Position numbers and translations under genes: made by a program | The notes under the pieces: model-generated | What the model was told of the DNA's origin: nothing | Database searches by the model: none | The model's input: the letters and a program-made list of their open reading frames with translations, nothing else | Shown here: in pieces, positions 1-64,000 of the stretch | How the letters are laid out: the number at the start of each line of letters is the position of its first letter | Numbering within the stretch: position 1 is the first letter of the stretch | Source of the DNA: an uncultured Phycisphaerales bacterium | Lineage (GTDB): Bacteria; Planctomycetota; Phycisphaerae; Tepidisphaerales; Tepidisphaeraceae | Assembly (NCBI GenBank): GCA_963844715.1 | Contig: CAWJPJ010000003.1 | Location: 39,458-103,457, forward strand | Reading direction: 5' to 3' | DNA: 64,000 bases

Positions 1-127
1 GGTAAAAAAAGAATTTAACCGCGGATTTCGCGGATGAACGCGGATAAATCAAAGACAAGAACTTCGAGCTTACTTGTCTTCTCCGCGTCTTCCTCCGCGT
101 CTCGGCGGCTCCGCGGTTGTATTTGAT

Positions 128-1481
128 TCATCTCCCCAGCAGCACCCGCTCCACAAACCCCGTATCCACATCCCCGCGAACGGAAATTCGGATTATCCAT
201 GATCTGCATCTGCAGCGGGATCGTCGTCTTGATCGGCGCAATATGAAATTCGCCCAGCGCCCGCTTCATCGCCGCGATCGCCGCCGCGCGCGTCGGGCGA
301 TGGACGATCAGCTTGCCGATCATGCTGTCGTAATTCGGCGGGATGCGATAGCCCGCGTAGACATGGCTGTCCAGCCGCACCCCGGGCCCGCCGGGCATGC
401 GCAATTCTGTGATCAACCCCGGCGACGGCGCGAAGTTCCTCTCCGGATCCTCCGCGTTGATCCGGCACTCGATCGCGTGGCCCGTCTCGCTGCACGTCCT
501 TCTGCTTGAAGCTCAGCGGCGAACCCGAGGCAATGCGAATCTGCTCCTTGATCAGGTCGATCCCGGTCACCTGCTTCCGTCACCGGGTGCTCCACCTGAA
601 TCCGCGCATTCACTTCCAGTAGATAAAAATGCTGTTTCGGCATCGACCAGAAACTCGACGGTCCCCGCGTTCACATATCCGGCCGCCTTGACCAGTCGCA
701 CCGCCGCCTCGCACAGCTTTTGCCGCGTCTCGTCCTTGAGCAGCGGGCTGGGCGATTCCTCCACCAGTTTCTGATGCCGCCGCTGCATCGAGCAGTCGCG
801 TTCCCAGAGATGGCAGGCGTTGCCGTGATGGTCTGCGATGATCTGCACCTCGACATGCCGCCCGAACTCCACGTATTTTTCGATATAAACCGTCGAATCC
901 TTGAACGCGTTCTCCGCCTCGGCCTGTGCCTGCTTCGAGCCCCGCCCGGAGAGACACATCGTTATGCGCCACGCCGCATCCCTCGCCCGCCGCCTCCCGC
1001 CGCCGCCTTGATGATGACCGGATACCCGATCTCCTCCGCCAGCTTCAGCGCGATCTTCTCATCGTCCACCGCTCCGTCGCTGCCCGGCACCGTCGGCACC
1101 TTGGCTTTCTTCGCCAGTTTCTTGCACGCGACTTTGTCCCCCACCGCCGCCATCGCCGCCACTGGCGGGCCGATGAACTCGATCTTGCAGCTTCGGCACA
1201 CTTCCGCGAAGTGATCGTTCTCGGCCAGAAACCCATACCCCGGATGAATCGCCTGCACGTCCGCGATCTCCGCCGCGGAGATGATCCGCGGGATATTGAG
1301 ATAACTTTCCGCCGGCGACGCTTCGCCAATGCAGATCGCCTGGTCCGCCAGCTTCAGATATGCCGCGTCCCGGTCGGCCGTGGAATAGACGACCGCCGTC
1401 TGCACGCCCAGCTCCCGGCAGGCGCGGATGATCCGCAAGCGCGATTTCCCCACGATTGGCAATCAAAATCTTTGAAAACAT
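128..1481 (-). CDS. accC: Acetyl-CoA carboxylase biotin carboxylase subunit (split by several frameshifts)
   Basis: Successive ORF pieces give [72 protein letters not shown] and [10 protein letters not shown]. An alternative frame ends [15 protein letters not shown] at 128. Confidence 0.95.
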
Positions 1482-1948
1482 TTCCGTTGATTCCTGTCAG
1501 CGGTTCGTCGGCGTGAAAAAGCCCAGATGATGCGGCGCAATGAATCAATGCACACGCAGTTTTGATCCCGGCTCAGCCGTCCAAGCCTGGGATGAATGCC
1601 AAACTCTCCCGTTAAATTCCTTCAATCTCCTCCAGCGATGCCAAAAACTCGTCCACCGCGGATCTCCGGGCGTTCGCCGCCGGGGTGACCGATCCGGCGC
1701 ATGCACTCCCGCCGGTATCCGGCCCGTCGCCAGCAAGATCCGCGCGTCTTCCACTGCACTGCTCGCTTCGCCGGCTGACGCCGGCAAATGCGGCCACGGC
1801 CGCATCGAAAACCGAACCGCCTTGTTCAAATGCCAGCAAATCTGCCGCAACGATTCCAATTCCCGGCCTGGGTGTAGCCGGGACGAAGCCGCCGCACTTC
1901 CGCCGCCACAGCATCCGCGTCGGCGAATTTGAGCCTGCGACGCTGCGC

Positions 1949-2391
1949 TCACGGCTCTACGAGGAAAAGCACCTGTCCGAACTCCACCGCCTGCCCGTTG
2001 CCCACCAGAATTTTCGCGATCTTCCCACTGCAATCCGCCTTCACGTTGTTGAACACCTTCATCGCCTCGATCACGCAAACGTCCGTCTCTTCGTTCATCT
2101 CCGCGCCGACCGACACAAACGGCTTGGCGTCCGGGCTGGTGGCGGTATAGAAGGTCCCCACCATCGGACTTTTGATTCGGAATCAGATGGCCGATCGCCG
2201 CCGCCTCGCCGCCATTCCCCGCCGCCTTCGCCGGCGCAGGCGCGCCGCTGGCGCCGCCCACTATCGCGCACCGCCGCCTCTGCCGGGCCTCGCTTCATAA
2301 TCACCCGCTTCGTCCCGTCCTGCAAATCAACCATATTCAGATCGTTAGCCTGCATCAGCTGCACGATCTGCTGCAGATGTGCCACATCCAT
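1949..2391 (-). CDS. accB: Biotin carboxyl carrier protein (frameshifted)
   Basis: N-terminus [19 protein letters not shown]-terminal MVGTFY...VIEAMKVFN...VEFGQVLF carries the biotinyl EAMK motif. Lies upstream of accC. Confidence 0.93.
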
Positions 2392-2484
2392 GGGTCCCCC
2401 AGACTTCGGCGACGCAGCCGGGATTTTCGGTTGGTTTTGGCAGGCCGGGTTTTTTTTCACTCAAGATGGCAGCCCTCAAATGTC

Positions 2485-3588
2485 TTATCCAAGCGTCGAT
2501 AATACTTCGCGCCCACTATGGGTGATCAGCACATCGTCCTCGATCCGCACACCCCCCTCGCCCGGTAGATAAATCCCCGGCTCGACCGTCACAATCATAC
2601 CCGGTCGCAACTCTTCTTCCTCCGCCGATTTCGCGCAACGCCGGTAACTCGTGTATTTGCAAGCCGATACCGTGTCCCAACCCATGTCCAAACTGCTCCC
2701 CAAACCCCGCCTTTTCGATCATGTCACGCGCCACCCGGTCCGTCTGTTTCGTCGTCACCCCCGGCCTCAAAAAGTCGATCGCCGCAAGCTGCGCTCCAAC
2801 ACGACCCCGTAAATCTTCTTAAATCTGGGCACTCACCCGCCCGATCATCAGCGTCCGCGTCAAATCGCTGCAATACCCCCGATAAATCGCGCCCCAGTCG
2901 ATCAGCAGCGGCTCATCCCGCTTCACGACCACATCCCCGGCCGATAGTGCGGCAAGCTGCTGTTCGCCCCCGCCGCCACGATCACCGGAAAACTGCTGTC
3001 GCTCGCCCCCCGGCTTCGCAGCTCCAAAATCAACTGCCCCGCCAGATAATTCTCCGTCAGCCCCGCCTCAATCTCCCCCAAAAGCGCCGTGTACGCCTCC
3101 TCCGCGATCTCGACGCTCTTGCGTATCAGCGCGATTTCATGATCGTCCTTCACCTTCCTGATCCCCACCAGACGTTCTCCAACGGCACCAGCTCAACGTC
3201 TTGGTCTTGCCGCCCATCAATCGACTTGTCGATGGCATGAATCTCCCCAAACGTCGCTCCATTGGCCTCGAAATCCCACCCGCTTCACCTTCGCCGCCCA
3301 GCATCGCCTCGGCCAGCGCTTCGGCCATCTTCCCCTCCCGCATGATCATCTTCACCCACCCCGCCTCTTTCTGCGCCTGCTCCGTATACCGAAAATCCGT
3401 TACCAGCACGATCTCGCTTGGCGGTGATGATCCCAACCGAATCCTCCCCCGTAAAATCCGTGAGATAGCACAAATCCGCCGGCGTCGTCAGCAGCATCGC
3501 GTCCAAATTCAAACGCTGCAACGCCTCGCGGACAATCTTATGCCGGGCCTTGAGATACGCTTTACGCGCTGGTCGAAGTGGTCTTCAT
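2485..3588 (-). CDS. Xaa-Pro peptidase, M24 family (frameshifted; start approximate)
   Basis: Fragments [54 protein letters not shown] and [23 protein letters not shown]. Confidence 0.9.
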
Positions 3589-3617
3589 TCAAAATACATC
3601 CAAATGGGATAAGAAAT

Positions 3618-3648
3618 AGGCGGGCGGAACGTTAAGTCCCGCCCGCCT
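3618..3648 (-). terminator. GC-rich hairpin, possible intrinsic terminator
   Basis: AGGCGGGCGG...CCGCCCGCCT stem, followed on the minus strand by ATTTCTT. Confidence 0.4.
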
Positions 3649-3689
3649 CATTGTCAATTTGGTTCATGCCGCACAATTCGGCGGTCATC

Positions 3690-4528
3690 CTAGGGCCTGT
3701 CTGATGAATCCAAAATCCTGAAATAGCGACGGATCATGGCGAGCTTGGCCATGGCCTGAAAGTTCACCGCCAGTTTCTCGTAACGCGTGCCCAGGCGGCG
3801 ATTCTCCTTCATCCAATTCACGCAACGCTCCACCACGTTCCGTCGGCGATACGCCTTGCGATCAAAGTTCTCCTGCGGCGGCTGATTCGATTTCGCCGGG
3901 ATCACCGCTTGGATTCGGTGGCGACGCAGCCATCGCCGCACATTTCCGTAACTGTATCCCTTGTCGCCCGCCAGCCTCCTGGGGCGACGACGGCGGCGAC
4001 CGATGCGCATCGCGTTCATCACCGGCTCCACGTACCGGCTCTCGTGGCATTGGCCGGCGCTGGCCTCGACGGCGAGCGGAACTCCCTGGCCGTCAGTAAC
4101 CAGGTGGAGCTTGCTGCCCCACCCGCCTCGGCTGCGGCCCAACGCGTGATCCGCCGGTTCTTCCGGGGCGGTTTTGATTTTCTGGCTCCGGCGGCGGATC
4201 GACTGGCTCGCACATTGGTGCCGTCGATGCACCACAGGTCCCAGTCGATTCGTCCTTGCTTGTCCAACCTCATCTGCAGCCGCTGGAGGATTCGATCAAT
4301 CGTTCCGTCCTTTCTCCAGCGGTTGAAGCGGTCGTAGACGCTTTGCCATCTGCCGTAACGTTCGGGCATCTCGCGCCATCGAGCGCCCGAGTGCAGAATC
4401 CAGAACATGCCGTTGAGCGTGGTGCGGTGGTCGTTCCACTGCCCGCCGCGCTTGCCGTTGCCGGGCAGCAGATCGCCGATCAACTCGTACTGCTCATCCG
4501 TGAGCTCATAACGTCGCATCCGTGACAC
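3690..4528 (-). CDS. IS5/IS427 transposase, two overlapping ORFs (4019-4528 and 3690-4235)
   Basis: OrfA has YELTDEQY...LNGMFWILHSGARWREMPERYGRWQSVYDRFNRW...IDGT. OrfB has LGRSRGGWGSKLHL...LAGDKGYS...YRRRNVVERC. Confidence 0.93.
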
Positions 4529-4582
4529 CTCGTCTGAAAACCGCTATTTATAACCAAAAGCGATTCATCAGACAGGCCCTAG
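3690..4582 (-). mobile_element. IS5-family (IS427 group) insertion sequence
   Basis: Perfect 17-bp terminal IRs GGCCTGTCTGATGAATC (3694-3710) and GATTCATCAGACAGGCC (4562-4578), each flanked by CTAG. Confidence 0.93.
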
Positions 4583-5622
4583 CTAGAACGTCCATCCCAC
4601 GCCAAGGGTGTAAATGATGTTATTCCGCACGCTCCCCGGTGCAGGCTGCGAGTTGTAATCCCACTCCGCCTTGACCTCGGAAAACATGGTCTTCGTCAGC
4701 GCCTACCCTCAAACCGACGTCGCCGATCATCAGGATATCTCGAACGTCCTGAATCGACGGGAAGAACTGCACGTTATGGAACACCTTCAGATTCGTCCCC
4801 CAGAACGCCGCGTCCACGTGATACGCCAATCGCGCCGAGAACTGCTCGCTGGCCGTGGGCTGAGTCGTGTAGTCCTGATAAACCCACGCCAATCCCGCTT
4901 CAGTGTCGAAGTTCAGATTCGCCTGCTCGACCCACTGATATCCCGCACCCGCGCCAGGCGTCAGCCGCAGGTCCAGGAAGTTGATCCGGTCCTTCTCCAC
5001 GCCGCCCAAACGCGTTGCCGTAAAACTGCGGAGTGAAGAACAGGTCATACTTCGCAGCGATGTGCCAGTTATCCGCCGTCGTCGTCTGCACACCCGCGAT
5101 GCGCTGGCTGGCAAACTGATACGCCGCCCCAAACGTGATCCGATCGTCGTCGCTGCGCCGCTGCGCATCGATCGATGCCCCCATCTGGGTCGTCGTCGTC
5201 ACGCCGCGGTTATATAACGCATTCAAAACCACCGACCCCGCCCATTTCACCGGCGGCGGGTTAATCTTCGTCATGCTCGACAGCGGCACGGGCTGCGGCT
5301 CAATCGCCCCGCCCGCCCCCGTCACCACCTGGCCGTCCTTCCCCTTGTCCACCTTCTCGTTCAGCACCGTCCCGTCGCTCAGCACAATCTTAATCGGCCC
5401 CTCAGTCGAGAACGTCGACACATCGCTCATATTGACGGTCACATCCCCCATCAACGCCGTCGAAACGATCATCTTCCCGCCGTCGACGGATGTAATCGTC
5501 CCGGTGATGTGGTCCCCATTTTTAAGAACCACCTCATCCGCGCATGCGGCATTCGCCCCCCAGAAAAGACATGCCACGGCCAAACAAGCCGACAACCCAA
5601 GCCCGCACACCCGATGTCCCAT
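4583..5622 (-). CDS. DUF481/YdiY-like outer-membrane beta-barrel protein (frameshifted)
   Basis: Signal peptide then ADEVVLKNGDHITGTI, alternating beta-strands, and C-terminal IYTLGVGWTF*. AAGGAG RBS precedes ATG 5622. Confidence 0.8.
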
Positions 5623-5890
5623 TCGATTCTCCTTTCGCCCCAAAACCAGCCCAACATTTGAAGGCAATAACCCAATAATTGCAAGAATAATAAACTGCCG
5701 TAACCCCTGTCGTCCGATAACTTTACAATTCTCAATCCCCGTTCCCCACGATCCCGTCGCGCCTCCCAATCGTAATCATAATCCTAATCGTCTTTTGAAT
5801 TTCCCCATGCAGAAGACGCCCGATGCCCCACGCGAAGCACGCCTTCGAAAAATTCCACCGGACGATCCCTCAGCTGCCCAAAATATTCCT

Positions 5891-7279
5891 CTAGAACGGA
5901 TCCACCTGATCCCTCAGCGGAATTTGGATATATCGCCCGGGATCCCCTTCATTGAGTGTGTCCACGATGGCGTGCGCATCCTCAAGATTCACATCCGCTT
6001 GCTCGCCGGTTTCGGTGTCTTCGACCGTGCGATATCCGCGGATGATTTCGTCTTCGTTGTCGAAGCTGCGATTGGCGATCAGTTGACGCTGATTCATGTC
6101 GGAAATGATCTGCTCGGTTTGCTCCTGATTGGCCTGTATATTCGCCTGGATCTGACTCAACGCGTTCTGCATCGCGGCCGTGTTCGCTTGCCCGTTGGCC
6201 AGCGCCTTTTGAACGTCCGGGTTATAGGAATGCCAGATGGCGATCATCGTCGGCATTTCCTTGGCGAAAATATTATCCGGAGCGCTGACCCCGCTGATGC
6301 ATAATTGCCATCCCCCGTGAAGCGGGGCCAGGTGGTTCGTGGTCGTTTGCGCGATCGCCTGGCGGACCACCGTCCCGCTCGGATTGCCGATGTTGGCCTG
6401 GTATTGCACAAACGAGCTTTCAATATCCGGGTGAGCCGGGTCCGCCGGCAGCGCTTTGATGCCGATGATCTGTTTGATTGCCTGCGATGGACCGCCGTGC
6501 GCTACCGAAGTCTGACTCCAATAGGGAAAGATCGCCTGCAGGGCATCCGCTCCGCTCGCGTAAGCAGCGATCGCGTATCCATCGGCGGGCTTCACGTGAT
6601 ACTGAATCGCCATTTGACGCGATCGCTGCTGCGATACCGCTTCGGGCGAGCCCGGCGCCAGAACCACCATCGTAAGCATGATCGCGACTTGCTCTTCATC
6701 CGGCCCGGCCACAATCACCGTGCCCATGTTGTTGGATTGGGCGATTTTCCATCCGTCCGGAAGCCCGATGGTTCCCACGCCATCCCCGAAGGACGTCGTG
6801 GTCAGCTTAATGCTAGAAGGAAGATCGGCCAGCAGCGCCGACCAATCGCTCGCCGGGCAGTTTGCCACGGCGTAAACGATGCAAACCATCACCCCGTCCG
6901 GCCCGGTGCCCACCAGGATCGACCCTTTCACGGCTGTTCCGCTGACGGTTGCCGTGAAGTTAACTCCCCCGCCATGATCGCTTTTGCCGTCCACAAATCC
7001 GCTGGTGAGAACAGGCTTCACGCCCAGGATTTTCGCGACATCCGGAATCGCGGCATCCAGTGCCGCCCGGGCGCTGGTCCCCGCCTTCACGCAGCAGATC
7101 GCCCGGCCAGAAGCGTTGAACCCCGTCTCCCCGTAACTAAGCGTCCTGAAATCCACCCCGCCCGGCGGCTGCGCCAGCGGATCGCTCTGCCCCAAAGCCA
7201 ACGGCGCCATCGCCCCGGCAAATAGAAATATCGCCAGTGAAAACCAACCCATCCCCCACTTCAACTCATTAAGTCGCAT
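5891..7279 (-). CDS. Secreted hypothetical protein (~462 aa)
   Basis: Long uninterrupted ORF with an N-terminal signal-like hydrophobic segment and a Q/N-rich coiled region near the C-terminus. No recognisable family. Confidence 0.7.
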   Translation of the reverse strand: MRLNELKWGMGWFSLAIFLFAGAMAPLALGQSDPLAQPPGGVDFRTLSYGETGFNASGRAICCVKAGTSARAALDAAIPDVAKILGVKPVLTSGFVDGKSDHGGGVNFTATVSGTAVKGSILVGTGPDGVMVCIVYAVANCPASDWSALLADLPSSIKLTTTSFGDGVGTIGLPDGWKIAQSNNMGTVIVAGPDEEQVAIMLTMVVLAPGSPEAVSQQRSRQMAIQYHVKPADGYAIAAYASGADALQAIFPYWSQTSVAHGGPSQAIKQIIGIKALPADPAHPDIESSFVQYQANIGNPSGTVVRQAIAQTTTNHLAPLHGGWQLCISGVSAPDNIFAKEMPTMIAIWHSYNPDVQKALANGQANTAAMQNALSQIQANIQANQEQTEQIISDMNQRQLIANRSFDNEDEIIRGYRTVEDTETGEQADVNLEDAHAIVDTLNEGDPGRYIQIPLRDQVDPF

Positions 7280-7343
7280 CACGCCTCTCTTTCCAAAAAC
7301 CCAATCGCCAAGCATCACCGGAAATTACTTACTGCCCCTGGCC

Positions 7344-7685
7344 ATCCTAATCTTTCTCTTACTCTTAATCCTCTTCATAATCATAATCATAATCTTAATC
7401 CTAATCCCATTCTCTGAGTCCCCCCGATCCGCAAATGTTTTCGATGCGCGGAAGCGCTTTTGGGCAAAAGGTAACACTTTTGTTGTGAATGGCGGATTGG
7501 GCAACCGGGGTGGCTTGCGGGAAATATAATTTACATTGAACAAACTCCGGAAGACTCGCGAGCAGCCAGAAGCGACGACTCGCATTTTCTAGCCGCTTGC
7601 GACTGGTCCAATCCTAATCTTTCTCTTGCTCTTACTCTTAATCCTCTTCGTAATCATAGTCTTAATCGTAATCCTAATCTCTGAG
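7344..7685. repeat. Two ~75-bp degenerate (TAATCN)n hexamer units at 7344-7418 and 7611-7685; shorter copy at 5768-5792
   Basis: Both units start ATCCTAATCTTTCTCTT, contain ACTCTTAATCCTCTTC and runs of TAATCA/TAATCG/TAATCC, and end TCTCTGAG. Confidence 0.8.
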
Positions 7686-7698
7686 ATGCCCGCCGTTA

Positions 7699-7989
7699 TC
7701 ACGCCGCAATTCTGCACACTTTTAGCCTTTTCGCTTTCCGTCGCGCTTTCCAAAGATCAAACTGCATCTGCTGGCTAAGCCACGACTCCGGGCTGGTGTT
7801 GAAGGCGATGGACAGCCGGATCGCCATCTCCGGGCTGATCCCCGCCCTACCGTTGAGCAATTCCGAGAGGCTTTTGCGACTGACGCCCAGCGCCTTTGCC
7901 GCCGCGGTCACCGAAAGCCGAAGCGGCTCCAGACAAAGCGATCGAATCACTTCGCCGGGATGAGGGGGGTTGTGCATACGCAAGCTCAT
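7699..7989 (-). CDS. higA: HigA family antitoxin (HTH)
   Basis: [12 protein letters not shown]...[50 protein letters not shown]. Confidence 0.93.
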
Positions 7990-7998
7990 ATTCCGCTC

Positions 7999-8277
7999 CT
8001 AATGGTAATCCACGTGATCGACATCGAACACATCGGGGCCTTCAAATCGGAAGGTCACCCTCCAATTCCCGCTCACGTCAACCGCAAAATACCCGCTCAA
8101 GCCGCCTTTCAAGGGATGCAGCCGAAGTCCCGGCAGCGCCATGTCCCCCGGCCTCTGCGACACCGAAAGGCGGGCGAGAATCAAACGGAGTTTCTTCGCA
8201 TGATCGGCCCGGATTCCAGATTTCTTTCCAGAGACAAAGAACTTTTCCAGCCCTTTGTGTCTGAACGATCGGATCAT
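7999..8277 (-). CDS. higB: HigB/RelE family toxin
   Basis: MIRSFRHKGLEKFF...LHPLKGGLSGYFAVDVSGNWRVTFRF...VDYH. Toxin precedes antitoxin. Confidence 0.93.
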   Translation of the reverse strand: MIRSFRHKGLEKFFVSGKKSGIRADHAKKLRLILARLSVSQRPGDMALPGLRLHPLKGGLSGYFAVDVSGNWRVTFRFEGPDVFDVDHVDYH

Positions 8278-8287
8278 CGCACGAACG

Positions 8288-8316
8288 ATTGTAACCCGAC
8301 ACGTTACGGGTGTCAA
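8288..8316 (-). promoter_or_regulatory. higBA sigma70 promoter with overlapping operator
   Basis: TTGACA (8316-8311), 17 bp, TACAAT (8293-8288). Inverted repeat GTAAC-N7-GTTAC at 8291-8307. Confidence 0.8.
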
Positions 8317-8399
8317 CCCGATATATTGGGTGCCGACATTTAGGGGCTTTCGGTACGGTCATCTTATTATTGTGATCCCCGGAAATTGGTGGCTGTCCC

Positions 8400-8730
8400 T
8401 CGTTACTCGAATCCACCGCGAATTGCGACTCAACGGATTTGAGCGGCTGGCCGCTGCGCTCAATCAAGTCCAGTAGGATGGGATACAGGTCCGGGGATTC
8501 CAGATAGTTCAAAACCGAATTGAAGTGCGGAACCTTGTCGATGAATCCCTTGGCTTGCGCATCGCATAGGTCACTGGTAAAGCGCCGGGCGCTCATCGTG
8601 CAGTAGACCTTGAACACGGCGGCGAACACGGCATCCGAAGTGGATAACCGGCGCTGGCCACGTCCCGATTGTTCTGGCGTCGGAAGGTTGCCGCAAAGCG
8701 CCGCCAGCAACTTTTGTCCGGTTTCGTCTC
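8400..8730 (-). pseudogene. Truncated DDE transposase fragment
   Basis: KVYCTMSARRFTSDL...PHFNSVLNYL...FAVDSS resembles the region leading into the first D of IS4/IS5-superfamily transposases. The rest of the gene is missing. Confidence 0.55.
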
Positions 8731-9014
8731 CTCTCAGCCTTGGTGCCGGAGTTTACCCGCCGCGGCGGGTCCCTTCGTCTCTCACCCCCCGGTGACTCAA
8801 TCCCTCGATTTTTCAAAACGTGACATTTCGAGACATTCTGAGACAAGGGCCCCGCGCCACGCCCCCAAAAACCCACTCCGTTTGGCGACCGTGACATCGA
8901 TGTGACAGCCCCTGTGACACGTAGCCCGAGGCTTAAAGGCCGGGGATTGGGATGAGGAGGCCGGGCCGAAGGCAACTGGCCTACGGTGAGTTCGTGGAGG
9001 GGGGAACTAACCCT

Positions 9015-9115
9015 TGAGCAGTAGAACAGGTGATCAGTAGACCGGTCGCCGCGGCGACTTCCCAAGACTCTGAGCAGTAGATCAGTAGAACAGTAGACCG
9101 GTCGCCGCGGCGACC
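9015..9115. repeat. Tandem REP-like doublet (2 x 44 bp)
   Basis: TGAGCAGTAG...CAGTAGACCGGTCGCCGCGGCGAC at 9015-9058 and 9071-9114. Each contains the perfect palindrome GTCGCCGCGGCGAC preceded by GTAG. Confidence 0.75.
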
Positions 9116-9135
9116 TCTGTTGGCCTGCTGGCCAA

Positions 9136-9193
9136 CGGAGAGGGGGAGATTCGAACTCCCGCTACCCTTTCGGGCAGACCGGTTTTCGAAACC
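9136..9193 (-). other. 3' half of tRNA-Ser(CGA): att site (displaced tRNA fragment)
   Basis: Minus strand GGT-TTCGAAA-ACCGG-TCTGCCCGAAAGGGTAG-C-GGGAG-TTCGAAT-CTCCC-CCTCTCCG gives the anticodon loop, long variable arm, T arm and acceptor 3' strand. The D arm and 5' acceptor strand are absent. Confidence 0.88.
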
Positions 9194-9423
9194 AACCTGA
9201 CGCCGACACAAGCAATGATACAGGAGCAAGTTGCGATCCGGCAACAACTGGCTTGCCTGCGAGCTTGCGCACAGCATTGGAACACTACCCGGAATTGTGC
9301 AAGCTCATCGAATCGTGGCCGCACCTTCCGTCGCCTATGCGGATTGGGATCATTGCCATGGTGGAAAGTAGCGACAAAGACCGATGAACAATGTCCGATA
9401 ATTCATTTCATTAAAATGGCCTA

Positions 9424-9495
9424 TTTCAACGTTCGTTGAAACGCTCAATTCAGTGTTGACGATAGCCGATTTCATCCATAGGATATCTTTCAACG
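9424..9495 (+). promoter_or_regulatory. AbiE operon promoter with inverted-repeat operator
   Basis: TTGACG (9456), 17 bp, TAGGAT (9479). IR TTTCAACG-TT-CGTTGAAA at 9424-9441, with an extra TTTCAACG half-site at 9488-9495. Confidence 0.65.
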
Positions 9496-9496
9496 G

Positions 9497-10579
9497 ATGT
9501 CGAAAATGAGCGTTTCAGTGAAATCACGAACCGAAAGATCATTGCTTCGGCAGGCCGAAGCCGCAATCCGTACATGCTTGGCCGACATTCCCTTTAGCAA
9601 GATTGATGAGGTCGTTGTCGAACGCGGAACTGACGAGGGCCGCCGTGACCTTGAAATTTCCGCCCGCTTCGGAAAGCTCCGTAAGCGGCTCATCGTCGAA
9701 GCAAAGAGCAGTGGTCAACCGCGCATTGCCCGCCAGGCCGCTACGAATTTACGGCTGCTACGCCAATCCTCTCCATCCATCTACGGTATTTTCGCCGCGC
9801 CGTTCATAACTCCTGAAACCGGTGAGCAACTTGCCGAGCAAAACATCGGCTACGTTGATTTTGCGGGCAACTGTCGGCTCTGTTTCGATTCCGTTTACAT
9901 TCGCCGCGAGGGACAAGCGAATCGTTTCACCGAGAAGCGGGATCTGCGTACATTATATTCACCGTGCGCTGAAAGCGTATTGCGTGTGCTGCTGGGCGAT
10001 CCCAAGCGCTTTTGGAAGGTTCAGGAATTGGCCACCGCCGCCGGCGTCAGCTTGGGGTTGGTCTCAAACGTCAAAGGTTTGCTGGAGGCGCGCGAATGGC
10101 TGGCGTCCGGCGAGGGCGGCATGAAGCTTGCCCAATCTCGAAAGCTTCTCGACGAATGGCGTGGCGTCTATCGGCTCGACCGAAGCCGCCGATTCGATTT
10201 CTTCACCTTGGATTCAATCGCCACTATCGAGCAAAAGCTCGCCGCCGCCTGCAAGCGGCAATCGGCCCGCTATGCGCTGGCGGCATTCTCGGCGGCGGCG
10301 CGATACGCACCGGCTGTCCGTTACCAGCGAGTTTTTGCCTACGTCGATGCTGACGTCGACGCCCTTGCCAAAGCGCTGTCTCTCAAGCCGGTGGACAGTG
10401 GTGCCAATGTGACGTTGATGGAACCGTATGACCAGGGCGTATATCTGGACAGGCGGGAGATCGAGGGCTGTACGATTACTTCACCGCCACAAACCTATTT
10501 GGACCTTTTCAGCCTGCGCGGCCGCGGCGAGGAAGCCGCTGATTTCCTGTTGAATAACGTCATGGAGCCAGCATGGTAG
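9497..10579 (+). CDS. Type IV TA antitoxin, AbiEi family
   Basis: VEAKSSGQPR...GYVDFAGNCRL N-domain, HTH (WKVQELATAAGVSLGLVSNV), C-terminal GANVTL...SPPQTYLDL...RGEEAA. Overlaps the downstream NTase gene. Confidence 0.8.
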   Translation: MSKMSVSVKSRTERSLLRQAEAAIRTCLADIPFSKIDEVVVERGTDEGRRDLEISARFGKLRKRLIVEAKSSGQPRIARQAATNLRLLRQSSPSIYGIFAAPFITPETGEQLAEQNIGYVDFAGNCRLCFDSVYIRREGQANRFTEKRDLRTLYSPCAESVLRVLLGDPKRFWKVQELATAAGVSLGLVSNVKGLLEAREWLASGEGGMKLAQSRKLLDEWRGVYRLDRSRRFDFFTLDSIATIEQKLAAACKRQSARYALAAFSAAARYAPAVRYQRVFAYVDADVDALAKALSLKPVDSGANVTLMEPYDQGVYLDRREIEGCTITSPPQTYLDLFSLRGRGEEAADFLLNNVMEPAW

Positions 10580-11400
10580 GCAGCCGCATCGACTATCCCG
10601 ATCTGGCCACGGAAGCCGCCCGCATGGTGATGCTGGAATTGGTGCGCATCCTGGGCGAATACAAGGATTCCATGGCCATCGTCGGCGGTTGGGTGCCGGA
10701 ACTACTGTTTGCGAACGCCCAGCCCAAACACATCGGCAGCATCGACGTGGATATCGCGCTCGATCATCGCACGATCGATGCCGAGGTATACCGGACGATC
10801 CGCGAACACCTGGCCAGACATGGTTATGAAGAAGGGCCACAGCCGTTCATCTTCTTTCGCACCGTGACCGTCGGCAGCCAAGCGATCAAAGTGCAGGTGG
10901 ATTTCCTGGCGGGCGAATACCAGGGCACAGGCAAAAGCCACCGCCATCAAACTGTGCAAACTTTGAAGGCCCGCAAGGCGCGCGGCAGCGACCTCGTATT
11001 CAAGATGTCCGAGCAGGTCAGAATAGAAGGCCACCTTCCCAGCGGTGCTGCCGATTCAGCCATGGTCAAAGTCGCTGGCATCGTCCCATTCATCGTGATG
11101 AAGGCAATGGCGCTGGCAGACCGCCTCAAGGCCAAGGATGCGTGGGATCTATGGTTCTGCCTGACAAACTTCGCCGGCGGCAATGCGGCGCTGGCCCTCG
11201 CATTCCAGCCCCACCTCCACAATAAGCTGGTGCAAGAAGCTCTGACAAAGATCGCAGACAAATTCCAATCGCCCGCCCATTTCGGCCCCCAAGCCGTGGC
11301 GGATTTCGACGACCTCCCGCCAGGCGACGACCGCGATCTGCGAATCCGAGATGCGTTTGAGCGGGTCGATGATTTGCTCCGCAGGCTTGAGGTTCGGTAG
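10573..11400 (+). CDS. Nucleotidyltransferase toxin, AbiEii-like
   Basis: IVGGWVPELL...HIGSIDVDIAL (GG...DxD) and MKAMALADRLKAKDAWDL. Confidence 0.8.
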   Translation: MVGSRIDYPDLATEAARMVMLELVRILGEYKDSMAIVGGWVPELLFANAQPKHIGSIDVDIALDHRTIDAEVYRTIREHLARHGYEEGPQPFIFFRTVTVGSQAIKVQVDFLAGEYQGTGKSHRHQTVQTLKARKARGSDLVFKMSEQVRIEGHLPSGAADSAMVKVAGIVPFIVMKAMALADRLKAKDAWDLWFCLTNFAGGNAALALAFQPHLHNKLVQEALTKIADKFQSPAHFGPQAVADFDDLPPGDDRDLRIRDAFERVDDLLRRLEVR

Positions 11401-11515
11401 TCGGCGGTGATTGCGAGCAACGCGGCATTTTCATGCCCACAACGCGACCAAATGCGCCGCTTCTCGATGACGGGATGCTTGCCCCAGAACTCGAAAAAGC
11501 CGCAAGCCGCTCGAA

Positions 11516-11719
11516 TCACGCCAGCGCTAGCCGAGTTGCTTCATCTATGGCTTTTTCACGAGTTGGAGATATTCCACTTCCTCGCACCGCCCCATTCTTA
11601 TCAACCAATCGCCAACCATATTCGTCGGGCGCGAAGTATGTCTTGCCATCAAACCACGGCCCGCCAGCAGGGGTGAGATCGATACAAGACCCACTATCAA
11701 GTTTGAGTGTTTCCGTCAT
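11516..11719 (-). CDS. Small hypothetical protein
   Basis: 67-aa ORF starting 3 bp after the upstream ORF. Protein-like composition. Confidence 0.5.
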   Translation of the reverse strand: MTETLKLDSGSCIDLTPAGGPWFDGKTYFAPDEYGWRLVDKNGAVRGSGISPTREKAIDEATRLALA

Positions 11720-11722
11720 AGC

Positions 11723-11944
11723 TTACCGTGCCTTGCGGACCAGTCGGCCCGCTTTACGGGCGTTTGCCAGCGCGCGCCAAAATTCGTGCCGCGATATTTG
11801 GCGCTCCGATCGTGTCACAAATTCGCTGTAGAGCTGCTCGAATTCGGCAGTGTACGGAAGGTCATCGAGAGTCCTGGGACTTCTGGCGTATAGCTCGCCG
11901 ACAAGCGATGTATGACCACGACTCACATTTGAATTTGTTCCCAC
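11723..11944 (-). CDS. Small basic hypothetical protein
   Basis: 73 aa, RTLDDLPYTAEFEQLY...WRALANARKAGRL. GAGG RBS-like sequence at the GTG start. Confidence 0.6.
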   Translation of the reverse strand: MGTNSNVSRGHTSLVGELYARSPRTLDDLPYTAEFEQLYSEFVTRSERQISRHEFWRALANARKAGRLVRKAR

Positions 11945-11991
11945 CTCAATTTTATCGCCAGTCTAAACGGGTGACTTTGGAGGTTCTCGGG

Positions 11992-12104
11992 TATTCAGCC
12001 ACTGCCTCACCATTCCGCAAATGATAGTTACCGCCAAACTGATATATTCGCAGTTGACTATCATTTATGGGATTGATACAGTTAATGAGGTAATAATGGA
12101 ATGC
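11992..12104 (+). repeat. 113-bp direct repeat, copy 1
   Basis: Identical by eye to 59294-59406 (TATTCAGCCACTGCC...AATAATGGAATGC). AT-rich, with internal IR AAATGATAGT/ACTATCATTT. Confidence 0.95.
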
Positions 12105-12544
12105 CAAATTAAGCCGGATTCCAACGCCAAGCCGCAATTCACTCAGGCCAATTCCGCCGCTGTCTCTGCTTGCGGCGGATTCACGTTCAACCTCAGCAGC
12201 GCCAAATTTGACGACATTGGCAACGGCCTCCTGTCCCCGGCTGGATCGGATTTTGATTACACCTCCGGCAATCTGTCACCCCGCGTCCTGCAGGCCTTGC
12301 TGACCCAATCGAGCGATGTAACCTCGGACTGGAGAAGCAGCAATCCCGCGGATGATTTGTTGATCGATTCCGGCCCCACGAGCGGCGAGCCGTTTGCTGG
12401 CGCTGCCCTGAAGAAATCCCCCGAAGGTGTTTCCAGCGAAGTCTCTCTCCCCGCGGCGTCCTGGCAGAGCCTGCCCCTTTTGGTGCTCATCGCCGTCCTT
12501 CCCGCCGCGCAAAAAAGTTGGCCAAATCACGCTCCCGGGCTTAA
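12105..12544 (+). pseudogene. 5'-truncated surface protein with VPLPA/PEP-CTERM-like sorting tail
   Basis: S/G/D-rich segment, then EVSLPAASWQSLPLLVLIAV (TM), then in an adjacent frame the basic tail RAKKLAKSRSRA*. No signal peptide; coding-like sequence begins at the repeat. Confidence 0.45.
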
Positions 12545-12603
12545 TCGCAACCCCGATTTACGACGTGGCATTATTTCTCCGTACCCGCTATGAAAGACGG
12601 GGA

Positions 12604-13173
12604 ATGCACCGGCGCTTGTCTAAAAATTTATTGCTGCTGTTCGTCGCGTTGGCCATGACCGGTTGCGCCTCCACCCCCAAAGCGCCTTCCGAAAATGGCG
12701 GAATGTTCCGCCGGCGGAATGAAGGCTACAGCCTGCTCTATAAACTGATGAGCGATGAGAGCCAGGTCAGTGGGATATTCATTTTGAAACATGCGGATGA
12801 TTCGGTAGGCAATGTCGTGAGGGACGTCGCCCATTTCTGTCAGTACGCCAAGACCCAGATGGACGGGTTTCCCAACACTGACAACCGCATCGAATACGAT
12901 GTGCCTGATTTACCCAGGATGGAACAGGATTCCCGCGACCTGACCGCCAAGGAAGTTGAACACGAACTGCTCGGCTCGAGCGGAAAAGAATTCGAGCTGA
13001 ATCTGATATTCACGCAGGCCCAGGCGATGGAATATGCCGTGCAGTTAGCCACGGCCCTCCAGCCCATCGAGGACGATCCGGTCCGCCATAATTTCCTGGT
13101 CTACGTCTGCGCAACAATGCGACGAACTTCACAGCCGGCTTATGGCATTGCTCGAAGTGAAACCTTAAATTGA
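12604..13173 (+). CDS. Lipoprotein, hypothetical
   Basis: MHRRLSKNLLLLFVALAMTGC lipobox. The C-terminus is probably frameshifted (alternative end QQCDELHSRLMALLEVKP*). Confidence 0.7.
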   Translation: MHRRLSKNLLLLFVALAMTGCASTPKAPSENGGMFRRRNEGYSLLYKLMSDESQVSGIFILKHADDSVGNVVRDVAHFCQYAKTQMDGFPNTDNRIEYDVPDLPRMEQDSRDLTAKEVEHELLGSSGKEFELNLIFTQAQAMEYAVQLATALQPIEDDPVRHNFLVYVCATMRRTSQPAYGIARSETLN

Positions 13174-13210
13174 CTACCCCCTTGGGCGCGTTAAGATTCC
13201 CGCTACGATC

Positions 13211-13283
<73 letters not shown>

Positions 13284-13326
13284 TTGAAATCTAAGTTCGG
13301 CCAAGCTACCCCACCATCCAAAACGA

Positions 13327-14343
13327 TCAATAAGTTTCATAGGTGAGGGTCGGATTCGCGCGAAAGACGCGATGGATCAGAGCTGTGTAGGCGATGACCA
13401 ATGGCATGCCGAGCAAGGCTATTACCAGCATCACTTCCAGTGTCCGACTACTGGAGGAACTGTTGTAAATCGTGAGGCTGGCGCTTGGGTCATTCAGGCA
13501 GGGAAGAAGGCGGGGGAACAGCCCAATGGCGGCGAGGGTCATCATCAGGCAGATGAGCGCTGAAGAAGCTGCAAACGTCCGGCCGTAATGACCGGATTTT
13601 AAACCGATCGGAATATAGACCGCGGCGCCGATGAGAAGAAGACCGACAGGCCAGGTCAGCGGCCTTGTGTAGATCGACTGGGTCAGGGATGGCGCCCATA
13701 TCAAGGTAGCGCAGGTGACTACCAGAAACATAAATATGGCGACGGCCCAGGAGGAAATTGCCATAGCCGCCAGCCCGAATCGGGCCTGTTCATCGACTTT
13801 TCCGGCCAGATAAATCGCGCCGTGCATGAAGAAGATGGATACGCCGAGTATGCCAACGAGGAGCGCATAAGGATTGAGAAGATCGAAAAACGAACCCGCG
13901 TAGGATCCATCGGTGGTGAAGGCCACGCCGCGGAGAACATTCCCGAACGCCACGCCGAATAGCAAAGCCAGAAGAAAACTGCTGGTTCCGAAGGCGGTAT
14001 CCCAGATTGTTCGCCAGCGCGGGCGATCGACCAATCCGCGGAATTCGATTGAGACGGCGCGAAATATCAGCGCGGCCAGCACGAGCATCAGCGCGAGATA
14101 AAATCCGCTGAAGACGGTTGCGTAGACGATGGGGAATGCGGCAAAGAGCGCGCCGCCGGCGGTCAGGAGCCAGACTTCGTTGCCGTCCCAAACCGGGGCG
14201 ATGGCGTTGATGAAACTTTTGCGGGTCTTGTCATCGCCATGCAGCAGATGGAGCATGCCGACGCCCAGATCGAATCCATCCAGTACGGCATATCCGCCCA
14301 GAAGAACGAAGACAAGAACAAACCAAATGGCGTTGAGGGTCAT
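13327..14343 (-). CDS. cydB: Cytochrome bd quinol oxidase subunit II
   Basis: YAVLDGFDLGVG, PVWDGNEVWL and FRAVSIEFR. ATGA overlap with cydA. Confidence 0.97.
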   Translation of the reverse strand: MTLNAIWFVLVFVLLGGYAVLDGFDLGVGMLHLLHGDDKTRKSFINAIAPVWDGNEVWLLTAGGALFAAFPIVYATVFSGFYLALMLVLAALIFRAVSIEFRGLVDRPRWRTIWDTAFGTSSFLLALLFGVAFGNVLRGVAFTTDGSYAGSFFDLLNPYALLVGILGVSIFFMHGAIYLAGKVDEQARFGLAAMAISSWAVAIFMFLVVTCATLIWAPSLTQSIYTRPLTWPVGLLLIGAAVYIPIGLKSGHYGRTFAASSALICLMMTLAAIGLFPRLLPCLNDPSASLTIYNSSSSSRTLEVMLVIALLGMPLVIAYTALIHRVFRANPTLTYETY

Positions 14344-15728
14344 GCGCGCACCAGATTCCTTTCATCAGAGCCGGTGGCGCTGGGAACGGTCGAGCGAATT
14401 TTGCCGGCCGCCATGTCCGGGCCCTCGCGAATTTTTCTGACCAACAAAAATACATAGAGCGTTCCCAGGATCAGGTAGATAACGCTGAACAATATGATGG
14501 AAAAGAGCACCACTGCGGCCGAGAGGTTTGAGGAATAGGCATCGGCGGTGCGGAACACGCCATAAACGGCCCAGGGTTGGCGACCGATTTCAGCGGCCAT
14601 CCAGCCGAGCTCGCAAGCCGCAAGCGGGAGAGGGATCGAAATCACCAGGAGCCGAAGGAATCGAGGGCTGTCGAACAGCCTCCCGCGCGCCAGTTTAATC
14701 GTGCCCCACACCATCACGACGATAAAATAGAGCCCCAAAACCACCATATTGTGGAACGAAACGAAAGTCATCCAAAGAGGAGGAATATCAGCGGCGGGAA
14801 ATTCGTTGATGCCTTTGATCTTGGCGTTAACGTTGCCGAAGGCCATCCAACTCAATAGCCCCGGCACCTCGGCGGTGTCCTTGAGCGTTGGAGGCTTGGT
14901 GAAGGGAACGGCAAACATGACCAGCGGCGCGGCGTTTTGACTGGTGTAAAGTCCTTCAATTGCCGCGAATTTGGCCGGCTGGGTGTGTGCGACCTGCTTG
15001 GCGTGCATGTGTCCGAACGGAAAGACCTCCATCACGCTGACGATGACTCCGAAAGTAATCGCCAGCTTGAGCGTATAGCGTCCGACCACATTAGCGCGAT
15101 CTTTCAGCAATACCGCCGCCGAAACCCCGGCCATGAAAAACGCTCCCGTAACGAAGGCGGCGAACATCGTGTGAAAGAAGCGGGGCCACATTGAAGGGTT
15201 GAACACGGCCGCATAAAAGCTGGTCAGCTCGGCGCGCCCGTTGTGGATGACGTAACCAGCCGGGGTCTGCATCCAGGAGTTGGCCGCCAAAATCCAGAAC
15301 GCCGAAAGCGTTGATCCGAACGCGACCATCAGGATCGCCACGAAATGCCATTTCTTGGCGATTCGGTCGCGGCCGAACAGATAAAGTCCCAAAAATCCAC
15401 TTTCGAGAAAGAAGGCGAAGACTCCCTCGGCGGCAAGCGGCGCCCCGAAGATATCGCCCACGAATTTGGAATATCGCGACCAGTTGGTCCCAAACTGAAA
15501 TTCCATTGGAATGCCGGTTGCGACGCCGACAACGAAAGTCAGCGCCAGCAGCTTTCCGAAGAAGCGTCCCGCCGCGTCGGCGACCGGGTCGTTGCGTCTC
15601 CAGGCGCGCCATTCCACGATCACCAGCAGCCACGCCAACCCGATGCTGATGGGCGGAAAAAGGAAATGGAATGCGGCGGTCAGGGCGAATTGAATTCTGC
15701 AGAGCGTTCCGACATCCAACCCATTCAT
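14340..15728 (-). CDS. cydA: Cytochrome bd quinol oxidase subunit I
   Basis: QFALTAAFHFLF, MEFQFGTNWS, EGVFAFFLES, ANSWMQTP, QPAKFAAIEG and GWMAAEIGRQPW. Confidence 0.97.
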   Translation of the reverse strand: MNGLDVGTLCRIQFALTAAFHFLFPPISIGLAWLLVIVEWRAWRRNDPVADAAGRFFGKLLALTFVVGVATGIPMEFQFGTNWSRYSKFVGDIFGAPLAAEGVFAFFLESGFLGLYLFGRDRIAKKWHFVAILMVAFGSTLSAFWILAANSWMQTPAGYVIHNGRAELTSFYAAVFNPSMWPRFFHTMFAAFVTGAFFMAGVSAAVLLKDRANVVGRYTLKLAITFGVIVSVMEVFPFGHMHAKQVAHTQPAKFAAIEGLYTSQNAAPLVMFAVPFTKPPTLKDTAEVPGLLSWMAFGNVNAKIKGINEFPAADIPPLWMTFVSFHNMVVLGLYFIVVMVWGTIKLARGRLFDSPRFLRLLVISIPLPLAACELGWMAAEIGRQPWAVYGVFRTADAYSSNLSAAVVLFSIILFSVIYLILGTLYVFLLVRKIREGPDMAAGKIRSTVPSATGSDERNLVRA

Positions 15729-15744
15729 TGTTCAGTTCCTTTAT

Positions 15745-16189
15745 TAATTTCCGGAATTCCCATGAACGCCCAGTTGTCCTAGCGCAAATGACCGAACGCG
15801 CGCAATCAGACTGTGGAGTTGCGATTGGCCCCGGATTGGAAAGCGAGACGATATGCTCGCAGATCGCCAATGCTTCGGAAATCAGGTGCAAATTGGGTAT
15901 GGATATTGGCGTGGATTGGTCATGAGAAGTCTCCGCCGCCGAGTCGCAAAGCATCTTGAGAACAAATTCCTCATATCCGGCGGGGGGCTTGGCGTGGTGC
16001 CGTTCTAGAAACCGGCCCAATCGCGGCAGTTGACGGAACAGCGCAGGCGCCTTCGCACGAGTGCGGCGCGATATACTGAAATGGATCGCCGGACGATGAG
16101 ACGGGACGGCATTGCGAGCAAACCTGTGCCCGCAAGCCCAGTTTCATCCATCCCGTTGAAAACGATTTGTTCACGATAGTCGCCTTCAC
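15745..16189 (-). CDS. Cys-rich hypothetical protein (frameshifted; boundaries approximate)
   Basis: RAQVCSQC...HSCEGAC continues in another frame as LPRLGRFLERHH...KMLCD...LAICEHIV. Fills the gap between the hypB-like gene and cydA. Confidence 0.45.
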
Positions 16190-16201
16190 TCGTTTGGGTC
16201 A

Positions 16202-16915
16202 CTATCCGATAAACTGTTCCGTTGATTCGTCACGAGAATCGCCTCGTGGCCTGATCTGCGCCTTGGCGGTGCGCATGTGGTCAAGCCAGTCGAGCCAGAA
16301 GTGGATGCCCGCCCCGGTCGTTGATGAAATTTCGAAAACATCCGCGGAGGGATTGAATCCGCGAACATCCCTGCGGAAGATTTCCTGGTCGAATCTGACC
16401 AGGGGGAACAAATCAATTTTCGTCAGAAGAATCGCCGAGGCGCTGCTCAGGAGCGTGTGGTATTCGGCGGCCTTATCGTCGCCGCCGCTGACGGCAAAGA
16501 CGGCGGCTGTCGCGTCCTGGCCCAGATCCAGCAGGTTGGCCAAACCTCCGGCGGCCTCGATCAAAAGGGTGTCGAAATCTTGCAGCTTGAGTTCGGACAG
16601 AGCGCGCCAGATGGAAGCGGCGTCGGGAACGGCGGCGTCGACGTGCGCGACATGGCCGCAGAGTTTCTGCAACCGCGCGGCGTCGCGATCCGAAGCGGGG
16701 TTGACCACGATTACCGCCACCCGCTTGGGCGCCGGCAGGCTGTTCAAGGCCGCCTCAATCAGCGCCGTTTTGCCGGAGCCGGGATGTCCGATGATGCGGA
16801 TTCCCAGGACGTTTGCCTGTTTCAATGCTTTGCGAATCAGCGCGGCGGGCGGGGGTCGGCCGACGTTTCGTTCTTCCGCGGCGCTGCCGACTTTGCTTTG
16901 AGTGAATTGCGTCAT
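16202..16915 (-). CDS. HypB-like P-loop GTPase lacking metal-binding Cys/His
   Basis: GHPGSGKT, LIEAAGG..LLDLGQ, GGDDKAAEY and LLTKIDL. No GCH and no ENVGNLxCP. Confidence 0.8.
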   Translation of the reverse strand: MTQFTQSKVGSAAEERNVGRPPPAALIRKALKQANVLGIRIIGHPGSGKTALIEAALNSLPAPKRVAVIVVNPASDRDAARLQKLCGHVAHVDAAVPDAASIWRALSELKLQDFDTLLIEAAGGLANLLDLGQDATAAVFAVSGGDDKAAEYHTLLSSASAILLTKIDLFPLVRFDQEIFRRDVRGFNPSADVFEISSTTGAGIHFWLDWLDHMRTAKAQIRPRGDSRDESTEQFIG

Positions 16916-16922
16916 GGTGCAC

Positions 16923-17621
16923 CTACCGTTTGGGGATATGAATGAACGGATCAAACATGCGAGGTGATCGATTGTGGGAATGATTGGGCGACACATGCGA
17001 TTCCACCCACTCGGCCCAGAGGTCTATGCCCTTATCGGAGGCAACGGACGACTGGATGACCGGCATTTTGGGTTTAATGCGCAAGACGTCCTGGATGAAC
17101 ACGTTCAAATCAAATTTCACCAGAGGAAGCAGGTCGATTTTGTTGAGAATGACCAGGTCGGATCCGGCGACGAGGAATGGATATTCCGTGGCCTTATCGT
17201 CACCCCCGGCGACGCTGAAGACGGAGGCGCGGAAATGCTGGCCAAGATCGAATTCCACGGGACTATAGGAACTGCCTTCGGATTCGATCAGCAGCAGGTC
17301 AAGTTCGCTGAGATTCAATTGAGTCAGCGCCTGGCGGACATTGATGGCGGCGAGGCTATCGGTAACCAGCGGGATCACCTTGCAGCGATGGCGGGCGATG
17401 CGCTGGACCTGCCGTTCGGCGGCGAGTTCGGCGACGATGGCGGCGGTGCGAATTCGCGGATTCAACCGCGACAGCAGCGCCTCAGTCAGCGCGGTTTTTC
17501 CCGAACCTGCCGGACCGACCAGACTGATGGCAACCACGCCCGCGGCGGTCAATCTCGCGCGGTTCTCGCGGGCGATTGGATCGTTGAGATCAAATCTGGT
17601 TTTCAAGGTTACCGTGTCCAT
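16923..17621 (-). CDS. Second HypB-like P-loop GTPase lacking metal-binding Cys/His
   Basis: ARENRARL...GPAGSGKT, LIESEGSSYSPVEFDLG, GGDDKATEYP and ILNKIDL. No GCH and no CP cysteine. Confidence 0.82.
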   Translation of the reverse strand: MDTVTLKTRFDLNDPIARENRARLTAAGVVAISLVGPAGSGKTALTEALLSRLNPRIRTAAIVAELAAERQVQRIARHRCKVIPLVTDSLAAINVRQALTQLNLSELDLLLIESEGSSYSPVEFDLGQHFRASVFSVAGGDDKATEYPFLVAGSDLVILNKIDLLPLVKFDLNVFIQDVLRIKPKMPVIQSSVASDKGIDLWAEWVESHVSPNHSHNRSPRMFDPFIHIPKR

Positions 17622-17637
17622 AATTCCACCTGCTGCA

Positions 17638-18078
17638 TTACGACTGCTGATGCGGCCCCTGCGGCGCTCGGTCAATCTCTTTCCGCAACTGATTGTGCCG
17701 GGTCAGCGTCGCGCGGTCGTTCCATAAAACGAGCGAGCAAATGATGAGCATCCAGATCGGCAGCGTCGGCAGGGCAAGCTCCGGTCGGGTCAACGCAAGT
17801 ATCGCGCCCGACAACAGCGCGGAGATTCCAATTCCGAAGCGGACCATGCGTCCAATACGAAAACGACGAGCGCGCATCTCCGACTCGACGGAAAAACGCG
17901 GCGCTTCACTTTCGAGTCTCCTGTCTGTTCCAAACAGAGCCTTCCGATTCGAAGCCGATCGCCAAACTCTCGTCCGATGACGTCCTTGGCGCGATCGACG
18001 CAGCGAAACAAAGTGCGCAAAGCGATCGTCCCGTTTATCGGAATCAATCGAGTCTGATGCTGTCGTGTCGCTTCGCAT
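17638..18078 (-). CDS. Small membrane protein (2 predicted TM segments)
   Basis: FGIGISALLSGAILAL and LPIWMLIICSLVLW. Tightly packed between pckG and the hypB-like gene. Confidence 0.55.
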   Translation of the reverse strand: MRSDTTASDSIDSDKRDDRFAHFVSLRRSRQGRHRTRVWRSASNRKALFGTDRRLESEAPRFSVESEMRARRFRIGRMVRFGIGISALLSGAILALTRPELALPTLPIWMLIICSLVLWNDRATLTRHNQLRKEIDRAPQGPHQQS

Positions 18079-18096
18079 AAGTCTCTCTTGCAAGGC

Positions 18097-19902
18097 TCAC
18101 AGCCGGCTGACCAGCAACTCCTTCTGGAAGATCATTTCCTTCGGCAAATCGCCGGCCAGTTTCAGGAACAATTCCTCCTGTCCGAGGATTTCCGCTTTGA
18201 AAGTCTCGAGATCGACCTTCTGCACGGCATCAAAATCGGCTTGCGAGATGTTCAACCCTTCCAGGTCGATATCCCCGCCGCGCGGCATCCAACCCAGCGG
18301 CGTCTCCACCGCGTACGCGCGGCCGTTGCAGCGGTCGATGATCCATTTGAGGATGCGGACGTTTTCGCCGTAGCCGGGCCAGACGAATTCGCCCTTGTCG
18401 TTCTTTCTAAACCAATTGACATGGAAGATGCGCGGGCAATCCGTCATCTTCTTCCGCATGCGGAACCAGTGGACGAGATAGTCGCGAATGTTGTAGCCAA
18501 TGAACGGGAGCATGGCCATCGGGTCGCGGCGAACAACTCCGACCTGCCCGCCGGCGGCGGCGGTCGTTTCGCTTCCCAGAGTCGCGCCGACGTAAACACC
18601 GTGCATCCAGTTGAAGGCCTGGAAAACCAGGGGAAGCGTTTTGGCGCGGCGTCCGCCGAAGATGATGGCGGAAATCTCGACGCCGTTGGGGTCGTCCGCC
18701 GCCTGATCCAGCGCCGGATTGTTAATCATCGGTGCGGTAAACCTGCTATTAGGATGGGCGGCCTTGGACCCCGAGGCGGGCGTCCAAGGCTTGCCCATCC
18801 AGTCGAGGCACTGTGCGGGCGCCTCGGCCGTCTTCCCCTCCCACCAGACGTCATTATCCGGGAGCAGCGCGACGTTCGTGAAGATCGTGTCGTGGCTCAT
18901 GCACGCGATGGCGTTGGGATTGGTCTTCTCGTTCGTTCCCGGCACTACGCCGAAATAACCCGCCTCCGGGTTGATGGCCCGCAGCCGGCCGGTCTTTTCG
19001 TCAACCCACATCCAGGCGATGTCGTCGCCGATCGTGGTCACCTTCCATCCCGCCTCGCGATATTTTTTCGGGGGAATCAGCATGGCAAAATTCGTTTTCC
19101 CGCAAGCGCTGGGGAAGGCCGCGGCAACGTAGGTTTTTTTGCCCTGGACGCTCACGCCGCTGATCAGCATGTGCTCGGCCATCCAGCCCTGTTGCTGGCC
19201 GAGAAAGCTGGCAATTCGCAGCGCCAGGCATTTCTTGCCCAGCAGCGCATTGCCGCCGTAACCGCTGCCGAAGCTCCAGACCGTGTTATCCAGCGGAAAA
19301 TGGCAGATAAAGCGCCGCTGCGGGTCGCATTCGCCGACGCTGTGCAGGCATCGCGTGAAGTCTTCGCTTTCGCCAAGCTGTTTCCACGCCACGTTGCCCA
19401 TGCGGGTCATGATCCCCATGTTCACCGCCACGTAGACGGAGTCGGTCAGTTGAATCCCGACCTTGGCCAGCGGCGAACCGATCGGTCCCATGACGAACGG
19501 GATGACGTACATCGTTCGTCCCTTCATGCAGCCGTTGAACAAACCCTTGAGTTTTCCGTACGCGGCCCTGGGTTCCATCCAATTGTTGGTCGGTCCGCAC
19601 ATGTCCTGGCTGGGTGTGCAGATGAAGGTGCATTGTTCGGTTCGCGCGACGTCATTGGGGTTGCTGCGATGCAAATAGCAGCCCGGACGCTTCTCCTGAT
19701 TGAGCGGGATCAGCACGCCTTCGCGAACGCCTTGCTCGATCAATTCCCGCCTGTCGCTCGCGCTGCCGTTGCAGACATGAATTTTGTCAGGCTGGCAAAG
19801 GGCGACGCATTCATCGATCCACTGCTGAACATTCGACGGTTCAGCCGGCGCGGATTTTCTATCGCGAGCCTTGCGAACGGGGGGTGCTGTGAGGACTGCC
19901 AT
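18097..19902 (-). CDS. pckG: Phosphoenolpyruvate carboxykinase (GTP)
   Basis: [52 protein letters not shown] and [10 protein letters not shown]. Confidence 0.97.
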
Positions 19903-19997
19903 AACGATTTCCTTCGCTAAGCCGGATTTCATTTCCGGCGGGTAAATATTGACGCCTTCAAATCCGGGCCGAAGATGTCCGATCAAGGAGCGTTGTC

Positions 19998-20506
19998 ATG
20001 CAGACATCCGATCTGTCCAAAGTCGTCAGTTCCGCGGTGGTTCCGGTTGTTATCATTTCATCCTGCGGGCTTTTGGCCCTGGCTTTTTACAATCGCATGG
20101 CCGCGATCGTGTCGCGGCTGCGCGCTTTTCAGCGCGAACGCCTGCTCGAACTGGAGCGCATCGCAAATTCCAAATCGCAGTATGGGCCTCGGCTGCTGGA
20201 ACATCTCGAACTGCAAACCGCCCACGTCAAACGCCGGGCTAAACTCATTCGGCTGACGCTGCTGTTTCTGCTGCTGACTATCGGGCTTCTCATCGGATGC
20301 TGCCTGATGCTCGGGCTGTCCGCTCTGGTGCCCCAGACGCTGTACCTGGCGGATCCTCTTTTTGTTCTCGGGCTGCTCTCGATGCTCTGCAGCACCATCG
20401 CGGCCGCGCTGGAGCTGCGCTTCGCTGGAGCCGGTCGAACTGGAAAGCCAGTTCGTCACCGATGTTCTCAATGAATCGGCCCATCGCGATGCTGACGCGG
20501 CGTAAG
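19998..20506 (+). CDS. DUF2721-like membrane protein (3' end frameshifted)
   Basis: SAVVPVVIISSCGLL..AFYNRMAAIVSRLR...RRAKLIR followed by two TM segments. Confidence 0.65.
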
Positions 20507-20509
20507 CGT

Positions 20510-21394
20510 TCATGACAGCTCCTGCGCCACGGCATGATTGGACGGTTCGGGCAAGCCGAGCATGTCCACAATTCTTGCGGCGGTTTCTTCGATCGCCTGA
20601 TCGGTCACGTCCAACACCGGACAATGCAATTTCGCAAAGACCTGGCGGCACCATTCGATTTCCCTGGCGACTTCGCGAGGTTCGTTGTAGCCGGTCTGAT
20701 TCATTCGCCAGGCCGTCTGCCGGCGCGTGCGGATCTCGGCAAGCTGGCCGGGATCGATCACCAATCCGACGATCTTTTTCGGATTCAACACCAGCAATTC
20801 CTTCGGCGGGGCGACCGCGATGGCCAGTGAGACATTGGCGACGCGAAATCCCTGCATCGCCAGGAAGATGCTCGTCGGGGTTTTTCCCGTCCGGGAAACT
20901 CCCGCCAGCACCACGTCGGCTTGGCCGAGACTGTCCAGCCCAAGCCCATCATCGTGTTCCAGCGTAAACGTCATCGCGTTGATGCGCCCGCAGTAGGCGT
21001 TGTCAACCCGGTGCAATCTCTGCGGGTCGGATTTTGAATCCAGGGCGGCCGCCTTGGCGAGAAATTCCACGGCCGATCCGGTCAAGTCCCAACAGGGAAT
21101 TCCCAGTGCAATGCATCGCTCGGCAATTTGTTTTTTGAGCGCGGGCGAGACAACCGCGTGAAACACAATTCCCGGTCGGGTGGATAACGCGTCCAGCGAC
21201 TCGTCGATGCGGGCTGGCTCGCTGATAAACGGGCGAGTCACGACCTCAAACGATCCGGCCGGGAATTGAGTGAGAAAGCTGGTCACCATGTGGCGAGCCA
21301 GATTTCCCGTCGAGTCGGAGAACACGTACAAAGGAGTTGCGCGTCGCGTCCGGATGGAACGCTTCGGCGCCGGGTTGTTTCGGACTTTCGTCAT
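20510..21394 (-). CDS. PEP synthase/PPDK regulatory kinase-pyrophosphorylase (DUF299)
   Basis: YVFSDSTG, RINAMTFTLEHDDG, ADVVLAGVSRTGKTPTS and DVTDQAIEETA. Confidence 0.92.
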   Translation of the reverse strand: MTKVRNNPAPKRSIRTRRATPLYVFSDSTGNLARHMVTSFLTQFPAGSFEVVTRPFISEPARIDESLDALSTRPGIVFHAVVSPALKKQIAERCIALGIPCWDLTGSAVEFLAKAAALDSKSDPQRLHRVDNAYCGRINAMTFTLEHDDGLGLDSLGQADVVLAGVSRTGKTPTSIFLAMQGFRVANVSLAIAVAPPKELLVLNPKKIVGLVIDPGQLAEIRTRRQTAWRMNQTGYNEPREVAREIEWCRQVFAKLHCPVLDVTDQAIEETAARIVDMLGLPEPSNHAVAQELS

Positions 21395-21458
21395 AAGCTA
21401 CTGACATCATCGAATCTTTGTTGCCGCGGGAAAATCGGTGCTTGCCCGCCTTCGGGCA

Positions 21459-21476
21459 TAGGGGAATTTGCTGATG
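21459..21476. promoter_or_regulatory. Putative operator TAGGGGAATTTGCTGATG
   Basis: 17/18 identical to 35782-35799. Both lie in divergent intergenic regions, 30 bp after a GGARAATCGGWG box. Confidence 0.6.
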
Positions 21477-21601
21477 GGAGATGCAAAGAATATCGGCCGC
21501 CGATGGGGCGGCGAAAATGCACTTATGCTTTCAAAATCGAAAGATGCTCTCGCGGTGCGAAGGGATTGGTCTATCTCCCGAATCGCGATTACAACTGCGG
21601 G

Positions 21602-23392
21602 ATGGGCCGCAAGCCAAAAGCCGCGACGATCCCTCCCGAGGTTGATTTTCTTTACGCGTTTCGCTTGTCCAAAAATGGCAAATCCGCCTGCGATTGGACT
21701 GCCGGGCCGTTCACGCAGATTACGGGGTATCCGGCAGATACGCTGAAAAAACGCGGTTGGGAAGACCTGATCTATCCCAAGGACAAACCGCTGCTCAAGG
21801 ACCGTCCGGCCGTGCTGCTTTCCGGCAATGGCGATGTGCGCGAGTATCGGCTGATCGCCGCCGATGGCCGGTTGAAATGGGTTCGCGATTTTGCCCAGCC
21901 GATCCGGACCGAATCGGACGGCAAGCTCTTTGTCATCGCCGCGGTTCAGGAAATCACCGCCGCCAGAAGATCGCGCGAGGAAATGAATCGCCTGGCCTCC
22001 ATCGTCGAATATTCCCAGGATGCGATCATGGACCTGACGCTGGACGGCGTGATCGTGAGTTGGAACCGCGCGGCCGAACGGATGTACGGATACTCCGTCG
22101 AGGAAGTGAAAGGCCGCACCGCCACGCTGCTGGTTCCGGCCGACCGAATGGACGAAACGACGCGCATCTTCTCGGCTGTTCGGCGGGACGGGGCGGTCAC
22201 CCGATTGGAAACGATCCGCATCCGCAAGGATAAAACCTTGATACCCGTGGCGCTCACCGCCGGGCCGGTGCATGATGCGGCCGGGCAACTGATCGGCATC
22301 TCCACCATCAGCCGGGATATTTCGCAACTGAAGAACGCTGAATCGGCGCTAGAGGAATCCGCCGGAAAAACCGCCGCGATTCTTACGACCATGGTGGATG
22401 GCGTGATGACCATCGATGAGCACGGCACGATCGACTCGATCAACCCAGCCGCCGAGCGATTGTTCGGATATTCCTCCTCCGAAGTCCTCGGCCGCAACGT
22501 TAAAATGCTCATGCCGGAGCCATATCACTCGGAGCATGATGAATACCTGGTCAACTATCTGCGCACGGGCATGGCGAAGATCATCGGCATCGGCCGCGAG
22601 GTCGTTGGAAAACGAAAGAACGGTTCCACATTTCCAATGGACCTGGCTGTCAGCGAAGTTCTCATCGGCCGGCGCCGCTTGTTCACCGGCATCGTGCGCG
22701 ATCTCACCGACCGCAAGCGCCTCGAACGGCAAATCCTGGAAATCAGCGACCGCGAACAGCGGCGGATCGGCCAGGATTTACATGATGGCCTCGGCCAGCA
22801 ACTGGCCGGGATCGGATTCCTCAGCAAATCGCTGGAGCAGCGCCTCGGCAAAAAAAAGATCAAGGAATCCACCGATGCCCGGCAGATTGCCGAGCTGGTC
22901 TCTTCGGCCATTGCCCAGGCGCGCGGCATGGCCCACGGACTTCATCCCGTCGACCTGGCCGCAACGGGATTGATGTCCGCCCTGAAAGAACTGGCCGCGA
23001 CGGTCGAAAATACATTCCGCATCCCCTGCACGTTCAAATGTGAAAAACCGGTCCTGTTGTCGGACAATTCCGTCGGCACGCATCTTTATCGCATCACCCA
23101 GGAAGCGGTGAACAACGCGATCAAACACGGAAAAGCCCGGCACGTCTGGATTGTCCTGATCCACACTCGCGATACAATCACCGTGTCGGTTCGGGACGAC
23201 GGCATCGGTTTTCCCGAGGTTCTGCCGGAGAAAAAGGGAATAGGATTGCAAACCATGCGATATCGCGCCACGCTGATCGGCGCGACGCTGTCGATCCTGC
23301 GGCTCCCGACCGGCGGGACGCGCGTTGATTGCGCTCTGCGCGATGTCGACACGATTCTTGAGGATGAGGCCCATGGCAAAAGCGGCGAGTAA
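21602..23392 (+). CDS. Multi-PAS sensor histidine kinase (FixL-like heme PAS + HisKA_3 + HATPase)
   Basis: Third PAS is LMPEPYHSEHDEYLVNYLRTGMAKIIGIGREVVGKRKNGSTFPM. H-box EQRRIGQDLHDGLGQQL, then QEAVNNAIKH, DDGIG and GIGLQTMRYR. Confidence 0.92.
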   Translation: MGRKPKAATIPPEVDFLYAFRLSKNGKSACDWTAGPFTQITGYPADTLKKRGWEDLIYPKDKPLLKDRPAVLLSGNGDVREYRLIAADGRLKWVRDFAQPIRTESDGKLFVIAAVQEITAARRSREEMNRLASIVEYSQDAIMDLTLDGVIVSWNRAAERMYGYSVEEVKGRTATLLVPADRMDETTRIFSAVRRDGAVTRLETIRIRKDKTLIPVALTAGPVHDAAGQLIGISTISRDISQLKNAESALEESAGKTAAILTTMVDGVMTIDEHGTIDSINPAAERLFGYSSSEVLGRNVKMLMPEPYHSEHDEYLVNYLRTGMAKIIGIGREVVGKRKNGSTFPMDLAVSEVLIGRRRLFTGIVRDLTDRKRLERQILEISDREQRRIGQDLHDGLGQQLAGIGFLSKSLEQRLGKKKIKESTDARQIAELVSSAIAQARGMAHGLHPVDLAATGLMSALKELAATVENTFRIPCTFKCEKPVLLSDNSVGTHLYRITQEAVNNAIKHGKARHVWIVLIHTRDTITVSVRDDGIGFPEVLPEKKGIGLQTMRYRATLIGATLSILRLPTGGTRVDCALRDVDTILEDEAHGKSGE

Positions 23393-24053
23393 ATCTGCCG
23401 GCAACAAACACCGGATTTTCCTGGTGGACGATCATCCCGTGCTGCGGCAGGGGATGGGCCGGTTGATCGACGATCAACCCGACATGATGGTCTGCGGCGA
23501 AGCCGAATCCCCGCCCGATGCCATTCGCCTGCTGGCCGCCGCCAAGGCGGATGCGGCCATCGTCGACCTGACCCTCAAAGGCGGCGACGGGCTGGAACTG
23601 TGCAAACAAATCCGCGACCGCTGGAAGGATCTGCCGATCCTGGTTGTTTCGATGCACGATGAATCGCTGTATGCCGAACGGGCGCTCAAAGCCGGCGCCC
23701 GCGGCTACATCATGAAACAGGAGCCGCAGGAAACGGTGATGAACGCCATCCGCACGGTGGTGAAAGGGCAGGTTTATCTCAGTGGGGCAATGTCCGCCAA
23801 ATTATTACAGAGTTTTTCGGGGCCGCGCTCCGCCGCCGACCTTCCGCCGCTGGCCCGGCTGACCGATCGCGAACTGGAAATTTTCCGCCTGATCGGCGCG
23901 GGGCAAAGCGTGCGGGCCATTGCGGAGAAACTTTTCCTGAGCACGAAAACCGTCGAGGCGCATAAAGAGCACATTAAGCAGAAGCTGAATTTGAAGAGCA
24001 GCAATGAACTGCTGCAATATGCAATCGAGGCGCGGGTGACGGATAGGGAATAG
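23373..24053 (+). CDS. NarL/LuxR-family response regulator
   Basis: IFLVDDHP, AIVDL, VVSMH, GYIMK and C-terminal LTDRELEIFRLIG...IAEKLFLSTKTVEAHKEHIKQKL. Confidence 0.95.
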   Translation: MAKAASKSAGNKHRIFLVDDHPVLRQGMGRLIDDQPDMMVCGEAESPPDAIRLLAAAKADAAIVDLTLKGGDGLELCKQIRDRWKDLPILVVSMHDESLYAERALKAGARGYIMKQEPQETVMNAIRTVVKGQVYLSGAMSAKLLQSFSGPRSAADLPPLARLTDRELEIFRLIGAGQSVRAIAEKLFLSTKTVEAHKEHIKQKLNLKSSNELLQYAIEARVTDRE

Positions 24054-24131
24054 ATCAGTTGCTCCCGGCAGGAACGAATCAAGAAAAAGGCTCATGCCGG
24101 TCTTGGGCAAGAAACCAAAGAGGAATTTGGA

Positions 24132-25223
24132 ATGAAATCATTAGCCCTTAAATCGCAGCGACAGAAGTCTACAGCAAAAATGTGGGGGAAAGGCATTTTT
24201 ACAATCGCTTCAGTCCTATATTTTTTAGCAATCTGCAGCTCATTACCCAGTTGTTTCGCGGGGGATCCGGTTCCCGCCGGCACGCAGCCCAGTATCGCGG
24301 CCGACGTGCCGTCGACTCCATCTCCGTCTGCGCTGCCCAAGACCTTCAAATGGACGTCGACGGGTCCGCTGGCGCAGCCAAAGTCCGGGTGGGTCTCGCT
24401 CAAGGACTTCAGCTGCGTGGTCTACAACAATCAGTACATTGTCTACATGTCCAGGGTCAACACCGCAGGCACCGCCTACAGCGGGGCCATGATGACCTTT
24501 TCCAATTGGTCTCAGATGGCCACAGCCACCCAAAACTCGATCCCTGTGGGGGGCGTTGCGCCGACCTTGATCTATTTCAGCCCGAAGAAGATCTGGGTTC
24601 TTATGTACGAGTGGGGACCTTGGCCTTTCACTTACCTGACCTCGACCGATCCCACCAATCCATCGGGCTGGTCGGAGCCGCACAAACTCTACGGGGGAAG
24701 CTCAATCGATGAAACGGTAATCTGCAACAATACGACCGCCTATCTCTTCTTCGCCAATGACAACGGAAACATTTACCGCGCCTCGATGCCGATCGGCGAC
24801 TTCCCCGGCGCATTCACCAACCCCAAGACCATCATGACCGACACCACGGCCAACCTGTTCGAGGCCGTGCAGGTCTACAAGGTGAAGGGGACGAATCAGT
24901 ACCTCATGCTCGTCGAGGCGATGGGCCGGGCGGGAAGGTATTTCCGATCCTTTACCGCGACCGATCTGGCGGGTTCGTGGACCCCGCTGGCGGCGAGCGA
25001 GAGCAATCCCTTCGCCGGCAAGGCCAACGTCACCTTCCCGGGCGGCAACGCCTGGACGAGCGACATCAGCAGCGGCGATCTGGTTCGCACCAATCCCGAC
25101 GAAACGCAGACCATCGACCCAACCAATTTGCAGTTCCTCTACCAGGGTCTCGGCCCCCATGCGGCAGGTCTCAACTACAACCAACTCCCCTGGCTACCGG
25201 GGGTGCTCACGCTGGTGCGATAG
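24132..25223 (+). CDS. GH62 alpha-L-arabinofuranosidase, secreted
   Basis: [65 protein letters not shown] and NLQFLYQG. N-terminal signal-like segment. Confidence 0.9.
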
Positions 25224-25361
25224 TCATCCGCGATGGCGCCCGAGCTAATGCCATATCAATGTACCGCGGCGGGCGGGCCGCTGGGTTGATTGCCCTTCGA
25301 CTGGGCTCAGGGCGGGCCGATTGGGGAGGATGTTACAGCTTGTTACTTTTTGTTACGGTTT

Positions 25362-26774
25362 TCACGATTGGATTAGTGTTCGCAAACTTTTCGTGTTGCG
25401 ATAAAGTCTGGATGGTTGTTGTGTTACGAGATTTGCAGGGCATGTTACAGTTTGCCGGCGACGAAATGTGTAACATGGCGGGCTCAACGGTGTTTTTCGG
25501 CGAATTCGCGAGGATGACAGGATGACAAGTTCTGCCGCATTGAGAGCGCAGTTTTGTGAAAGTTGCGATGCGGGATTCGCGAAATGCGATTTTTGCCACA
25601 GATTGAAATCAGATGCACGCGGATGGAAATTAAATCTTGTACTCTTTGATTTATCCCAAGTTGAGGGATGAGCGGTCAGTTTGGGAAGTGACCCCTTTTT
25701 GACCTCAGATGCATGCGGATGGAAATTGAATCTCGGATTCTGTGATTCATCCCAAGTTGAGGGATGAGCGGTCAATTTGGGAAGTGACCTGCTCTGTCTC
25801 GACCCTTTCGGCCTCAGGATCATGAGGTTGTGAGTGAGAGTTTTGAGAGCCATGTCTCGTTTGCGGCTCCAGGCGGTTTTGCCACGCAGGGATGAACCCA
25901 GATTCCGTTTCATCATCGAATTCACCGTTTCCACCTGCCAGCGCCGCGTGTAGCCGCATTTTCGACGCGATGTTTTTGTGTGCAGCAGCCGCATCATGTG
26001 CCGCCGCCACCGACCGCCCGGCGGCTGTTTCCGAGGTCGGGGCCGGCCGATCTTCGGCGGAATGATCGAACGCAGACCCATGTCCTGTCGAGCCAGTTCA
26101 TGGATTTCCTCCGAATCATAGCCCGCATCCGCGACCACCGTGAACCGCCGATAGGGCACGCGCCGCCACGCATCGAACACCAGCGGCTCAAAATGCGGAT
26201 GATCGGCACCGGCGCCCGTGCCGGTCCACAATGACAACGCCAGATGACAATGGCTCGCCACGCCCACCGCCAGCTTGGGCATCCGTCGGACCGTCTGGGC
26301 GCGCGTGCGGGAACGGCCTTTTTCCGCGTCTTTGGCGCGCATCCGCTGGCGGGTTTGATGGCATCGCCGTTCGTAGTGGCGGCTGACGTGGTGCGATTCG
26401 TAACAGGTGCTGTCCAACGCCAACGGCTTGGTCGACAGTTTCAAGATGCGCGCCAACGCCGCCCATCGCACCATCACGTCCAACATTCGGTCCACCCGGA
26501 ACTTTTGCAGCAGGACCTTGGCCGCCCGGCAGAGCGTGTTGTGATCCGGCGTGCGCGTCAGTCCGATATCGCGCCGCCAGGATTTGCAGTCTTCCAGCAA
26601 GGCCTCGACGCCGCGATAGCTTCGTTTCATCTGCTCCTTGAGAACGAGGCAACAGAACAACTGTGGGAGCGTGAAATCGTGACGCGAGAACTTGCAGGAA
26701 TAATCGGGAAAACACTGGCAGGCCAGATGATAGGCGGCCCGCATCACCTTCCGTGGCGATTTGCACGTGAGCAT
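25362..26774 (-). CDS. DDE transposase; ORF reads through the IS end into flanking DNA
   Basis: PDHNTLCR, LALDSTCY, VVADAGYDSE and YTRRWQVETVNSMMKR. No stop before the IR at 25789. Confidence 0.88.
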   Translation of the reverse strand: MLTCKSPRKVMRAAYHLACQCFPDYSCKFSRHDFTLPQLFCCLVLKEQMKRSYRGVEALLEDCKSWRRDIGLTRTPDHNTLCRAAKVLLQKFRVDRMLDVMVRWAALARILKLSTKPLALDSTCYESHHVSRHYERRCHQTRQRMRAKDAEKGRSRTRAQTVRRMPKLAVGVASHCHLALSLWTGTGAGADHPHFEPLVFDAWRRVPYRRFTVVADAGYDSEEIHELARQDMGLRSIIPPKIGRPRPRKQPPGGRWRRHMMRLLHTKTSRRKCGYTRRWQVETVNSMMKRNLGSSLRGKTAWSRKRDMALKTLTHNLMILRPKGSRQSRSLPKLTAHPSTWDESQNPRFNFHPHASEVKKGSLPKLTAHPSTWDKSKSTRFNFHPRASDFNLWQKSHFANPASQLSQNCALNAAELVILSSSRIRRKTPLSPPCYTFRRRQTVTCPANLVTQQPSRLYRNTKSLRTLIQS

Positions 26775-26870
26775 CCTGCATCTTCTACCAACACAATGCA
26801 GGCAGCGCTACCGAACATGCGCCTAACTTCTACGGGGTCGAGACAGAGCAGAAGTGACCCCTTTTTGACC
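25609..26870. repeat. 96-bp tandem repeat (2 copies); second copy interrupted by an IS
   Basis: Unit TCAGATGCA...ATCCCAAGTTGAGGGATGAGCGGTCA.TTTGGGAAGTGACCCCTTTTTGACC at 25609-25704, and at 25705-25789 continued at 26860-26870. Confidence 0.85.
25789..26851 (-). mobile_element. Insertion sequence with DDE transposase (IS4/IS5 superfamily)
   Basis: Perfect 17-bp IRs CTGCTCTGTCTCGACCC / GGGTCGAGACAGAGCAG. Target duplication AAGTGAC (7 bp), or GAAGTGACC (9 bp) if the IRs are 16 bp. Confidence 0.92.
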
Positions 26871-27001
26871 ATGCACTATTTGGACGGAAGTATGCGCGCC
26901 GGTATTCTTTCGCCAGCTTGATCGTGGATGGGCCGAAAGGGATTGGGTATGGCGAAGCGACAGCGGAACGCGGCCTGGATTCAGGGCCGAGAGTGCGCCT
27001 T

Positions 27002-30000
27002 ATGAGCTTAAGCAGCGCCGTCACGCTTGGGAAAATTCTCGAACAATTTCGCGACGACGCCCGCAACAATCGCGACCTCGGCGACCGTTTCGAGCGCCTG
27101 ATCCTTACCTACCTCCAGCTCGACCCGCTCTACCTCGACCGTTTTTCGGACATTTGGATGTGGAACGACTGGCCGGGCAAGGGCAAAGTCGGCGATGTCG
27201 GCATCGACCTTGTCGCGAAGGAACGCGCCACCGGCGAATACTGCGCCATCCAGTGCAAGTTCTATCTCCCCGAACACACGCTCAGCAAAGCCGACCTCGA
27301 TTCGTTCTTCACCGCCTTGGGCAAGCCCGCATTCAGCACTGGGTTGATCGTCAGCACCACAGACAAATGGGGAAAGAACGCTGAAGACGCGCTCGGGCAA
27401 ACCAAACCTGTCACCCGGCTAAGTGTTCACGACCTGGCCCAAAGCCCCATCGACTGGAGCACCTTCGACGCGCCAAGCCCGGCAAGCTCGCGCTCTCGCC
27501 GAAGAAAAAACTCCGCCTCCACCAAACGGCTGCCCTGAAGGACGTGATCGAAGGGTTCACGCAATCTGATCGCGGTAAGCTCATCATGGCCTGCGGCACG
27601 GGTAAGACGTTTACCGCGTTGCGCATCGCCGAGACCGTTGCGCCCACCGGCCATGTGCTGTTTCTGGTCCCGTCCTTGTCCCTGCTTTCTCAAACACTGC
27701 GCGAGTGGACCGCGGAATCGACGAAACCGTTTCACAGCCTCGCCGTCTGTTCGGACATCAACATCGGCAAACGGCGCAAAAAAACGAAGACGATGTCGGC
27801 GAGATCACCATGCACGATCTCGCCTTCCCCGCCACCACCAATGCCAAACAGTTGGTGGCACAGTATGAATCGCTGAAAGCCGCGGCGAAGAAGGATAAAG
27901 AAGGCCCGCGCCTCACCGTCGTCTTCTCGACCTATCAGTCCATCGAAGCCGTCAGCAAAGCTCAGAAAGCCGGGCTGCCCGCCTTCGATCTCATCATTTG
28001 CGATGAAGCCCACCGCACCACTGGCGTCACGCTTTCGGGCGAAGACGAATCCGGCTTCGTCAAGGTTCACGATGCCAACTTCCTCAAGGCCGGCAAGCGG
28101 CTCTACATGACCGCCACGCCCCGCATCTATGGCGATGAAGCCAAGACCAAGGCCAAGGAAGTCACCGCAGAACTGGCGTCGATGGACGATGAAACTCTGT
28201 TCGGCAAGGAACTCCACCGCCTCGGCTTCGGCGAAGCTGTCGGCAAGAGCCTGCTGGCCGATTACAAAGTGTTGGTGCTCGCCGTAGACGAAAAATACGT
28301 CTCCAAGGCATTCCAGAAGCAGATTGCCGACAAAAACACCGAATTGAATCTCGACGATGCCGTGAAAATCACCGGATGCTGGAACGGCCTGGCCAAGCAC
28401 TTCGAGAAATTCACGACCGCCACCGATGGCGAAGGCGACTCCACCGACTTGCAGGGCGACGCACAACCCATGCGCAGGGCTGTGGCTTTTTCGCGATCCA
28501 TCAAAGACAGCAAGGCCTTCGTCGAAAAGACGGCGCAGATCGTGGCCGCGTATAAAGAAAACCACCCGGACGACGCGACCATCCTTGAGATCCAAGCCGA
28601 CCACGTTGACGGCACGTTTGACGCCCTGCGGCGCGGCGCGTTGCTCGACTGGCTCAAGGCTGATTCTCCGCAGAATACCTGCCGCATCCTCTCCAACGCG
28701 CGGTGTCTCAGCGAAGGCGTTGACGTGCCCGCTCTGGACGCGGTGATCTTCCTAAACCCCCGCAATTCCGTCATCGATGTCGTGCAATCGGTCGGTCGAG
28801 TCATGCACGGGCCGAGGGCAAACGCTACGGCTACATCATTCTACCTGTCGGCATCCCCGCGGACATGAAGCCCGAAGACGCCTTGAAGAACAATGAGAAA
28901 TACAAAGTCGTCTGGCAGGTATTGCAAGCCCTCCGCGCCCACGACGACCGCTTTAACGCCACCATCAACCAACTGGAACTAAACAAAAACCGCCCGAATA
29001 ACATCCAGGTCATCGGCGTGGGCGGGAATGACCCGGAAACCGGCCAATCCAGCCCCGGCGACTCCAAGCCCAAGGTGCGCGAAGTGCAAGGCGCATTCGC
29101 TTTCCCCCAACTCGAAGAATGGAAAGACGCCATCTACGCCAAGATGGTCCTCAAGGTCGGCGACCGCGCCTATTGGGAAACCTGGGCCCGCGATATCGCC
29201 GCCATCGCGGAAAAGCATATCACCCGCATCAAGGCACTCTTGGATGATCCAAAATCCAAGCAGGTGAAAGCCTTCAACGAATTTCTGGCCGGTTTGCAGC
29301 AAAACCTCAACCCCGCCGTCACGCGCGAAGATGCCATCGAAATGCTGGCCCAGCATCTCATCACCAAGCCGGTGTTTGATGCCCTATTCGCCAACTACAC
29401 TTTCACCCAGCAAAACCCCGTCAGCGTATCAATGCAAAAGATGCTCGACATCTTGCACGAGCAGTCACTGGAAAAGGAAACCGCCACCCTCGAAAAGTTC
29501 TATGCCAGCGTCCGCGACCGCGCCAAAGGTTTGGACAATGTCGAAGCCCGCCAGAAAGTTGTTATCGAACTGTACGATGAATTCTTCCGCACCGCCTTCC
29601 CCCGCATGGCCGAGCGCCTTGGCATCGTCTACACGCCGGTGGAAGTGGTCGACTTCATCATCAAGAGCGTCCAGGACGTTCTGCGAGATGAGTTCAAAAG
29701 TGGGCTGGGCGAAAAGGACGTCCACATCATCGACCCCTTCACCGGCACCGGCACGTTTCTGGTTCGCCTGCTCCAATCCGGCCTCATCCCGCCGGGCAAC
29801 TTGCTTCACAAATACAAACACGAGCTGCACGCCAACGAAATCGTTCTGCTCGCCTATTACATCGCCGCGATCAACATCGAAGAAACCTTCCACGGCCTTA
29901 TTTCTCCCTCGCCCGGTACTCCGGGAGAGGGCAGGGGTGAGGGCGACTCTGGCAAATACATTCCCTTCGACGGCATCTGCCTGACCGACACCTTCCAGCT

Positions 30001-31964
30001 CTACGAATCCGGCCAGCAACAGATCGCGGGTACGTTCCCCGAAAACTCCGCGCGAGTGAAACGACAGAAGGCCAGTCCGATTCGGGTCGTCATCGCGAAC
30101 CCACCGTATTCGGCGCAGCAGGAGAGCACCAACGATAACAACCAGAATCTGAGCTATCCCACGCTCGACGAGCGGATCAGCGCCACGTACGCTGTAAAGT
30201 CGTCCGCGAGCACTGTCCGAAACCTTTACGACAGCTACATACGCGCGATCCGCTGGGCCAGCGACCGCATCGACAAGCGCGGCATCATTGGTTTCGTCAC
30301 CAACGGATCCTTCGTCGACGCAAACAATATGGACGGCCTGCGCAAGCCTTTGCGATGAGTTTACGAGCGTTTACGTATTCAACCTTCGCGGAAACGCCAG
30401 GACACAAGGCGAGCAGCGCAGGATGGAAGCGGGAAGCGTCTTCGGTGCAGGCACCCGGACGCCGGTTTCCATCACACTGCTCGTCAAGAATCCGACGAAA
30501 GCCGGCAAGTGCGAGCTTCGCTATCACGACATCGGCGACTATCTCGATAGAAGCGAAAAGCTGAAGATCATCCGAGCCTTCGCCAGCATTGCGGGCATCG
30601 AAAGTGCCAACAAGTGGATAATACTCAATCCCAATGCGGAGAATGACTGGATCAATCAACGCGACCAGACCTTCTCCACGTTTCTTCCTCTTGGCGCTAA
30701 GTCCGCTTCCGACGACTCGAAGGGCATGTTCGAAAACTATTCGCTTGGTATCGCGTCAGGAAGAGATTCGTGGGCATACAACATGTCGCGACTCGCATTG
30801 CGAGCAAATATCGAGCGGACCATTGAAACGTTTAACGCTGAACGTGAACGATATGCGGAAGCTTGCGAAGGTCTCAACAAATCCGAATGGCCGGCCATCG
30901 ATGATTTCATTGAGAGCGACAGCAAACGAATCGCGTGGACGCAGGATCTCAAGGACGATGTGCGTAGGAATCGACCACTGAGTTTCAGTGACGGCGAGCT
31001 TCGAGAGTGTGTCCACCGACCCTTCGTCAAGCAGTGGTTATTCTACGGGCGGCGGCTCAACCAGCGTGTGTATCCGATGCCGCAGTTGTTCCCGACCACT
31101 GCGGTTGACAACTTCGTCATCGTGCCGACAGGAGTCGGTGCGACAAAAGAGTTCTCAGTCGTTATCTCGAATGGAATCGTTGACCTTGAGGCTATTTCGA
31201 AGGCGCAATGCTTCCCACTTTACCTCTACGAACACGCCAACGATTCTGGCAAGCTCGACCTCGGCAAGACCGACGGCGAAATCATCGACGGCTACCGCCG
31301 TCGCGACGCGATCACGGATGCGATCCTGAAAGAATTTCGCGAGGCGTTCGGGCCGAAGGTGGCGAAGGAGGACATTTTCTATTACGTCTACGGCATCCTA
31401 CACAGCCCGGAATACCGGACGCGCTTTGCGGCGGATCTGAAGAAGATGCTGCCGCGCATCCCGCTCACCAAGGAGCAGAAGGATTTCCGCGCCTTCAGCG
31501 AGGCGGGCCGGAAGTTGGCGGAGTCGCACTTGAACTATGAGACGGTCGAGCCGTGGCCGGTGCAGGAGCACAACGCCCGGTTCGAGCAGGCCGACCCCGA
31601 TCCCTACAACTATTACCGCGTGCAGAAGATGGTCTTCGCCCGTCCGAAGCCGGAACAAAAGCAGGCAGGGGAGAAATGGGATAAGACGACAATCACCTAC
31701 AACGCCGACATCACCATCAGGAAGATTCCGCTGGAGGCGTATGAGTATATGGTGAACGGTAAGCCGGCGATCGAGTGGATCATCGAGCGGTATCAGGTGA
31801 CGCGGGATAAAGACAGCGGGATCGTCAACGACCCAAACGACTGGTGCAAGGAACACAAGCAGCCGCGCTACATCATCGACCTGCTCAAGCGCGTTGTGCG
31901 GGTGAGTATCGAGACGATGAAGCTTGTGAAAAGTTTGCCGGGTTTGAATGAGCGATCGGCTTAG
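27002..31964 (+). CDS. Type ISP (LlaGI/LlaBIII-like) restriction-modification enzyme: nuclease-helicase-MTase-TRD (about 4 frameshifts)
   Basis: Mrr-like DVGIDLV...AIQCKFY; SF2 helicase MACGTGKT, DEAHRT, NARCLSEGVDVPALD, QSVGRV; MTase DPFTGTG, NPPY; C-terminal YYVYGILHSPEYR...LKKMLPRIP...VNGKPAIEW. Confidence 0.93.
29903..29945. repeat. REP-like hairpin inserted in frame in the R-M gene
   Basis: CCCTC-G-CCCGG-TACT-CCGGG-A-GAGGG followed by CAGGGGTGAGGG. Translated as SPSPGTPGEGRGEG. Confidence 0.75.
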
Positions 31965-32005
31965 ATGCCGGGGGAGATAAAACCGGGCAGCTTTGAATTA
32001 AAAGC

Positions 32006-32040
32006 TAAGGGAACACCACCGATTAGGTGATATTCCCTTA
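32006..32040 (+). terminator. Hairpin downstream of the Type ISP gene
   Basis: TAAGGGAACACCACC-GATTA-GGTGATATTCCCTTA, 13/15 Watson-Crick pairs. Confidence 0.45.
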
Positions 32041-32186
32041 TTCGCAGACCCTCATTCCGCAAAACTCAATGCGCCGCGGCGGCGAATTCTTCGCGGGGCC
32101 GCTTCGGCGTTGCGGGGGCCAAGTTCAAGGTGAGATGATCGCCCGTGTTTGATCGGCATGAGGGACGCCGCTATGCTTGTTATGTT

Positions 32187-32426
32187 ATGGCCAGTTTGAC
32201 GATTCCCATCACCGTAGCGCAGTTGGTTGATCTGGCTCGGCAACTGCCGCCGGAGGAGCGTCGAGCGCTGCTAGACAGTCTTCTGGCTGAGCGGTTTGAC
32301 TCGGCGCTTTCCGAGGCGGACCTGCGGCGCACGGGGGAGCCGGAATTGACGGACGGCGAAATCCAGGCGGAAGTGGACGCGGTTCGCCGGCAGCGGCGGG
32401 AGGACCGGCAGCGAAAAGGGTTTTGA
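32187..32426 (+). CDS. Small antitoxin-like hypothetical protein
   Basis: ITVAQLVDLARQLPPEERRALL...ELTDGEIQAEVDAVRR. Ends 2 bp before the DUF433 gene. Confidence 0.6.
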   Translation: MASLTIPITVAQLVDLARQLPPEERRALLDSLLAERFDSALSEADLRRTGEPELTDGEIQAEVDAVRRQRREDRQRKGF

Positions 32427-32428
32427 TC

Positions 32429-32650
32429 ATGAGCGAAATCATCATCGATCCCGATATCTGCAATGGCTTGCCCACGATCCGCGGCACGCGGATTACCGCT
32501 CAGACCGTGCTGGAATTTTTGTCGGCGGGCGATAGCATCGAAGATGTGCTCGCGGAATACCCGTCGCTTTCCCGTGAGGATGTGCTGGCGTGTCTGGCTT
32601 ACTCGGCCAAACTGATGCGACATCATTTTTCGGTGCAGGCGGTCGCTTGA
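32429..32650 (+). CDS. DUF433 antitoxin
   Basis: IIIDPDICNGLPTIRGTRI...LSAGDSIEDVLAEYPSLSREDVLACLAY. Confidence 0.9.
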   Translation: MSEIIIDPDICNGLPTIRGTRITAQTVLEFLSAGDSIEDVLAEYPSLSREDVLACLAYSAKLMRHHFSVQAVA

Positions 32651-32994
32651 CTGGCTTCCTTTTTGACGAGAATCTCCCTCGCCGGTTGACGTTCACGCCA
32701 TCGCTTCCAGTAACTCTGTCAGTTACGCTGGGCAAGAGGGTTTCGGACACAATGCTCTGGAACTATTGCCGTGATCAGTCACTGGCGATCGTTACCAAGG
32801 ATGCGGATTTCTCAGACCGAATCATGCAGGAAACACCGCCGCCCTGGATCGTGCATTTACGATTTGGAAATCTTCGGAGTAAGGATTATCACGCCCTGCT
32901 CGCTAAAGTGTGGCCGAGCATCGAGGCACTTCTGCCCGCTCACAAGCTGATCTGCGTTTATCGGGACCGTATTGAATCGTTTCGCGACTCTTAG
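32647..32994 (+). CDS. DUF5615 PIN-like toxin
   Basis: TTG start overlapping the DUF433 stop. FLFDENLP...SDTMLW...IVTKDADF...VHLRFGN. Confidence 0.85.
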   Translation: MTGFLFDENLPRRLTFTPSLPVTLSVTLGKRVSDTMLWNYCRDQSLAIVTKDADFSDRIMQETPPPWIVHLRFGNLRSKDYHALLAKVWPSIEALLPAHKLICVYRDRIESFRDS

Positions 32995-33140
32995 ATCGTT
33001 CCTCTCCCGGTCCTTGCGAAGGCTATTCGATGGGAAATCAAACCCACAGAACTCTGAATTGAACCGATCCATGAATAATAAAAATGGGAACATCACTGAT
33101 CCAGCGATGTTCCCTCATACGCGGCAGTCATTTGCACGAA

Positions 33141-35689
33141 TCAATGCGCCGCGGTGGCAAGCTCTTCGCGCGGGCGCGTTGGCGTTGCCGGGATTTCGGA
33201 GTCGTCCGCATTCCCGCGGCGGATGCGCATGCCGTAGAAGCTGCGGTAGACGAAGCCGAGCGCGATCAGGAAGAACGCGACCGCCAGCCAGGTTGTCAGG
33301 TGCGGCGGGAGGTTGGGGTTCTTGTTTAAGCCCGAGGCTAGTTCGACGGCCAGCAGGCCGAACAACGTGGTGAACTTGATGATCGGGTTGAGGGCGACGG
33401 AGGAGGTGTCCTTGAACGGATCGCCGACGGTGTCGCCGACGACCGTGGCGGCGTGCAGGGGGGTGCCTTTTTGGCGGAACTCGACCTCGATGATCTTCTT
33501 GGCGTTGTCCCAGGCGCCGCCGCCGTTGGCCATGAAGATGGCCTGGAACAGGCCGAAGGTGGCCATGGAGATGAGGAATCCGATGAAGAAGAACGGTTCG
33601 ATGCAGGCGTAGGCCAGGGCGCTGAAGAAGACGACGAAGAAGATGTTCAGCATTCCAGCCTGGGCGTATCTGGTGCAGATTTCCACGACTTTTTTGCTGT
33701 CTGCAATCGAAGCGGCTTCGGCGTTTTCAAGACGCATGTTGCGCTTGATGAATTCGACGGCGCGGTACGCGCCGGTGACGACGGCCTGCATGCTGGCGCC
33801 GGTGAACCAGTAAATTTCCGCGCCGCCGGCGATCAGGCCCAGCAGGAACGGGGCGTGCAGGACGGAGAGATGGCTGATGGCGACCTGATCGGTCAGGCCA
33901 TTGGTCAGCATCATGATAATGGAGAAGATCAGCGTGGTCGCGCCGACGACGGCGGTGCCGATGAGGACGGGCTTGGCGGTCGCCTTAAACGTGTTGCCGG
34001 CGCCGTCGTTTTGCTCGAGTAGCAGCTTGGAATGTTCGAAATCGACATCGGTGTTGTAATCGCGCTTTAGCTCGGCGCGGATGCCGGGGATTTGTTCGAT
34101 CAGGCTCAATTCGTAAACGCTCTGGGCATTGTCGGTGACGGGGCCGTAGCTGTCGACGGCGATCGTCACCGGGCCCATGCCGAGGAATCCGAACGCGACC
34201 AGGCCGAAAGCGAAGACCGCGACGGCGGCGCTGGCGCCGGGGGTGAGCAGGGCGGCGATGCCGGTTGCGCCGCCGAGATTAGACACGCCGTAAGCGACGG
34301 CCATCAGGCCGCCGATCACGACGCCGCCCATCCAGAAGGCGGAGAAATTTCCGCAGACCAGACCGCTGAGGATGTTGAGAGAGCGCCGCCTTCCTTGCTG
34401 GCGTCGACGATCTCGCGCACATGGCGGCTGTGGACGCTGGTGAAGATTTTGGTGAATTCAGGGATCAACGCCCCGGCGATTGTGCCGCAGGTGATGACCG
34501 TGGAGAGCCGCCACCACAGGCCGTCGCCCATGTTGTGGATCAGAACAAACGAGCCGAGATAGGTGGTGATGATTGAAACCAGGCTGGTGATGTAAACCAG
34601 GCTGGTGAGGGGTTTTTCAAAATCCATTTCCTTGGCGCTGAGGTATTTGGCGCGGGCGAGGCCCTCGTTGATCCAGTAGGAAACGCCGCTGGTGATGACC
34701 ATGATGAGGCGCATGGCGAAGATCCAGACCAGGAGCTGGACCTGAAGCTCGGGGCGGACGGCGAGAAGGATGAAGGTGATGAGGGCGACGCCGGTGACGC
34801 CGTAGGTTTCAAAACCGTCGGCGGTGGGTCCGACGCTGTCGCCGGCGTTGTCGCCGGTGCAGTCGGCGATGACGCCGGGGTTTCGGGCATCGTCTTCCTT
34901 GACGTTGAAGACGATCTTCATGAGGTCGGCGCCGATGTCGGCGATCTTGGTGAAGATTCCGCCGGCGACGCGCAACGCGGCGGCGCCGAGCGATTCACCG
35001 ACGGCAAATCCGATGAAACACGGGCCGGCATAGGTGACGGGGATGAAGAGCAGAATGATGAGCATCATCAGCAACTCGACGCTGATGAGGACCATGCCGA
35101 CGCTGATGCCCGCCTGCAGGGGGATTGCATAGAGCGGGTAGGGTTTGCCTTTGAGAGAAGCAAAGGCAGTGCGGCTGTTGGCGAAGGTGTTGATCCGCAT
35201 TCCGAACCAGGCGACTGAAACGCTGCCGGCGATGCCGATCAGGCTGAAAAGAAGGATCGTGAGCACCTTGACGGCGGTCATGCGCTGGCCGGATTCGTCC
35301 GTGGTGAGAAAGCCGAAATAAATGACCAGAACCGCGCCGATGAAAACTTCGAGGAGCAAAATAAATTTTAATTGTGTTTTTAGATAGGTTTTGCAGGTTT
35401 CGTAGATTGTTTCCGAAACCCTGGCCATGGACTGGTGAACCGGCAGGGCTTTGAGCCGGCGAAAGATGACCATTCCGAAGGCCAGACCGGCGAAGCAGAT
35501 AACCATGCCGGCCGCGAGCAGATTCCAGCCGCCGACGAGGCCGCCGAAAAACTTCGCGCTGTTCAGATCGGGGATTTTCAGGCTGGCCTCACTGGCCAGC
35601 GACGCGGATGGAAATGCCAGAATCAACGACACAGCCGCAACGAACAGGCAGGCCAGATGCCCGCGTTTGATTGATAATGAGAGTTTCAT
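33141..35689 (-). CDS. hppA: Membrane H+-translocating pyrophosphatase (frameshift ~34380)
   Basis: GGIFTKIADIGADL..EDDARNPGVIADCTGDNAGD, DSYGPVTDNA, DGAGNTFKA, GGAWDNAKK and GDTVGDPFKDT. Confidence 0.95.
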
Positions 35690-35751
35690 ATGCAGTCCCT
35701 TTCATGCTAAGGAGTAATGACGATTCGAAGCATCTGGTTATCCGGCGATTT

Positions 35752-35799
35752 GGAGAATCGGAGTCGGCCCTAATCTTTTCGTAGGGGAATTCGCTGATG
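35752..35799. promoter_or_regulatory. GGAGAATCGGAGTCGG box plus TAGGGGAATTCGCTGATG operator
   Basis: In the hppA/acetate-CoA ligase divergent region. The box matches 44124-44139 at 15/16 and the operator matches 21459-21476 at 17/18. Confidence 0.6.
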
Positions 35800-35822
35800 C
35801 GGAAGTTCTTGCGGATGATTTA

Positions 35823-38579
35823 ATGAATGGCACTATGCAAGATGTAAAACCACATGCGGGAGTGACTTCTCTGCCAACCCGACCGGAATCGACACGGCCT
35901 TTGGACGCGATTTTCGCGCCGCGGACGATCGCGGTCATCGGCGCGACCGAAACGCAGGGGAGCGTCGGACGAACGGTTCTATGGAACCTGGTGACCAGTC
36001 CCTGCGGAAGCACGGTTTATCCGGTCAATCCCAAACGCCCAAGCGTTCTGGGGATCAAGGCCTATCCCGAAGTGGGCGCCATTCCGGAGCCGGTTGATCT
36101 GGCGGTGGTTGTGACCCCCGCGGCCAGCGTGCCGGGCGTGATCGGGAAATGCGCTGATGCCGGCGTGAAGGGCGCGATCGTCATCTCGGCCGGTTTCCGC
36201 GAACTTGGCAAAGAAGGGGCGGAGCTGGAACAGCGCGTGCTGCAACAAGCCCGCCGCGGGGGAATGCGCATCATCGGCCCCAACTGTCTCGGCGTGATGA
36301 ACCCCCTGACCGGTTTGAATGCGACATTTGCCAAGGGGATCGCCAAACCCGGCAACGTCGCGTTCATCAGCCAAAGCGGCGCGCTTCTCACCGCGATTCT
36401 GGACTGGAGCCTGAGCGAAGTGGTGGGTTTCAGCGCATTTGTTTCGACCGGCTCGATGCTGGACGTGAACTGGGGCGATCTGATCGACTATTTCGGCGAT
36501 GATCCCCGGACGCGCAGCATTCTGATTTACATGGAATCGATCGGCGATGCGAGGGCGTTTCTATCGGCGGCGCGCGAAGTATCGCTGAACAAACCGATCA
36601 TCGTCATCAAGGCCGGGCGGACCGATGCGGCGGCCAAGGCGGCGGCGTCGCATACGGGATCGCTGACCGGCAGCGACGAGGTTTTGGACGCCGCCTTCCG
36701 CCGGTGCGGGGTGCTTCGGGTGGACTCCATCGCCGATCTGTTTTCGATGGCGGATGTTTTGGCGAAGCAGCCGCGCCCTTCGGGCAGGCGGCTGGCGATC
36801 GTCACCAACGCGGGAGGTCCGGGGGTGCTGGCGACCGATGCGCTGCTCGCCAGCGGGGGCGAGCTGGCGGCACTTTCGCCGGAGATGATGAAGGCGCTCG
36901 ATTCGATTCTTCCGCCGCAATGGAGCCACAACAACCCCGTTGATGTGCTGGGTGATGCCGCGCCGGAGCGTATCGCCAAGGCGATCAAGATCGTCGCGGA
37001 TGATTCCGCCAACGACGGGGTGCTGGTGGTGCTGACCCCGCAGGACATGACCGATCCCACGCAGACGGCCGAGGCGGTCAAGGGATTGGCGAAAATGAAC
37101 GGCAAACCGCTGCTGGCCAGTTGGATGGGCGGCGCGGAGGTCGCCGCGGGGCATGCGATCCTCAGCCGCGCAGGTGTTCCGACGTTCCATTTTCCCGATG
37201 CCGCCGCTCGCGCCTTTACGTACATGTGGCGATACACCTACAACCTGCGCGGGTTGTACGAAACTCCGGCTCTTGGAGAAAACAACGACAGAGAAGTCGA
37301 TCGCGCCACGGCCGCGCACATCATCAATTCCGCCAGGGCTTGCGGGAAAACGCTGCTGGATGAATTTCAATCCAAGAAGCTGATGGAGGCGTATGGAATC
37401 CCCGTCGTGAAGACCTTTACCGCCGATACCACCGCGGAGGCGGTGCAGGCGGCCGAAAGCGTGGGGTTCCCCGTTGTGCTCAAGCTTTTCTCGCACACGA
37501 TCACGCACAAGACGGACGTGGGGGGCGTGAAGCTCAATCTCGCCAATGGCACGGAAGTCGCGCGGGCATTCGATGAAATTTGCGAATCGGTCAGCCGAAT
37601 TGCCGGCGACCAGCATTTTCAGGGTGTCACCGTACAGCCAATGATCAACGCGCACGACGGTTACGAATTGATCGTCGGCAGCAGCCCCGATTCGCAATTC
37701 GGGCCTGTGTTGCTCTTCGGCCTCGGCGGTCAGCTTGTGGAAGTGCTGAAAGACCGCGCCCTGGGCCTTCCGCCGCTCAACGCGACCCTCGCCCGCAGGA
37801 TGATGGAGCAGACGCGCATCTTCAAAGCACTCGGTGGCGTGCGCGGCCGCAAGCCCGTGGATATCGATCTGCTCTGCCAGATCATGGTTCGCTTCAGCCA
37901 ACTGGTGATCGAGCAGCCGCGGATCAAGGAGATCGAAATCAACCCGCTGATCGCGACGCCGGACCGAATCGTCGCGGCGGATGCGCGGACGGTGCTCTGG
38001 CCCGCGGACAAACAGGATTCGGACTTGCCGCGTTCGGCGATCCGGCCTTATCCAACCCAATATGTCAGCCAGTGGACGCTGCGTGACGGCTTGCCGGTGA
38101 CGATCCGTCCGATCCGGCCGGAGGACGAACCGCTGCTGGTGCAGTTTCACCAGGAGCTGTCGGACCGCAGCGTGATGTTCCGCTACTTCCACCCGATCCA
38201 TCTGAGCCAGCGCATCTCGCACGAGCGGCTCATTCGCGTTTGCTTCAACGATTACGATCGGGAATTGGCCCTGGTGGTTGAAGGCCGGCGTCCGGAAAAC
38301 GGCGAGCGATTCATCCTCGGAATCGGCCGCTTGAGCAAACAACCCGGCGGCAGCGAAGCGGAGTTCGCGGTCGTCATCAGCGATGCCTGGCAAAAGCTGG
38401 GGCTTGGAACGCATCTGATGACGCTGCTGTTGCAAATCGCCCGCGACGAAAAGATCGAGCGGCTTTCCGGGATGATCATGACCCAGAACCTGGAAATGCA
38501 GCACGTCGCGGAAAAGCAGGGATTCAAGCTGACGCGCGATCTGGCGGAATCGAGCGTTCAGGCGTGTATCGATTTATGA
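35823..38579 (+). CDS. Bifunctional acetate-CoA ligase (ADP-forming)-like protein with C-terminal GNAT domain (Pat type)
   Basis: CoA-binding IAVIGAT, GPNCLG, SQSGA, AASHTG, TNAGGPG, NPVD; ATP-grasp [23 protein letters not shown]...[18 protein letters not shown]. Confidence 0.93.
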
Positions 38580-38594
38580 GCCTTCGTCGTCCGC

Positions 38595-40465
<1,871 letters not shown>

Positions 40466-40469
<4 letters not shown>

Positions 40470-43400
40470 ACGGGCACCTTTGCGGTTGAAGGCGTTGAAG
40501 TTTCTTGTTTCTCGGCATGCGGAGGTTCGGCCAACTGGTGATACAGCGAATAACGGTCGGCCACTTGCCGTTTGGCGCTGGCCAGCAAATCTTTAAAGCG
40601 GTCGGGATTTTTCTGCTCGACCATGCGGAAGCGGGTCTCGTTCACCATGAACTGCTGCAACTGATTGTTGGGTGCGCCGGAATCCAACTGCAGCGGATTT
40701 TGCCCGGCGGCGCGGCGGCGCGGATCGTAGCGATACATCGGCCAATACCCGCTGGCGGCCGCCAATTTCTGTTGTTCCGGTCCCAACACCAGGTCGTAAC
40801 CGTGCGCGATGCAGTGGCTGTAGGCGATGATGAGCGCCGGGCCGGGATACGACGCGGCCTCCTGAAACGCCTTGACCGTTTGCACGTCCTTGGCTCCAAA
40901 GGCCACCTGGGCGACGTAGACATTCCCATACGCCATGGCCAGCAATCCCAGATCCTTCTTGGGCGACGACTTTCCTGCCGCGGCGAACTTGGCCGCGGCG
41001 CCGATCGGCGTCGCCTTGGACTGCTGGCCGCCGGTGTTGGAATAAACTTCGGTATCGAGCACGAGAACTTTCACGTCCTGGCCGGAAGCCAGCACGTGAT
41101 CGAGCCCGCCGTAGCCGATGTCATACGCCCAGCCATCGCCGCCGATGATCCAGACGCCTTTGTAGACGAGATAATCAGCCAGTTGAGCAAGCAGTTTCGC
41201 CGCGGGAATTGCGTTGAGGGAGGCCAGTTTTTTCCGCAATTCCACGACGCGCGCTCGCTGCGCGGCGATGCCGGTTTCTCCGGACTGATCGGCTTGCAGA
41301 ATCTCTTTGACAAATGCTTCGCCGAGAGAAGGTTCAAGCCGCTGGAGCAGATCGCGGGCTTGCGCCGCCTGCTGATCGACGGCCAGCCGCATGCCCAATC
41401 CGTATTCGGCATTGTCCTCGAAGAGAGAATTGCTCCACGCCGGCCCGCGACCCTCATGGTTGGCGCAATACGGCGTCGTGGGCAGATTTCCGCCGTAAAT
41501 CGACGAACAGCCCGTCGCGTTGGCGATGAGAATCCGATCGCCCAACAGCTGCGTCAGCAGTTTGATATACGGCGTCTCGCCGCATCCGGCGCAGGCGCCG
41601 CTGAACTCCATGAGCGGTTGGAAAAATTGCGAGCCTTTGACATCGAGGCGAATTTTCCGGCGATCGATTTCGGGTAATTCGAGAAAGAATTTGAAATTTG
41701 TCGCTTCGCGCTGGCGCAGAGGCTGCTGCGGGGCGAGGTTGATCGCCTTGCGCTTGGGCAGGGATTTGTCCTTGGCGGGACAGACGGCCACGCAAAGGCC
41801 GCATCCCGTGCAGTCTTCCGGGGCAACCTGCAAGGAATATTTCATGCCGCGCAGATCGGGCGCGTTGTAATCCGTCGAGGCAAATCCCGTGGGCGCAGTA
41901 GAGAGACTTTCCGCGGGATAAACCTTGGGGCGGATCGCCGCGTGCGGACAGGCGAAGGCGCACTTGTTGCATTGGATGCAGAGATCGGGTTCCCAGACCG
42001 GGATCTCGGTGGCGATATTGCGTTTCTCCCAGCGGGTCGTGCCGACCGGCCAGGTTCCATCCACCGGCATCGCGCTGACGGGCAGCAGATCGCCGTGGTT
42101 GGACAGCATCATCGCGGTGACGTTCTTGACAAAGTCCGGCGCCTCGATCGGCACGGTTGGCGGCAGACGCCGGCCGTTGGTTGATGCGCTTGGAACCGGC
42201 AATTCATGGAGATGCGCCAGCGTGCCGTCGACGGCGGCAAAATTTTTGCGCACCACCTCGTCGCCTTTTTTCGCGTAGGTTTTCTCGATCGACTTTTTGA
42301 TCTGCGCGATCGCCTGCTCGCGCGGCAAAACACCACTGATGGCGAAGAAGCAGGTTTGCATGACCGTGTTGATTCTCCGGCCCATGCCCGCTTCGCGCAC
42401 GGCCTTGTACGCATCGATGACAAAAACTTTCAGCTTTTTGTCAATAATCTGCAATTGCACACTGCGAGGTAACTGTTCCCAGACCACGCTCGTCTCGTAG
42501 GGGGCATTGAGCAGTAGGACGCCGCCTTCTCTGGCGTAATCCACGATGTCGAATCGTTCCAGGAAATTGAAGGCATGGCAGGCGACGAAATTGGCCTGGT
42601 GAATCAGATAGGCCGACCTGATCGTCCGGGGGCCGAACCGAAGATGGCTGATGGTCATCGCGCCTGATTTTTTCGAGTCGTAAACGAAATACCCCTGGGT
42701 ATTGAAGACCGTCTCTTCGCCGATGATTTTGATGGAGTTCTTGTTCGCTCCCACCGTTCCGTCGGCGCCCAGGCCGAAAAACACTGCGCGGAATACATCG
42801 TCCGGTTCGATTTCAAAATCGTCCGGCGTGACCAGCGACAACCTGGTCACGTCATCGTTGATCCCCACCGTAAAATGAAGCTTGGGACGCGACACATTCA
42901 GTTCGTCAAAGACGGCCTTGACCATCGCGGGCGTGAACTCGTGCGAGCCGAGTCCATAGCGGCCTCCGATCACCACCGGCGGTTTGGCGAATTGGGAAAA
43001 TCCCGCGGCCTGCCCTTCATGCAATGCTGCCAAAACGTCGAGAAAGAGCGGATCGCCGATGCTGCCGGGTTCCTTGGTGCGGTCCATCACCGCGATGGAG
43101 CGAACGCCGGCGGGCAGAGCCGCCAGCATCCGCTCAGGAGAGAAGGGCCGATAGAGCCGCACTTTGAGAACGCCGACTTTTTCGCCGTCGCGAACCAGAT
43201 GATCCACCGCTTCGTGGGTGGTATCCGCGCCCGAGCCCATGATGACGATCACGCGCTCTGCCTGGGGATGGCCGACATATTCAAAGAGCCGATATTGCCG
43301 GCCGGTCAGGGCCGCAAATTTTGCCATGACTTTTTCCACGGTGTCCGGACAGGCCAGATAAAACGGGTTGGCTGCTTCACGGGATTGGAAAAACGTGTCG

Positions 43401-44074
43401 GGGTTCTGCGCGGTGCCGCGGATTACAGGACGGTCCGGCGTGAGCGCGCGCTGTTTATGAGCGGCCACCGCGGCCGGATCGATCATGCTCCGCAGATCGT
43501 CGTCGGTGAGCATCTCAAACTTCTGAATCTCGTGAGAGGTTCGAAATCCATCGAAAAAATGCATGAACGGAATACGCGTTTGCAAAGTGGCGGCATGCGC
43601 GATGCACGCCAGATCGTGGGCTTCCTGAACGCCGTTGGAGCAGAGCATGGCGAAGCCCGTCTGACGGCAGGCCATCACGTCGGAGTGATCGCCGAAGATC
43701 GACAGGGCGTGGGTCGCGAGCGTTCGCGCCGTCACGTGCATGCAGAATGAAGTGAGTTCGCCGGCGATCTTGTACATGTTGGGGACCATCAGCAGCAGTC
43801 CCTGCGACGCGGTGAACGTGGTGGCGAGCGCACCGGCCTGTAGCGCGCCGTGAATCGCGCCGGCAGCGCCGCCTTCGGATTGCATTTCCATCACGCGCGG
43901 CACCATTCCCCAGATGTTCTGCCGGCCCTGCGCAGACCATTCATCCGCATATTCACCCATCGCGGACGATGGGGTAATTGGATAAATCGCGATGACTTCG
44001 CTGACGCGGTGCGCCACCGACGCGACGGCTTCATTACCTTCCAGTGCGATAATCTGACGGGTGCATGACGGCAT
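40466..44074 (-). CDS. nifJ: Pyruvate:ferredoxin (flavodoxin) oxidoreductase
   Basis: YPITPSS, MQSEGGAAG, FFDGFRTSHE, GADGTVGANK, two ferredoxin motifs (CIQCNKC..CP, CTGCGLC..CP), GACAGCGE, GGDGWAYDIG and YSHCI. Confidence 0.97.
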
Positions 44075-44162
44075 ATATTCAAATCCTTTCGCGCATCACG
44101 CGCTATCCACCTGAAATAATGTCGGAGAATCGGAGCCGGACAACCATCGGTTCAAGCGACGA

Positions 44163-44194
44163 TTTGTGCATAGGTGCATTCACCTACGCACAAA
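44163..44194. promoter_or_regulatory. Near-perfect 14-bp inverted repeat in the nifJ/hypF divergent promoter
   Basis: TTTGTGCATAGGTG-CATT-CACCTACGCACAAA (13/14), with core TAGG-N8-CCTA. Confidence 0.7.
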
Positions 44195-44248
44195 CGCGGA
44201 TTTTCTCCAACTGCCGCGCTCGCGCGCGTTCATAAAATTCCCAGCCGA

Positions 44249-46632
44249 ATGAACGCCATTGTTGAATCCAAATCGGCGCCGCCCGTCGGATTATCCGAGC
44301 CCGTCTTGCGTTGCCGCTGGCAAATTACCGGCCGCGTACAGGGCGTGGGATTTCGGCCGCTTGTCTTTCGTCTGGCACGCAGAATCCCGATTCATGGAGC
44401 TGTATGGAATGATTCGCAGGGCGTGATCGCCGAGGGTCAGGGAACGCGCCGCCAGCTCGACGAATTTGTCGCCGCGCTCCGCGCCGAAGCGCCCGCGGCC
44501 GCAGTGATTCGCCAAATTATCGAGCGGCCGATCCCGGTGCGGGAAGAGAGCGGGAGTTTCGAGATTCGCCGCTCCCCGCAGGTGACGGCCGCCACCGCTG
44601 AAGTGGCCGCCGACCTCGCACTTTGTCCGGATTGTCTTGCGGAAATTCGCGATCCGGCAAATGACCGGCGCCACGGATACGCCCTGACCAACTGCACCAA
44701 CTGCGGGCCGCGATTCAGCATCATTCGCACCGTACCGTATGACCGGCTCAACACAACGATGGCCGATTTCAAGATGTGCCCGGCCTGCCGGGGGAATATG
44801 AAGATCCCAATGATCGCCGCTTTCACGCTCAGCCGACGGCATGCCGCGGCTGCGGACCGCAATTGCGATTGCTCGATCCGCGCGGAAGCCAAATCGACGA
44901 AGACCCCATTCGGGGAACCGCCGAGCGCCTGGTGCGCGGGCAAATCGTCGCAGTCAAGGGCATCGGTGGATTTCACCTGGCCGTTCGCGCCGACAACCAG
45001 GCAGCCGTCGCCCGTCTGCGCGAGTTAAAACACCGGCCCGCCAAGCCATTCGCTCTGATCTGCGTTTCATTGAAGGCGGCTCGCCGGCTGGCGCGGTTTA
45101 GCCCAGCCGGCGAGACGCTGATCGCATCCCCGGCCGCTCCGATCGTGCTGGCCGCACGCGTTGCCGACGCTCCGATTGCGCCCGCCGTCGCGCCGGGTCA
45201 ACACCGTCTGGGCGTCATGCTGGCCTACACGCCGCTGCATCATCTGATTTTCGACCGGCTCCAGACATCCGGCGTCGACACGCTTGTCATGACCAGCGGC
45301 AACGACATCGACGAGCCGCTGGTGTTTGATGACCGCGACGCGATTGGCCGCCTCGGCGAATTGTGCGACGCGATCCTGACTCACGATCGGCCGATACAGC
45401 GGGCGGTTGATGATTCCATCGTTATCGATTCGGCGGCCGCTCCTATTTTCGTTCGCCGCGCCCGTGGTTACGTTCCGACACCCATCGCGCTGTCTCCAAC
45501 CTGCGACGCGCCGCCAGGGCTGGCCGTCGGGGCTGAACTGAAATCCACCGTCGCTACATATCGTGATGGCCACGCCGTCCTTAGCCAGCACCTGGGGAAT
45601 CTCACCTGCGCTCGCACCTTTGAAGCATTCAAGCATGCGATCACCGATATCTGCGAATTGTTTTCCGTCACACCACAGTGGATCGCGCACGATCTGCATC
45701 CGGCGTATCTCAGCACGCAATATGCCCGGCAACTGGCGGATCAATGGGCCGTGCCGCTCGTCGGCGTGCAACACCATCATGCCCATGCCGCGGCGGTTTT
45801 GGCGGAAAACCAAACAACCCGCCCGGCCCTGGCTTTGATTTGCGACGGCACCGGTTACGGCACCGACGGAACGATCTGGGGCGGGGAATTGCTGATCGCC
45901 TCACGCGCTGATTTCCGCCGGATCGAACGACTTCGGCCCATGCTTCTGCCCGGCGGAGATGCCTGCGCCAAACAGCCGTGGCGATTGCGCCTGTCGCTTT
46001 TGCACGCGGCCTTCGGGCCCGATTTCGTGCGATTGCCGATTTGCCGTCGTTTGGCGAATTCGGAACAACTGCAATTCGTGCAACAGATGTTGCTCGACGG
46101 CGTCTCCTGCGTTCAGAGTAGTTCGACCGGCCGTCTTTTCGACGGCGTCGCGGCACTGTTGGGTTTGTGCCGCGAAAACCGCTTCGACGCCGAAGCGCCC
46201 ATGGCGCTGGAGGCCGCCGCGGTTCAATCAGGAAACGCGGTTCGATTGTTGAAAGAGGCCTATCGGCTGAGAGAAACCGACGGCCTGATCGAAATTGATC
46301 TGACGCCCCTGATTCGAAAAATCGCATACGGCGCGGGACACAATGGATCGGCGAACGAATTGGCGTTGCTCTTTCACGAAACGCTGGCCGCGGCCTGGGC
46401 CGCCGCTATCGAGCGGGCGATGCAAAAAACCGACCTGCGCACCGTCGCGCTGAGCGGCGGCGTCTTCTGCAACGAATTGTTCGCCAACTTGCTCAGCCGG
46501 CGATTGGAGCAACTTGGCGCCCAGGTTTTGCGGCACCGCGCGATTTCCCCCAACGATGGCGGGATCGCCTACGGCCAGGCGGCGGTGGCGTCGGCGCGAT
46601 TGAACCAGAAAGTGAGGCCAGCATGTGTTTAG
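44249..46632 (+). CDS. hypF: Hydrogenase maturation carbamoyltransferase (frameshift ~44795)
   Basis: GRVQGVGFRP, CPDC..NCTNCGPR, RRFHAQPTACRGCGP, KGIGGFHL, QHHHAH, DGTGYG, SGGVF.N and PNDGGIAYGQ. Confidence 0.95.
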
Positions 46633-46850
46633 CGGTTCCAGCCCGGCTCGTTTCCTGTCGCGGCACCAGCGCAACGGCAGATTTGCACGGCAATCGCGTG
46701 GAGATCTGCACGCTGCTGGTCCCCCAATGCAAAAAAGGCGATTGGGTTCTTATCCATGCCGGCTTCGCCATTCAGGCTTTGGATGAGCAGGAGGCACAGG
46801 ACACCTGGGCCGTCGTCAACGACTTACGAAGAGCGGGAGGCAAGTCATGA
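46623..46850 (+). CDS. hypC: Hydrogenase maturation chaperone
   Basis: MCLAVPA...GDWVLIHAGFAI. Confidence 0.95.
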   Translation: MCLAVPARLVSCRGTSATADLHGNRVEICTLLVPQCKKGDWVLIHAGFAIQALDEQEAQDTWAVVNDLRRAGGKS

Positions 46851-47965
46851 TTTCCACCGCCGTCCTGAACACACAAGGCCAGACTGATGAATCGCTGCAC
46901 AGGCTCAAAGCCGCGGCGGCTCGGTTGACGCGTCCCGTGAAATTCATGGAAGTCTGCGGGACGCACACGATGAGCGCTTTTCGCTGCGGCCTGCACAGCC
47001 TGATGCCGCCGAATGTAACGCTTTTGAGCGGACCCGGCTGCCCGGTGTGCGTAACCTCGCAGCGCGATATCGATCAACTGATTGATCTGGCCCGTCAACC
47101 CGGCGTGACGCTTTGCACCTATGGCGACATGCTTCGGGTTGTCGGGTCGAACGGAAGCCTGGAACAGTGCCGCGCGGAAGGAGCGGATATCCGGGTGGTT
47201 TATTCCAGCCTCGATGCGGTGAAGTTGGCGGCGTCGAACTCTCATCGCCAGGTGGTGTTTGCCGCCGTGGGTTTTGAAACAACCACGCCGGCTACGGCCG
47301 CGGCCGTGCTCGAAGCCGATCGGCTGAAGCTGGGCAACTTTTCGATTTTTGCGAGCCACAAGCTCATTATCCCGGCAATGCGGGCGCTGCTGGAGAGCGG
47401 CGATGTGAAAGTCGATGGGTTTCTCTGTCCCGGGCATGTCTGCGTCATCATCGGCGCGGCGGTGTTCGAGCCGATCGTGGATGAATTTCATCTTCCCTGC
47501 GTGATCGCCGGTTTCGAGGGTCCGCAAATCGCGGCGGCTCTGGCGCGGCTGACGGAATTGGTCGCGGATGGCAAACCCGCGCTTGAAAATCTTTACTCTC
47601 AAGCGGTGACGGAACAAGGCAACCAGGCGGCGCGGCAAATGATTGAGAAGATTTTTCAGCCGGCAGACTGGCACTGGCGCGGGTTGGGCGAATTAAAAGG
47701 CAGCGGCCTGGCGCTTCGCCCGGAATATGCGAGCTACGATGCCCGACGTCGATTTGCACTGGCGACGCCGACCGGCAAAGAACCGCCCGGATGCCGCTGC
47801 GGCGATGTGATTACCGGACGTGCCACACCCGCCGATTGCAAGCTTTTCGGCGTTCTCTGCACACCCGTCCGCGCGCTGGGACCGTGCATGGTCAGTTCAG
47901 AAGGAACCTGTCAGGCATGGTTCAAATATCACCGGGTCGGAATTACACGAAAGGTCCGGGTGTAA
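46847..47965 (+). CDS. hypD: Hydrogenase formation protein
   Basis: MEVCGTHT, GPGCPVC, GFETT, PGHV and GPCMVSSEGTC. Confidence 0.97.
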   Translation: MISTAVLNTQGQTDESLHRLKAAAARLTRPVKFMEVCGTHTMSAFRCGLHSLMPPNVTLLSGPGCPVCVTSQRDIDQLIDLARQPGVTLCTYGDMLRVVGSNGSLEQCRAEGADIRVVYSSLDAVKLAASNSHRQVVFAAVGFETTTPATAAAVLEADRLKLGNFSIFASHKLIIPAMRALLESGDVKVDGFLCPGHVCVIIGAAVFEPIVDEFHLPCVIAGFEGPQIAAALARLTELVADGKPALENLYSQAVTEQGNQAARQMIEKIFQPADWHWRGLGELKGSGLALRPEYASYDARRRFALATPTGKEPPGCRCGDVITGRATPADCKLFGVLCTPVRALGPCMVSSEGTCQAWFKYHRVGITRKVRV

Positions 47966-47967
47966 TC

Positions 47968-49014
47968 ATGACCGGCCGAACGATCGCTCCGAGATCGCCA
48001 GTCAATCAAACCGTCGGTCCGCGGATTACGCTCGCTCACGGCGGCGGGGGGCAATTGACGGATGACCTGTTCGTTTCGTGCATTCTTCCGCGGCTGGGCA
48101 ACCATGTGTTGAACGAATTGCTCGATTCGGCCGTGATGCCCGGCGCGGACCGGATCGCAATGTCGATCGACAGTTATATCGTGCATCCGCTGAAGTTTCC
48201 GGGCGGCGATATCGGACGGCTTTCAATCAGCGGCACGGTCAACGATTTATCTGTTTGCGGCGCCAGGCCGCTTGGGATCGCGCTGAGCCTTATTCTGACC
48301 GAGGGGCTGGAACGGTCGGTTCTGGAAGACGTTCTGGATTCGATTGCCGCCACCGCGGCCGATGCCGGTGTGCGTGTCGTGACCGGGGACACCAAGGTCG
48401 TGGGCCGTGGGCAGGGCGATGGAATTTACATAACGACGGCGGGAATTGGAGCAGTTGGCGCCAGCAACCTTCATCCGACCGCGGTTCGTCCCGGCGATGT
48501 GCTGATCATCAGCGGCACGATCGCCGACCACGGGATGGCGGTGATGCTCGCCCGCGAAATGCCGCAGGTGCACAGCGCCGTGCGAAGCGACGTTGCGCCG
48601 CTGAATAAAATGATCCACAGCCTTCTGGACCAGGTTTCGGGCGTGGTTTTTCTTCGCGATCCGACGCGCGGCGGATTGGCCGGCGTGGCGGCGGATTTGG
48701 CGGCGCGCACCGGGTTGCGGGTCACGCTTTACGAAAAAGATATTCCCATCCGTCCCGAAACGTGGCATGCCGCCGACATGCTCGGCATCGATCCGCTCGA
48801 CGTCGCCAACGAAGGCAAAATTGTTGTCGTGGTGCGACCCGATTCAGCGGAACGCGCGATCGGCGTGCTGCAGGCGGATTCGCATGGCAAGGATGCGCAG
48901 ATCATCGGCGTCGTCGGCGCGGACGCCGACGGAATTTGCGAGCTGCGCACCACGATGGGTGGAAGCCGAATCCTTCAAAAGCCTTACGGAGAGCAATTGC
49001 CGCGAATTTGTTAA
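47968..49014 (+). CDS. hypE: Hydrogenase maturation protein
   Basis: LAHGGGG, FPGGDIG, GTVNDL, GDTKVV, RDPTRGG, ANEGK and C-terminal PRIC. Confidence 0.97.
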   Translation: MTGRTIAPRSPVNQTVGPRITLAHGGGGQLTDDLFVSCILPRLGNHVLNELLDSAVMPGADRIAMSIDSYIVHPLKFPGGDIGRLSISGTVNDLSVCGARPLGIALSLILTEGLERSVLEDVLDSIAATAADAGVRVVTGDTKVVGRGQGDGIYITTAGIGAVGASNLHPTAVRPGDVLIISGTIADHGMAVMLAREMPQVHSAVRSDVAPLNKMIHSLLDQVSGVVFLRDPTRGGLAGVAADLAARTGLRVTLYEKDIPIRPETWHAADMLGIDPLDVANEGKIVVVVRPDSAERAIGVLQADSHGKDAQIIGVVGADADGICELRTTMGGSRILQKPYGEQLPRIC

Positions 49015-49032
49015 AGCACCAGAAAGTGAGTC

Positions 49033-49545
49033 ATGATGAACGGGTCACCAAAACCATTACCGATGCCATCGGCGGACAAGCGATGGCGAATCGTCGACGC
49101 GACGATGCGGCGACACGGCTACGTGGGCAATTGCCTGATCGAAACGCTTCACACGGCCCAGGAATCCTTTGGATATCTGGACGAGCCGGCGCTGCGTTTT
49201 GCCGCCGGATCGTTGAGCCTTCCGCTCAGCAAGGTCTACGGCGTCGCGACGTTCTATCACCACTTCATGCTTAAACCGCAGGGAAAACACACCTGCGTCG
49301 TCTGCCTGGGCACGGCTTGTTACATCAAGGGGGCTCAGCAATTGCTCGAGTCGCTGCAAATGAAATACGGCGTCAAGCCCGGACAGACGACCCGCGACGG
49401 ACAACTGTCGGTGCTGACGGCGCGGTGTCTGGGTTCGTGCGGGCTTGCCCCCGCCGCGGTGCTGGACGGCGCGGTGCTCGGCAAGGTCGGCAGCGAGGAT
49501 TTGGTCCATCGCGTTGAAAAGCAGGTGACACATGACCGTGGATGA
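49033..49545 (+). CDS. hoxE: Bidirectional hydrogenase subunit HoxE
   Basis: [34 protein letters not shown] and [10 protein letters not shown]. Confidence 0.93.
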
Positions 49546-51178
49546 ACTTGAAAAAATCGCGGACACGGAAAAGGAATCGTGTGCGCAGTGTCCCAATTAT
49601 CTGCATGTCTGCGTCGCGGCGGGATGTCTCTCGTCACAGAGCGATCAGGTGAAAGAGTCACTGGAAGCGCAGGTCAAGGCCAAGGGCCTTGAGGGCATCT
49701 GCCGCGTGAAAGGCGTCGGTTGCATGGGATTGTGCGCGGCGGGGCCGCTGGTGTCGCAGCCGTCGAAGAACATCATGTACCAGGGCGTCACGCCCAACGA
49801 CTCCGCGGATATTGTGGACGCTGTCGCGGCGGACAAACCGGTTCAGCGGCTGCATTGCCCGACGGATATTCCGTTTTTTACGCGGCAGAAAAAGATCGTT
49901 TTGGAAAATTCCGGCGCGATCGATCCGGAACGGATCGAGGAATATATCGCCGCCGACGGCTACGCCGCGCTGCATAAATCGCTGACAAACCTGAGCCGGA
50001 CGGATGTGATCGAGCAGGTTTCCAGGAGCGGCCTGCGCGGGCGCGGCGGGGCGGGATATCCCACCGGGCTGAAATGGAGCATGGTGTCCAAGGCGAATTC
50101 GCCGACCAAATATGTGATCTGCAACGCCGACGAGGGCGACCCCGGCGCGTTCATGGACCGCAGCGTCCTGGAAAGCGATCCGCATCGCGTGCTGGAGGGG
50201 ATGGCCATCGCCGCGTACGCGGTGGGGGCGAGCCAGGGATATATCTATGTGCGTTCTGAATATCCGCTGGCGGTGAAGCGGCTGAAAATTGCGATTCGTC
50301 AGGCGGAGAGGCAGGGGCTTCTCGGCAGCAACATTTTCGGCACGCCGTTCAGCTTCAAGGTTGAAATTCGGCTTGGCGCCGGGGCATTTGTTTGCGGCGA
50401 AGAAACGGCATTGATCGCGAGCATCTCGGGCCAGCGCGGCCAGCCGCGCCCGCGGCCGCCGTTCCCGGCGGAATCCGGCTTGTGGGACGCGCCCACGCTC
50501 ATCAATAACGTCGAAACGTTTGCCAACATCGCGCCGATCATCCGCAACGGCGGGGACTGGTATGCCGCAATCGGCACCGAGAAGAGCAAGGGAACCAAGA
50601 CCTTCGCGCTGGCCGGAAAGGTCAACAACACCGGCCTGATTGAAATCCCGATGGGAATCACGCTGCGGGAAATCATCTTCGACATCGGCGGGGGAATTCC
50701 CGACGGGAAGAAATTCAAGGCGGTGCAGACCGGCGGGCCTTCCGGCGGGTGCATCCCCGAACAGTTTCTCGACATGCCGGTGGATTACGACTCGCTGGCC
50801 AAGGTCGGATCGATCATGGGCTCCGGCGGGATGATCATCATGGATGAAACTTCCAGCATGATCGATGTGGCGCGATTCTTCATGGAATTCTGCATGACCG
50901 AATCATGCGGGAAGTGTGTTCCTTGCCGAGTGGGGACGGTGCAAATGCACGACCTGCTCAAAAAAGTCATCGATCGCCAGGCAACGGAGCGCGATGTGAA
51001 ATTGCTGGAAGAGCTGTGCGATATGGTCAAAAGCACCAGCCTTTGCGGGCTGGGCCAGAGTGCGCCCAATCCCGTCCTGACGACGCTGCGGTATTTCCGC
51101 AAGGAATACGACGATGTTTTGCTGCCCGATGATTCGACCGCCGAGCCTGCCGCCGGTGAAAAGGAGACGGTTTCATGA
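49532..51178 (+). CDS. hoxF: Bidirectional hydrogenase diaphorase subunit HoxF
   Basis: N-terminal 2Fe-2S (VCVAAGC..GCMGLC), [38 protein letters not shown] and [16 protein letters not shown]. Confidence 0.95.
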
Positions 51179-51894
51179 ATGCCTCCACGCCTGTCGTGAC
51201 GTTGAAGATTGACGGCAAAGACGTCGGCGGCCGCGCTGACGAAACCATTCTCGACGTCTGCAAACAAAATAAAATCCATGTTCCCACGCTCTGCTTCATG
51301 GAAGGCTTGTCGGGCTGGGGCGCCTGCCGGCTTTGCCTGGTCGAGGTGAAAGGGATCAACAAGCTCCTCCCGGCCTGCATGACGAAGGTGGCCGAGGGAA
51401 TGGAAATCACGACAAACTCCCCGCGCTTGCAAAAATACCGGCAAATGATTGTGCAGATGCTTTTTTCCGAGCGGAATCACGTTTGCTCGGTCTGCGTCTC
51501 CAACGGCCATTGCGAGCTGCAGAATCTGGCGGTGGAGATGCAGATCACGCATATCGATATTCCCTATCGGTATCCAAAGCTGCCGTTCGATTCCTCGCAC
51601 GATCTTTTCCGGCTGGATCACAACCGTTGCGTTCTTTGCACGCGCTGCGTGCGCGTCTGCGACGAAATCGAAGGGGCGCACACCTGGGACGTGGCCGGAC
51701 GCGGCGTGGAATCGCGCGTCATCATCGACCTCGATCAACCCTGGGCCGATTCGACGAGCTGCACCGGTTGCGGAAAATGCGTGCGCATCTGCCCGACCGG
51801 AGCACTGACCCGCAAGGGAACCGGCGTCGCCGAAATGGAAAAAGACGGCGGCTTTCTGCCGTACCTCACGAAAATGCGGGAGAATCAATCATGA
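51175..51894 (+). CDS. hoxU: Bidirectional hydrogenase subunit HoxU
   Basis: [34 protein letters not shown] and [12 protein letters not shown]. Confidence 0.95.
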
Positions 51895-52439
51895 GCGAAG
51901 CACCCACTAAAAAAGTTCGCCTCGCCACGGTCTGGCTGGATGGCTGTTCCGGCTGCCACATGTCGTTTCTGGACATGGACCAGCGGCTGCTGGATTTGGC
52001 GCCGCATATCGATCTGGTCTACAGCCCGCTGGTGGATCACAAGCATTTTCCCCACAGCGTCGATGTCACGCTGGTGGAAGGGTCGGTCAGCACGGATGAG
52101 GATCTGGTGAAAATCCGAAAAATCCGAACGCACACGAAATTTTTGATTGCCCTGGGGGATTGTGCGGTTACCGGCAATGTGCCGGCGATGCGCAATCCAT
52201 TCGGTGTCGACGCCATTTTTGACCGCGCTTACAACGAGAACGCGGATATTCAAAAACAGAAACCGACGCTCCATTTACCCACTTTGCTGGAACGCGAGCG
52301 GCCGGTGCACGAGGTCGTGAAAGTCGATCTGTTCGTCCCCGGCTGCCCGCCTCCGGCGGATGCCATTTATTTTGTTGTAAGCGAACTGCTCGCGGGGCGC
52401 ATGCCAAACCCCGCGGCCGTGACCCGATTTGGGCGTTAG
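51891..52439 (+). CDS. hoxY: [NiFe] hydrogenase small subunit HoxY
   Basis: ATVWLDGCSGCHMSFLD, VEGSV, ALGDCA and PGCPP. Confidence 0.95.
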   Translation: MSEAPTKKVRLATVWLDGCSGCHMSFLDMDQRLLDLAPHIDLVYSPLVDHKHFPHSVDVTLVEGSVSTDEDLVKIRKIRTHTKFLIALGDCAVTGNVPAMRNPFGVDAIFDRAYNENADIQKQKPTLHLPTLLERERPVHEVVKVDLFVPGCPPPADAIYFVVSELLAGRMPNPAAVTRFGR

Positions 52440-52452
52440 AAAGGTAATTGCA

Positions 52453-53877
52453 ATGTCTCGCGAAATAGTAATCGACCCGGTAACCCGCATCGAAGGCCAT
52501 GCGAAAATCACGCTCAAGATGGGCGATGACGGCGGAATAACCGATGCGATGTTTCACGTCACGCAATTCCGTGGGTTTGAAACCTTCTGCGCCGGCCGCC
52601 CGCTGACCGAGATGCCATCACTCATGGCTCGCACCTGCGGCATCTGCCCGGTGAGCCACCTGACCGCCGCGGCCAAGGCGTGCGACGAATTGCTCGCGGT
52701 GAAAATCCCCCAAACCGCCGCCGAGCTTCGCCGGCTGATGAATCTGGCGCAGATCGTGCAATCGCACGCGCTGAGCTTTTTCCATCTCGCGTCGCCCGAC
52801 CTGCTGATGGGGTTTGACGCCGATCCCGCCAAGCGGCACATCTTCGGCGTGTTGCAGGAAAATCCGCAACTGGCGCGCGATGGAATCCGGCTGCGGCAAA
52901 TCGGGCAGACCGTCATCGAAATCCTCGGTGGAAAGAAAATCCATCCCGCGTGGGCGGTCCCCGGCGGGGTGAATAGACCCCTCGTGGCCGCCGACCGCGA
53001 CAAAATACTGGCCATGCTACCGGAAGGTTTGCAAATCGCGCAGCGCACCCTGCAATGGTACAAGCGCATCGCGACCGGCTTCACGCCTGAGGTCCGAACG
53101 TTCGCCAATTTCCCGACGCTCTTCCTCGGTCTGGTCACCGAAACCGGCGGCCTGGAGCATTATGACGGCAATCTCCGCGTCGTCGATTCCAAGGGCGACA
53201 TCATCGTCGATCAATTCCCGCCGCAGCAGTATCAGGATTTGATCGCCGAGGCGGTCGAGCCGTTTAGCTTCATGAAGTTCCCGTATTTCAAGAAGCTCGG
53301 TTATCCGCAGGGAATTTATCGCGTCGGTCCGTTGGCGCGGCTTAACCTGATCGATCATTGCGGTACGCCGATCGCCGATCAGGAATGGGCGGAGTTCCGG
53401 GAGATTCAGCGCGGCGCGGTTTTAAGTTCGTTCCATTATCACCATGCCCGACTCATCGAGATTATTTACGGCATCGAAATGATGCAGAAAATCTTGAACT
53501 CCCCGAGCATTCTCGACACCAAAGTTCGCGCCCGCGCCCGGCCCAATCGAAGCGAGGGCGTCGGCGTCGCCGAAGCGCCGCGCGGCACGCTCATTCACCA
53601 TTACCGAATTGACGACAACGGGCTGGTGACCTGGGCCAATCTGATCATCGCGACGGGACACAACAATCTGGCGATGAACCGAGGCATCCTGCAGGCTGCG
53701 CAGCATTTTATTTCCGGCGACAAAATTTCCGAAGGGGCGCTCAATCGCGTCGAAGCGGTGATTCGTTGTTACGACCCGTGTCTTTCCTGCGCGACCCACG
53801 CAATCGGAAAGATGCCGATCAGAATCGAGCTGGTCAATTCAACCAACGGAGTGATCCATGCAATCGAACGAAACTGA
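52453..53877 (+). CDS. hoxH: [NiFe] hydrogenase large subunit HoxH (group 3d)
   Basis: PVTRIEGH, L1 RTCGICPVSH, EAPRGTL.HHY and L2 YDPCLSCATH with a C-terminal extension. Confidence 0.96.
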   Translation: MSREIVIDPVTRIEGHAKITLKMGDDGGITDAMFHVTQFRGFETFCAGRPLTEMPSLMARTCGICPVSHLTAAAKACDELLAVKIPQTAAELRRLMNLAQIVQSHALSFFHLASPDLLMGFDADPAKRHIFGVLQENPQLARDGIRLRQIGQTVIEILGGKKIHPAWAVPGGVNRPLVAADRDKILAMLPEGLQIAQRTLQWYKRIATGFTPEVRTFANFPTLFLGLVTETGGLEHYDGNLRVVDSKGDIIVDQFPPQQYQDLIAEAVEPFSFMKFPYFKKLGYPQGIYRVGPLARLNLIDHCGTPIADQEWAEFREIQRGAVLSSFHYHHARLIEIIYGIEMMQKILNSPSILDTKVRARARPNRSEGVGVAEAPRGTLIHHYRIDDNGLVTWANLIIATGHNNLAMNRGILQAAQHFISGDKISEGALNRVEAVIRCYDPCLSCATHAIGKMPIRIELVNSTNGVIHAIERN

Positions 53878-54370
53878 AGCTCCCGTTCTGGTGATCGGTT
53901 ATGGCAACACGTTGCGGGGCGACGACGGCGCCGGCCCGGCGGCGGCGGAGGCGCTGCGCGATCGGCTCCCGGCGAGACTGGCGGAAGTGGTGGCCGTTCA
54001 TCAGCTCCTGCCGGAATTGACCGAGCCGCTCAGCCGGTCCAGCCTGGCCATTTTCATCGACGCTGATTGGCAAACCTCGCCGGGCAAAGTGCATAAGAAG
54101 ACTTTGAAGCCGAACCATGAAGAGAGCAAAACGATCGGGCATCATCAGTCTCCCGAGAATTTGCTGAACATGGCCCGTGAACTTTACGGTCACGCGCCGC
54201 CGGCGTTGCTGTTTCAAGTCGGCGCCGTGGACTTTGGATATCAGGAAGGCCTGTCCGAACCAGTGCGGCGGGCAATCTCAAAATTAATCAAAGAAGTGGT
54301 CCAGACCGTCGAAAAAGCTGCCGCCAAGGCGAAGCCTGACGCGCAAAAGCGGGAGCGCCATCATGCATGA
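53858..54370 (+). CDS. hoxW: Hydrogenase maturation protease
   Basis: LVIGYGNTLRGDDGAG, HQLLPEL, FIDA and GHH. Directly follows hoxH. Confidence 0.88.
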   Translation: MQSNETEAPVLVIGYGNTLRGDDGAGPAAAEALRDRLPARLAEVVAVHQLLPELTEPLSRSSLAIFIDADWQTSPGKVHKKTLKPNHEESKTIGHHQSPENLLNMARELYGHAPPALLFQVGAVDFGYQEGLSEPVRRAISKLIKEVVQTVEKAAAKAKPDAQKRERHHA

Positions 54371-54741
54371 GCTATCAATTGCCGAGGGTATTTTGAATCT
54401 GGCTCGCCGAAACGTGCCGTACGGGCGCCGTGTTGCTGTCCGTACGCGTCAACGCGGGTCCGATGCGCGGGATCGATCCGCGGTGCATGGAGCTCGCCTG
54501 GACTGCATTGGGCCGATCGGACGTGTCTTTGAAACTAACCGTCCTTCCCTGGCGGATGCAATGCGGCGAATGCGGCCGGCAGTGGGAACAAGCGGAACTA
54601 GCCGAACGATGCGCCTGCGGATCCTCGCGGGTGCGCCCGATCGGAGGGGATGAATTGCAGTTGCTTTCCATCGAAGTGGATGATGCCGAAGAAATTGACA
54701 GGAGGCGATCATGTTTGTGCAAGTTGTCGAAAACGTACTGA
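54363..54741 (+). CDS. hypA: Hydrogenase nickel chaperone (frameshift ~54425)
   Basis: MHELSIAEGI, CGECG...CACGS...GGDELQLLSIEV. Confidence 0.9.
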
Positions 54742-55466
54742 AACTGAACGACGAGATGGCCGCGTTGAACCGCCGCCGGCTGCGGAAGGCGGGGGTTTTC
54801 ACGGTTGATCTAATGGGCGCGCCGGGATGCGGAAAAACCGCCCTCATCGAGGCCACGCTACAGCGTCTGCCTGCGGATCTGCGCACCGGCGTCATCGTCG
54901 GCGATTTGACCACCCAGCGCGACGCCGACCGCATGGCAAAATTCACGGATCATGTCGTGCAGATCAATACCGGCAAGGGTTGTCATCTCGAAGCCCATCA
55001 CATCATGCAAGGCATGTCGCGACTTGATATCGAAAATCTGGATCTCCTTTTTATCGAAAATGTCGGCAACCTGATCTGTCCGGTCGGATTCGATCTGGGC
55101 CAGGACGTGAAAGTGGGCATGTTCTGCACCACAGGCGGCGACGATAAGGCCGCCAAGCATCCGTATATCGTCTGCGAATCGTCTCTTCTGCTGCTCAACA
55201 AAACCGATCTGCTGAACTATGTTCCATTCAACCTGTCGTTATTCCGCGACGACGTTCACCGGCTCAATCCCGATGTCGAACTGATGGAACTGTCGGCCAT
55301 CAGCGCCGACGGGATGGATGCCTGGATCAATTGGCTCGACGCGCAGCGGCAAGCATCAAATCTGAAATCATTGCATCAAACTGCAAACACCCGGATAATC
55401 TGCGCCGACGAAATGACGAATCCATGTGTGGTCAATACCGCCACGGCGAGATGCGGACTTTTATGA
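54711..55466 (+). CDS. hypB: Hydrogenase nickel incorporation GTPase (canonical)
   Basis: [38 protein letters not shown] and NKTDL. Confidence 0.95.
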
Positions 55467-56415
55467 GATCGCCAAATCCGAGCGATTCGACATGCCCATC
55501 GCAGAAGGCGATGTTGATGACACCCCCAATATGGCGATCGGCTTTTGACGGGTTATATGGCTCCTTGGCCAAAGGAATACGATTGCCAAGCCAAGAGGCT
55601 GCGGCGATGTCGGACATTCGGCCGCCGGAACAATAGTTTGAAGTGTAATACAGGCAATCGTTGTAATCCAAAGGGCTCACAATCGCTCCGGATTGCGGCC
55701 TGGTGCCGCAGTCAGCGAAAAGCAGTGTCTCAGCGGATTTGTAGACGCGGTCAAGACGACAGCGGAGTGGTTGGCCGAGTTTGCCCGGAGCATTGTTGTC
55801 CCCGAATACGCTGTAAGAGTTACCTGCAACGGCGAATACAGTATTGCCAAACTGATCTGTCAGCATCGTCATGTCGGCATTGATACCGTAGGAAATGGGG
55901 AAATAGGGTCCGCCGCTCACGTTGTTGAACAGGCGATAACCAGGATTCGATCCGGTAAGCCACACGTCGCTGGGGCATTGAAAAACCTTCGTCTGGGTTT
56001 GCGGGGCGTTCTCGAAGTTGCTGTCCCCTGTACTGTCCTTGCCGCCCTGACCGAGATAAGGAATCAGGGAACTGGCCCAGTCTTTCGCGACGTAGTTTGT
56101 GGGTGGGTAAGTGGCACCGCTTGGAGTGGGATTATCACGATAGGCGAAATAAGAAGCCGGCATGGTATCGTTGATCTTGGCCCACTTATCATCGCAGACC
56201 GTCGGCAGACGACGCTGGTGATCGTTCGCAAAAAGCAGCGCGGCCGTTACCAATTGCCGCAAGTTGGATTGACACTGAATCAGTTGTGCCTGTGCCCGCG
56301 CTTTGTTGAGCGCCGGCAAGAGTATTCCGATCAAGACCGCAATGATGCCGATCACAACCAGCAGTTCGACAAGCGTGAATCCGTTTGCTTTGCTTTTGCC
56401 CTGACCTTGTTTCAT
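55432..56415 (-). CDS. DUF1559 prepilin-type N-terminal cleavage/methylation protein with H-X9-DG motif
   Basis: [40 protein letters not shown] and [15 protein letters not shown]. Confidence 0.92.
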
Positions 56416-58815
56416 GGGTGCCTCCGAGGCATGTGTGCGGACTGTGTGGCGAGATGGCGTAATGGGTTTGTGTTTCGGCGGCGCCGTGTGAGCAACACCG
56501 CCATATTCAGAACAAGAAATGAAGTAGTCGCCGGTTCGGGGACATTGACCAGCAGACCGTTGACGGCGGCGAACGCGTCCAATGCCGCCATATCCGCCGC
56601 CGGCTGTGAAACGTCCGTGCCGTTGTCCGACAGACCGAAGTTCGCGGCAAACATATTGAAATCCGCGATATTCACCGTGCCGTAGTAACCGAAATCTCCG
56701 GCTTCCCAGCCGAGCGTGGTGGGCAGGCCGAAATTGGGGGCGAAGATGTTGAAGTCGGTGATGTTCACACTGCCGTCGAGGTTGGCGTCGCCGTCGAGGG
56801 TGTACGCCACTTCGATCTGGTTGGTGGGAACCGTGGTGCCCAGGACGCCGTCGTTGCCGTCGACGAGGCCGACGCCGTAGCCGGACAATCCAGCGCTGCT
56901 GATGATTGCACCGCTTTTGATGTAACCGAGGATCGACGAGAAAGTCGGGCCGGTGGTGCTGGTGCCGGTGGTGGCATCGGTGAAGTGATTATTGTTGATG
57001 TCGAAAACCGAGTTCCCGTTGATCGTCAGGGACGACATCGAGCTGCCGCCGGTGTTGGTGGCCAGTTTCAGCGTATTGGTAACAGTGCCGTTGCCGACCG
57101 TTACACTCCCCGCGCCGCTAATTGTGCCCACGGTCTGATTGCCGTTGACCACCAGCGCGCCGTTGTTGTTGATCGCCACGCCGTTGCCGCCCAGCGCTCC
57201 ATTGGCATTGACGTCAAGCGTGCTGCCCGTGCCGATTGCCACGGTCGTGGCGGCCAAAAGACTGCCGGCGGAATTCAGATTGACGATGCCATTGCCCGTG
57301 AAGTTAATCGCACTGGCCACATTGTGGTCGTTCAGCGCGCCCAGGTTCAGGGATCCCAATCCGCTGCCGTTGTTGGAAACATTAAAAGTGACGCTGCTGT
57401 TGACCGATGTTCCGCCGAACGTGACGGAATAAGGAGTGTTGGCGCCGCTGCCGGCCCCGGTCACGTTCAGGGTTGAACCGGCGTTCATCGTCAGCGAGCC
57501 AAGCGTGGCGGTGCTGCTGGGAATCTGGAGCCCATAGCTTGTTCCGGCCGCAATGGTGGTCGGCACCGTGGGGGATAGCGCGTTGTAATACGAGATCGTG
57601 CTGCTCGACACGTAAGCGGCATTCGATGTACTCAGCAGGTTGTTCTGCACTAATTCCTGACCAAACAAAAGCCAGTCGTTGACATCGTTGAATCCCAGAC
57701 CGTTCATATCGGCCGCGGGATTGAACGCCATGCCGTTGCCGGCGACGTTGTTGGAGAAGTTAAAAACGTCCGTCGTGTTGATGTGTCCGTCTTCGTTGAG
57801 ATCGCCAAGCCCGAGGCCGTTGAGCGTCGAGTGCCCCAGGTCGGGAACCTCGCTGGCGGTGAATCGCTGGATGCTGTCATTGCCATCCGGGCGATAGCTG
57901 ACAACCGTGCCGACATTGTTTCCGTTCTGAAGGTTACTAAAGCCGTAGGCGAATAAAGTCTGGTCGATTTGTCCGGCCAATCCGCCCTGATAGGTCACAC
58001 CGTTAATGGTGTTGTTCCCTGTTGTGACCATGTTCAGAATCTGCGCGTTGGTGATGCCGGCCGGCAGATTGAGATAAACATATTCGCTGGTGGCGGTCCC
58101 ATCCGATTGGATATCGAACTGCCGGTTTTCATAGGTTGTGGGGGCCGACGCAAACGGGGCGAAACTTTGAACGCTGGACGTCGGCGTTCCGCGATCGACA
58201 TAAATCGTGTCATACCAGTCGCTATAAACTGGAGGAGCGGTGGGATCAGGATTGTGGCGGAAGGAGATGACTTCAAGGTAATGATATCCGATGGAAAGGT
58301 TGGCGGTGTCGATGGTTTGGGAATAGGCGCCGTTTCCGTTGGCGTTGTAATATCCGGGTGAAGAATTGGCGAAATTCTGATAGCCGTAGGAAACATCGCC
58401 GGTGATCGTGTCGACCTGCCCGACCCCCGCGCTTTGACTGGCCGTCGGCGTGGTGGATGTTGTGCCGTTGGCGGCCACGGTGATCGTGCCGCCGTCGATT
58501 GTGAACTGGGCGTTGTCGCCGTCGGCGTCCTGGTCGTGATAGACCTGCGTTGGAGAAACCTGCAGATTGGCTTCAACGGTGTTCAGCGACAAGACGAAAG
58601 AAGAAGCGGTCACCACGTTGACGGCGGTATTTCTCTCGGTGCCGTTGCTGTAATTGGCATTGGGTTCCCATCCGCCCGGCGTCGTGCCGGTTCCGGTCTG
58701 GCTGGCCATCACGGAAGCAACATTGCTTGTCGCGATCGAGCCGGTTGGCGTCGGGAGGCCATAGATGAGGAAGCCGTCATTGGTTGAATAAGAGCTGGTG
58801 GTGCTGCCCTTTTCC
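56412..58815 (-). pseudogene. PEP-CTERM surface protein with dockerin-like repeats, apparently 5'-truncated
   Basis: T/S/G/N-rich beta-repeat body, [25 protein letters not shown] and [24 protein letters not shown]. The first ~115 codons of the called ORF (to 59156) are not protein-like and have no signal peptide. Confidence 0.7.
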
Positions 58816-59293
58816 GGGGTTCTGATCTGCGGTTTTGGAAGCATCCCACCGCAAATCCTGGGCGCACTACATCCCAATGCTTGTCGTTCATTTGACTCTG
58901 ATTTGCTTCCCCAAACCCGCTTCTGTCGGCTCAAAGTGCAGGCAACACAGCATTGTTGTGAGCTGACGGCCGAATGGATTGGTGGAACATGATCGAGTTG
59001 CCGACCATCGGCTCTAGCAGTGATTGCCCTCGGGCCGCTTAGTAAACATTGCCGGACCAATTCCCGACCGCCTCGGGCATATACATTGCACGCCGATTGT
59101 GACAGCAAGAGCGGGTTGGCTGACCGTCTATGTGCGTTTTTGATGCAGATGCGCATGCACCTCCGGGTTGTCGATCACCTCATCCTGGATTCGTCCCGAC
59201 ACTTTGTGCGCATTCCTTTGAATGCTCCGTCACCTCCAATTATTACCCTGCTCCGTGCGCAGATGTTCGCATTGCACCTGACTTACAATCGCT

Positions 59294-59406
59294 TATTCAG
59301 CCACTGCCTCACCATTCCGCAAATGATAGTTACCGCCAAACTGATATATTCGCAGTTGACTATCATTTATGGGATTGATACAGTTAATGAGGTAATAATG
59401 GAATGC
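59294..59406 (+). repeat. 113-bp direct repeat, copy 2
   Basis: Identical by eye to 11992-12104. Lies about 140 bp upstream of the relaxase start. Confidence 0.95.
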
Positions 59407-59545
59407 AAGATAAAGGGGTGATTCAGGTGTTTCGTATCTGTAGCAATTACAACCACTTTCGGCGAATCATCCGCATTTTGGCAAGTGGGTTTGTCTGCGT
59501 TGGATGCACAAGTGACTGTCACCATTGAACTTCGGGAGCGGTGTC

Positions 59546-61091
59546 ATGGCGAAACGTGCAAATCGGTCGAATGCCAGAGACGGCGTTGATTCGGATCGCA
59601 TCGGGCGCACTGGCGGACGCCGAGGCCGCGAGCGGAGCGTCAATGGGGAGATTGCCAAGCGGCTCGGGCGGGGGTTCTGGCACACCAAGATGCGCGGCAG
59701 ATCGCGCGCGCCGTGGTGGGTTCAGGGGGCGCGGGACCATGCCGTTTGGTAGCAATCCGCGCGCACAACGGGCGACGGTTAAGATGCTGTCCCGCTTCCA
59801 TTCGCGCAGGTCTGGCAGCGGGCTTGCGCGCCACACGGGCTACCTTGCCCGCGACAGCGCCAGCAAGGACGGGGAGCGCGGGACGTTCTTTGCGCGCAAG
59901 AAGATCGACTGGATGGGCGGTCAGTGACGCGGGAATGGGAAGGAGACCGTCACCACTTCCGGCTCATCCTGTCACCGGAGAAGGGGTACGAGATCGCCGA
60001 CATGCGCGCCTATGTGTGCGATGTGATGCAGCGCATCGAGCGCGATGTCGGCACCAAACTCGACTGGATCGCCATCGAGCACCACAACACCGACAATCCG
60101 CATGCGCACATCCTGTTTCGGGGGAAGGACGAGCAGGGGCAAGACCTCATCCTGCGCCGTGAGTACATCAGTCACGGCATCCGGCAGAGGGCATCCGAGG
60201 CGGCGACAGACCTGCTTGGAGAGCGCACCGAAAGGGAGATGGAGCAGGCCCGAGAGAAGGAAGTACAGGCGGAGCGGTTCACATCTTTGGACCGGACCAT
60301 CGAGCGCAACATGGACGAGCGGCACATCATCGACGTGTCACCGGATGTCCAGATCGGCTGGCGACGGTCTGATCGGCCGCTGGTGATTGGGCGCTTGCAA
60401 TGGCTGGAGAAGATGGACTTGGCAGAGAAGGTGCGGGGAACGAAGTGGCAACTTGACCCCGACTTCAAACAGCAGTTGATGGACTTGGGCGCGCACCATG
60501 ACATCATCAAGCAGCTATACGGCAGCTTGGGGAACCAGTCCATGCATGTGTCGAGGGAGCCGATTACCCAGGCTGTATCGGGTGAAGTGGTTGCCATGGG
60601 GCGGGTCGATGAGATCACCGACAGGCGCTTTGTTGTCATCCGGGACGAGGCCGGAACGATGCGCGTATGCGCGCGTCCAGGACGGAGAGGCGTACCAATC
60701 CTTGAGCATTGGCAACATCGCGGAGCTTGGACGAGGGGCGCAGGAGCGCCGGGAGATTGCCCAGGAGATCGTCGAGCAAGCCAAGGCTAAGGATGGGATT
60801 TACTCCCCGACCAAGCATCTCGACAACCTGCTCGACCGCGCCGGCGATGACGCGACATCGGACCGGCCGCGCGACATGGTGGACAAGGCCGAGCGTTTGG
60901 CCGAGTCGTGGGCCAGCAAGCCCGGCACCGGAATCACCCATTCAGAGGGCGGCGATTATGAAGTTGATGTTGCCGACTTCGAGAAGTTCATGGGCAAGCA
61001 GACCGACCGGGAAGCGGCTATCGGCATTACTGACGTGAACAACGTAACGTTGGAACTGGAACAGGGCCGGGATAGCGGCCTGGAACTTTAA
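59546..61091 (+). CDS. VirD2/RlxS-like MOBP relaxase with DUF3363-like region (frameshifted)
   Basis: QRATVK...LARHTGYLARD (motif I Tyr), HHFRLILSPE, LDWIAIEHHNTDNPHAHILFRG (3H motif), EVQAERFTSLDR and C-terminal GRDSGLEL*. Confidence 0.88.
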
Positions 61092-61582
61092 TGGACAAGT
61101 ACCCCCTGACAATCCGGCTGGACGACGAGTTGCTTAAAGTCATAAAGGTGCAGGCGGCGCTAACCAGATCGTCTCTTGGCTCGGTTGTTGTAGACGCTGC
61201 TCGCCAAGCGCTGATGCCCGAATACCGGGAGAAGCAGGAGCAAACATTGCTCAAAGCCATGGATCGCTGCTTCAACCGGATGGTCAAGATGCACGAGGAC
61301 CAACAGACACAGCATGAGCTGGTCCGGGAGATGTTGGCGATGTTTGTGCGCACGTTCCTTCGGCACACGCCGGCGGTGAAGCCGGAACATAGGGAGGCTT
61401 CAACGGCCAGCGCCGCCAAACGATTTGAAGTTTTCCTGGATGCGCTGGCGACCAATCGCCGGAACCGCCTATCTGTGATGGACCCGGCGCCGAAGCAGCA
61501 AAGCCAAGCACCGACAGCATCCAACGACAACTCCCAAGCTATTTCGAGTCCTCCAACATTGTTCGGGACATCGAGATCATGA
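61091..61582 (+). CDS. CopG/RHH-family protein of the type found next to ICE transfer genes
   Basis: N-terminal RHH LTIRLDDELL...VVDAARQAL and C-terminal EMLAMFVRTFLRHTP...AKRFEVF. Start overlaps the relaxase stop. Confidence 0.7.
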   Translation: MDKYPLTIRLDDELLKVIKVQAALTRSSLGSVVVDAARQALMPEYREKQEQTLLKAMDRCFNRMVKMHEDQQTQHELVREMLAMFVRTFLRHTPAVKPEHREASTASAAKRFEVFLDALATNRRNRLSVMDPAPKQQSQAPTASNDNSQAISSPPTLFGTSRS

Positions 61583-61764
61583 TGGGCAAATTAGACAACC
61601 CGATGATCGCCCCTCGCAGCCCGGCTGACGTTCCGCCGCTGCACCAGCCTGCTCCGGGCGACAAGCCGGCCGCCATGCTCGGCCGATTACGGCCTGCGCG
61701 TGGCAGCACGTCTTGCAGCCCTGCGCGACGGCCGGGCCTGCGCTCGTTCCTTCTGCTATCCGCC

Positions 61765-61807
61765 GTTTCTCTTCAACCCCCTTCTGGTTGCGGGGTTGAA
61801 GAGAAAC
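61765..61807. other. Perfect 16-bp inverted repeat (11-nt loop)
   Basis: GTTTCTCTTCAACCCC / GGGGTTGAAGAGAAAC. Confidence 0.8.
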
Positions 61808-61933
61808 TTTGTGCCTGGGAGGACACCGAATGCCGTTAAAGGCGATTACCCTCGCGTAAGTTGTTAGCGTTAAAAACATGGTACGCTTGGAATAGATGGT
61901 TACCATGATGATCTCAGGAAGGAGCTAGACAGA

Positions 61934-62161
61934 ATGGCACGCCCCCGCATCTCCCCGGAACTTCAGACGGTACAGCGAACCTATCGGTTCAACCAGAAGT
62001 TATTTGACGACTTTGAGTACGATTGCGCCAGGAATCTTGCGAATCCCAAGCATGTGCTCGAAGCGTTGATCTTGCACTGGCTGGAATCGAAGCCCGCGGT
62101 CCGTTCCGCAATCGCCGAAAAACATCATAAACGATTCGGTGTCACGCCGACCGAGGATTGA
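61934..62161 (+). CDS. Small hypothetical protein, possibly RHH-like regulator
   Basis: MARPRIS...QRTYRFNQKLFDDF...VLEALILHWL. AGGAG RBS upstream. Confidence 0.6.
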   Translation: MARPRISPELQTVQRTYRFNQKLFDDFEYDCARNLANPKHVLEALILHWLESKPAVRSAIAEKHHKRFGVTPTED

Positions 62162-62289
62162 CCACCAACACGTTGCGTGACCGTGCCCCAAGCTTCCCGG
62201 AAATTTGACGGATTCTAATTGACTTTGTTAATGACTATAATAACATTTACCATGTTCTCGATATTCATCGGGACCTTTCTGCAACGCCC

Positions 62290-62589
62290 ATGGCATCGAC
62301 ATTGGAACAAAATCCTGGCGATCCAATCCTCATCGCTTCCACGGTTCGTCATCGAAACGGGATGCAATCCCAATCGCTCGGCATATCAGCCGCCGAAGCG
62401 TCGGCGTTGCTCGGCGTTTCCGAATCACATTTTTACTGCCTGCACAAGACTGGTCGGCTTGGACCGTTGCCGGTGCGAATGGGCCGCGCGGTAAGATGGT
62501 CGCGTCAGGAGTTGGTAAACTGGTTCAATGCCGGCAGCCCGTCGCGAAGTCGATGGCAGGCGATAAAAGGAAATGGTAACGGCAGGTGA
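62290..62589 (+). CDS. AlpA/excisionase-like HTH protein
   Basis: ISAAEASALLGVSESHFY...GRLGPLPVRMGRAVRWSRQELVNW. Ends 3 bp before the integrase. Confidence 0.85.
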   Translation: MASTLEQNPGDPILIASTVRHRNGMQSQSLGISAAEASALLGVSESHFYCLHKTGRLGPLPVRMGRAVRWSRQELVNWFNAGSPSRSRWQAIKGNGNGR

Positions 62590-62592
62590 ATT

Positions 62593-64000
62593 ATGTCAAT
62601 ACGACGTATCCCTTACACGGACAAGAAAACTGGCGAGAATCGTCTCACCGAAAAGTTTTACGTGGTCTTTCAAGATCAAGCTCAAATCCAGCGTCGTTTG
62701 CCTGGATTCGCTGATCGCAAGGCGACGGTCGAAGTCGAGCGTAAGGTCCGCAAGCTCGTGGAGCTTCGCGCCGCTGGCGAGACGCTTTCGCCAGAGCTGG
62801 CGCGATTTATCGAGACGATGCCGCCGGCAATGCGAGAGCGACTTGCTGAATGGGGCGTGCTGGACAAGACCCGTGTGGCGGCTGGCAAGCCCCTGACGCA
62901 ACACATAGAGGATTGGCGGCAAGCTCTTCTCGCCAAAGCAAACGGCCGGGATTATGTCGATCTTGTTGCAGCCCGAGCGCAAGCCGTATTTGATGGATGT
63001 GGCTTCAAATTCTGGAGCGATCTTTGCGCGGAGAAGGTTCAAGCCCACCTTGCGGAACTGCGCGAGCATAAGCCTGAGAAGAAAGGAATTGGTCCGCAGA
63101 CCTCTAATTTCTACCTTCAGGCGGTCAAACAGTTTTGCAAGTGGATGGTGCGGGCGAGGCGCGCCACGGAATCGCCAGTGGCTCACCTGCAAGGCTTGAA
63201 TGTCAAAGCCGACCGTCGCCACGATCGGCGTGCGTTTTCGGTTGACGAGCTTCTTTGGGTGCTCAAAACTACAGAAAATGGGCCGGAACGATTCTTTTCG
63301 TCGGGCAAGGAGCGTGCGCTCCTGTATCGCTTGGCTGTAGAAACTGGCTTGCGGCGCGGCGGGCTGGCCCGATTGACTCGCCAATCTTTTGAACTGGACG
63401 GCGTTGATTCAACAATCTTGGTGAAGGCGGGAGCGAAGAATAAATACAAGTCAGACCGCCGTGTGCCACTTCGGGCAGAGACGGCAAGGCTGTTACGCGA
63501 ATTCCTCGAAAAGAAGATGCCAGAAGCGTTGGCGTTCAAGGTGCCGAGTCACAAACATTCCGCGAAAATGATTCGTGCCGACCTGGATGCAGCGCGAGCC
63601 GCATGGCTGGATACCGCGGAAACGCCGAAGCTGCGGGAAGAGCGGGAGCAGTCCGATTTTCTGCGGTACAAGAATGCCGTCGGCGAGTACCTCGATTTCC
63701 ATGCGTTGCGTCACACGCGCGGTGTCTGGTTGTTCGAGCATCACAAAGCGCATCCGCGCGAGGTGCAGGAATTGATGGGTGTCTCGTCGCTCGCGCTCGT
63801 TGATCGTTACACGCGAAGTTTCCGCCTTACCGATTTGAGCTTGATTGAGCGCGGCCCCGACCTATCGAAAGCGCCCGACGACGTCAGCGGCGCACAAGCT
63901 GCAACGGGCACAGACGGAGAGACCGGTATTTGTTTGTCTGCCAGCTTGCGCCTAAAGGGCGAAGTTCAGCGGATTTCGGCAGACCTCCATGGAGTCAGCA
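62593..64000 (+). CDS. Tyrosine recombinase/integrase (runs off window; missing from the ORF track)
   Basis: Manual translation from ATG 62593 gives MSIRRIPYTDKKTGE...LYRLAVETGLRRG...AKNK...DFHALRHT...QELMGVSSLALVDRYT...ATGTDG, with no stop by 64000. Confidence 0.93.
   Translation, partial: MSIRRIPYTDKKTGENRLTEKFYVVFQDQAQIQRRLPGFADRKATVEVERKVRKLVELRAAGETLSPELARFIETMPPAMRERLAEWGVLDKTRVAAGKPLTQHIEDWRQALLAKANGRDYVDLVAARAQAVFDGCGFKFWSDLCAEKVQAHLAELREHKPEKKGIGPQTSNFYLQAVKQFCKWMVRARRATESPVAHLQGLNVKADRRHDRRAFSVDELLWVLKTTENGPERFFSSGKERALLYRLAVETGLRRGGLARLTRQSFELDGVDSTILVKAGAKNKYKSDRRVPLRAETARLLREFLEKKMPEALAFKVPSHKHSAKMIRADLDAARAAWLDTAETPKLREEREQSDFLRYKNAVGEYLDFHALRHTRGVWLFEHHKAHPREVQELMGVSSLALVDRYTRSFRLTDLSLIERGPDLSKAPDDVSGAQAATGTDGETGICLSASLRLKGEVQRISADLHGVS

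Follow-up and report, generated by a model that had tools for sequence, protein, structure and literature searches.

Positions 9194 to 64000 of the window (the whole stretch of DNA that was analysed, 64,000 nt), together with 5 nt more and the 64 nt at the end of contig C5, very probably form one integrative mobilizable element, ~54.9 kb long with one repeat, which occupies the 3′ half of a tRNA-Ser(CGA) gene. We refer to it as element B. The genome that contains the window, G000, is a metagenome-assembled genome (MAG; 85% complete, 3.95% contamination); C3, C5 and the like denote its contigs, and window position 64000 is the last base of C3. The comparisons below involve two relatives from the same genus, G001 and G002, a MAG of a different genus, G142 (labelled G031 and L034 in some comparisons; G142 is assigned to genus g86 and G000 to g1), and 141 genomes of the family. 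A smaller related island is called island A, and M is a second, divergent copy of the energy-metabolism kit that B carries.

The tRNA-Ser(CGA) site

An earlier, sequence-only reading of this DNA had placed a fragment of a minus-strand tRNA-Ser at 9136-9193. The fragment is real, with limits that enclose 60 nt.

9072-9133 (-): native flank downstream of tRNA-Ser(CGA), outside the element; its homologue directly follows the intact tRNA-Ser in G001 and G002
9134-9193 (-): distal att repeat, the displaced 60-nt 3′ part of tRNA-Ser(CGA); 100% identity to C5:364573-364632 and C5:384181-384240

The repeat contains the 3′ end of the 5′ strand of the anticodon stem, the CGA anticodon loop, the long variable arm, the T-arm and the 3′ strand of the acceptor stem. 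ARAGORN and Rfam made no call on it because it is only the 3′ part of a tRNA. The intact gene lies at C5:364543-364631, and its 3′ part is the first of these 60-nt matches; the second stops 64 bp short of the C5 terminus. Identity of this extent far exceeds chance.

The next window, in which an intact tRNA-Ser(CGA) had been expected shortly after the integrase, is absent, as contig C3 ends at 64000. The expected gene is present in G142 (L034), where an intact minus-strand copy starts 70 nt past the base that matches window 64000, and in G007 an orthologue of the integrase (73% at the nucleotide level) likewise abuts an intact tRNA-Ser(CGA). In G000 the intact gene exists on C5, but island A and a repeat intervene, a tandem array that was not foreseeable. 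Judged from G142, where window 64000 and C5:384304 can be located on L034, the ends of C3 and C5 are 5 nt apart, and therefore the layout in G000 is tRNA-Ser, island A (19.6 kb), repeat, element B (~54.9 kb), repeat and native flank. The integrase end of B thus adjoins the second repeat on C5, and island A, between that repeat and the intact tRNA, carries its own paralogous, frameshifted integrase (IntA) beside the tRNA, plus a relaxase and an HTH_17 gene.

The site is unoccupied in both relatives from the same genus. On G001:C72 and G002:C18, upstream synteny with C5 is followed by the tRNA and then directly by the homologue of window 9133-9072 (G001 L013:12740-12806, 83%; G002 L014:19616-19680, 88%; these matches include the 3′ part of the tRNA), and the island is absent. 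At this site the cargo is therefore no part of the syntenic core. Both outcomes named beforehand as refuting, a missing tRNA-Ser beyond 64000 and cyd-to-hox synteny in relatives without the integrase, were examined. Further out, 5 kb beyond the repeat, the native side carries an 893-nt insertion sequence (IS), of which other contigs of G000 have 27 full-length copies (99.3-99.9%).

Integrase, relaxase and the route of transfer

The integrase/AlpA/relaxase module that had been noticed at the right end of the window is borne out by Pfam.

59541-61038 (+): RlxS-like relaxase (Relaxase and DUF3363, Pfam); three ORFs, with relaxase/DUF3363 at 59924-60790
62290-62589 (+): HTH_17 (AlpA/excisionase-type) protein, PF12728
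62593-64000 (+): IntB, a tyrosine integrase (Phage_integrase, PF00589) reading towards the att repeat and the tRNA; 3′ end open, cut by the contig end

The PF00589 domain covers residues 235-409 of IntB, whose translation shows the HxxR box and the RY tyrosine. IntB is 99% identical to the integrase of L034 and 40-47% identical in amino acids to IntA. A tRNA lies just 3′ of the integrase gene in 14 of 17 related loci, and in those with at least 60% identity the target is tRNA-Ser(CGA); an HTH_17 gene upstream of the integrase is kept in 10 of 16 such loci, L034 being left out. Assembly indels (at 59696, 59891 and 60665), which are also present in metagenome runs, break the relaxase into three ORFs. 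Its intact 546-aa paralogue in island A matches NCBIfam NF041267, from which the name RlxS is taken, with an E value of 1.6e-88 and 298 bits against a curated cut-off of 850 bits, so that by this profile the relaxase of B would be RlxS-like and not a member at the level of the cut-off. From ~59343 the mobility module is shared with C1:41863, C6:168516 and C5:374341 at 84-89%.

Element B thus has its own site-specific integrase, direct att repeats in a defined target that is unoccupied in relatives and is the same in G142, and a relaxase with no mating-pair-formation (MPF) system. A complete type IV secretion system (T4SS; VirB4-type ATPase, coupling protein and MPF), as an integrative conjugative element (ICE) would have, was not found within the window, since Pfam detected no T4SS or coupling-protein (T4CP) families among its 65 ORFs. 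Integrase, HTH_17 protein and RlxS-like relaxase without a T4SS therefore mark B as an integrative mobilizable element. We propose that IntB would recombine the 60-nt attP core with its identical counterpart in the tRNA gene, regenerating an intact tRNA, with the HTH_17 protein as its directionality factor; no arm-type repeats common to the two ends of B were found. B would then excise as a circle and the relaxase would nick oriT, which is probably in or near a 127-nt region just upstream of the relaxase operon. As B has no T4SS, mobilisation would depend on a conjugation apparatus acting in trans. Stabilisation or defence of B would fall to the AbiEi/AbiEii pair and the type ISP restriction enzyme.

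Alternatively, the integrase may act on an element that travels from cell to cell by transduction, in vesicles or by transformation. The missing T4SS would fit such a route, as would the fact that no oriT was identified in B, and the portion of a plasmidome preprint that bears on this matter describes conjugation among members of the Planctomycetota as unreported and a complete MPF system as not found in their chromosomes. However, the RlxS-like relaxase module is conserved in all four G000 element copies (84-89%) and in several genomes of genus g86 (87-92%), T4CP and VirB4-like genes are present elsewhere in both host genomes (G000 and G142), and the scan of the 65 ORFs showed no structural genes of phages. 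We therefore regard these other routes as rather unlikely and relaxase-dependent mobilisation as the preferred reading.

A near-identical copy in another genus

The suggestion that the kit may move horizontally among planctomycetes gains support from G142. In this genome B is present on a single 2.07-Mb contig, at that genome's own tRNA-Ser(CGA), with 99.8% identity over 54.9 kb and 59 substitutions. Window 9134-55372 matches at 99.81% over 46,261 nt (54 mismatches) and window 55373-64000 at 99.78% (5 mismatches). The identity starts and stops exactly at the 60-nt repeats, as expected if everything between them is one element, and the copy in G142 spans 55-62 kb. The surroundings behave quite differently. 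The flanks of G142 are 65-77% identical to G000: the left flank of the window matches at 68-75%, the IS in it has no match in G142, and the 10 kb upstream of the tRNA yield, besides the tRNA itself, short matches of 79-85% only. The 16S identity of the two genomes is 95%, compared with 97% between G000 and G002 of the same genus. Among the 141 family genomes B occurs at ~100% only in G000 and G142; in G137, the nearest relative of G142 (flanks 93%), no at-threshold match to the hox genes or integrase of B was found, and module-like matches lie elsewhere only. Since the copies are 99.8% identical and the chromosomes otherwise 65-77%, B and its cargo have recently entered at least one of these hosts. 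On this comparison of sequences we infer a very recent arrival of the entire element, cargo included.

The two copies differ by a segment near the right end.

55372-55373 (.): deletion point; G142 and metagenome contigs have 7.5 kb extra

The extra segment (G142:C4:1939601-1947127) encodes HupE/UreJ, a B12/radical-SAM protein, YbaK-like and cytidylate-kinase-like proteins, Usp and an aldo-keto reductase. The deletion is seen in the G000 assembly and is unconfirmed outside it: contigs from metagenome runs X1, X3 and X4 diverge at 55372|55373 on both sides and have the G142-type form, and the G000 junction is on no listed contig of the four runs. Scans of the metagenome contigs showed neither a circular attP nor the distal junction, and no empty attB was observed in the species of G000 itself.

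These data bear on whether B might be found only in a G142-like organism, with C3 a chimera whose join lies in the shared 60 nt of tRNA sequence and no transfer between genera. The two junctions in G000 come from a MAG assembly that is error-prone and has recurrent indel errors, C3 and C5 both terminate at the integrase-side border of B, and the contigs of X1, X3 and X4 are of the G142 type at 55372|55373. Yet two independent junctions link B to G000-specific DNA. On C3 the repeat joins a native flank that matches the relatives from the same genus and carries the high-copy IS of G000, and on C5 island A is followed by the repeat and the 64-nt tail of B. Sixty shared bases would also be very short for a long-read overlap join, and the G000 copy has its own 7.5-kb deletion and 59 substitutions. 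An assembly or binning artefact is accordingly improbable, and we retain the reading of a transferred element. The tandem islands, the deletion in the G000 copy and the divergent kit copy M are new findings of this analysis.

Cargo, its origin and known systems

The genes between the fragment and the integrase are those first described from the translations (cydBA, PEPCK, H+-PPase, ADP-forming acetyl-CoA synthetase, PFOR, hypFDE, hoxEFUYH and hypB).

9497-11400 (+): AbiEi/AbiEii toxin-antitoxin pair, backbone, distal end (PF09952, PF08843)
11987-12113 (.): 127-nt direct repeat copy 1, left cargo border; 96% identity to 59289-59415
13211-13283 (+): intact tRNA-Gly(CCC) within the element (ARAGORN, Rfam)
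13327-15728 (-): cydB and cydA, cytochrome bd oxidase (PF02322, PF01654)
16202-19986 (-): CobW/HypB-like GTPase and GTP-dependent PEPCK (PF02492, PF00821, PF17297)
21266-24053 (+): PAS histidine kinase and LuxR-type response regulator (Pfam; collinear with C1 and G001:C7)
24132-31964 (.): secondary insertion in the cargo, with GH62, IS4-like transposase and a type ISP restriction-modification enzyme split over four ORFs (Pfam)
33141-35689 (-): H+-translocating pyrophosphatase, two ORFs in G000 (PF03030 in two halves)
35823-44074 (.): ADP-forming acetyl-CoA synthetase with GNAT domain, adenylate-kinase-like protein, DHODH-like protein, PFOR (Pfam)
44174-49014 (+): hypF, hypD, hypE, hydrogenase maturation (Pfam)
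49033-55466 (+): hoxE, hoxF, hoxU, hoxY, hoxH, 170-aa ORF, hypB (PF01257, PF01512, PF13510, PF01058, PF00374, PF02492)
55432-59156 (-): DUF1559/N-methyl protein and 914-aa protein (PF07596, PF07963)
59289-59415 (.): 127-nt direct repeat copy 2; continues into the conserved mobility module (repeat comparison)

The description of this cargo as anaerobic energy metabolism does not hold for cytochrome bd, which is an oxygen reductase. Two copies of the 127-nt repeat enclose 47 kb comprising tRNA-Gly, cytochrome bd, PEPCK, a two-component system, H+-PPase, ADP-forming acetyl-CoA synthetase, PFOR, Hyp and Hox hydrogenase genes, and past copy 1 the sequence departs from the mobility module. B is a composite with its cargo between these repeats, which amends the earlier reading. 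The AbiEi/AbiEii region has no counterpart in G001, G002 or G007. The tRNA-Gly(CCC) differs from a second genomic copy (C7:176854-176926) by one compensated T-stem pair, a cyd homologue (71%) lies in G001 on another contig, C3, and the GTPase and PEPCK region has paralogues at C6:626339-628111 (78% aa) and on C1. The secondary insertion is missing from M, G001 and G002, where the response regulator and H+-PPase are adjacent or nearly so. The H+-PPase homologue of G002 is intact (854 aa), and indel differences from G142 fall at 34353-34639; the hypF frameshifts are assembly errors, because identical indels occur in all four metagenome runs. PFOR scores as a single-chain NifJ-type enzyme (TIGR02176, 1774.5 bits, cut-off 911). 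Five Hox subunits occur in order at 49033-53877 (PF01257, PF01512+PF10589, PF13510+PF10588, PF01058, PF00374), so that by subunit set and order the hydrogenase is a candidate NAD-coupled bidirectional [NiFe] Hox enzyme of group 3d; the best NCBIfam match of hoxH is VhuA-like, below the cut-off. The 914-aa protein matches no known family in Pfam or NCBIfam, and a 63-aa remnant of it lies beside the module of island A.

Synteny of the cyd-to-hox genes in relatives without the integrase was not found at this site, but the block from PPase to hypB is present elsewhere in both relatives from the same genus, at 72-85% identity. In G002 its neighbours are dxr, radical-SAM, Rrf2, P-type ATPase, YbaK-like and URO-D genes, with no integrase near the block. 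The block lies among housekeeping genes there, and chromosomal versions of the kit therefore exist; a version of this kind is probably the source of B's cargo. As both relatives have the kit, in a chromosome-like context in G002, these genes are not by nature tied to an element. Recombination at the 127-nt sequence probably brought them into a small backbone, the source probably being a chromosomal or element-borne kit such as those of G001 and G002. In composition B is unexceptional for G000 (11.7% of the 77 genome windows deviate at least as much), and in a HoxH tree B is placed in neither host genus. That B is instead an old, vertically inherited chromosomal region, its kit core to the genus and its tRNA fragment and integrase relics without recent mobility, would agree with this composition and with the block in both relatives, but is already contradicted by the unoccupied sites in G001 and G002, by 99.8% identity in another genus (flanks 65-77%, 16S 95%) and by the exact end of that identity at the repeats.

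For the transferred element, a broader picture may tentatively be drawn. Perhaps a family of RlxS-type, tRNA-targeting mobilizable elements shuttles a complete fermentative, hydrogen-cycling energy module among Tepidisphaeraceae-like Phycisphaerae. Capture could take place between duplicated oriT-proximal 127-nt copies, by relaxase-catalysed or homologous recombination with the excised circle, and one genome could hold two divergent kit elements (B at tRNA-Ser, M at tRNA-Met). Planctomycetes of peat and soil might, on acquiring the module, switch between an aerobic and a facultatively anaerobic life. The reading frame of the integrase would extend across the att core, so that its C-terminal tail would be rewritten on integration and could sense the integration state. 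The results suggest that Phycisphaerae of peat and soil can gain the ability to ferment and to cycle hydrogen as one block, which bears on the inference of metabolism from taxonomy in carbon-cycling wetlands; the relaxase and the integrase with its att site are natural parts that could be used for genetics in this phylum, where manipulation is difficult.

Metabolic cargo on large tRNA-integrated islands is well known, as are ICEs with hydrogenase genes. ICEMlSymR7A, the Mesorhizobium symbiosis island, is tRNA-integrated like B, moves a large metabolic trait and has an RlxS-type relaxase, where that of B is RlxS-like only (298 vs 850 bits); it differs in being about 500 kb long, self-transmissible and alphaproteobacterial. 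The nitrate-respiration conjugative element (NCE) of Thermus thermophilus is transferable and confers an anaerobic energy capability as a block, as B may do, but belongs to another phylum, serves nitrate respiration, uses another transfer system and is not known to be tRNA-integrated. CMGI-2 and CMGI-3, Tn4371-family ICEs of Cupriavidus metallidurans CH34, are portrayed in the relevant passages of PMC2864759 as integrated elements with an integrase module and accessory hyp and hox cargo that is thought, as in B, to be secondarily inserted. According to the same passages they are self-transmissible betaproteobacterial elements with T4SS genes, and their cargo serves aerobic H2/CO2 chemolithotrophy and was captured by IS elements (PMC2864759), whereas B has no T4SS, lies in a tRNA gene and holds a fermentative kit with a bidirectional hydrogenase between 127-nt repeats. 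The section of PMC6501319 on Hydrogenovibrio sp. SP-41 describes a strain-specific region with a hydrogenase cluster and maturation genes, flanked by DNA-mobilisation genes and inferred to be horizontally acquired. That inference draws on strain comparison and island prediction (PMC6501319, same section), while the case for B draws on the att repeats at its two ends, on unoccupied sites and on a nearly identical copy in a second genus. B stands apart from the known cases in its host phylum, the Planctomycetota, in a cargo that amounts to an almost complete energy kit for anaerobic and microaerobic life (PFOR, ADP-forming acetyl-CoA synthetase, Hox with maturation genes, H+-PPase, PEPCK and cytochrome bd), and in a transfer between genera that is read from a 99.8% copy bounded exactly by att repeats.

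The element at tRNA-Ser(CGA) and its unoccupied site

From the sequence alone, a displaced tRNA fragment and an integrase had been read as the bounds of an integrative mobilizable element of at least 55 kb at tRNA-Ser(CGA), carrying anaerobic energy metabolism. The observation proved real, and the interpretation as a tRNA-Ser-integrated mobilizable element with an energy cargo holds. The reverse complement of window positions 9134-9193 corresponds to a type-II tRNA without its 5' part (anticodon-stem end, CGA loop, long variable arm, T-arm and acceptor 3' strand). A BLAST search of the whole assembly of this genome (G000) found two more copies of the 60-nt fragment, both 100% identical, one of them within an intact tRNA-Ser(CGA). 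Across the whole window, ARAGORN and Rfam called no other tRNA than tRNA-Gly(CCC) (13211-13283). Pfam confirmed the integrase (IntB), the HTH_17 and relaxase genes that form the mobility module, and the metabolic genes between the fragment and the mobility end. Contig C3 is 103,457 bp long and the window, C3:39458-103457, runs to its last base, so that position 64000 is a contig end.

Features of element B and its site
C5:364543-364631, intact tRNA-Ser(CGA), whose 3' part is one copy of the 60-nt repeat
C5:384181-384240, second displaced 60-nt repeat, 64 bp short of the right end of C5
Window 11987-12113, copy 1 of a 127-nt direct repeat
Window 59289-59415, copy 2 of the 127-nt direct repeat (copies 96% identical)
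Window 59924-60790, relaxase/DUF3363 protein
Window 62290-62589, HTH_17 protein
Window 62593-63999, integrase IntB, open at the end

Between the intact tRNA-Ser and the second repeat on C5 lies a 19.6-kb island, A, that contains a frameshifted integrase, an HTH_17 protein, a 546-aa relaxase/DUF3363 protein, an IS and a PIN/HTH pair. Its integrase directly adjoins the tRNA, is oriented towards it and is a paralogue of IntB (40-47% amino acid identity). In L034, the locus of a second genome that carries B (G142), the counterparts of window 64000 and C5:384304 are only 5 nt apart. This gives G000 the order tRNA-Ser, A, repeat, B, repeat, flank, and the interior of B comprises window 9194-64000 plus 5 nt and 64 nt, about 54.9 kb. 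A GC-rich motif that contains a hairpin is present as two 47-nt copies in tandem (89%) at window 9015-9117, immediately downstream of the displaced tRNA end, and a motif 90% similar follows tRNA-Ser(GGA) at C8:269135-269184. A second, different tRNA-Ser(CGA) lies in an array of 24 tRNA genes in about 2.8 kb (C6:953276-956065; ARAGORN rows 17-39 and one undetermined).

The tRNA-Ser locus was examined in the two of 30 relatives that belong to the same genus, and neither A nor B is present there. In G001, contig C72 is syntenic with C5:352-360 kb upstream of its tRNA-Ser(CGA), which is followed by a homologue of window 9133-9072 (83% identity, the 3' part of the tRNA included); G002 has the same arrangement on its contig C18, at 88%. 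Farther downstream, synteny between G000 and these relatives is lost, which is unsurprising because an 893-nt IS with a DDE transposase (window 3690-4582) has 27 further full-length copies in G000 (99.3-99.9%, contigs C1 and C4-C8). This IS has no match in G142.

A tRNA gene lies just 3' of the integrase in 14 of the 17 loci that encode IntB relatives (L034-L050), L035 and G007:C29, possibly one contig given their equal lengths, being counted once. All loci at 60% identity or more are at tRNA-Ser(CGA), and more distant relatives are found at Ser(TGA), Thr, Asp, Met, Arg or Lys tRNAs. In 12 of the 14 tRNA-adjacent loci the integrase frame stays open up to the tRNA, running antisense into it at three loci and through it at nine (compare C5:364456-365478 in G000), so that the integrase would have one C-terminal tail when integrated and another when excised. 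The L034 integrase stops earlier, owing to a single nucleotide that differs from G000. On L039, a Tepidisphaeraceae MAG contig, a HoxF homologue (positions 2-883, 60% amino acid identity) lies about 9 kb upstream of an IntB relative (52%); this may be another hydrogenase-bearing element.

A near-identical copy in a second genus

G142, classed in the same family as G000 but in a different genus (g86 versus g1), carries the entire element on a single 2.07-Mb contig, with the repeat at C4:1893352-1893411. Window 9134-55372 aligns to it at 99.81% (54 mismatches and 34 gap positions over 46,261 nt) and window 55373-64000 at 99.78% (5 mismatches), with an intact tRNA-Ser beyond; between the counterparts of 55372 and 55373, G142 has 7,527 extra bases. 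These encode HupE/UreJ, a B12/radical-SAM protein, a YbaK-like protein, a cytidylate-kinase-like protein, Usp and an aldo-keto reductase. Substitutions number 59 and are thinly spread, apart from small clusters in abiEi and in the H+-PPase gene. Many of the 48 indel positions may be sequencing errors; 13 are at or beside runs of at least three identical bases. Outside the element, the 10-kb upstream flank of G000 matches G142 in the tRNA and in short stretches of 79-85% only, parts of window 1-9133 match at 68-75%, and G142's own flanks match G000 at 65-77% at scattered loci. The 16S rRNA of G000 is 97% identical to that of G002, 95% to those of G142 and G007 (another genus) and 93% to that of G018. 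Among 141 family genomes scanned, only G000 and G142 hold window 52000-64000 at about 100%. G137, the closest relative of G142 with 93% identity in both flanks, has no match to the hox genes or integrase of B at the threshold used, and only module-like matches (83-87%) elsewhere in its genome. Taken together, this is direct evidence of a very recent transfer between genera.

An unoccupied site was also sought in genus g86, where synteny is too scrambled and the site in G137 is filled by other DNA. About 82 kb of unrelated sequence (G137:C2:1564092-1646533) separates tRNA-Ser(CGA) from the left-flank homologue there, and the site resembles a hot spot of insertion. A search of metagenome contigs with exact sequences of 50 nt and 25 nt over the boundary between distal repeat and interior gave no hits, so that neither extra host contexts nor an attP junction was found there.

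Contigs from four public metagenome runs of two studies were aligned to window 44001-64000. Identical single-base indels relative to G000 occur in all four runs, e.g. at 44789, 45990, 54423 and 59891; in most or all of them, single- or two-base indels are found at 44089, 44789, 45990, 54423, 59696, 59891 and 60665. This recurrence identifies the frameshifts of hypF and the relaxase in G000 as assembly errors, not pseudogenes. The hypB frameshift is likewise false, as others in G000 probably are. In three runs (X1, X3, X4) the contigs depart from the window on both sides of 55372|55373, with loose ends that occur nowhere in G000; the 7.5 kb that G142 has in addition at this point account for the departure. 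None of the contigs listed from the four runs bridges this junction, which is found solely in the G000 assembly. The contigs stop inside the 127-nt repeat, and the join of cargo and module in G000 is thus backed by just two assemblies, those of G000 and G142. It is nevertheless very improbable that the G000 copy of B is an assembly artefact or chimera, since each end of B is joined to DNA specific to G000, the two junctions lying on different contigs: one leads through the repeat into native flank with a G000 IS 5 kb away, the other consists of A, the repeat and a 64-nt tail of B. The G000 copy is also distinct from that of G142. An X3 contig matches the module at 99% as far as the HTH_17 gene end (window 62563) and then passes into dissimilar sequence in place of IntB; in that sample, the same module seems to have another neighbour downstream. 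The left contig ends C3:1-920 and C7:79-1000 have a 922-nt stretch in common (99.6% identity), probably the cause of the contig breaks.

Mobility and origin of the energy genes

Among the 65 window ORFs scanned, B has no T4SS or coupling protein; T4CP and VirB4-like proteins are encoded elsewhere in both hosts. With an RlxS-like relaxase (298 bits, below the cut-off of 850) and neither T4SS nor coupling protein, B is best called an integrative mobilizable element. IntB would drive integration at the 60-nt core, and a helper would mobilise the element. Copy 2 of the 127-nt repeat continues into the module common to all four module copies of G000, and copy 1 gives way to cargo. Such an arrangement would be left by a circle recombined into a small backbone, for which we propose the order att, AbiE, 127-nt sequence, module, int, att. 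A search for arm-type repeats found no direct word of at least 9 nt common to the two ends of B, and one inverted 9-mer only; by eye, arm-type motifs are present at the ends of A and of a further element, M. A 914-aa protein has no Pfam or NCBIfam match. The fourth module copy (C6:166418-168516, 89% to that of B) lies about 7 kb from tRNA-Leu(CAA) (C6:159557-159640), of which no repeated fragment was found.

The cargo genes ACS, PFOR, hyp, hox and hypB form a single collinear stretch in G001 and G002 (72-85% identity), amid housekeeping genes without an integrase in G002 and adjoining an intact tRNA-Met in G001; more distant members of the family have PFOR, ACS and hox at separate loci. G000 has a second, divergent copy, in M, which matches B at 70-79% nucleotide identity and is divided between C1:10868-35433 and C6:1247348-1256906, at the right end of C6; the stretches ascribed to M are C1:10868-47480 and that part of C6. 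The module of M is 85% identical to that of B, its integrase is different (34% amino acid identity), and a repeated motif lies just inside each end.

tRNA-Met sequences of element M
C1:47408-47480, complement strand, tRNA-Met
C6:1247348, tRNA-Met fragment, 37-nt core only

Relative to the module, the cargo of M is inverted compared with B. Contig C7 of G001 is an orthologue of M (79-85%), and the tRNA-Met site of G002 has no M-like element. G001 shows the join expected of the C6 end and C1:10864; C1:1-10864 intervenes in G000, so that the continuity of M there is putative. In a HoxH tree of 21 rows, assembly frameshifts make the row for M unreliable. B and the G142 copy group there as sisters (100/100), nested in neither host genus, with g86 splitting into at least three lineages. 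Support is confined to this pair and a few shallow clades, the deeper branches and the donor lineage being unsupported. Composition was considered as a marker of foreign origin and rejected: GC is 58.4% in B versus 59.4% in the genome, and 11.7% of 77 genome windows equal or exceed B in tetranucleotide distance, so that it does not discriminate.

Comparison with known systems

Among the literature listed on planctomycete hydrogenase islands, hydrogenase-bearing integrative and mobilizable elements, and Planctomycetota ICEs, we found no description of B. The accessible text of a preprint on the Planctomycetes plasmidome gives conjugation among planctomycetes as unreported and places relaxases in chromosomes, with no complete MPF system; its supplements may list relaxases of the type found in B. 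Hydrogenase genes on islands are familiar elsewhere: in the portions consulted, CMGI-2 and CMGI-3 of C. metallidurans CH34 are ICEs with hyp/hox genes (PMC2864759), and a hydrogenase island is described in Hydrogenovibrio (PMC6501319). B thus belongs to a known class, that of tRNA-integrated mobilizable islands with metabolic cargo, within which it stands out by its phylum, the breadth of its energy genes and the direct evidence of very recent transfer between genera.

Follow-up and report, generated by a model that had tools for sequence, protein, structure and literature searches.

The two identical 113-bp copies that bracket 47 kb of DNA in this planctomycete island have different standing, as the right copy is the element's own native relaxase promoter and the left copy looks like a recombination scar cut at a likely nick site rather than the general cargo-loading site proposed in the initial annotation. 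The intervening 47 kb is older, long-standing cargo of this island family. The reading that we favour, with modest confidence, is that nic-linked illegitimate recombination gave rise to the second copy, with two related elements as the probable partners.

The repeat pair and its island

The window, which is the whole 64,000-nucleotide stretch analysed here, contains the same 113 letters at 11992-12104 and 59294-59406 in direct orientation, and this pair, correctly described from the outset, is its sole long direct repeat (127 nt ungapped at 96%, spacing 47302). The bases flanking the two copies differ (11991 g vs 59293 t; 12105 c vs 59407 a), and similarity further outside is weak (6/9 bases on the right and 3/5 on the left). 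The nested inverted repeats noted earlier could be placed within the 113-mer, with 10-bp outer arms AAATGATAGT at 12019-12028 and ACTATCATTT at 12057-12066 and inner arms AACTG (12037-12041) and CAGTT (12051-12055), and, as reported, no transposase adjoins either copy, the closest DDE matches lying at 3690-4235 and 25362-26774. Chance cannot yield an exact 113-mer twice. The initial annotation had also named a common dispersed repeat, unrelated to relaxase/integrase loci, as one refuting case; a count over the whole genome gave two full copies and one partial match (64 nt, 87.5%), which sits upstream of another relaxase on contig C1, and thus the 113-mer is not a dispersed repeat.

Most of an integrative mobilizable element (IME) of about 55-62 kb at tRNA-Ser(CGA) falls within the window; the element extends from the att fragment at 9134 to just past the contig end. 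Its features are:

9134..9193, minus strand: island left end, 3' 60 nt of tRNA-Ser(CGA), att repeat (exact copies at C5:364573-364632 and C5:384181-384240)
9497..11400, plus strand: AbiEi/AbiEii toxin-antitoxin pair (PF09952, 4e-12; PF08843, 3.4e-6)
11516..11944, minus strand: two small genes divergent from the left copy, 67 aa with a weak DUF2188 match and 73 aa of no known family
11992..12104, plus strand: left 113-mer copy (r1), orphan, ending 1 nt past the equivalent of the predicted nick
12096..12593, plus strand: fusion ORF of 165 aa, first 3 codons from the repeat
12604..13283, plus strand: lipoprotein gene (12604-13173) and extra tRNA-Gly(CCC) (13211-13283)
13327..15728, minus strand: cytochrome bd oxidase subunits II and I (by family)
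16202..55466, no single strand: core cargo block (by families and by synteny with G001:C7 and G002:C22)
55432..58844, minus strand: DUF1559/N-methyl protein and large PEP-CTERM surface protein
58808..58992, plus strand: 3' fragment of backbone gene Z (96% to the second G061 element; 77% to the C5 element over 137 nt)
59294..59406, plus strand: right 113-mer copy (r2), promoter region of the relaxase operon
59405..59472, minus strand: predicted oriT core, nick-like motif GCAAGATA on the top strand at 59405-59412, inverted-repeat arms at 59416-59424 and 59464-59472
59546..61091, plus strand: MobA/VirD2-like relaxase with DUF3363, in three frames in this assembly
61091..61582, plus strand: ribbon-helix-helix (CopG-like) protein
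62290..64000, plus strand: AlpA-type HTH_17 protein (62290-62589) and tyrosine integrase from 62593, running off the contig (by domain families)

The island has definite limits and was transferred recently. The same island with both 113-mer copies (113/113 identical) lies on CAWFRU010000004.1, a 2.07-Mb contig from the independent assembly of another organism (G061), where window positions 9134-55372 and 55373-64000 are matched at 99.8%, and similarity to the genome studied here (G000) is only 66-79% in the island flanks and in a 9-kb sample of the chromosome. Homology in G061 begins exactly at the 9134-9193 att fragment, and the same 60-mer recurs after the integrase (451 aa there), adjoining a full tRNA-Ser, so that 60-68-nt att repeats and a full tRNA-Ser bound the island. 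In our genome a full tRNA-Ser is found at C5:364543-364631, and the window contig (C3) continues, after about 5 nt, into the end of C5; because C5 holds a second element of 19.6 kb, tandem accretion at the same tRNA-Ser is seen now. The whole island, both 113-mer copies included, would move as one unit via the integrase.

The G061 island also bears on the possibility that the repeat pair is an assembly artefact, with a circular molecule or another 113-mer-bearing locus threaded into the contig. The assembly is noisy, with many split genes, the contig end falls inside the island, and flank linkage is beyond the reach of k=31 contigs: all four repeat flanks are present in Logan contigs (four runs, two studies), and these contigs break at the repeat, so that the linkage is not visible in them. 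However, the same order with both copies recurs in G061, and the two assemblies do not share the positions of their frameshifts and are therefore independent, making misassembly very unlikely as the source of the repeat pair, so much so that we give it almost no weight. Flank depth is also similar on both sides; the repeat bin is deeper than the flanks in X1, X3 and X6, the three runs with the clearer depth signal (51.6 vs 18.6 and 23.5 in X1), and X4 has little excess (5.2 vs 4.8 and 3.4).

The core cargo comprises HypB-like genes, PEPCK, a PPDK regulator, a PAS kinase with a LuxR regulator, and H+-PPase, together with ADP-forming acetyl-CoA synthetase, an adenylate kinase paralogue, a DHODH-like protein and PFOR, and finally HypF/D/E, HoxEFUYH (Hox hydrogenase) and HypB; an insert at 24.0-33.2 kb contributes GH62, an IS and a type ISP restriction enzyme. 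The listed ORF of the PEP-CTERM surface protein is 56412-59156, of which the first ~100 codons look non-coding. A sister island of the same genome (C1 and the end of C6) holds a diverged second copy of the cargo block (70-79% nt) beside a relaxase module at 85% and without a duplicated repeat, which indicates that the cargo is old. The search for cargo-free elements or different cargos at the site, suggested as a check in the initial annotation, returned neither, nor a circle junction, in 61 genomes (3 with any match), genome and metagenome scans (3 and 2 loci) and 401 genomes (5 matched). Removal of 12105-59406 leaves, as claimed, 7.6 kb from the att fragment to the window end, and without the bracketed 47.3 kb the island would be reduced to a plausible minimal element (att, AbiE, small genes, repeat, oriT, relaxase, RHH, AlpA and integrase).

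The right copy and the predicted oriT

The repeat was rightly placed between divergent genes and directly upstream of the relaxase, and its 3' 64-72 nt are contiguous with leader and relaxase in C1 and G019 too. Its promoter-like character was confirmed, since each copy contains two sigma-70-like sites on the plus strand; in the right copy they are in tandem within a 10-bp inverted repeat, a possible operator. Gene Z, full-length as a 297-aa ORF at L041:9159-10052, lies upstream of the relaxase in related elements, and its fragment here is 300 nt left of the right copy. Thus, the relaxase backbone continues leftwards beyond the right copy, and the repeat does not mark the cargo boundary on that side. 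The relaxase is also split in G061, at other places, and its G019 homologue is intact (524 aa); no solved structure related to this DUF3363-bearing relaxase was found.

We read the leader abutting the right copy as a predicted oriT on the basis of its sequence. Its bottom strand has an inverted repeat, about 9 nt, and then TATCTTG^C, which fits the MOBP nick consensus at 7/8 positions, a match that by our estimate occurs by chance about 0.6 times per 250-bp region. That consensus, (C/T)ATCCTG(C/T) with a proximal inverted repeat, is given for RP4, T-DNA borders and H. pylori tfs4 in PMC3772185, which also quotes the T-DNA border consensus. The predicted nick falls between 59405 and 59406 and the repeat ends at 59406, 1 nt beyond, an offset that may be due to chance; the nick assignment is post hoc, and the role of the relaxase is putative. 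The leader is about 89-99% conserved among modules with genes 83-92% alike, and GCAAG(A/G)TAAA occurs upstream of all nine relaxase genes examined, including relaxases only 44-52% identical. A perfect 8-10 bp inverted repeat starts 11-13 nt after this motif in 5/9 relaxase loci (equalled by 16, 2, 4, 1 and 0 of 300 shuffles), with arm sequences that vary between subfamilies. This island and the second G061 element have an imperfect inverted repeat (6 perfect bases, 8/9 with one mismatch), which shuffles equal in 143/300, and C7b and C8 have no significant inverted repeat either. Folding gave no support for the repeat (z -1.38) or the leader bottom strand (z -0.02), and compensatory pairs in the alignment fold were 1/45. 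Because the repeat adjoins the predicted oriT nick, relaxase involvement at the repeat is plausible. The suggestion of an oriT-like repeat therefore holds for this adjacency, but not for the repeat itself, as it is the leader following the right copy that contains the nick-like core and inverted repeat, neither of which is present at the left copy.

The left copy and the origin of the duplication

The left copy has no leader and runs instead into a secreted-protein gene whose 5' part is missing; this marks the copy as a scar. Beyond its three repeat-derived codons, the fusion ORF corresponds to the C-terminal part of a PEP-CTERM-like secreted protein, with ~90 N-terminal residues missing, the signal peptide among them: residues 6-146 align to 91-240 of a 240-aa G396 protein (35% identity, E 3e-20), full-length relatives have 215-240 aa, and full-length paralogues are found at C7:437-438 kb and C6:858 kb. 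A junction that cuts a gene points to a scar and not a dedicated site, and the missing nick-like core and inverted repeat mean that the two copies are not equivalent borders. On the other side, the 73-aa gene has homologues in G253 and in the unpublished genome G004 (82% nt), and the G004 homology upstream of this gene stops 13 nt before the repeat, which fits a bare 113-nt insertion as well as a two-element fusion. The extra tRNA-Gly has a second copy on C7 (97% identical).

In the favoured nic-linked recombination, the right copy would lie immediately on the leading side of the predicted nick in oriT, and the left copy reproduces its 113 nt to 1 nt past that predicted nick and then joins the middle of the secreted-protein gene instead of the leader. 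The most likely of three variants is that a related element with the same promoter and oriT, on the AbiE side, once stood in tandem, and that a deletion reaching from the nick of this related element to a nick-like site fused it to the island. The other variants would be the capture of an aberrantly terminated strand circle and the insertion of a short leading-end strand. Neither an intact AbiE-side element with its own relaxase nor an internal att remnant was found in the G061 island, the genome and metagenome scans or the 401 genomes, so we infer the second element, as we do the order of events.

Cointegration of the cargo through the repeat, as first proposed, would have a compact element (AbiE to integrase) take up a 47-kb circle by Campbell-type recombination at the 113-mer, with the cargo able to leave likewise. 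An identity of 113 bp is sufficient for homologous recombination. Exact direct repeats do flank the segment and a complete minimal element remains once it is removed, relaxases can recombine oriT copies according to PMC4902927, and the circle overlaps with the strand-circle variant above. However, such a circle would already need the repeat fused to the truncated gene and the gene Z fragment beside its repeat, and would thus itself come from a related element; the sister island holds the old cargo without the duplicated repeat, and no cargo-free form, circle junction or other cargo turned up in the searches. The cointegration idea thus finds support in part, but as a route to the present structure we consider this model doubtful.

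Regulatory duplication, in which the promoter/operator was copied or gene-converted so that left-end cargo genes are switched on with the transfer genes, would account for the same promoter-like sites and 10-bp inverted repeat in both copies, for the Shine-Dalgarno sequence and ATG that the left copy provides in frame with the downstream ORF, and for the lipoprotein gene and tRNA-Gly that come next. Yet the ORF so driven is a truncated protein without a signal peptide, and therefore not shaped by selection, similarity outside the repeat is weak, and gene conversion leaves the loss of the gene's 5' part unaccounted for, which makes this explanation unlikely. Still less credible are T-DNA-like borders, with the VirD2-like relaxase nicking both copies and transferring only the 47-kb metabolic block. 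Agrobacterium T-DNA has 25-bp border repeats and a precise junction on the relaxase-bound side. Here too direct repeats surround a segment beside a MobA/VirD2-like relaxase gene, with a junction precise on the relaxase-bound side, and the left junction is faintly nick-core-like (bottom strand AATTTGG^C vs TATCTTG^C, 4/7 positions). However, neither the 5' half of the nick core nor the inverted repeat is part of the 113-mer, and the left copy is without them, so that only the right copy has nick core and recognition repeat; the C5 and C6 modules (relaxase segments about 92% identical) lack the 113-mer and keep the leader, hence recognition lies in the leader; and in G061 the island is found only as a whole. 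Unlike a 25-bp border, the repeat is a 113-bp promoter, and GATATATT, earlier likened to T-DNA borders, was rejected as a border relic, as it aligns with TATAAT or CATAAT in sister modules and is a -10 box.

Comparison with known systems

The predicted oriT resembles MOBP sites as described in PMC3772185, being intergenic, just upstream of a VirD2-like relaxase gene, with an inverted repeat, about 9 nt and a YATC-TG^C-like core on one strand, and this predicted core is kept across the diverged relaxases of the genome. It differs in its ATCTTG core (ACCTTG in one subfamily) in place of ATCCTG, its long loop between the arms (37-46 nt), and a relaxase with DUF3363 and no solved relative. Mob02281/oriT, whose relaxase recombines directly repeated oriT copies (PMC4902927), offers a parallel in that such recombination would delete the DNA between nick sites and place the junction precisely at the nick, as at 12104/12105; in our case, however, one of the partners would be no more than a nick-like site within a gene, and the event is read from its scar.

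As in IMEs at tRNA genes, for which tandem accretion has been described (PMC5704250), the island has a tyrosine integrase, an AlpA-type protein, a relaxase with a predicted oriT and att repeats at the tRNA 3' end, lacks mating-pore genes, has a second element in tandem at the same tRNA and was transferred whole as a composite. Unlike accreted IMEs, the island has no internal att separating the AbiE part from the rest, which means that the left part does not qualify as a classical cis-mobilizable element, and the parts are joined at the oriT edge instead of at att. The host, a planctomycete of the class Phycisphaerae, and the roughly 40-kb energy-metabolism block carried as cargo also set this island apart from the IMEs described there.

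The 113-bp repeat and the genes around it

The two identical 113-mers reported in the initial annotation were recovered letter for letter: positions 11992-12104 (left copy) and 59294-59406 (right copy) agree at 113/113 bases, the bordering bases are unlike on either side in the direct comparison, and the nested inverted repeats lie where they had been placed. Self-comparison of the window gave this pair as its sole long direct repeat. The alternative that the 113-mer is a common dispersed repeat was not upheld, as the whole-genome search of the window's genome, G000 (8 contigs, C1 to C8; 4.55 Mb, 85% complete), returned the two full copies and one partial copy, 64 nt at 87.5% (C1:41863-41926), located upstream of another relaxase. 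Matches of 24 nt in the comparison genome G022 were treated as trivial. The window end is the end of contig C3, and the features are as follows.

9134-9193, strand -: tRNA-Ser(CGA) fragment, 3' 60 nt, att repeat
9497-11400: AbiEi/AbiEii, left of the left copy (Pfam)
Between AbiE and the left copy, minus strand: two small genes (ORF reading)
11992-12104: left copy of the 113-mer
Between the copies (Pfam): cytochrome bd, HypB-like genes, PEPCK, a two-component pair and a GH62/IS/type ISP restriction insert; H+-PPase, ADP-forming acetyl-CoA synthetase, an adenylate kinase paralogue and PFOR; HypFDE, HoxEFUYH, HypB, a DUF1559 protein and a large PEP-CTERM protein
59294-59406: right copy of the 113-mer
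59546-61091: MobA/VirD2-like relaxase with DUF3363, in three frames, right of the right copy (Pfam)
After the relaxase: RHH protein, AlpA-type protein and tyrosine integrase, the last from 62593 and running off the contig (Pfam)

The biotin carboxylase, H+-PPase, adenylate kinase, HypF and relaxase genes are read in two or three frames, and split-gene stretches lie at 1-960, 33141-35689, 38595-39441, 44174-46632 and 59546-61091. These frame breaks look like assembly indel noise, not decay, because the 99.8% identical copy on G061 (contig CAWFRU010000004.1 of another organism) is split at other places and the relaxase of the comparison genome G019 is whole (524 aa). This intact G019 relaxase gave no meaningful match against PDB sequences. 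Statements on the homologue of the 73-aa gene, its upstream region and a 90% AbiE homologue draw on G004, an unpublished genome.

Each copy of the 113-mer carries, in tandem on the + strand, the sigma-70-like sites ATGATA-16-TATATT and TTGACT-17-TACAGT, and its 10-bp inverted repeat overlaps both -35 boxes. This inverted repeat is likely an operator, because a perfect one of 10 bp is expected only ~0.006 times by chance in 113 nt by our estimate. The GATATATT of the 113-mer, which had been compared to T-DNA borders, is instead read as a -10 box, since it aligns with CATAAT in the relaxase modules of C1 and G019 and with TATAAT in those of C5 and C6.

All four repeat flanks are present in Logan contigs of four runs from two studies, and repeat depth is raised in three of the four (X1, X3 and X6), with little excess in X4. 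The Logan contigs (k=31) end at both repeat edges and are therefore silent on linkage, a deletion form or a circle; differing sequences left of 9134 were excluded, as they may derive from ordinary tRNA-Ser genes of other organisms.

The leader as a predicted oriT

The leader, which is ~140 nt long and lies downstream of the right copy, shows about 89-99% conservation across all the modules compared. In C1 and G019, the 3' 64-72 nt of the 113-mer are contiguous with it; in C5, C6 and the second G061 element, a different promoter precedes the same leader and homology begins at TGGAATGC. The leader starts with GCAAGATAAA, followed by the arms GGGTGATTC and GAATCACCC, so that its bottom strand presents an inverted repeat, about 9 nt and then TATCTTG^C. 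There, TATCTTGC (bottom strand, 59405-59412) agrees with 7/8 positions of the MOBP consensus (C/T)ATCCTG(C/T), which, with a proximal inverted repeat 5' of it, is described for RP4, T-DNA borders and tfs4 (PMC3772185).

The motif GCAAG(A/G)TAAA was found upstream of all nine relaxase genes examined (9/9), including relaxases only 44-52% identical. At five of the nine sites a perfect 8-10-bp inverted repeat follows 11-13 nt after the motif, and those five were matched by 16, 2, 4, 1 and 0 of 300 shuffles, respectively. The arm sequence differs at C7a, one of two relaxase sites on C7, and the arms at two other motif sites, both on C6, measure 12 and 15 bp. The island's own arms pair at 8/9 bases with one mismatch, no better than shuffles, and a significant inverted repeat is absent at C7b, the other C7 site, and at C8. 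Single-strand folding of the repeat and leader was no better than shuffles either (leader bottom strand z -0.02), an alignment fold of six leaders had almost no variation, which makes covariation uninformative, and an Rfam search of 58500-59800 gave no family. As judged from motif and arms, the leader would be the oriT, with a predicted nick between 59405 and 59406; the 113-mer ends at 59406, 1 nt past it. A DUF3363/VirD2-like relaxase family with no solved structure and almost no literature gains here a concrete candidate oriT, composed of a nick core and an inverted repeat.

The island, its cargo and its transfer

The conserved part of the 113-mer occurs at 3 loci in 2 records in a pattern scan of public genomes and at 2 loci in a metagenome scan. 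One record is the 2.07-Mb G061 contig, on which two repeat copies lie 54,837 bp apart. It is 99.8% identical to window 9134-55372 and 55373-64000, ~55 kb together, and the homology starts exactly at 9134. After the G061 integrase, the att repeat recurs over 60-68 nt, adjoining a full tRNA-Ser; the att 60-mer occurs once in the window, and in G061 it is confined to the two ends of the island. Whereas the island is 99.8% identical, similarity to G000 is only 66-79% for its G061 flanks and for a 9-kb sample taken from the ordinary chromosome, so that the whole stretch, including both copies, is best read as one mobile island recently exchanged between different organisms. Misassembly, which the initial annotation had raised, is very unlikely, as the structure with both copies recurs on the G061 contig. 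G061 carries 7.5 kb extra at window 55372/55373, exactly where the syntenic core block ends; a portion of this extra DNA is similar to C1:24111-25040 (67%), between the acetyl-CoA synthetase and H+-PPase genes of a sister island.

The island has a PF00589 integrase (from 62593), att direct repeats at tRNA-Ser, its own relaxase (PF03432 and PF11843) and a predicted oriT, and the identity contrast bespeaks movement between genomes. It contains no match to T4CP or VirB4; all six PF02534 and all six PF03135 matches fall on C6, C7 or C8. It is therefore an IME with possible resident helpers, given such genes on C7 and C8. Three further relaxase genes, 44-52% identical, adjoin T4SS coupling-protein genes at C7:13413-16468, C7:913926-916979 and C8:845250-848526, each with GCAAG(A/G)TAAA upstream, and these three loci are candidate conjugative helpers. 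The island is an IME in Phycisphaerae with an unusual metabolic cargo and a predicted oriT; the kind is already known, and the papers listed by our literature search include none on mobile islands in Phycisphaerae. Its ~40-kb fermentative and hydrogen metabolism block (PFOR, bidirectional NiFe hydrogenase with maturation genes, ADP-forming acetyl-CoA synthetase, H+-PPase, PEPCK and cytochrome bd) sits on a mobilizable island at 99.8% identity in soil and bog Phycisphaerae, and transfer of the island bears on the spread of anaerobic capacities in peat and soil.

Window 16.2-55.4 kb is syntenic with the same-genus genomes G001 and G002, except for an insert at 24.0-33.2 kb and PEPCK. Another cargo copy, which has diverged (70-79% nt), is found in G000 on C1 and at the C6 end. 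After it come a relaxase module (85% identical), an integrase and tRNA-Met, and a 37-nt repeat of this tRNA-Met lies 9.5 kb from the C6 end. This sister island lacks a duplicated repeat, and compared with the window its block has the opposite orientation to the relaxase. It spans ~57 kb at tRNA-Met (G000:C6:1247348-1256906 and G000:C1:1-47480), in the order HypB/HoxHYU at the C6 end, HypEDF, PFOR through to HypB, 6.4 kb of unknown DNA, relaxase module and integrase; HoxE and HoxF were not found in it. Inverted HypB paralogues bound the core block (window 16466-16528 and 55092-55154), and recombination between them could account for the inversion between the two islands.

That C1 belongs to a second organism in the bin was rejected, because an 895-bp IS with about 30 copies, 99.3-99.9% alike, is common to C1, C3 and all large contigs. 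Pfam on greedy ORFs of C1 was mostly empty, the contig being full of frame breaks. Across six genes, the C1 copy is 78-87% similar to G001 (higher in 5/6) versus 75-83% for the window copy, which fits arrival of the window copy with the island. The cargo was likewise rejected as native chromosome: diverged PEPCK, H+-PPase and adenylate kinase occur elsewhere in G000, and the block came with the island. The cargo is older than the duplication of the 113-mer.

Several smaller features were seen. Window 24050-33165 is a later insert into the cargo, as the block in G001, G002 and C1 lacks it; it carries genes for a GH62 arabinofuranosidase and a type ISP restriction-modification enzyme (in three pieces), a DUF5615 gene, and an IS4-like transposase next to which lie 91-nt tandem repeats (25603-25789). 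An extra tRNA-Gly(CCC) lies on the island at 13211-13283, 97% identical to C7:176854-176928; it was rejected as a second att site, as no partial repeat lies elsewhere on the contig. A repeat family of the type ATCCTAATCTT occurs at 7344-7685 and 9015-9117, with dozens of partial copies on C5 and C6, and a 56-nt tandem pair stands directly outside the att fragment. The 895-bp IS lies at 3677-4585 in the window, and a second multi-copy IS of 1.39 kb was seen on C1.

Junctions and history of the duplication

Right of the left copy, the sequence does not go on as the leader. The ORF from the repeat's ATG aligns from residue 6 onward to residues 91-240 of a 240-aa, signal-peptide/PEP-CTERM-like protein of the comparison genome G396 (35%, E 3e-20), so that junction 12104/12105 cuts a gene, with ~90 codons lost. 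Full-length paralogues of this truncated secreted-protein gene are found elsewhere in G000; tblastx of 12105-13300 against 59407-64000 revealed no remnant relaxase past the left copy. Towards the right copy, a 297-aa gene is represented by its 3' end (window 58808-58992); both the C5 element and the second G061 element have this gene upstream of their relaxase. The relaxase backbone therefore extends to the left of the right copy by 486 nt or more, and it was within that gene, not at the repeat, that the cargo joined it. Both junctions are, on these alignments, scars, and the native state is that of the right copy together with its two flanks.

These junctions bear on how the repeat came to be duplicated. 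A composite transposon or target-site duplication was rejected, as Pfam places the nearest transposase more than 8 kb from each copy, in line with the initial annotation, and known target duplications are far shorter than 113 bp. Loading of the ~47 kb through the repeat is made less likely by a cargo that predates the duplication and by the sister island, which has the block without the duplicated repeat. A Campbell-type cointegrate would agree with the identical direct repeats at both junctions (113/113); its partners, a one-copy, insert-free element or a circle, were absent among the genome and metagenome loci found. The proposed search for cargo-free or other-cargo elements likewise came back empty: in the 3/61 matching genomes the AbiE side was never joined to the relaxase via a single repeat, and neither a circle junction nor a different cargo was seen; the wider scan (5/401 genomes matched) gave no cargo-free, circle or other-cargo form. 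A T-DNA-like border pair fails because the 113-mer includes neither the inverted repeat nor the 5' half of the core, and the left copy has neither of them beside it. The relaxase/oriT-like part of the earlier reading thus stands insofar as the 113-mer is the edge of the relaxase's predicted oriT, but not as a dedicated loading site or border pair. It also strikes us as very improbable that the relaxase starts at the true oriT and ends at the hybrid nick of the left copy, freeing the 47-kb hydrogenase/PFOR block with one repeat for T-DNA-like bacterial transfer and recapture by related elements via the 113-mer; if true, planctomycete islands would share a cargo exchange system driven by the relaxase.

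The simplest history is one of tandem elements. The left copy would be the 113 nt on the leading side of the predicted nick, joined there to foreign DNA, the type of junction that a relaxase would leave by ligating its bound 5' end to a different 3' end; the acceptor at the left junction has AATTTGG^C on its bottom strand, versus TATCTTG^C. A related element that shared the promoter and oriT, and was made up of att, AbiE, small genes, repeat, oriT and further parts, would have stood in tandem with the cargo-bearing island, and the DNA from its nick to the nick-like site would then have been lost. The same scar could arise if a short leading-end strand were inserted or an aberrantly ended strand circle captured. 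Both IME accretion (PMC5704250) and recombination by a relaxase between direct oriT copies (PMC4902927) are documented. How the events were ordered, where the nick lies and what part the relaxase played are inferred, and the relaxase itself may well have made the duplication. This natural case of a repeat boundary at a predicted nick points to relaxase-linked recombination as a route by which islands are rebuilt.

The tandem starting state can be likened to the present one, in which a second element stands in tandem with the island. About 5 nt beyond the C3 end (window 64000), the sequence continues into the C5 end in reverse orientation, and the island is therefore in tandem with this element at the same tRNA-Ser. 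Exact copies of the 60-nt tRNA-Ser fragment flank the C5 element beside the full tRNA gene, and it is placed between the island and the full tRNA-Ser(CGA). A cis-mobilizable element in accretion was rejected, as the att 60-mer is confined to the island ends and gives no attL/attR of its own. The second element (G000:C5:364543-384304, 19.6 kb) carries a relaxase, RHH and AlpA-like genes and an integrase (47% identical).

Follow-up and report, generated by a model that had tools for sequence, protein, structure and literature searches.

What are two relatives of the hydrogenase maturation GTPase HypB, both lacking its metal ligands, doing between the genes for a PEP carboxykinase and a cytochrome bd oxidase? 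The window analysed here, a stretch of 64,000 nucleotides from an uncultured Phycisphaerales bacterium, contains a canonical hypA and hypB adjoining a Hox-type [NiFe] hydrogenase, and also two further HypB paralogs, named HblA and HblB. These belong to a set of seven ORFs on the minus strand, all read in the same orientation between 13327 and 19986 (Table 1).

An earlier note on this sequence had described the seven as an operon. The orientation and tight spacing agree with this: 16 nt separate the stop of an orphan ORF from the HblA ATG (17621), 7 nt the HblA stop from the HblB ATG (16915), and 12 nt the HblB stop from the GTG (16189) of a Cys-rich ORF, while cydA and cydB share 4 nt. Two members need revision – the orphan, which the note called a membrane ORF, lacks homologs and is found in none of the related loci, and the Cys-rich ORF is just the N-terminus of a ~140-aa protein, here called Cys4. 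The pckG ORF opens at a TTG (19986); alignment of orthologs places its real start probably near 19902. The intergenic region shared by pckG and the DUF2721 gene contains a conserved block of ~60 nt. Elsewhere in the genome, the whole region recurs on contig C1 in a copy full of stops, and contig C6 of the same assembly has an intact second pckG with no Hbl neighbour.

Table 1. Features of the window discussed in the text
Feature	Coordinates	Strand	Evidence and remarks
cydB, cytochrome bd oxidase subunit II	13327–14343	-	PF02322, 313.4 bits; TIGR00203
cydA, cytochrome bd oxidase subunit I	14340–15728	-	PF01654, 525.7 bits
Cys4 protein gene (working name HblC), ~140 aa	15744–16189	-	ortholog alignments; three frames in window
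HblB, second HypB-derived G3E GTPase, 237 aa	16202–16915	-	TIGR00073, 118.7 bits; no CH...C site
HblA, HypB-derived G3E GTPase, 232 aa	16923–17621	-	TIGR00073, 151.2 bits; no CH...C metal site
Orphan ORF ("membrane ORF")	17638–18093	-	inside the 475-bp pckG/HblA spacer; no family match
pckG, GTP-dependent PEP carboxykinase	18097–19986	-	NF003253, 864.6 bits (cut-off 504); PF00821 and PF17297
DUF2721 membrane protein, divergent from pckG	19998–20474	+	PF11026
FixL-type sensor histidine kinase (PAS x3–4, HisKA_3, HATPase)	21266–23392	+	Pfam
NarL/FixJ-type response regulator (receiver and LuxR HTH)	23325–24053	+	PF00072 and PF00196; NCBIfam NarL/MctR-type matches
Canonical hypA (comparison only, outside module)	54430–54741	+	PF01155
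Canonical hypB (comparison only, outside module)	54711–55466	+	PF02492; GKGCH and ENVGNLICP kept

Profile searches gave no family match for the orphan ORF, and no homolog was found among 5.8 billion clusters. All related loci lack it and have ~15–27 nt between pckG and HblA; it has no second copy in the genome, and no terminal repeats were found in the spacer. The bias of GC between codon positions is weak, with a GC3 of 0.61 versus 0.67–0.77 for its neighbors. A spacer confined to this lineage, outside the module, is the most likely interpretation.

HblA and HblB both carry the G3E signature: G1 (GxxGxGK[ST]), G3 (ExxG) and G4 ([NT]KxD). HblA has the P-loop GPAGSGKT, Walker B ESEG, DLG, GGDDK and NKID; the corresponding motifs in HblB are GHPGSGKT, EAAG, DLG, GGDDK and TKID. 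Scores against PF02492 were 48 bits for HblA and 41.5 bits for HblB (cut-off 20.7). TIGR00073, the NCBIfam equivalog model for HypB, has a cut-off of 121.2 bits, which HblA exceeds and HblB narrowly misses. The closest solved relative of HblA is the HypB of M. jannaschii (2HF8, E 5e-35), and those of HblB are the HypB structures 2WSM and 2HF8; 4LPS is also among the best solved relatives of the Hbl proteins. The retained GGDDK and FDLG are typical of HypB. Switch I of HblA reads RQVxR where RDAxR is usual, and to judge from this change of the conserved Asp, catalysis could be reduced.

The difference from HypB lies in the metal site. GTPase-type HypBs are described, in the available text of PMC13202556, as all carrying a CH-X30-34-C metal site at the dimer interface. 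In the canonical HypB at 54711, GKGCH supplies the Cys-His and ENVGNLICP the Cys; HblA and HblB, as the earlier note had observed, keep the G motifs and have neither element. HblA has TDS-LAA for GKGCH and SSYSP for NLICP, while HblB has AAVPDA at the first site and, after Walker B, a 2-aa deletion in the second region. Inspection of the two sequences found no CxCC or CPH metal motifs. The 120 matches listed include ~59 HblA-type clusters, all likewise without the CH...C site, which is also missing from 16 of 16 HblB-type genes examined.

In a phylogenetic tree, every ligand-less sequence falls on the same side of a single branch (99/91). HblA forms one clade (100/99) and HblB another (97/86), and the internal groupings of the two broadly match. 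For pairs with dS below 1, dN/dS was 0.06–0.24 in HblA, 0.14–0.26 in HblB and 0.13–0.34 in Cys4. HblA and HblB are under purifying selection, and the genes are not decaying. The three parts are separable: G001 and G036 retain HblA alone, yet it is under selection there (omega 0.20 between these two sequences); HblB-like genes stand alone in several genomes; and in G386 the HblA/HblB pair is present and no Cys4 gene was detectable. The two genomes with HblA and no HblB argue against an obligate heterodimer.

The 72-aa Cys-rich ORF (15971–16189) covers only the first ~48 residues of Cys4, and alignments show that its orthologs continue in two further frames of the window. Assembly indels at two positions, 16040 and 15795, spread the gene over three frames. 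Among Logan contigs from public runs, X1, X2 and X6 have an extra GC behind 16040, and X1, X5 and X6 have one base fewer at 15795; the contigs repairing both frameshifts come from two short-read studies. These differences are exactly the two frame shifts required, and the Cys4 gene is therefore intact in nature. With its frame restored, it ends ~15 nt ahead of the cydA ATG.

The family to which Cys4 belongs has no annotation and comprises 142 representative clusters. Across 133 family representatives the invariant elements are R, CxxC, CExxC, F and LPxL, and the four cysteines of the CxxC...CExxC pattern are 97–99% conserved. Pfam, PDB and fold-level searches gave no relative of Cys4. The predicted structure is small and all-helical, and there is one Usp-Cys4 fusion (P0248). 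The Hbl genes adjoin a gene for a small Cys-bearing partner much as hypB adjoins hypA, but Cys4 is not a HypA. PF01155 had no match in the ortholog from G019 or in the family representatives, with the sole exception of an atypical 283-aa protein (P0174) at a sub-threshold 16.6 bits. HypA has a nickel site at its N-terminal MHE and two CxxC zinc motifs, whereas the N-termini of Cys4 proteins are MELQV... or MDTTV... and their cysteine pattern is different.

The module is so far found almost solely in the Tepidisphaeraceae (Planctomycetota), in soil and bog planctomycetes. The order HblA-HblB-Cys4 occurs in at least 10 loci, from several genera of the family: HblB directly follows HblA in 13 of 17 HblA loci, and Cys4 directly follows HblB in 10 of them. 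Surroundings within 10 kb were counted for 29 ligand-less loci and 28 canonical HypB loci. A Cys4 family member is near 17 of the ligand-less and none of the canonical loci, hypA near 1 versus 26, and a hydrogenase large subunit near 1 versus 21, although, with nearly all loci from one bacterial family, common descent accounts for part of the conserved gene order and the counts are not independent of one another. The link between the pair and the Cys-rich protein proposed in the earlier note is upheld by this synteny, while its suggestion of an action on hydrogenase assembly is not supported. Every Hbl-bearing genome checked has kept a canonical HypB, and in four of them (G000, G001, G019 and G386) the canonical hyp and Hox genes lie 30–40 kb away on the same contig.

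The most constant neighbors of the module are a histidine kinase resembling that of the window (17 of 29 ligand-less loci) with a response regulator (16), and pckG (12); in 11 of the 17 HblA loci a codirectional pckG lies immediately upstream of HblA. A DUF2721 gene is beside the module in seven of the 29. Cytochrome bd, the other target suggested in the earlier note, has only a weak specific link: of the 29 ligand-less loci 5 have cydA nearby, and an Hbl gene adjoins cydA in just 5 of 19 cydA-ortholog loci. A deep-branching HblA' in G289 does occur in the order pckG-HblA'-cydAB. Elsewhere the module is followed by an FeS-NrfD complex, Rieske/cytochrome b genes or a P1B-type ATPase, and the neighbors of single HblB-like genes include FixO, CcoG, Usp and P1B ATPases. 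The downstream neighbors differ between loci, so no one client stands out.

Residues ~346–505 of the window kinase match the solved heme-PAS domains of FixL (8JS5, 1D06 and 1DP6; E 8e-35 to 4e-33). Its ...EHDEY... aligns with ...RHDSY... of FixL, the His of which we take to be the heme ligand. This homology gives the kinase a heme-PAS domain of FixL type, in which the region of the proximal His is conserved, and heme binding is predicted; the true start of the kinase gene is probably near 21599. FixLJ-type low-oxygen regulons include fixNOQP/fixGHIS and cyd. The resemblance extends to the neighbors across Hbl loci, among which are cytochrome bd, FixO, CcoG, P1B ATPases and Usp, but the regulator here is NarL/MctR-like by its best NCBIfam score, and neither G3E GTPases nor Cys4 proteins are known to us from the FixLJ regulons described. 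The neighboring sensor may regulate the module.

Since the module adjoins an oxygen sensor, pckG and respiratory genes, and not hydrogenase genes, it probably has a new job. The best explanation, with a probability a little below even, is that HblA, HblB and Cys4 form a functional, lineage-restricted module derived from HypB, which works within a low-oxygen regulon and no longer in hydrogenase maturation. A HypB G-domain would have lost its Ni/Zn site and then been duplicated, giving two diverged tandem paralogs in place of one HypB. The module would be expressed from one tight operon, usually after pckG and before genes for quinol-oxidising respiratory enzymes (in the window, cytochrome bd). 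The two GTPases may dimerise in a GTP-dependent, HypB-like manner, as A/B where both are present, with an interface that no longer carries metal. Cys4 might dock as an adaptor, or provide a thiolate site for Zn, Fe or an Fe-S cluster, and GTP hydrolysis would gate transfer to, or protection of, a client in low-oxygen energy metabolism.

Other G3E GTPases offer partial parallels. UreG and the COG0523 proteins (CobW/ZigA/ZNG1/Nha3) are of the same superfamily and share the logic of a nucleotide-gated GTPase with accessory proteins. HblA and HblB, however, score only 58.2 and 28 bits against the UreG model TIGR00101 (cut-off 204.2), and both end soon after the G domain, unlike COG0523 proteins with their C-terminal domain and CPH or CxCC motifs. 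MeaB/MMAA, a G3E chaperone of B12-dependent mutases, comes closest as a model of how HypB relatives lacking the ligands might function: in the available text of PMC9164220, it lacks a cofactor-binding site and gates a delivery that another protein carries out. Hbl proteins are not members of that group by sequence, as HblB has just a P-loop-level match to Pfam MeaB (23.6 bits, residues 60–105), and no mutase or B12 genes were found among the Pfam-scanned neighbors.

Two further explanations carry little weight. The genes might be decaying duplicates or annotation noise, as the frameshifted Cys-rich gene, the copy riddled with stops on contig C1 and the score of HblB just under the HypB cut-off could suggest; this is highly improbable given dN/dS of 0.06–0.34 over the three genes, conserved pairs, motifs kept across ~59 clusters, and frameshifts that arose in assembly and are repaired in contigs of two studies. 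Or HblA and HblB could be auxiliary HypB isoforms that still serve hydrogenase or nickel metabolism, helping to insert Ni via the metal site of another protein. The clear homology to HypB would fit, as would the hyp/Hox genes on the same contig and the TPCP-motif P1B ATPase, a subtype linked to Ni/Fe transport, that follows the module in relatives. Against this are the near absence of hypA and hydrogenase genes from ligand-less loci, the canonical HypB still present in the Hbl genomes, and the loss of the CH-X30-34-C site that defines HypB in the available text of PMC13202556, and a retained nickel role is very unlikely.

The constant neighbors suggest two other roles. The GTPases and Cys4 might be components of the FixL-type two-component pathway and mature no enzyme; Cys4 could, for example, be a sensor (redox, Fe-S or metal) and the GTPase a switch acting on the kinase or regulator. 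The most divergent loci place an HblB-like gene directly beside both signalling genes (L103 has the order HK-RR-HblB'-Cys4', and L100, L104 and L105 are similar), Usp is found both fused to Cys4 and among the neighbors, and the small all-helical model of Cys4 would be compatible with a sensor. But two-component genes often adjoin operons under their control, so adjacency equally fits the favored module reading; in the window ~3.5 kb separate the kinase from the module, which is in a putative operon with metabolic and respiratory genes. The characterised G3E subfamilies listed in the available text of a review are, moreover, all maturation factors (PMC9164220). Alternatively, HblA, with or without its partners, could be a factor dedicated to GTP-PEPCK, loading or protecting its divalent metal or coupling to its GTP turnover. 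The upstream pckG, 15–27 nt away in 11 of 17 HblA loci and present even before the deep-branching HblA', is in favor of this, but 5 of 17 HblA loci and most loci with only an HblB-like gene have no pckG beside them, the intact pckG on contig C6 has no Hbl neighbor, and to our knowledge no PEPCK needs a chaperone. We consider this PEPCK role quite doubtful, and signalling unlikely though somewhat less so.

The earlier note's core observation is thus partly confirmed and its interpretation partly supported. Its reading of the two genes as a repurposed, HypB-derived G3E pair agrees with the purifying selection, the consistent ligand loss and the adjacency in 13 of 17 loci, and a literature search likewise found no described system of this kind. 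A more specific form of the module reading, possible but on balance unlikely, is that it would be the fifth G3E GTPase system by function: an HblA/HblB heterodimer that has passed metal or cluster binding to a separate Cys4 subunit and, under a FixL-type sensor, loads, repairs or gates an Fe-, heme- or Fe-S-dependent microoxic client. If that were true, the candidate clients would be cytochrome bd, another quinol-oxidising complex, or GTP-PEPCK.

HblA and HblB, the two adjacent HypB-like GTPases of the window, were aligned with the canonical HypB encoded in the same window and with solved HypB structures. In both, the P-loop, ExxG Walker B, FDLG/LDLG, GGDDK and N/TKxD motifs are retained, and the Cys-His of GKGCH and the Cys of ENVGNLICP are missing, in agreement with the motif retention and metal-ligand loss that the earlier note had read from the sequence. 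A CH-X30-34-C site at the dimer interface is described for all GTPase-type HypBs in a 2026 paper (PMC13202556); because HblA and HblB lack this site, they are HypB relatives that fail the defining feature of HypB as given there. The switch-I Asp is replaced in HblA and kept in HblB, and one speculation is that such a difference would fit a heterodimer in which one subunit is catalytic and the other regulatory.

Among the 120 best matches to HblA, about 59 are ligand-less proteins of the HblA type (signatures TD-NLxA, E[SA][ED]GNAxSP and GGDDKATEYP), 6 are otherwise ligand-less, and the remainder are canonical. HblB-type signatures, from 16 genes of related loci, are VNPAxxRDAxR, AVPD, IExxGG with a 2-aa deletion, and VSGGDDKA. 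The matches listed in an HblA alignment scan of contigs include relatives 28–39% identical over the HypB length and three short ones limited to the P-loop, and were uninformative on synteny. Ligand-less proteins are publicly annotated as "hydrogenase nickel incorporation protein HypB", a label that is probably wrong for them.

In a maximum-likelihood tree of 74 sequences, rooted only at the midpoint, a 99/91 branch parts every ligand-less protein from the canonical HypBs. The HblA clade (100/99) and the HblB clade (97/86) both lie inside a 97/97 group, a topology that fits a single loss of the site with duplication afterwards. Values of dN/dS (Nei-Gojobori, pairs with dS < 1) are 0.06–0.24 for HblA, 0.14–0.26 for HblB and 0.13–0.34 for the gene of the four-cysteine protein Cys4; all three genes are under purifying selection. 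Decaying duplicates, the outcome that would have told against the earlier reading, were not borne out – the ligand-less types recur, and dN/dS is 0.34 at most. Five proteins (P0060, P0066, P0070, P0071 and P0081) form a third ligand-less HypB clade, sister to HblA plus HblB, in which ENVGTL and NTG are kept and the Cys-His and Cys are lost.

The HblA, HblB and Cys4 genes (the module) lie between pckG and cydAB in a row of seven consecutive ORFs on one strand, as had been described. Intergenic distances are 7–16 nt from HblA onward. Close homologs carry the name Tepidisphaeraceae, and the window also contains a DUF1559/prepilin gene, a kind typical of Planctomycetota. Promoter and terminator scans gave no signal above shuffled expectation, and a tRNA gene is the sole Rfam match over 13000–21500. 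Between the divergent DUF2721 gene and pckG, a block of about 60 nt, including ...GCTCCTT...ACATCTTC...CGTCAAC..., is conserved across five loci and may be a shared regulatory site. The AbiEi/AbiEii toxin–antitoxin pair and two DDE transposase genes that flank the region suggest local rearrangement.

Positions of features in the window and, where a contig or fetched locus is named, elsewhere
Feature	Sequence	Position	Strand	Details
ORF row, pckG to cydB	window	13327–19986	minus	seven consecutive ORFs
pckG	window		minus	NF003253, 864.6 bits
151-aa ORF ("membrane ORF")	window	17638–18093	minus	no family match
HblA	window	16923–17621	minus	TIGR00073 (HypB model), 151.2 bits, cut-off 121.2
HblB	window	16202–16915	minus	TIGR00073 (HypB model), 118.7 bits, cut-off 121.2
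72-aa Cys-rich ORF	window		minus	3' of HblB in the ORF row
cydA and cydB	window		minus	overlap of 4 nt
tRNA	window	13211–13283	plus	Rfam, 70.9 bits, just downstream of cydB
FNR/FixK-box match	window	18034–18047		one mismatch
DUF2721/pckG intergenic region	window	19903–19997
Canonical HypB	window	54711–55466
AbiEi/AbiEii pair	window	9497–11400
DDE transposase genes	window	3690–4235; 25362–26774
H+-pyrophosphatase	window	33141–35689		split in two
Type ISP restriction-modification enzyme	window	27705–31964		split in three
Biotin carboxylase	window	15–959		in pieces
Second copy of region	C1 (L042)	28000–40000
Third pckG	C6	626339–628111
hypA-hypB pair	C6	1252490–1253405
Whole locus with the split trio	L192 (G289:C34)	26100–46099
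P1B-type ATPase	L039 (G036)	5821–7737
P1B-type ATPase	L041 (G019)	6488–8794
P1B-type ATPase	L106 (G436)	7910–9988
baeRF family 12 ("Host_attach") gene	L072	3842–4309
baeRF family 12 ("Host_attach") gene	L074	11579–12046

The neighbourhoods of canonical and ligand-less genes were compared at loci with HypB-like matches to an HblB query (E ≤ 1e-30) in 121 genomes of the family, apart from the matches in G005:C41, to which other loci already collected were added; flanks extended to 10 kb either way unless the contig ended sooner. Each HypB-like gene was classed by its Walker-B/Cys motif, except that the CH motif decided the class of locus L163, and L039 was counted as ligand-less although its ORF extension contains a spurious CH; four fragments with no recognisable Walker B were left out. 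The ligand-less genes are set apart from hyp genes. The sole ligand-less locus with hypA and a hydrogenase also carries a canonical HypB.

Neighbours within 10 kb of HypB-like genes (the counts describe a pattern and carry no statistical test, as the loci are related and part of the set comes from an HblA-specific pattern)
Neighbour	Canonical	Ligand-less
hypA	26/28	1/29
[NiFe] hydrogenase large subunit	21/28	1/29
hypE	15/28	1/29
Cys4 family member	0/28	17/29
pckG	0/28	12/29
Kinase like that of the window	1/28	17/29
LuxR-type response regulator	0/28	16/29
P1B ATPase	0/28	8/29
FeS protein	0/28	6/29
cydA	0/28	5/29
Usp	0/28	4/29

A single bacterial family supplies nearly all evidence on the module. 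Of 401 genomes sampled across the class, 5 have an HblA ortholog (E ≤ 1e-52), and all 5 belong to the window's family; about a dozen of the 121 family genomes carry an HblB ortholog or an HblB-like gene. An HblA-specific DNA pattern found 11 metagenome contigs, three of which repeat the loci in genomes G036, G019 and G001 and were not added to the locus count. The distinct HblA loci number 17: the window, a copy on contig C1 of the same assembly, those of G001, G019, G036, G386 and G413, the deep-branching ones of G289 and G451, and those on eight metagenome contigs. pckG is directly upstream of HblA in 11 of these (absent there in 5, contig end in 1), HblB is directly downstream in 13 (absent there in 3, contig end in 1), and at 10 loci the Cys4 gene directly follows HblB.

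The module is followed by cydAB in the window, G413, G030 and G289 (the order in G400 is cydAB-HblB), and by Rieske/cytochrome b genes in G036 and the C1 copy. In G019 and at locus L071 it is followed by a TPCP-motif P1B ATPase, a Tat-signal 4Fe-4S protein and an NrfD-type subunit, and at L068, L072 and L074 by an FeS protein, directly or behind a baeRF-family ORF. In L072 and L074 this baeRF gene sits between Cys4 and the FeS-NrfD genes. P1B-type ATPases by the module in G036, G019 and G436 have no N-terminal metal-binding domains, and their transmembrane motif is TPCP in two and SPC in one; TPCP and SPC subtypes have been linked to the transport of Ni/Fe and Co/Fe rather than of Cu. HblA is alone in G001 and G036, G386 has an HblA-HblB pair with no detectable Cys4 gene, and several genera have an HblB-like gene with a Cys4-like gene present or absent. 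The three genes are co-inherited, with intact trios in G413 and at L071, and they are separable. At L192, pckG, a basal HblA-like gene and cydAB are consecutive, and about 5 kb on a Cys4 gene adjoins another HypB-like gene, so the trio also occurs in split form.

The Cys-rich ORF of the earlier note is part of a real gene, but its 72 aa are not the whole of it. Its orthologs (G019, G413, G030 and metagenome contigs) encode proteins of about 120–150 aa, and in the window the middle and C-terminal parts are readable in two other frames; the ortholog frames therefore imply that the window has lost 2 nt near 16040 and gained 1 nt near 15795. Logan contigs from two studies (four public runs) differ from the window in exactly these two ways: GC is inserted behind 16040 in X1, X2 and X6 (X5 does not bridge the position), and one base is missing at 15795 in X1, X5 and X6 (X2 has no coverage there). 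X2, X5 and X6 belong to one study, and X1, which may be the sample behind the window assembly, to the other. Because the Logan contigs carry both frame-restoring differences, the Cys4 gene is intact in the natural population; restored, it ends about 15 nt ahead of the cydA start. Public contigs also differ in HblB at 16270 and 16530 (T216A and L129P), which could be strain variants or more consensus errors.

A profile search of 1.84 billion representatives gave a Cys4 family of 142 proteins, mostly of 100–150 aa, and no Pfam family covers the conserved region in these representatives. Arg15, Cys19, Cys22, Cys40, Glu41, Cys44 and Phe47 are 91–99% conserved in 133 members, and an LPxL motif 81–92%. 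The AlphaFold2 model, built from 14 sequences, is all-helical with a pLDDT of 75. Foldseek of the model against the PDB gave no match at E ≤ 0.001, a PDB profile search nothing meaningful (best E 0.034) and the ESM Atlas no usable match; the best Z in VIA-align wide, 7.1 to archaeal virus helical proteins, is within the background for helical models. P0248 (365 aa) is a natural fusion of a universal stress protein domain (2–151) and a Cys4-family domain (258–340). A WhiB-like reading was dropped, as the order of the cysteines differs from the WhiB pattern and a Pfam match is absent. The family is present in 19 of the 121 genomes of the window's family and in 2 of 401 genomes of a phylum-wide sample, in which 10 candidates per genome were scored, with limited sensitivity.

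The "membrane ORF" between pckG and HblA is most likely not an operon gene. No homolog was found among 5.8 billion protein clusters, all related loci lack the ORF, with pckG and HblA only 15–27 nt apart, and its codon-position GC contrast is weak. It has one copy in the genome; the surrounding spacer has no notable terminal repeats, no plasmid match and no further copy in the genome. The region is treated here as a presumed lineage-specific spacer of 475 bp. The one match to the FNR/FixK-box consensus, within this spacer, carries no meaning since 2.1 are expected by chance.

Three other genes of the window are also split, and because the consensus indels at 15795 and 16040 were verified, these are probably assembly errors rather than pseudogenes. 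More consensus indels are likely, given these split genes and an assembly of 8 contigs with a completeness of only 85%. The divergent second copy on contig C1 contains the kinase, ppsR, DUF2721, pckG, HblA, HblB and Cys4, then Rieske/cytochrome b; it is 50–85% identical to the window, with many stops and frameshifts in most genes, and could be a binned low-coverage contig of a related strain or a decayed duplication. Contig C6 has a third pckG, intact, 78% identical and with no Hbl neighbour, and a hypA-hypB pair 80% identical to that of the window, its hypB broken by one in-frame TGA. The window assembly is error-prone and may mix strains.

Near pckG is a FixL-type sensor histidine kinase, whose third PAS domain aligns with FixL heme domains of solved structure (E 8e-35 to 4e-33), including the stretch that bears the His; this His is presumably the heme ligand. 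The module is placed beside an O2-sensor kinase. Distant HblB-like genes have as neighbours FixO, CcoG, DsbD-type, Usp, SPC-motif P1B ATPase, DtxR-type repressor and IscA-type genes, and the window also encodes PFOR, a Hox-type hydrogenase with hyp genes, a Pat-like acetyl-CoA synthetase/GNAT and PpsR. The region looks like a low-oxygen energy-metabolism island with the module as a constant member. The specific tie to cytochrome bd that had been suggested is weak: among 19 loci whose CydA ortholog is at least 55% identical, an Hbl gene adjoins cydA in 5, and G036, G019 and G001 keep both gene sets unlinked.

G3E GTPases are the standard nucleotide-driven metallochaperones. In the proposed mechanism, the Hbl GTPases would dimerise on GTP like HypB, pairing A with B if both are present, the Cys4 protein would provide a thiolate site or act as an adaptor, and GTP hydrolysis would gate delivery to, or protection of, a client of the same regulon. 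PMC9164220 gives four G3E subfamilies (UreG, HypB, MeaB and COG0523) and, with MeaB, an example of a G3E GTPase that need not bind its own cargo. Other roles can be set beside this one. With the kinase and the LuxR-type regulator each near more than half of the ligand-less genes, the module might be a signalling accessory of the FixL-type system, but two-component genes are commonly found beside operons under their control, and this role is unlikely. A PEPCK-specific factor, to which the frequent position behind pckG would point, is somewhat less probable again; pckG is missing from other Hbl loci, and the C6 pckG has no Hbl gene beside it. Least probable of the three is a residual nickel role, which descent from HypB and the P1B subtypes could recall, in proteins with neither the metal ligands nor, as a rule, hyp genes nearby.

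The ligand-less clade branches from HypB and has lost a metal site that PMC13202556 describes as universal in HypBs of the GTPase type. Compared with HypB, the Hbl clade has also been duplicated, has gained an unannotated four-cysteine partner family, and has exchanged hydrogenase genes for an oxygen-sensor, PEPCK and respiratory neighbourhood. The Hbl module is classed as a GTPase system of G3E/HypB descent whose partner family is new. A full-text literature search, its returns largely titles and abstract starts, gave no description of ligand-less HypB relatives or the gene trio, nor of any link between a G3E GTPase and cytochrome bd or PEPCK, in keeping with the earlier note, which knew of no system like this. 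A second HypB homolog, UreG-like and of unknown function, is noted for methanogens in PMC13202556, so unexplained HypB relatives are already recognised; that homolog is a different case from HblA and HblB.

Labelled as HypB, the ligand-less proteins would inflate the hydrogenase-maturation capacity inferred for soil and peat planctomycetes. Should the module prove to mature or protect PEPCK or the machinery of low-oxygen respiration, the G3E family would gain a new class of client, and the orphan Cys4 family of 142 clusters a function.
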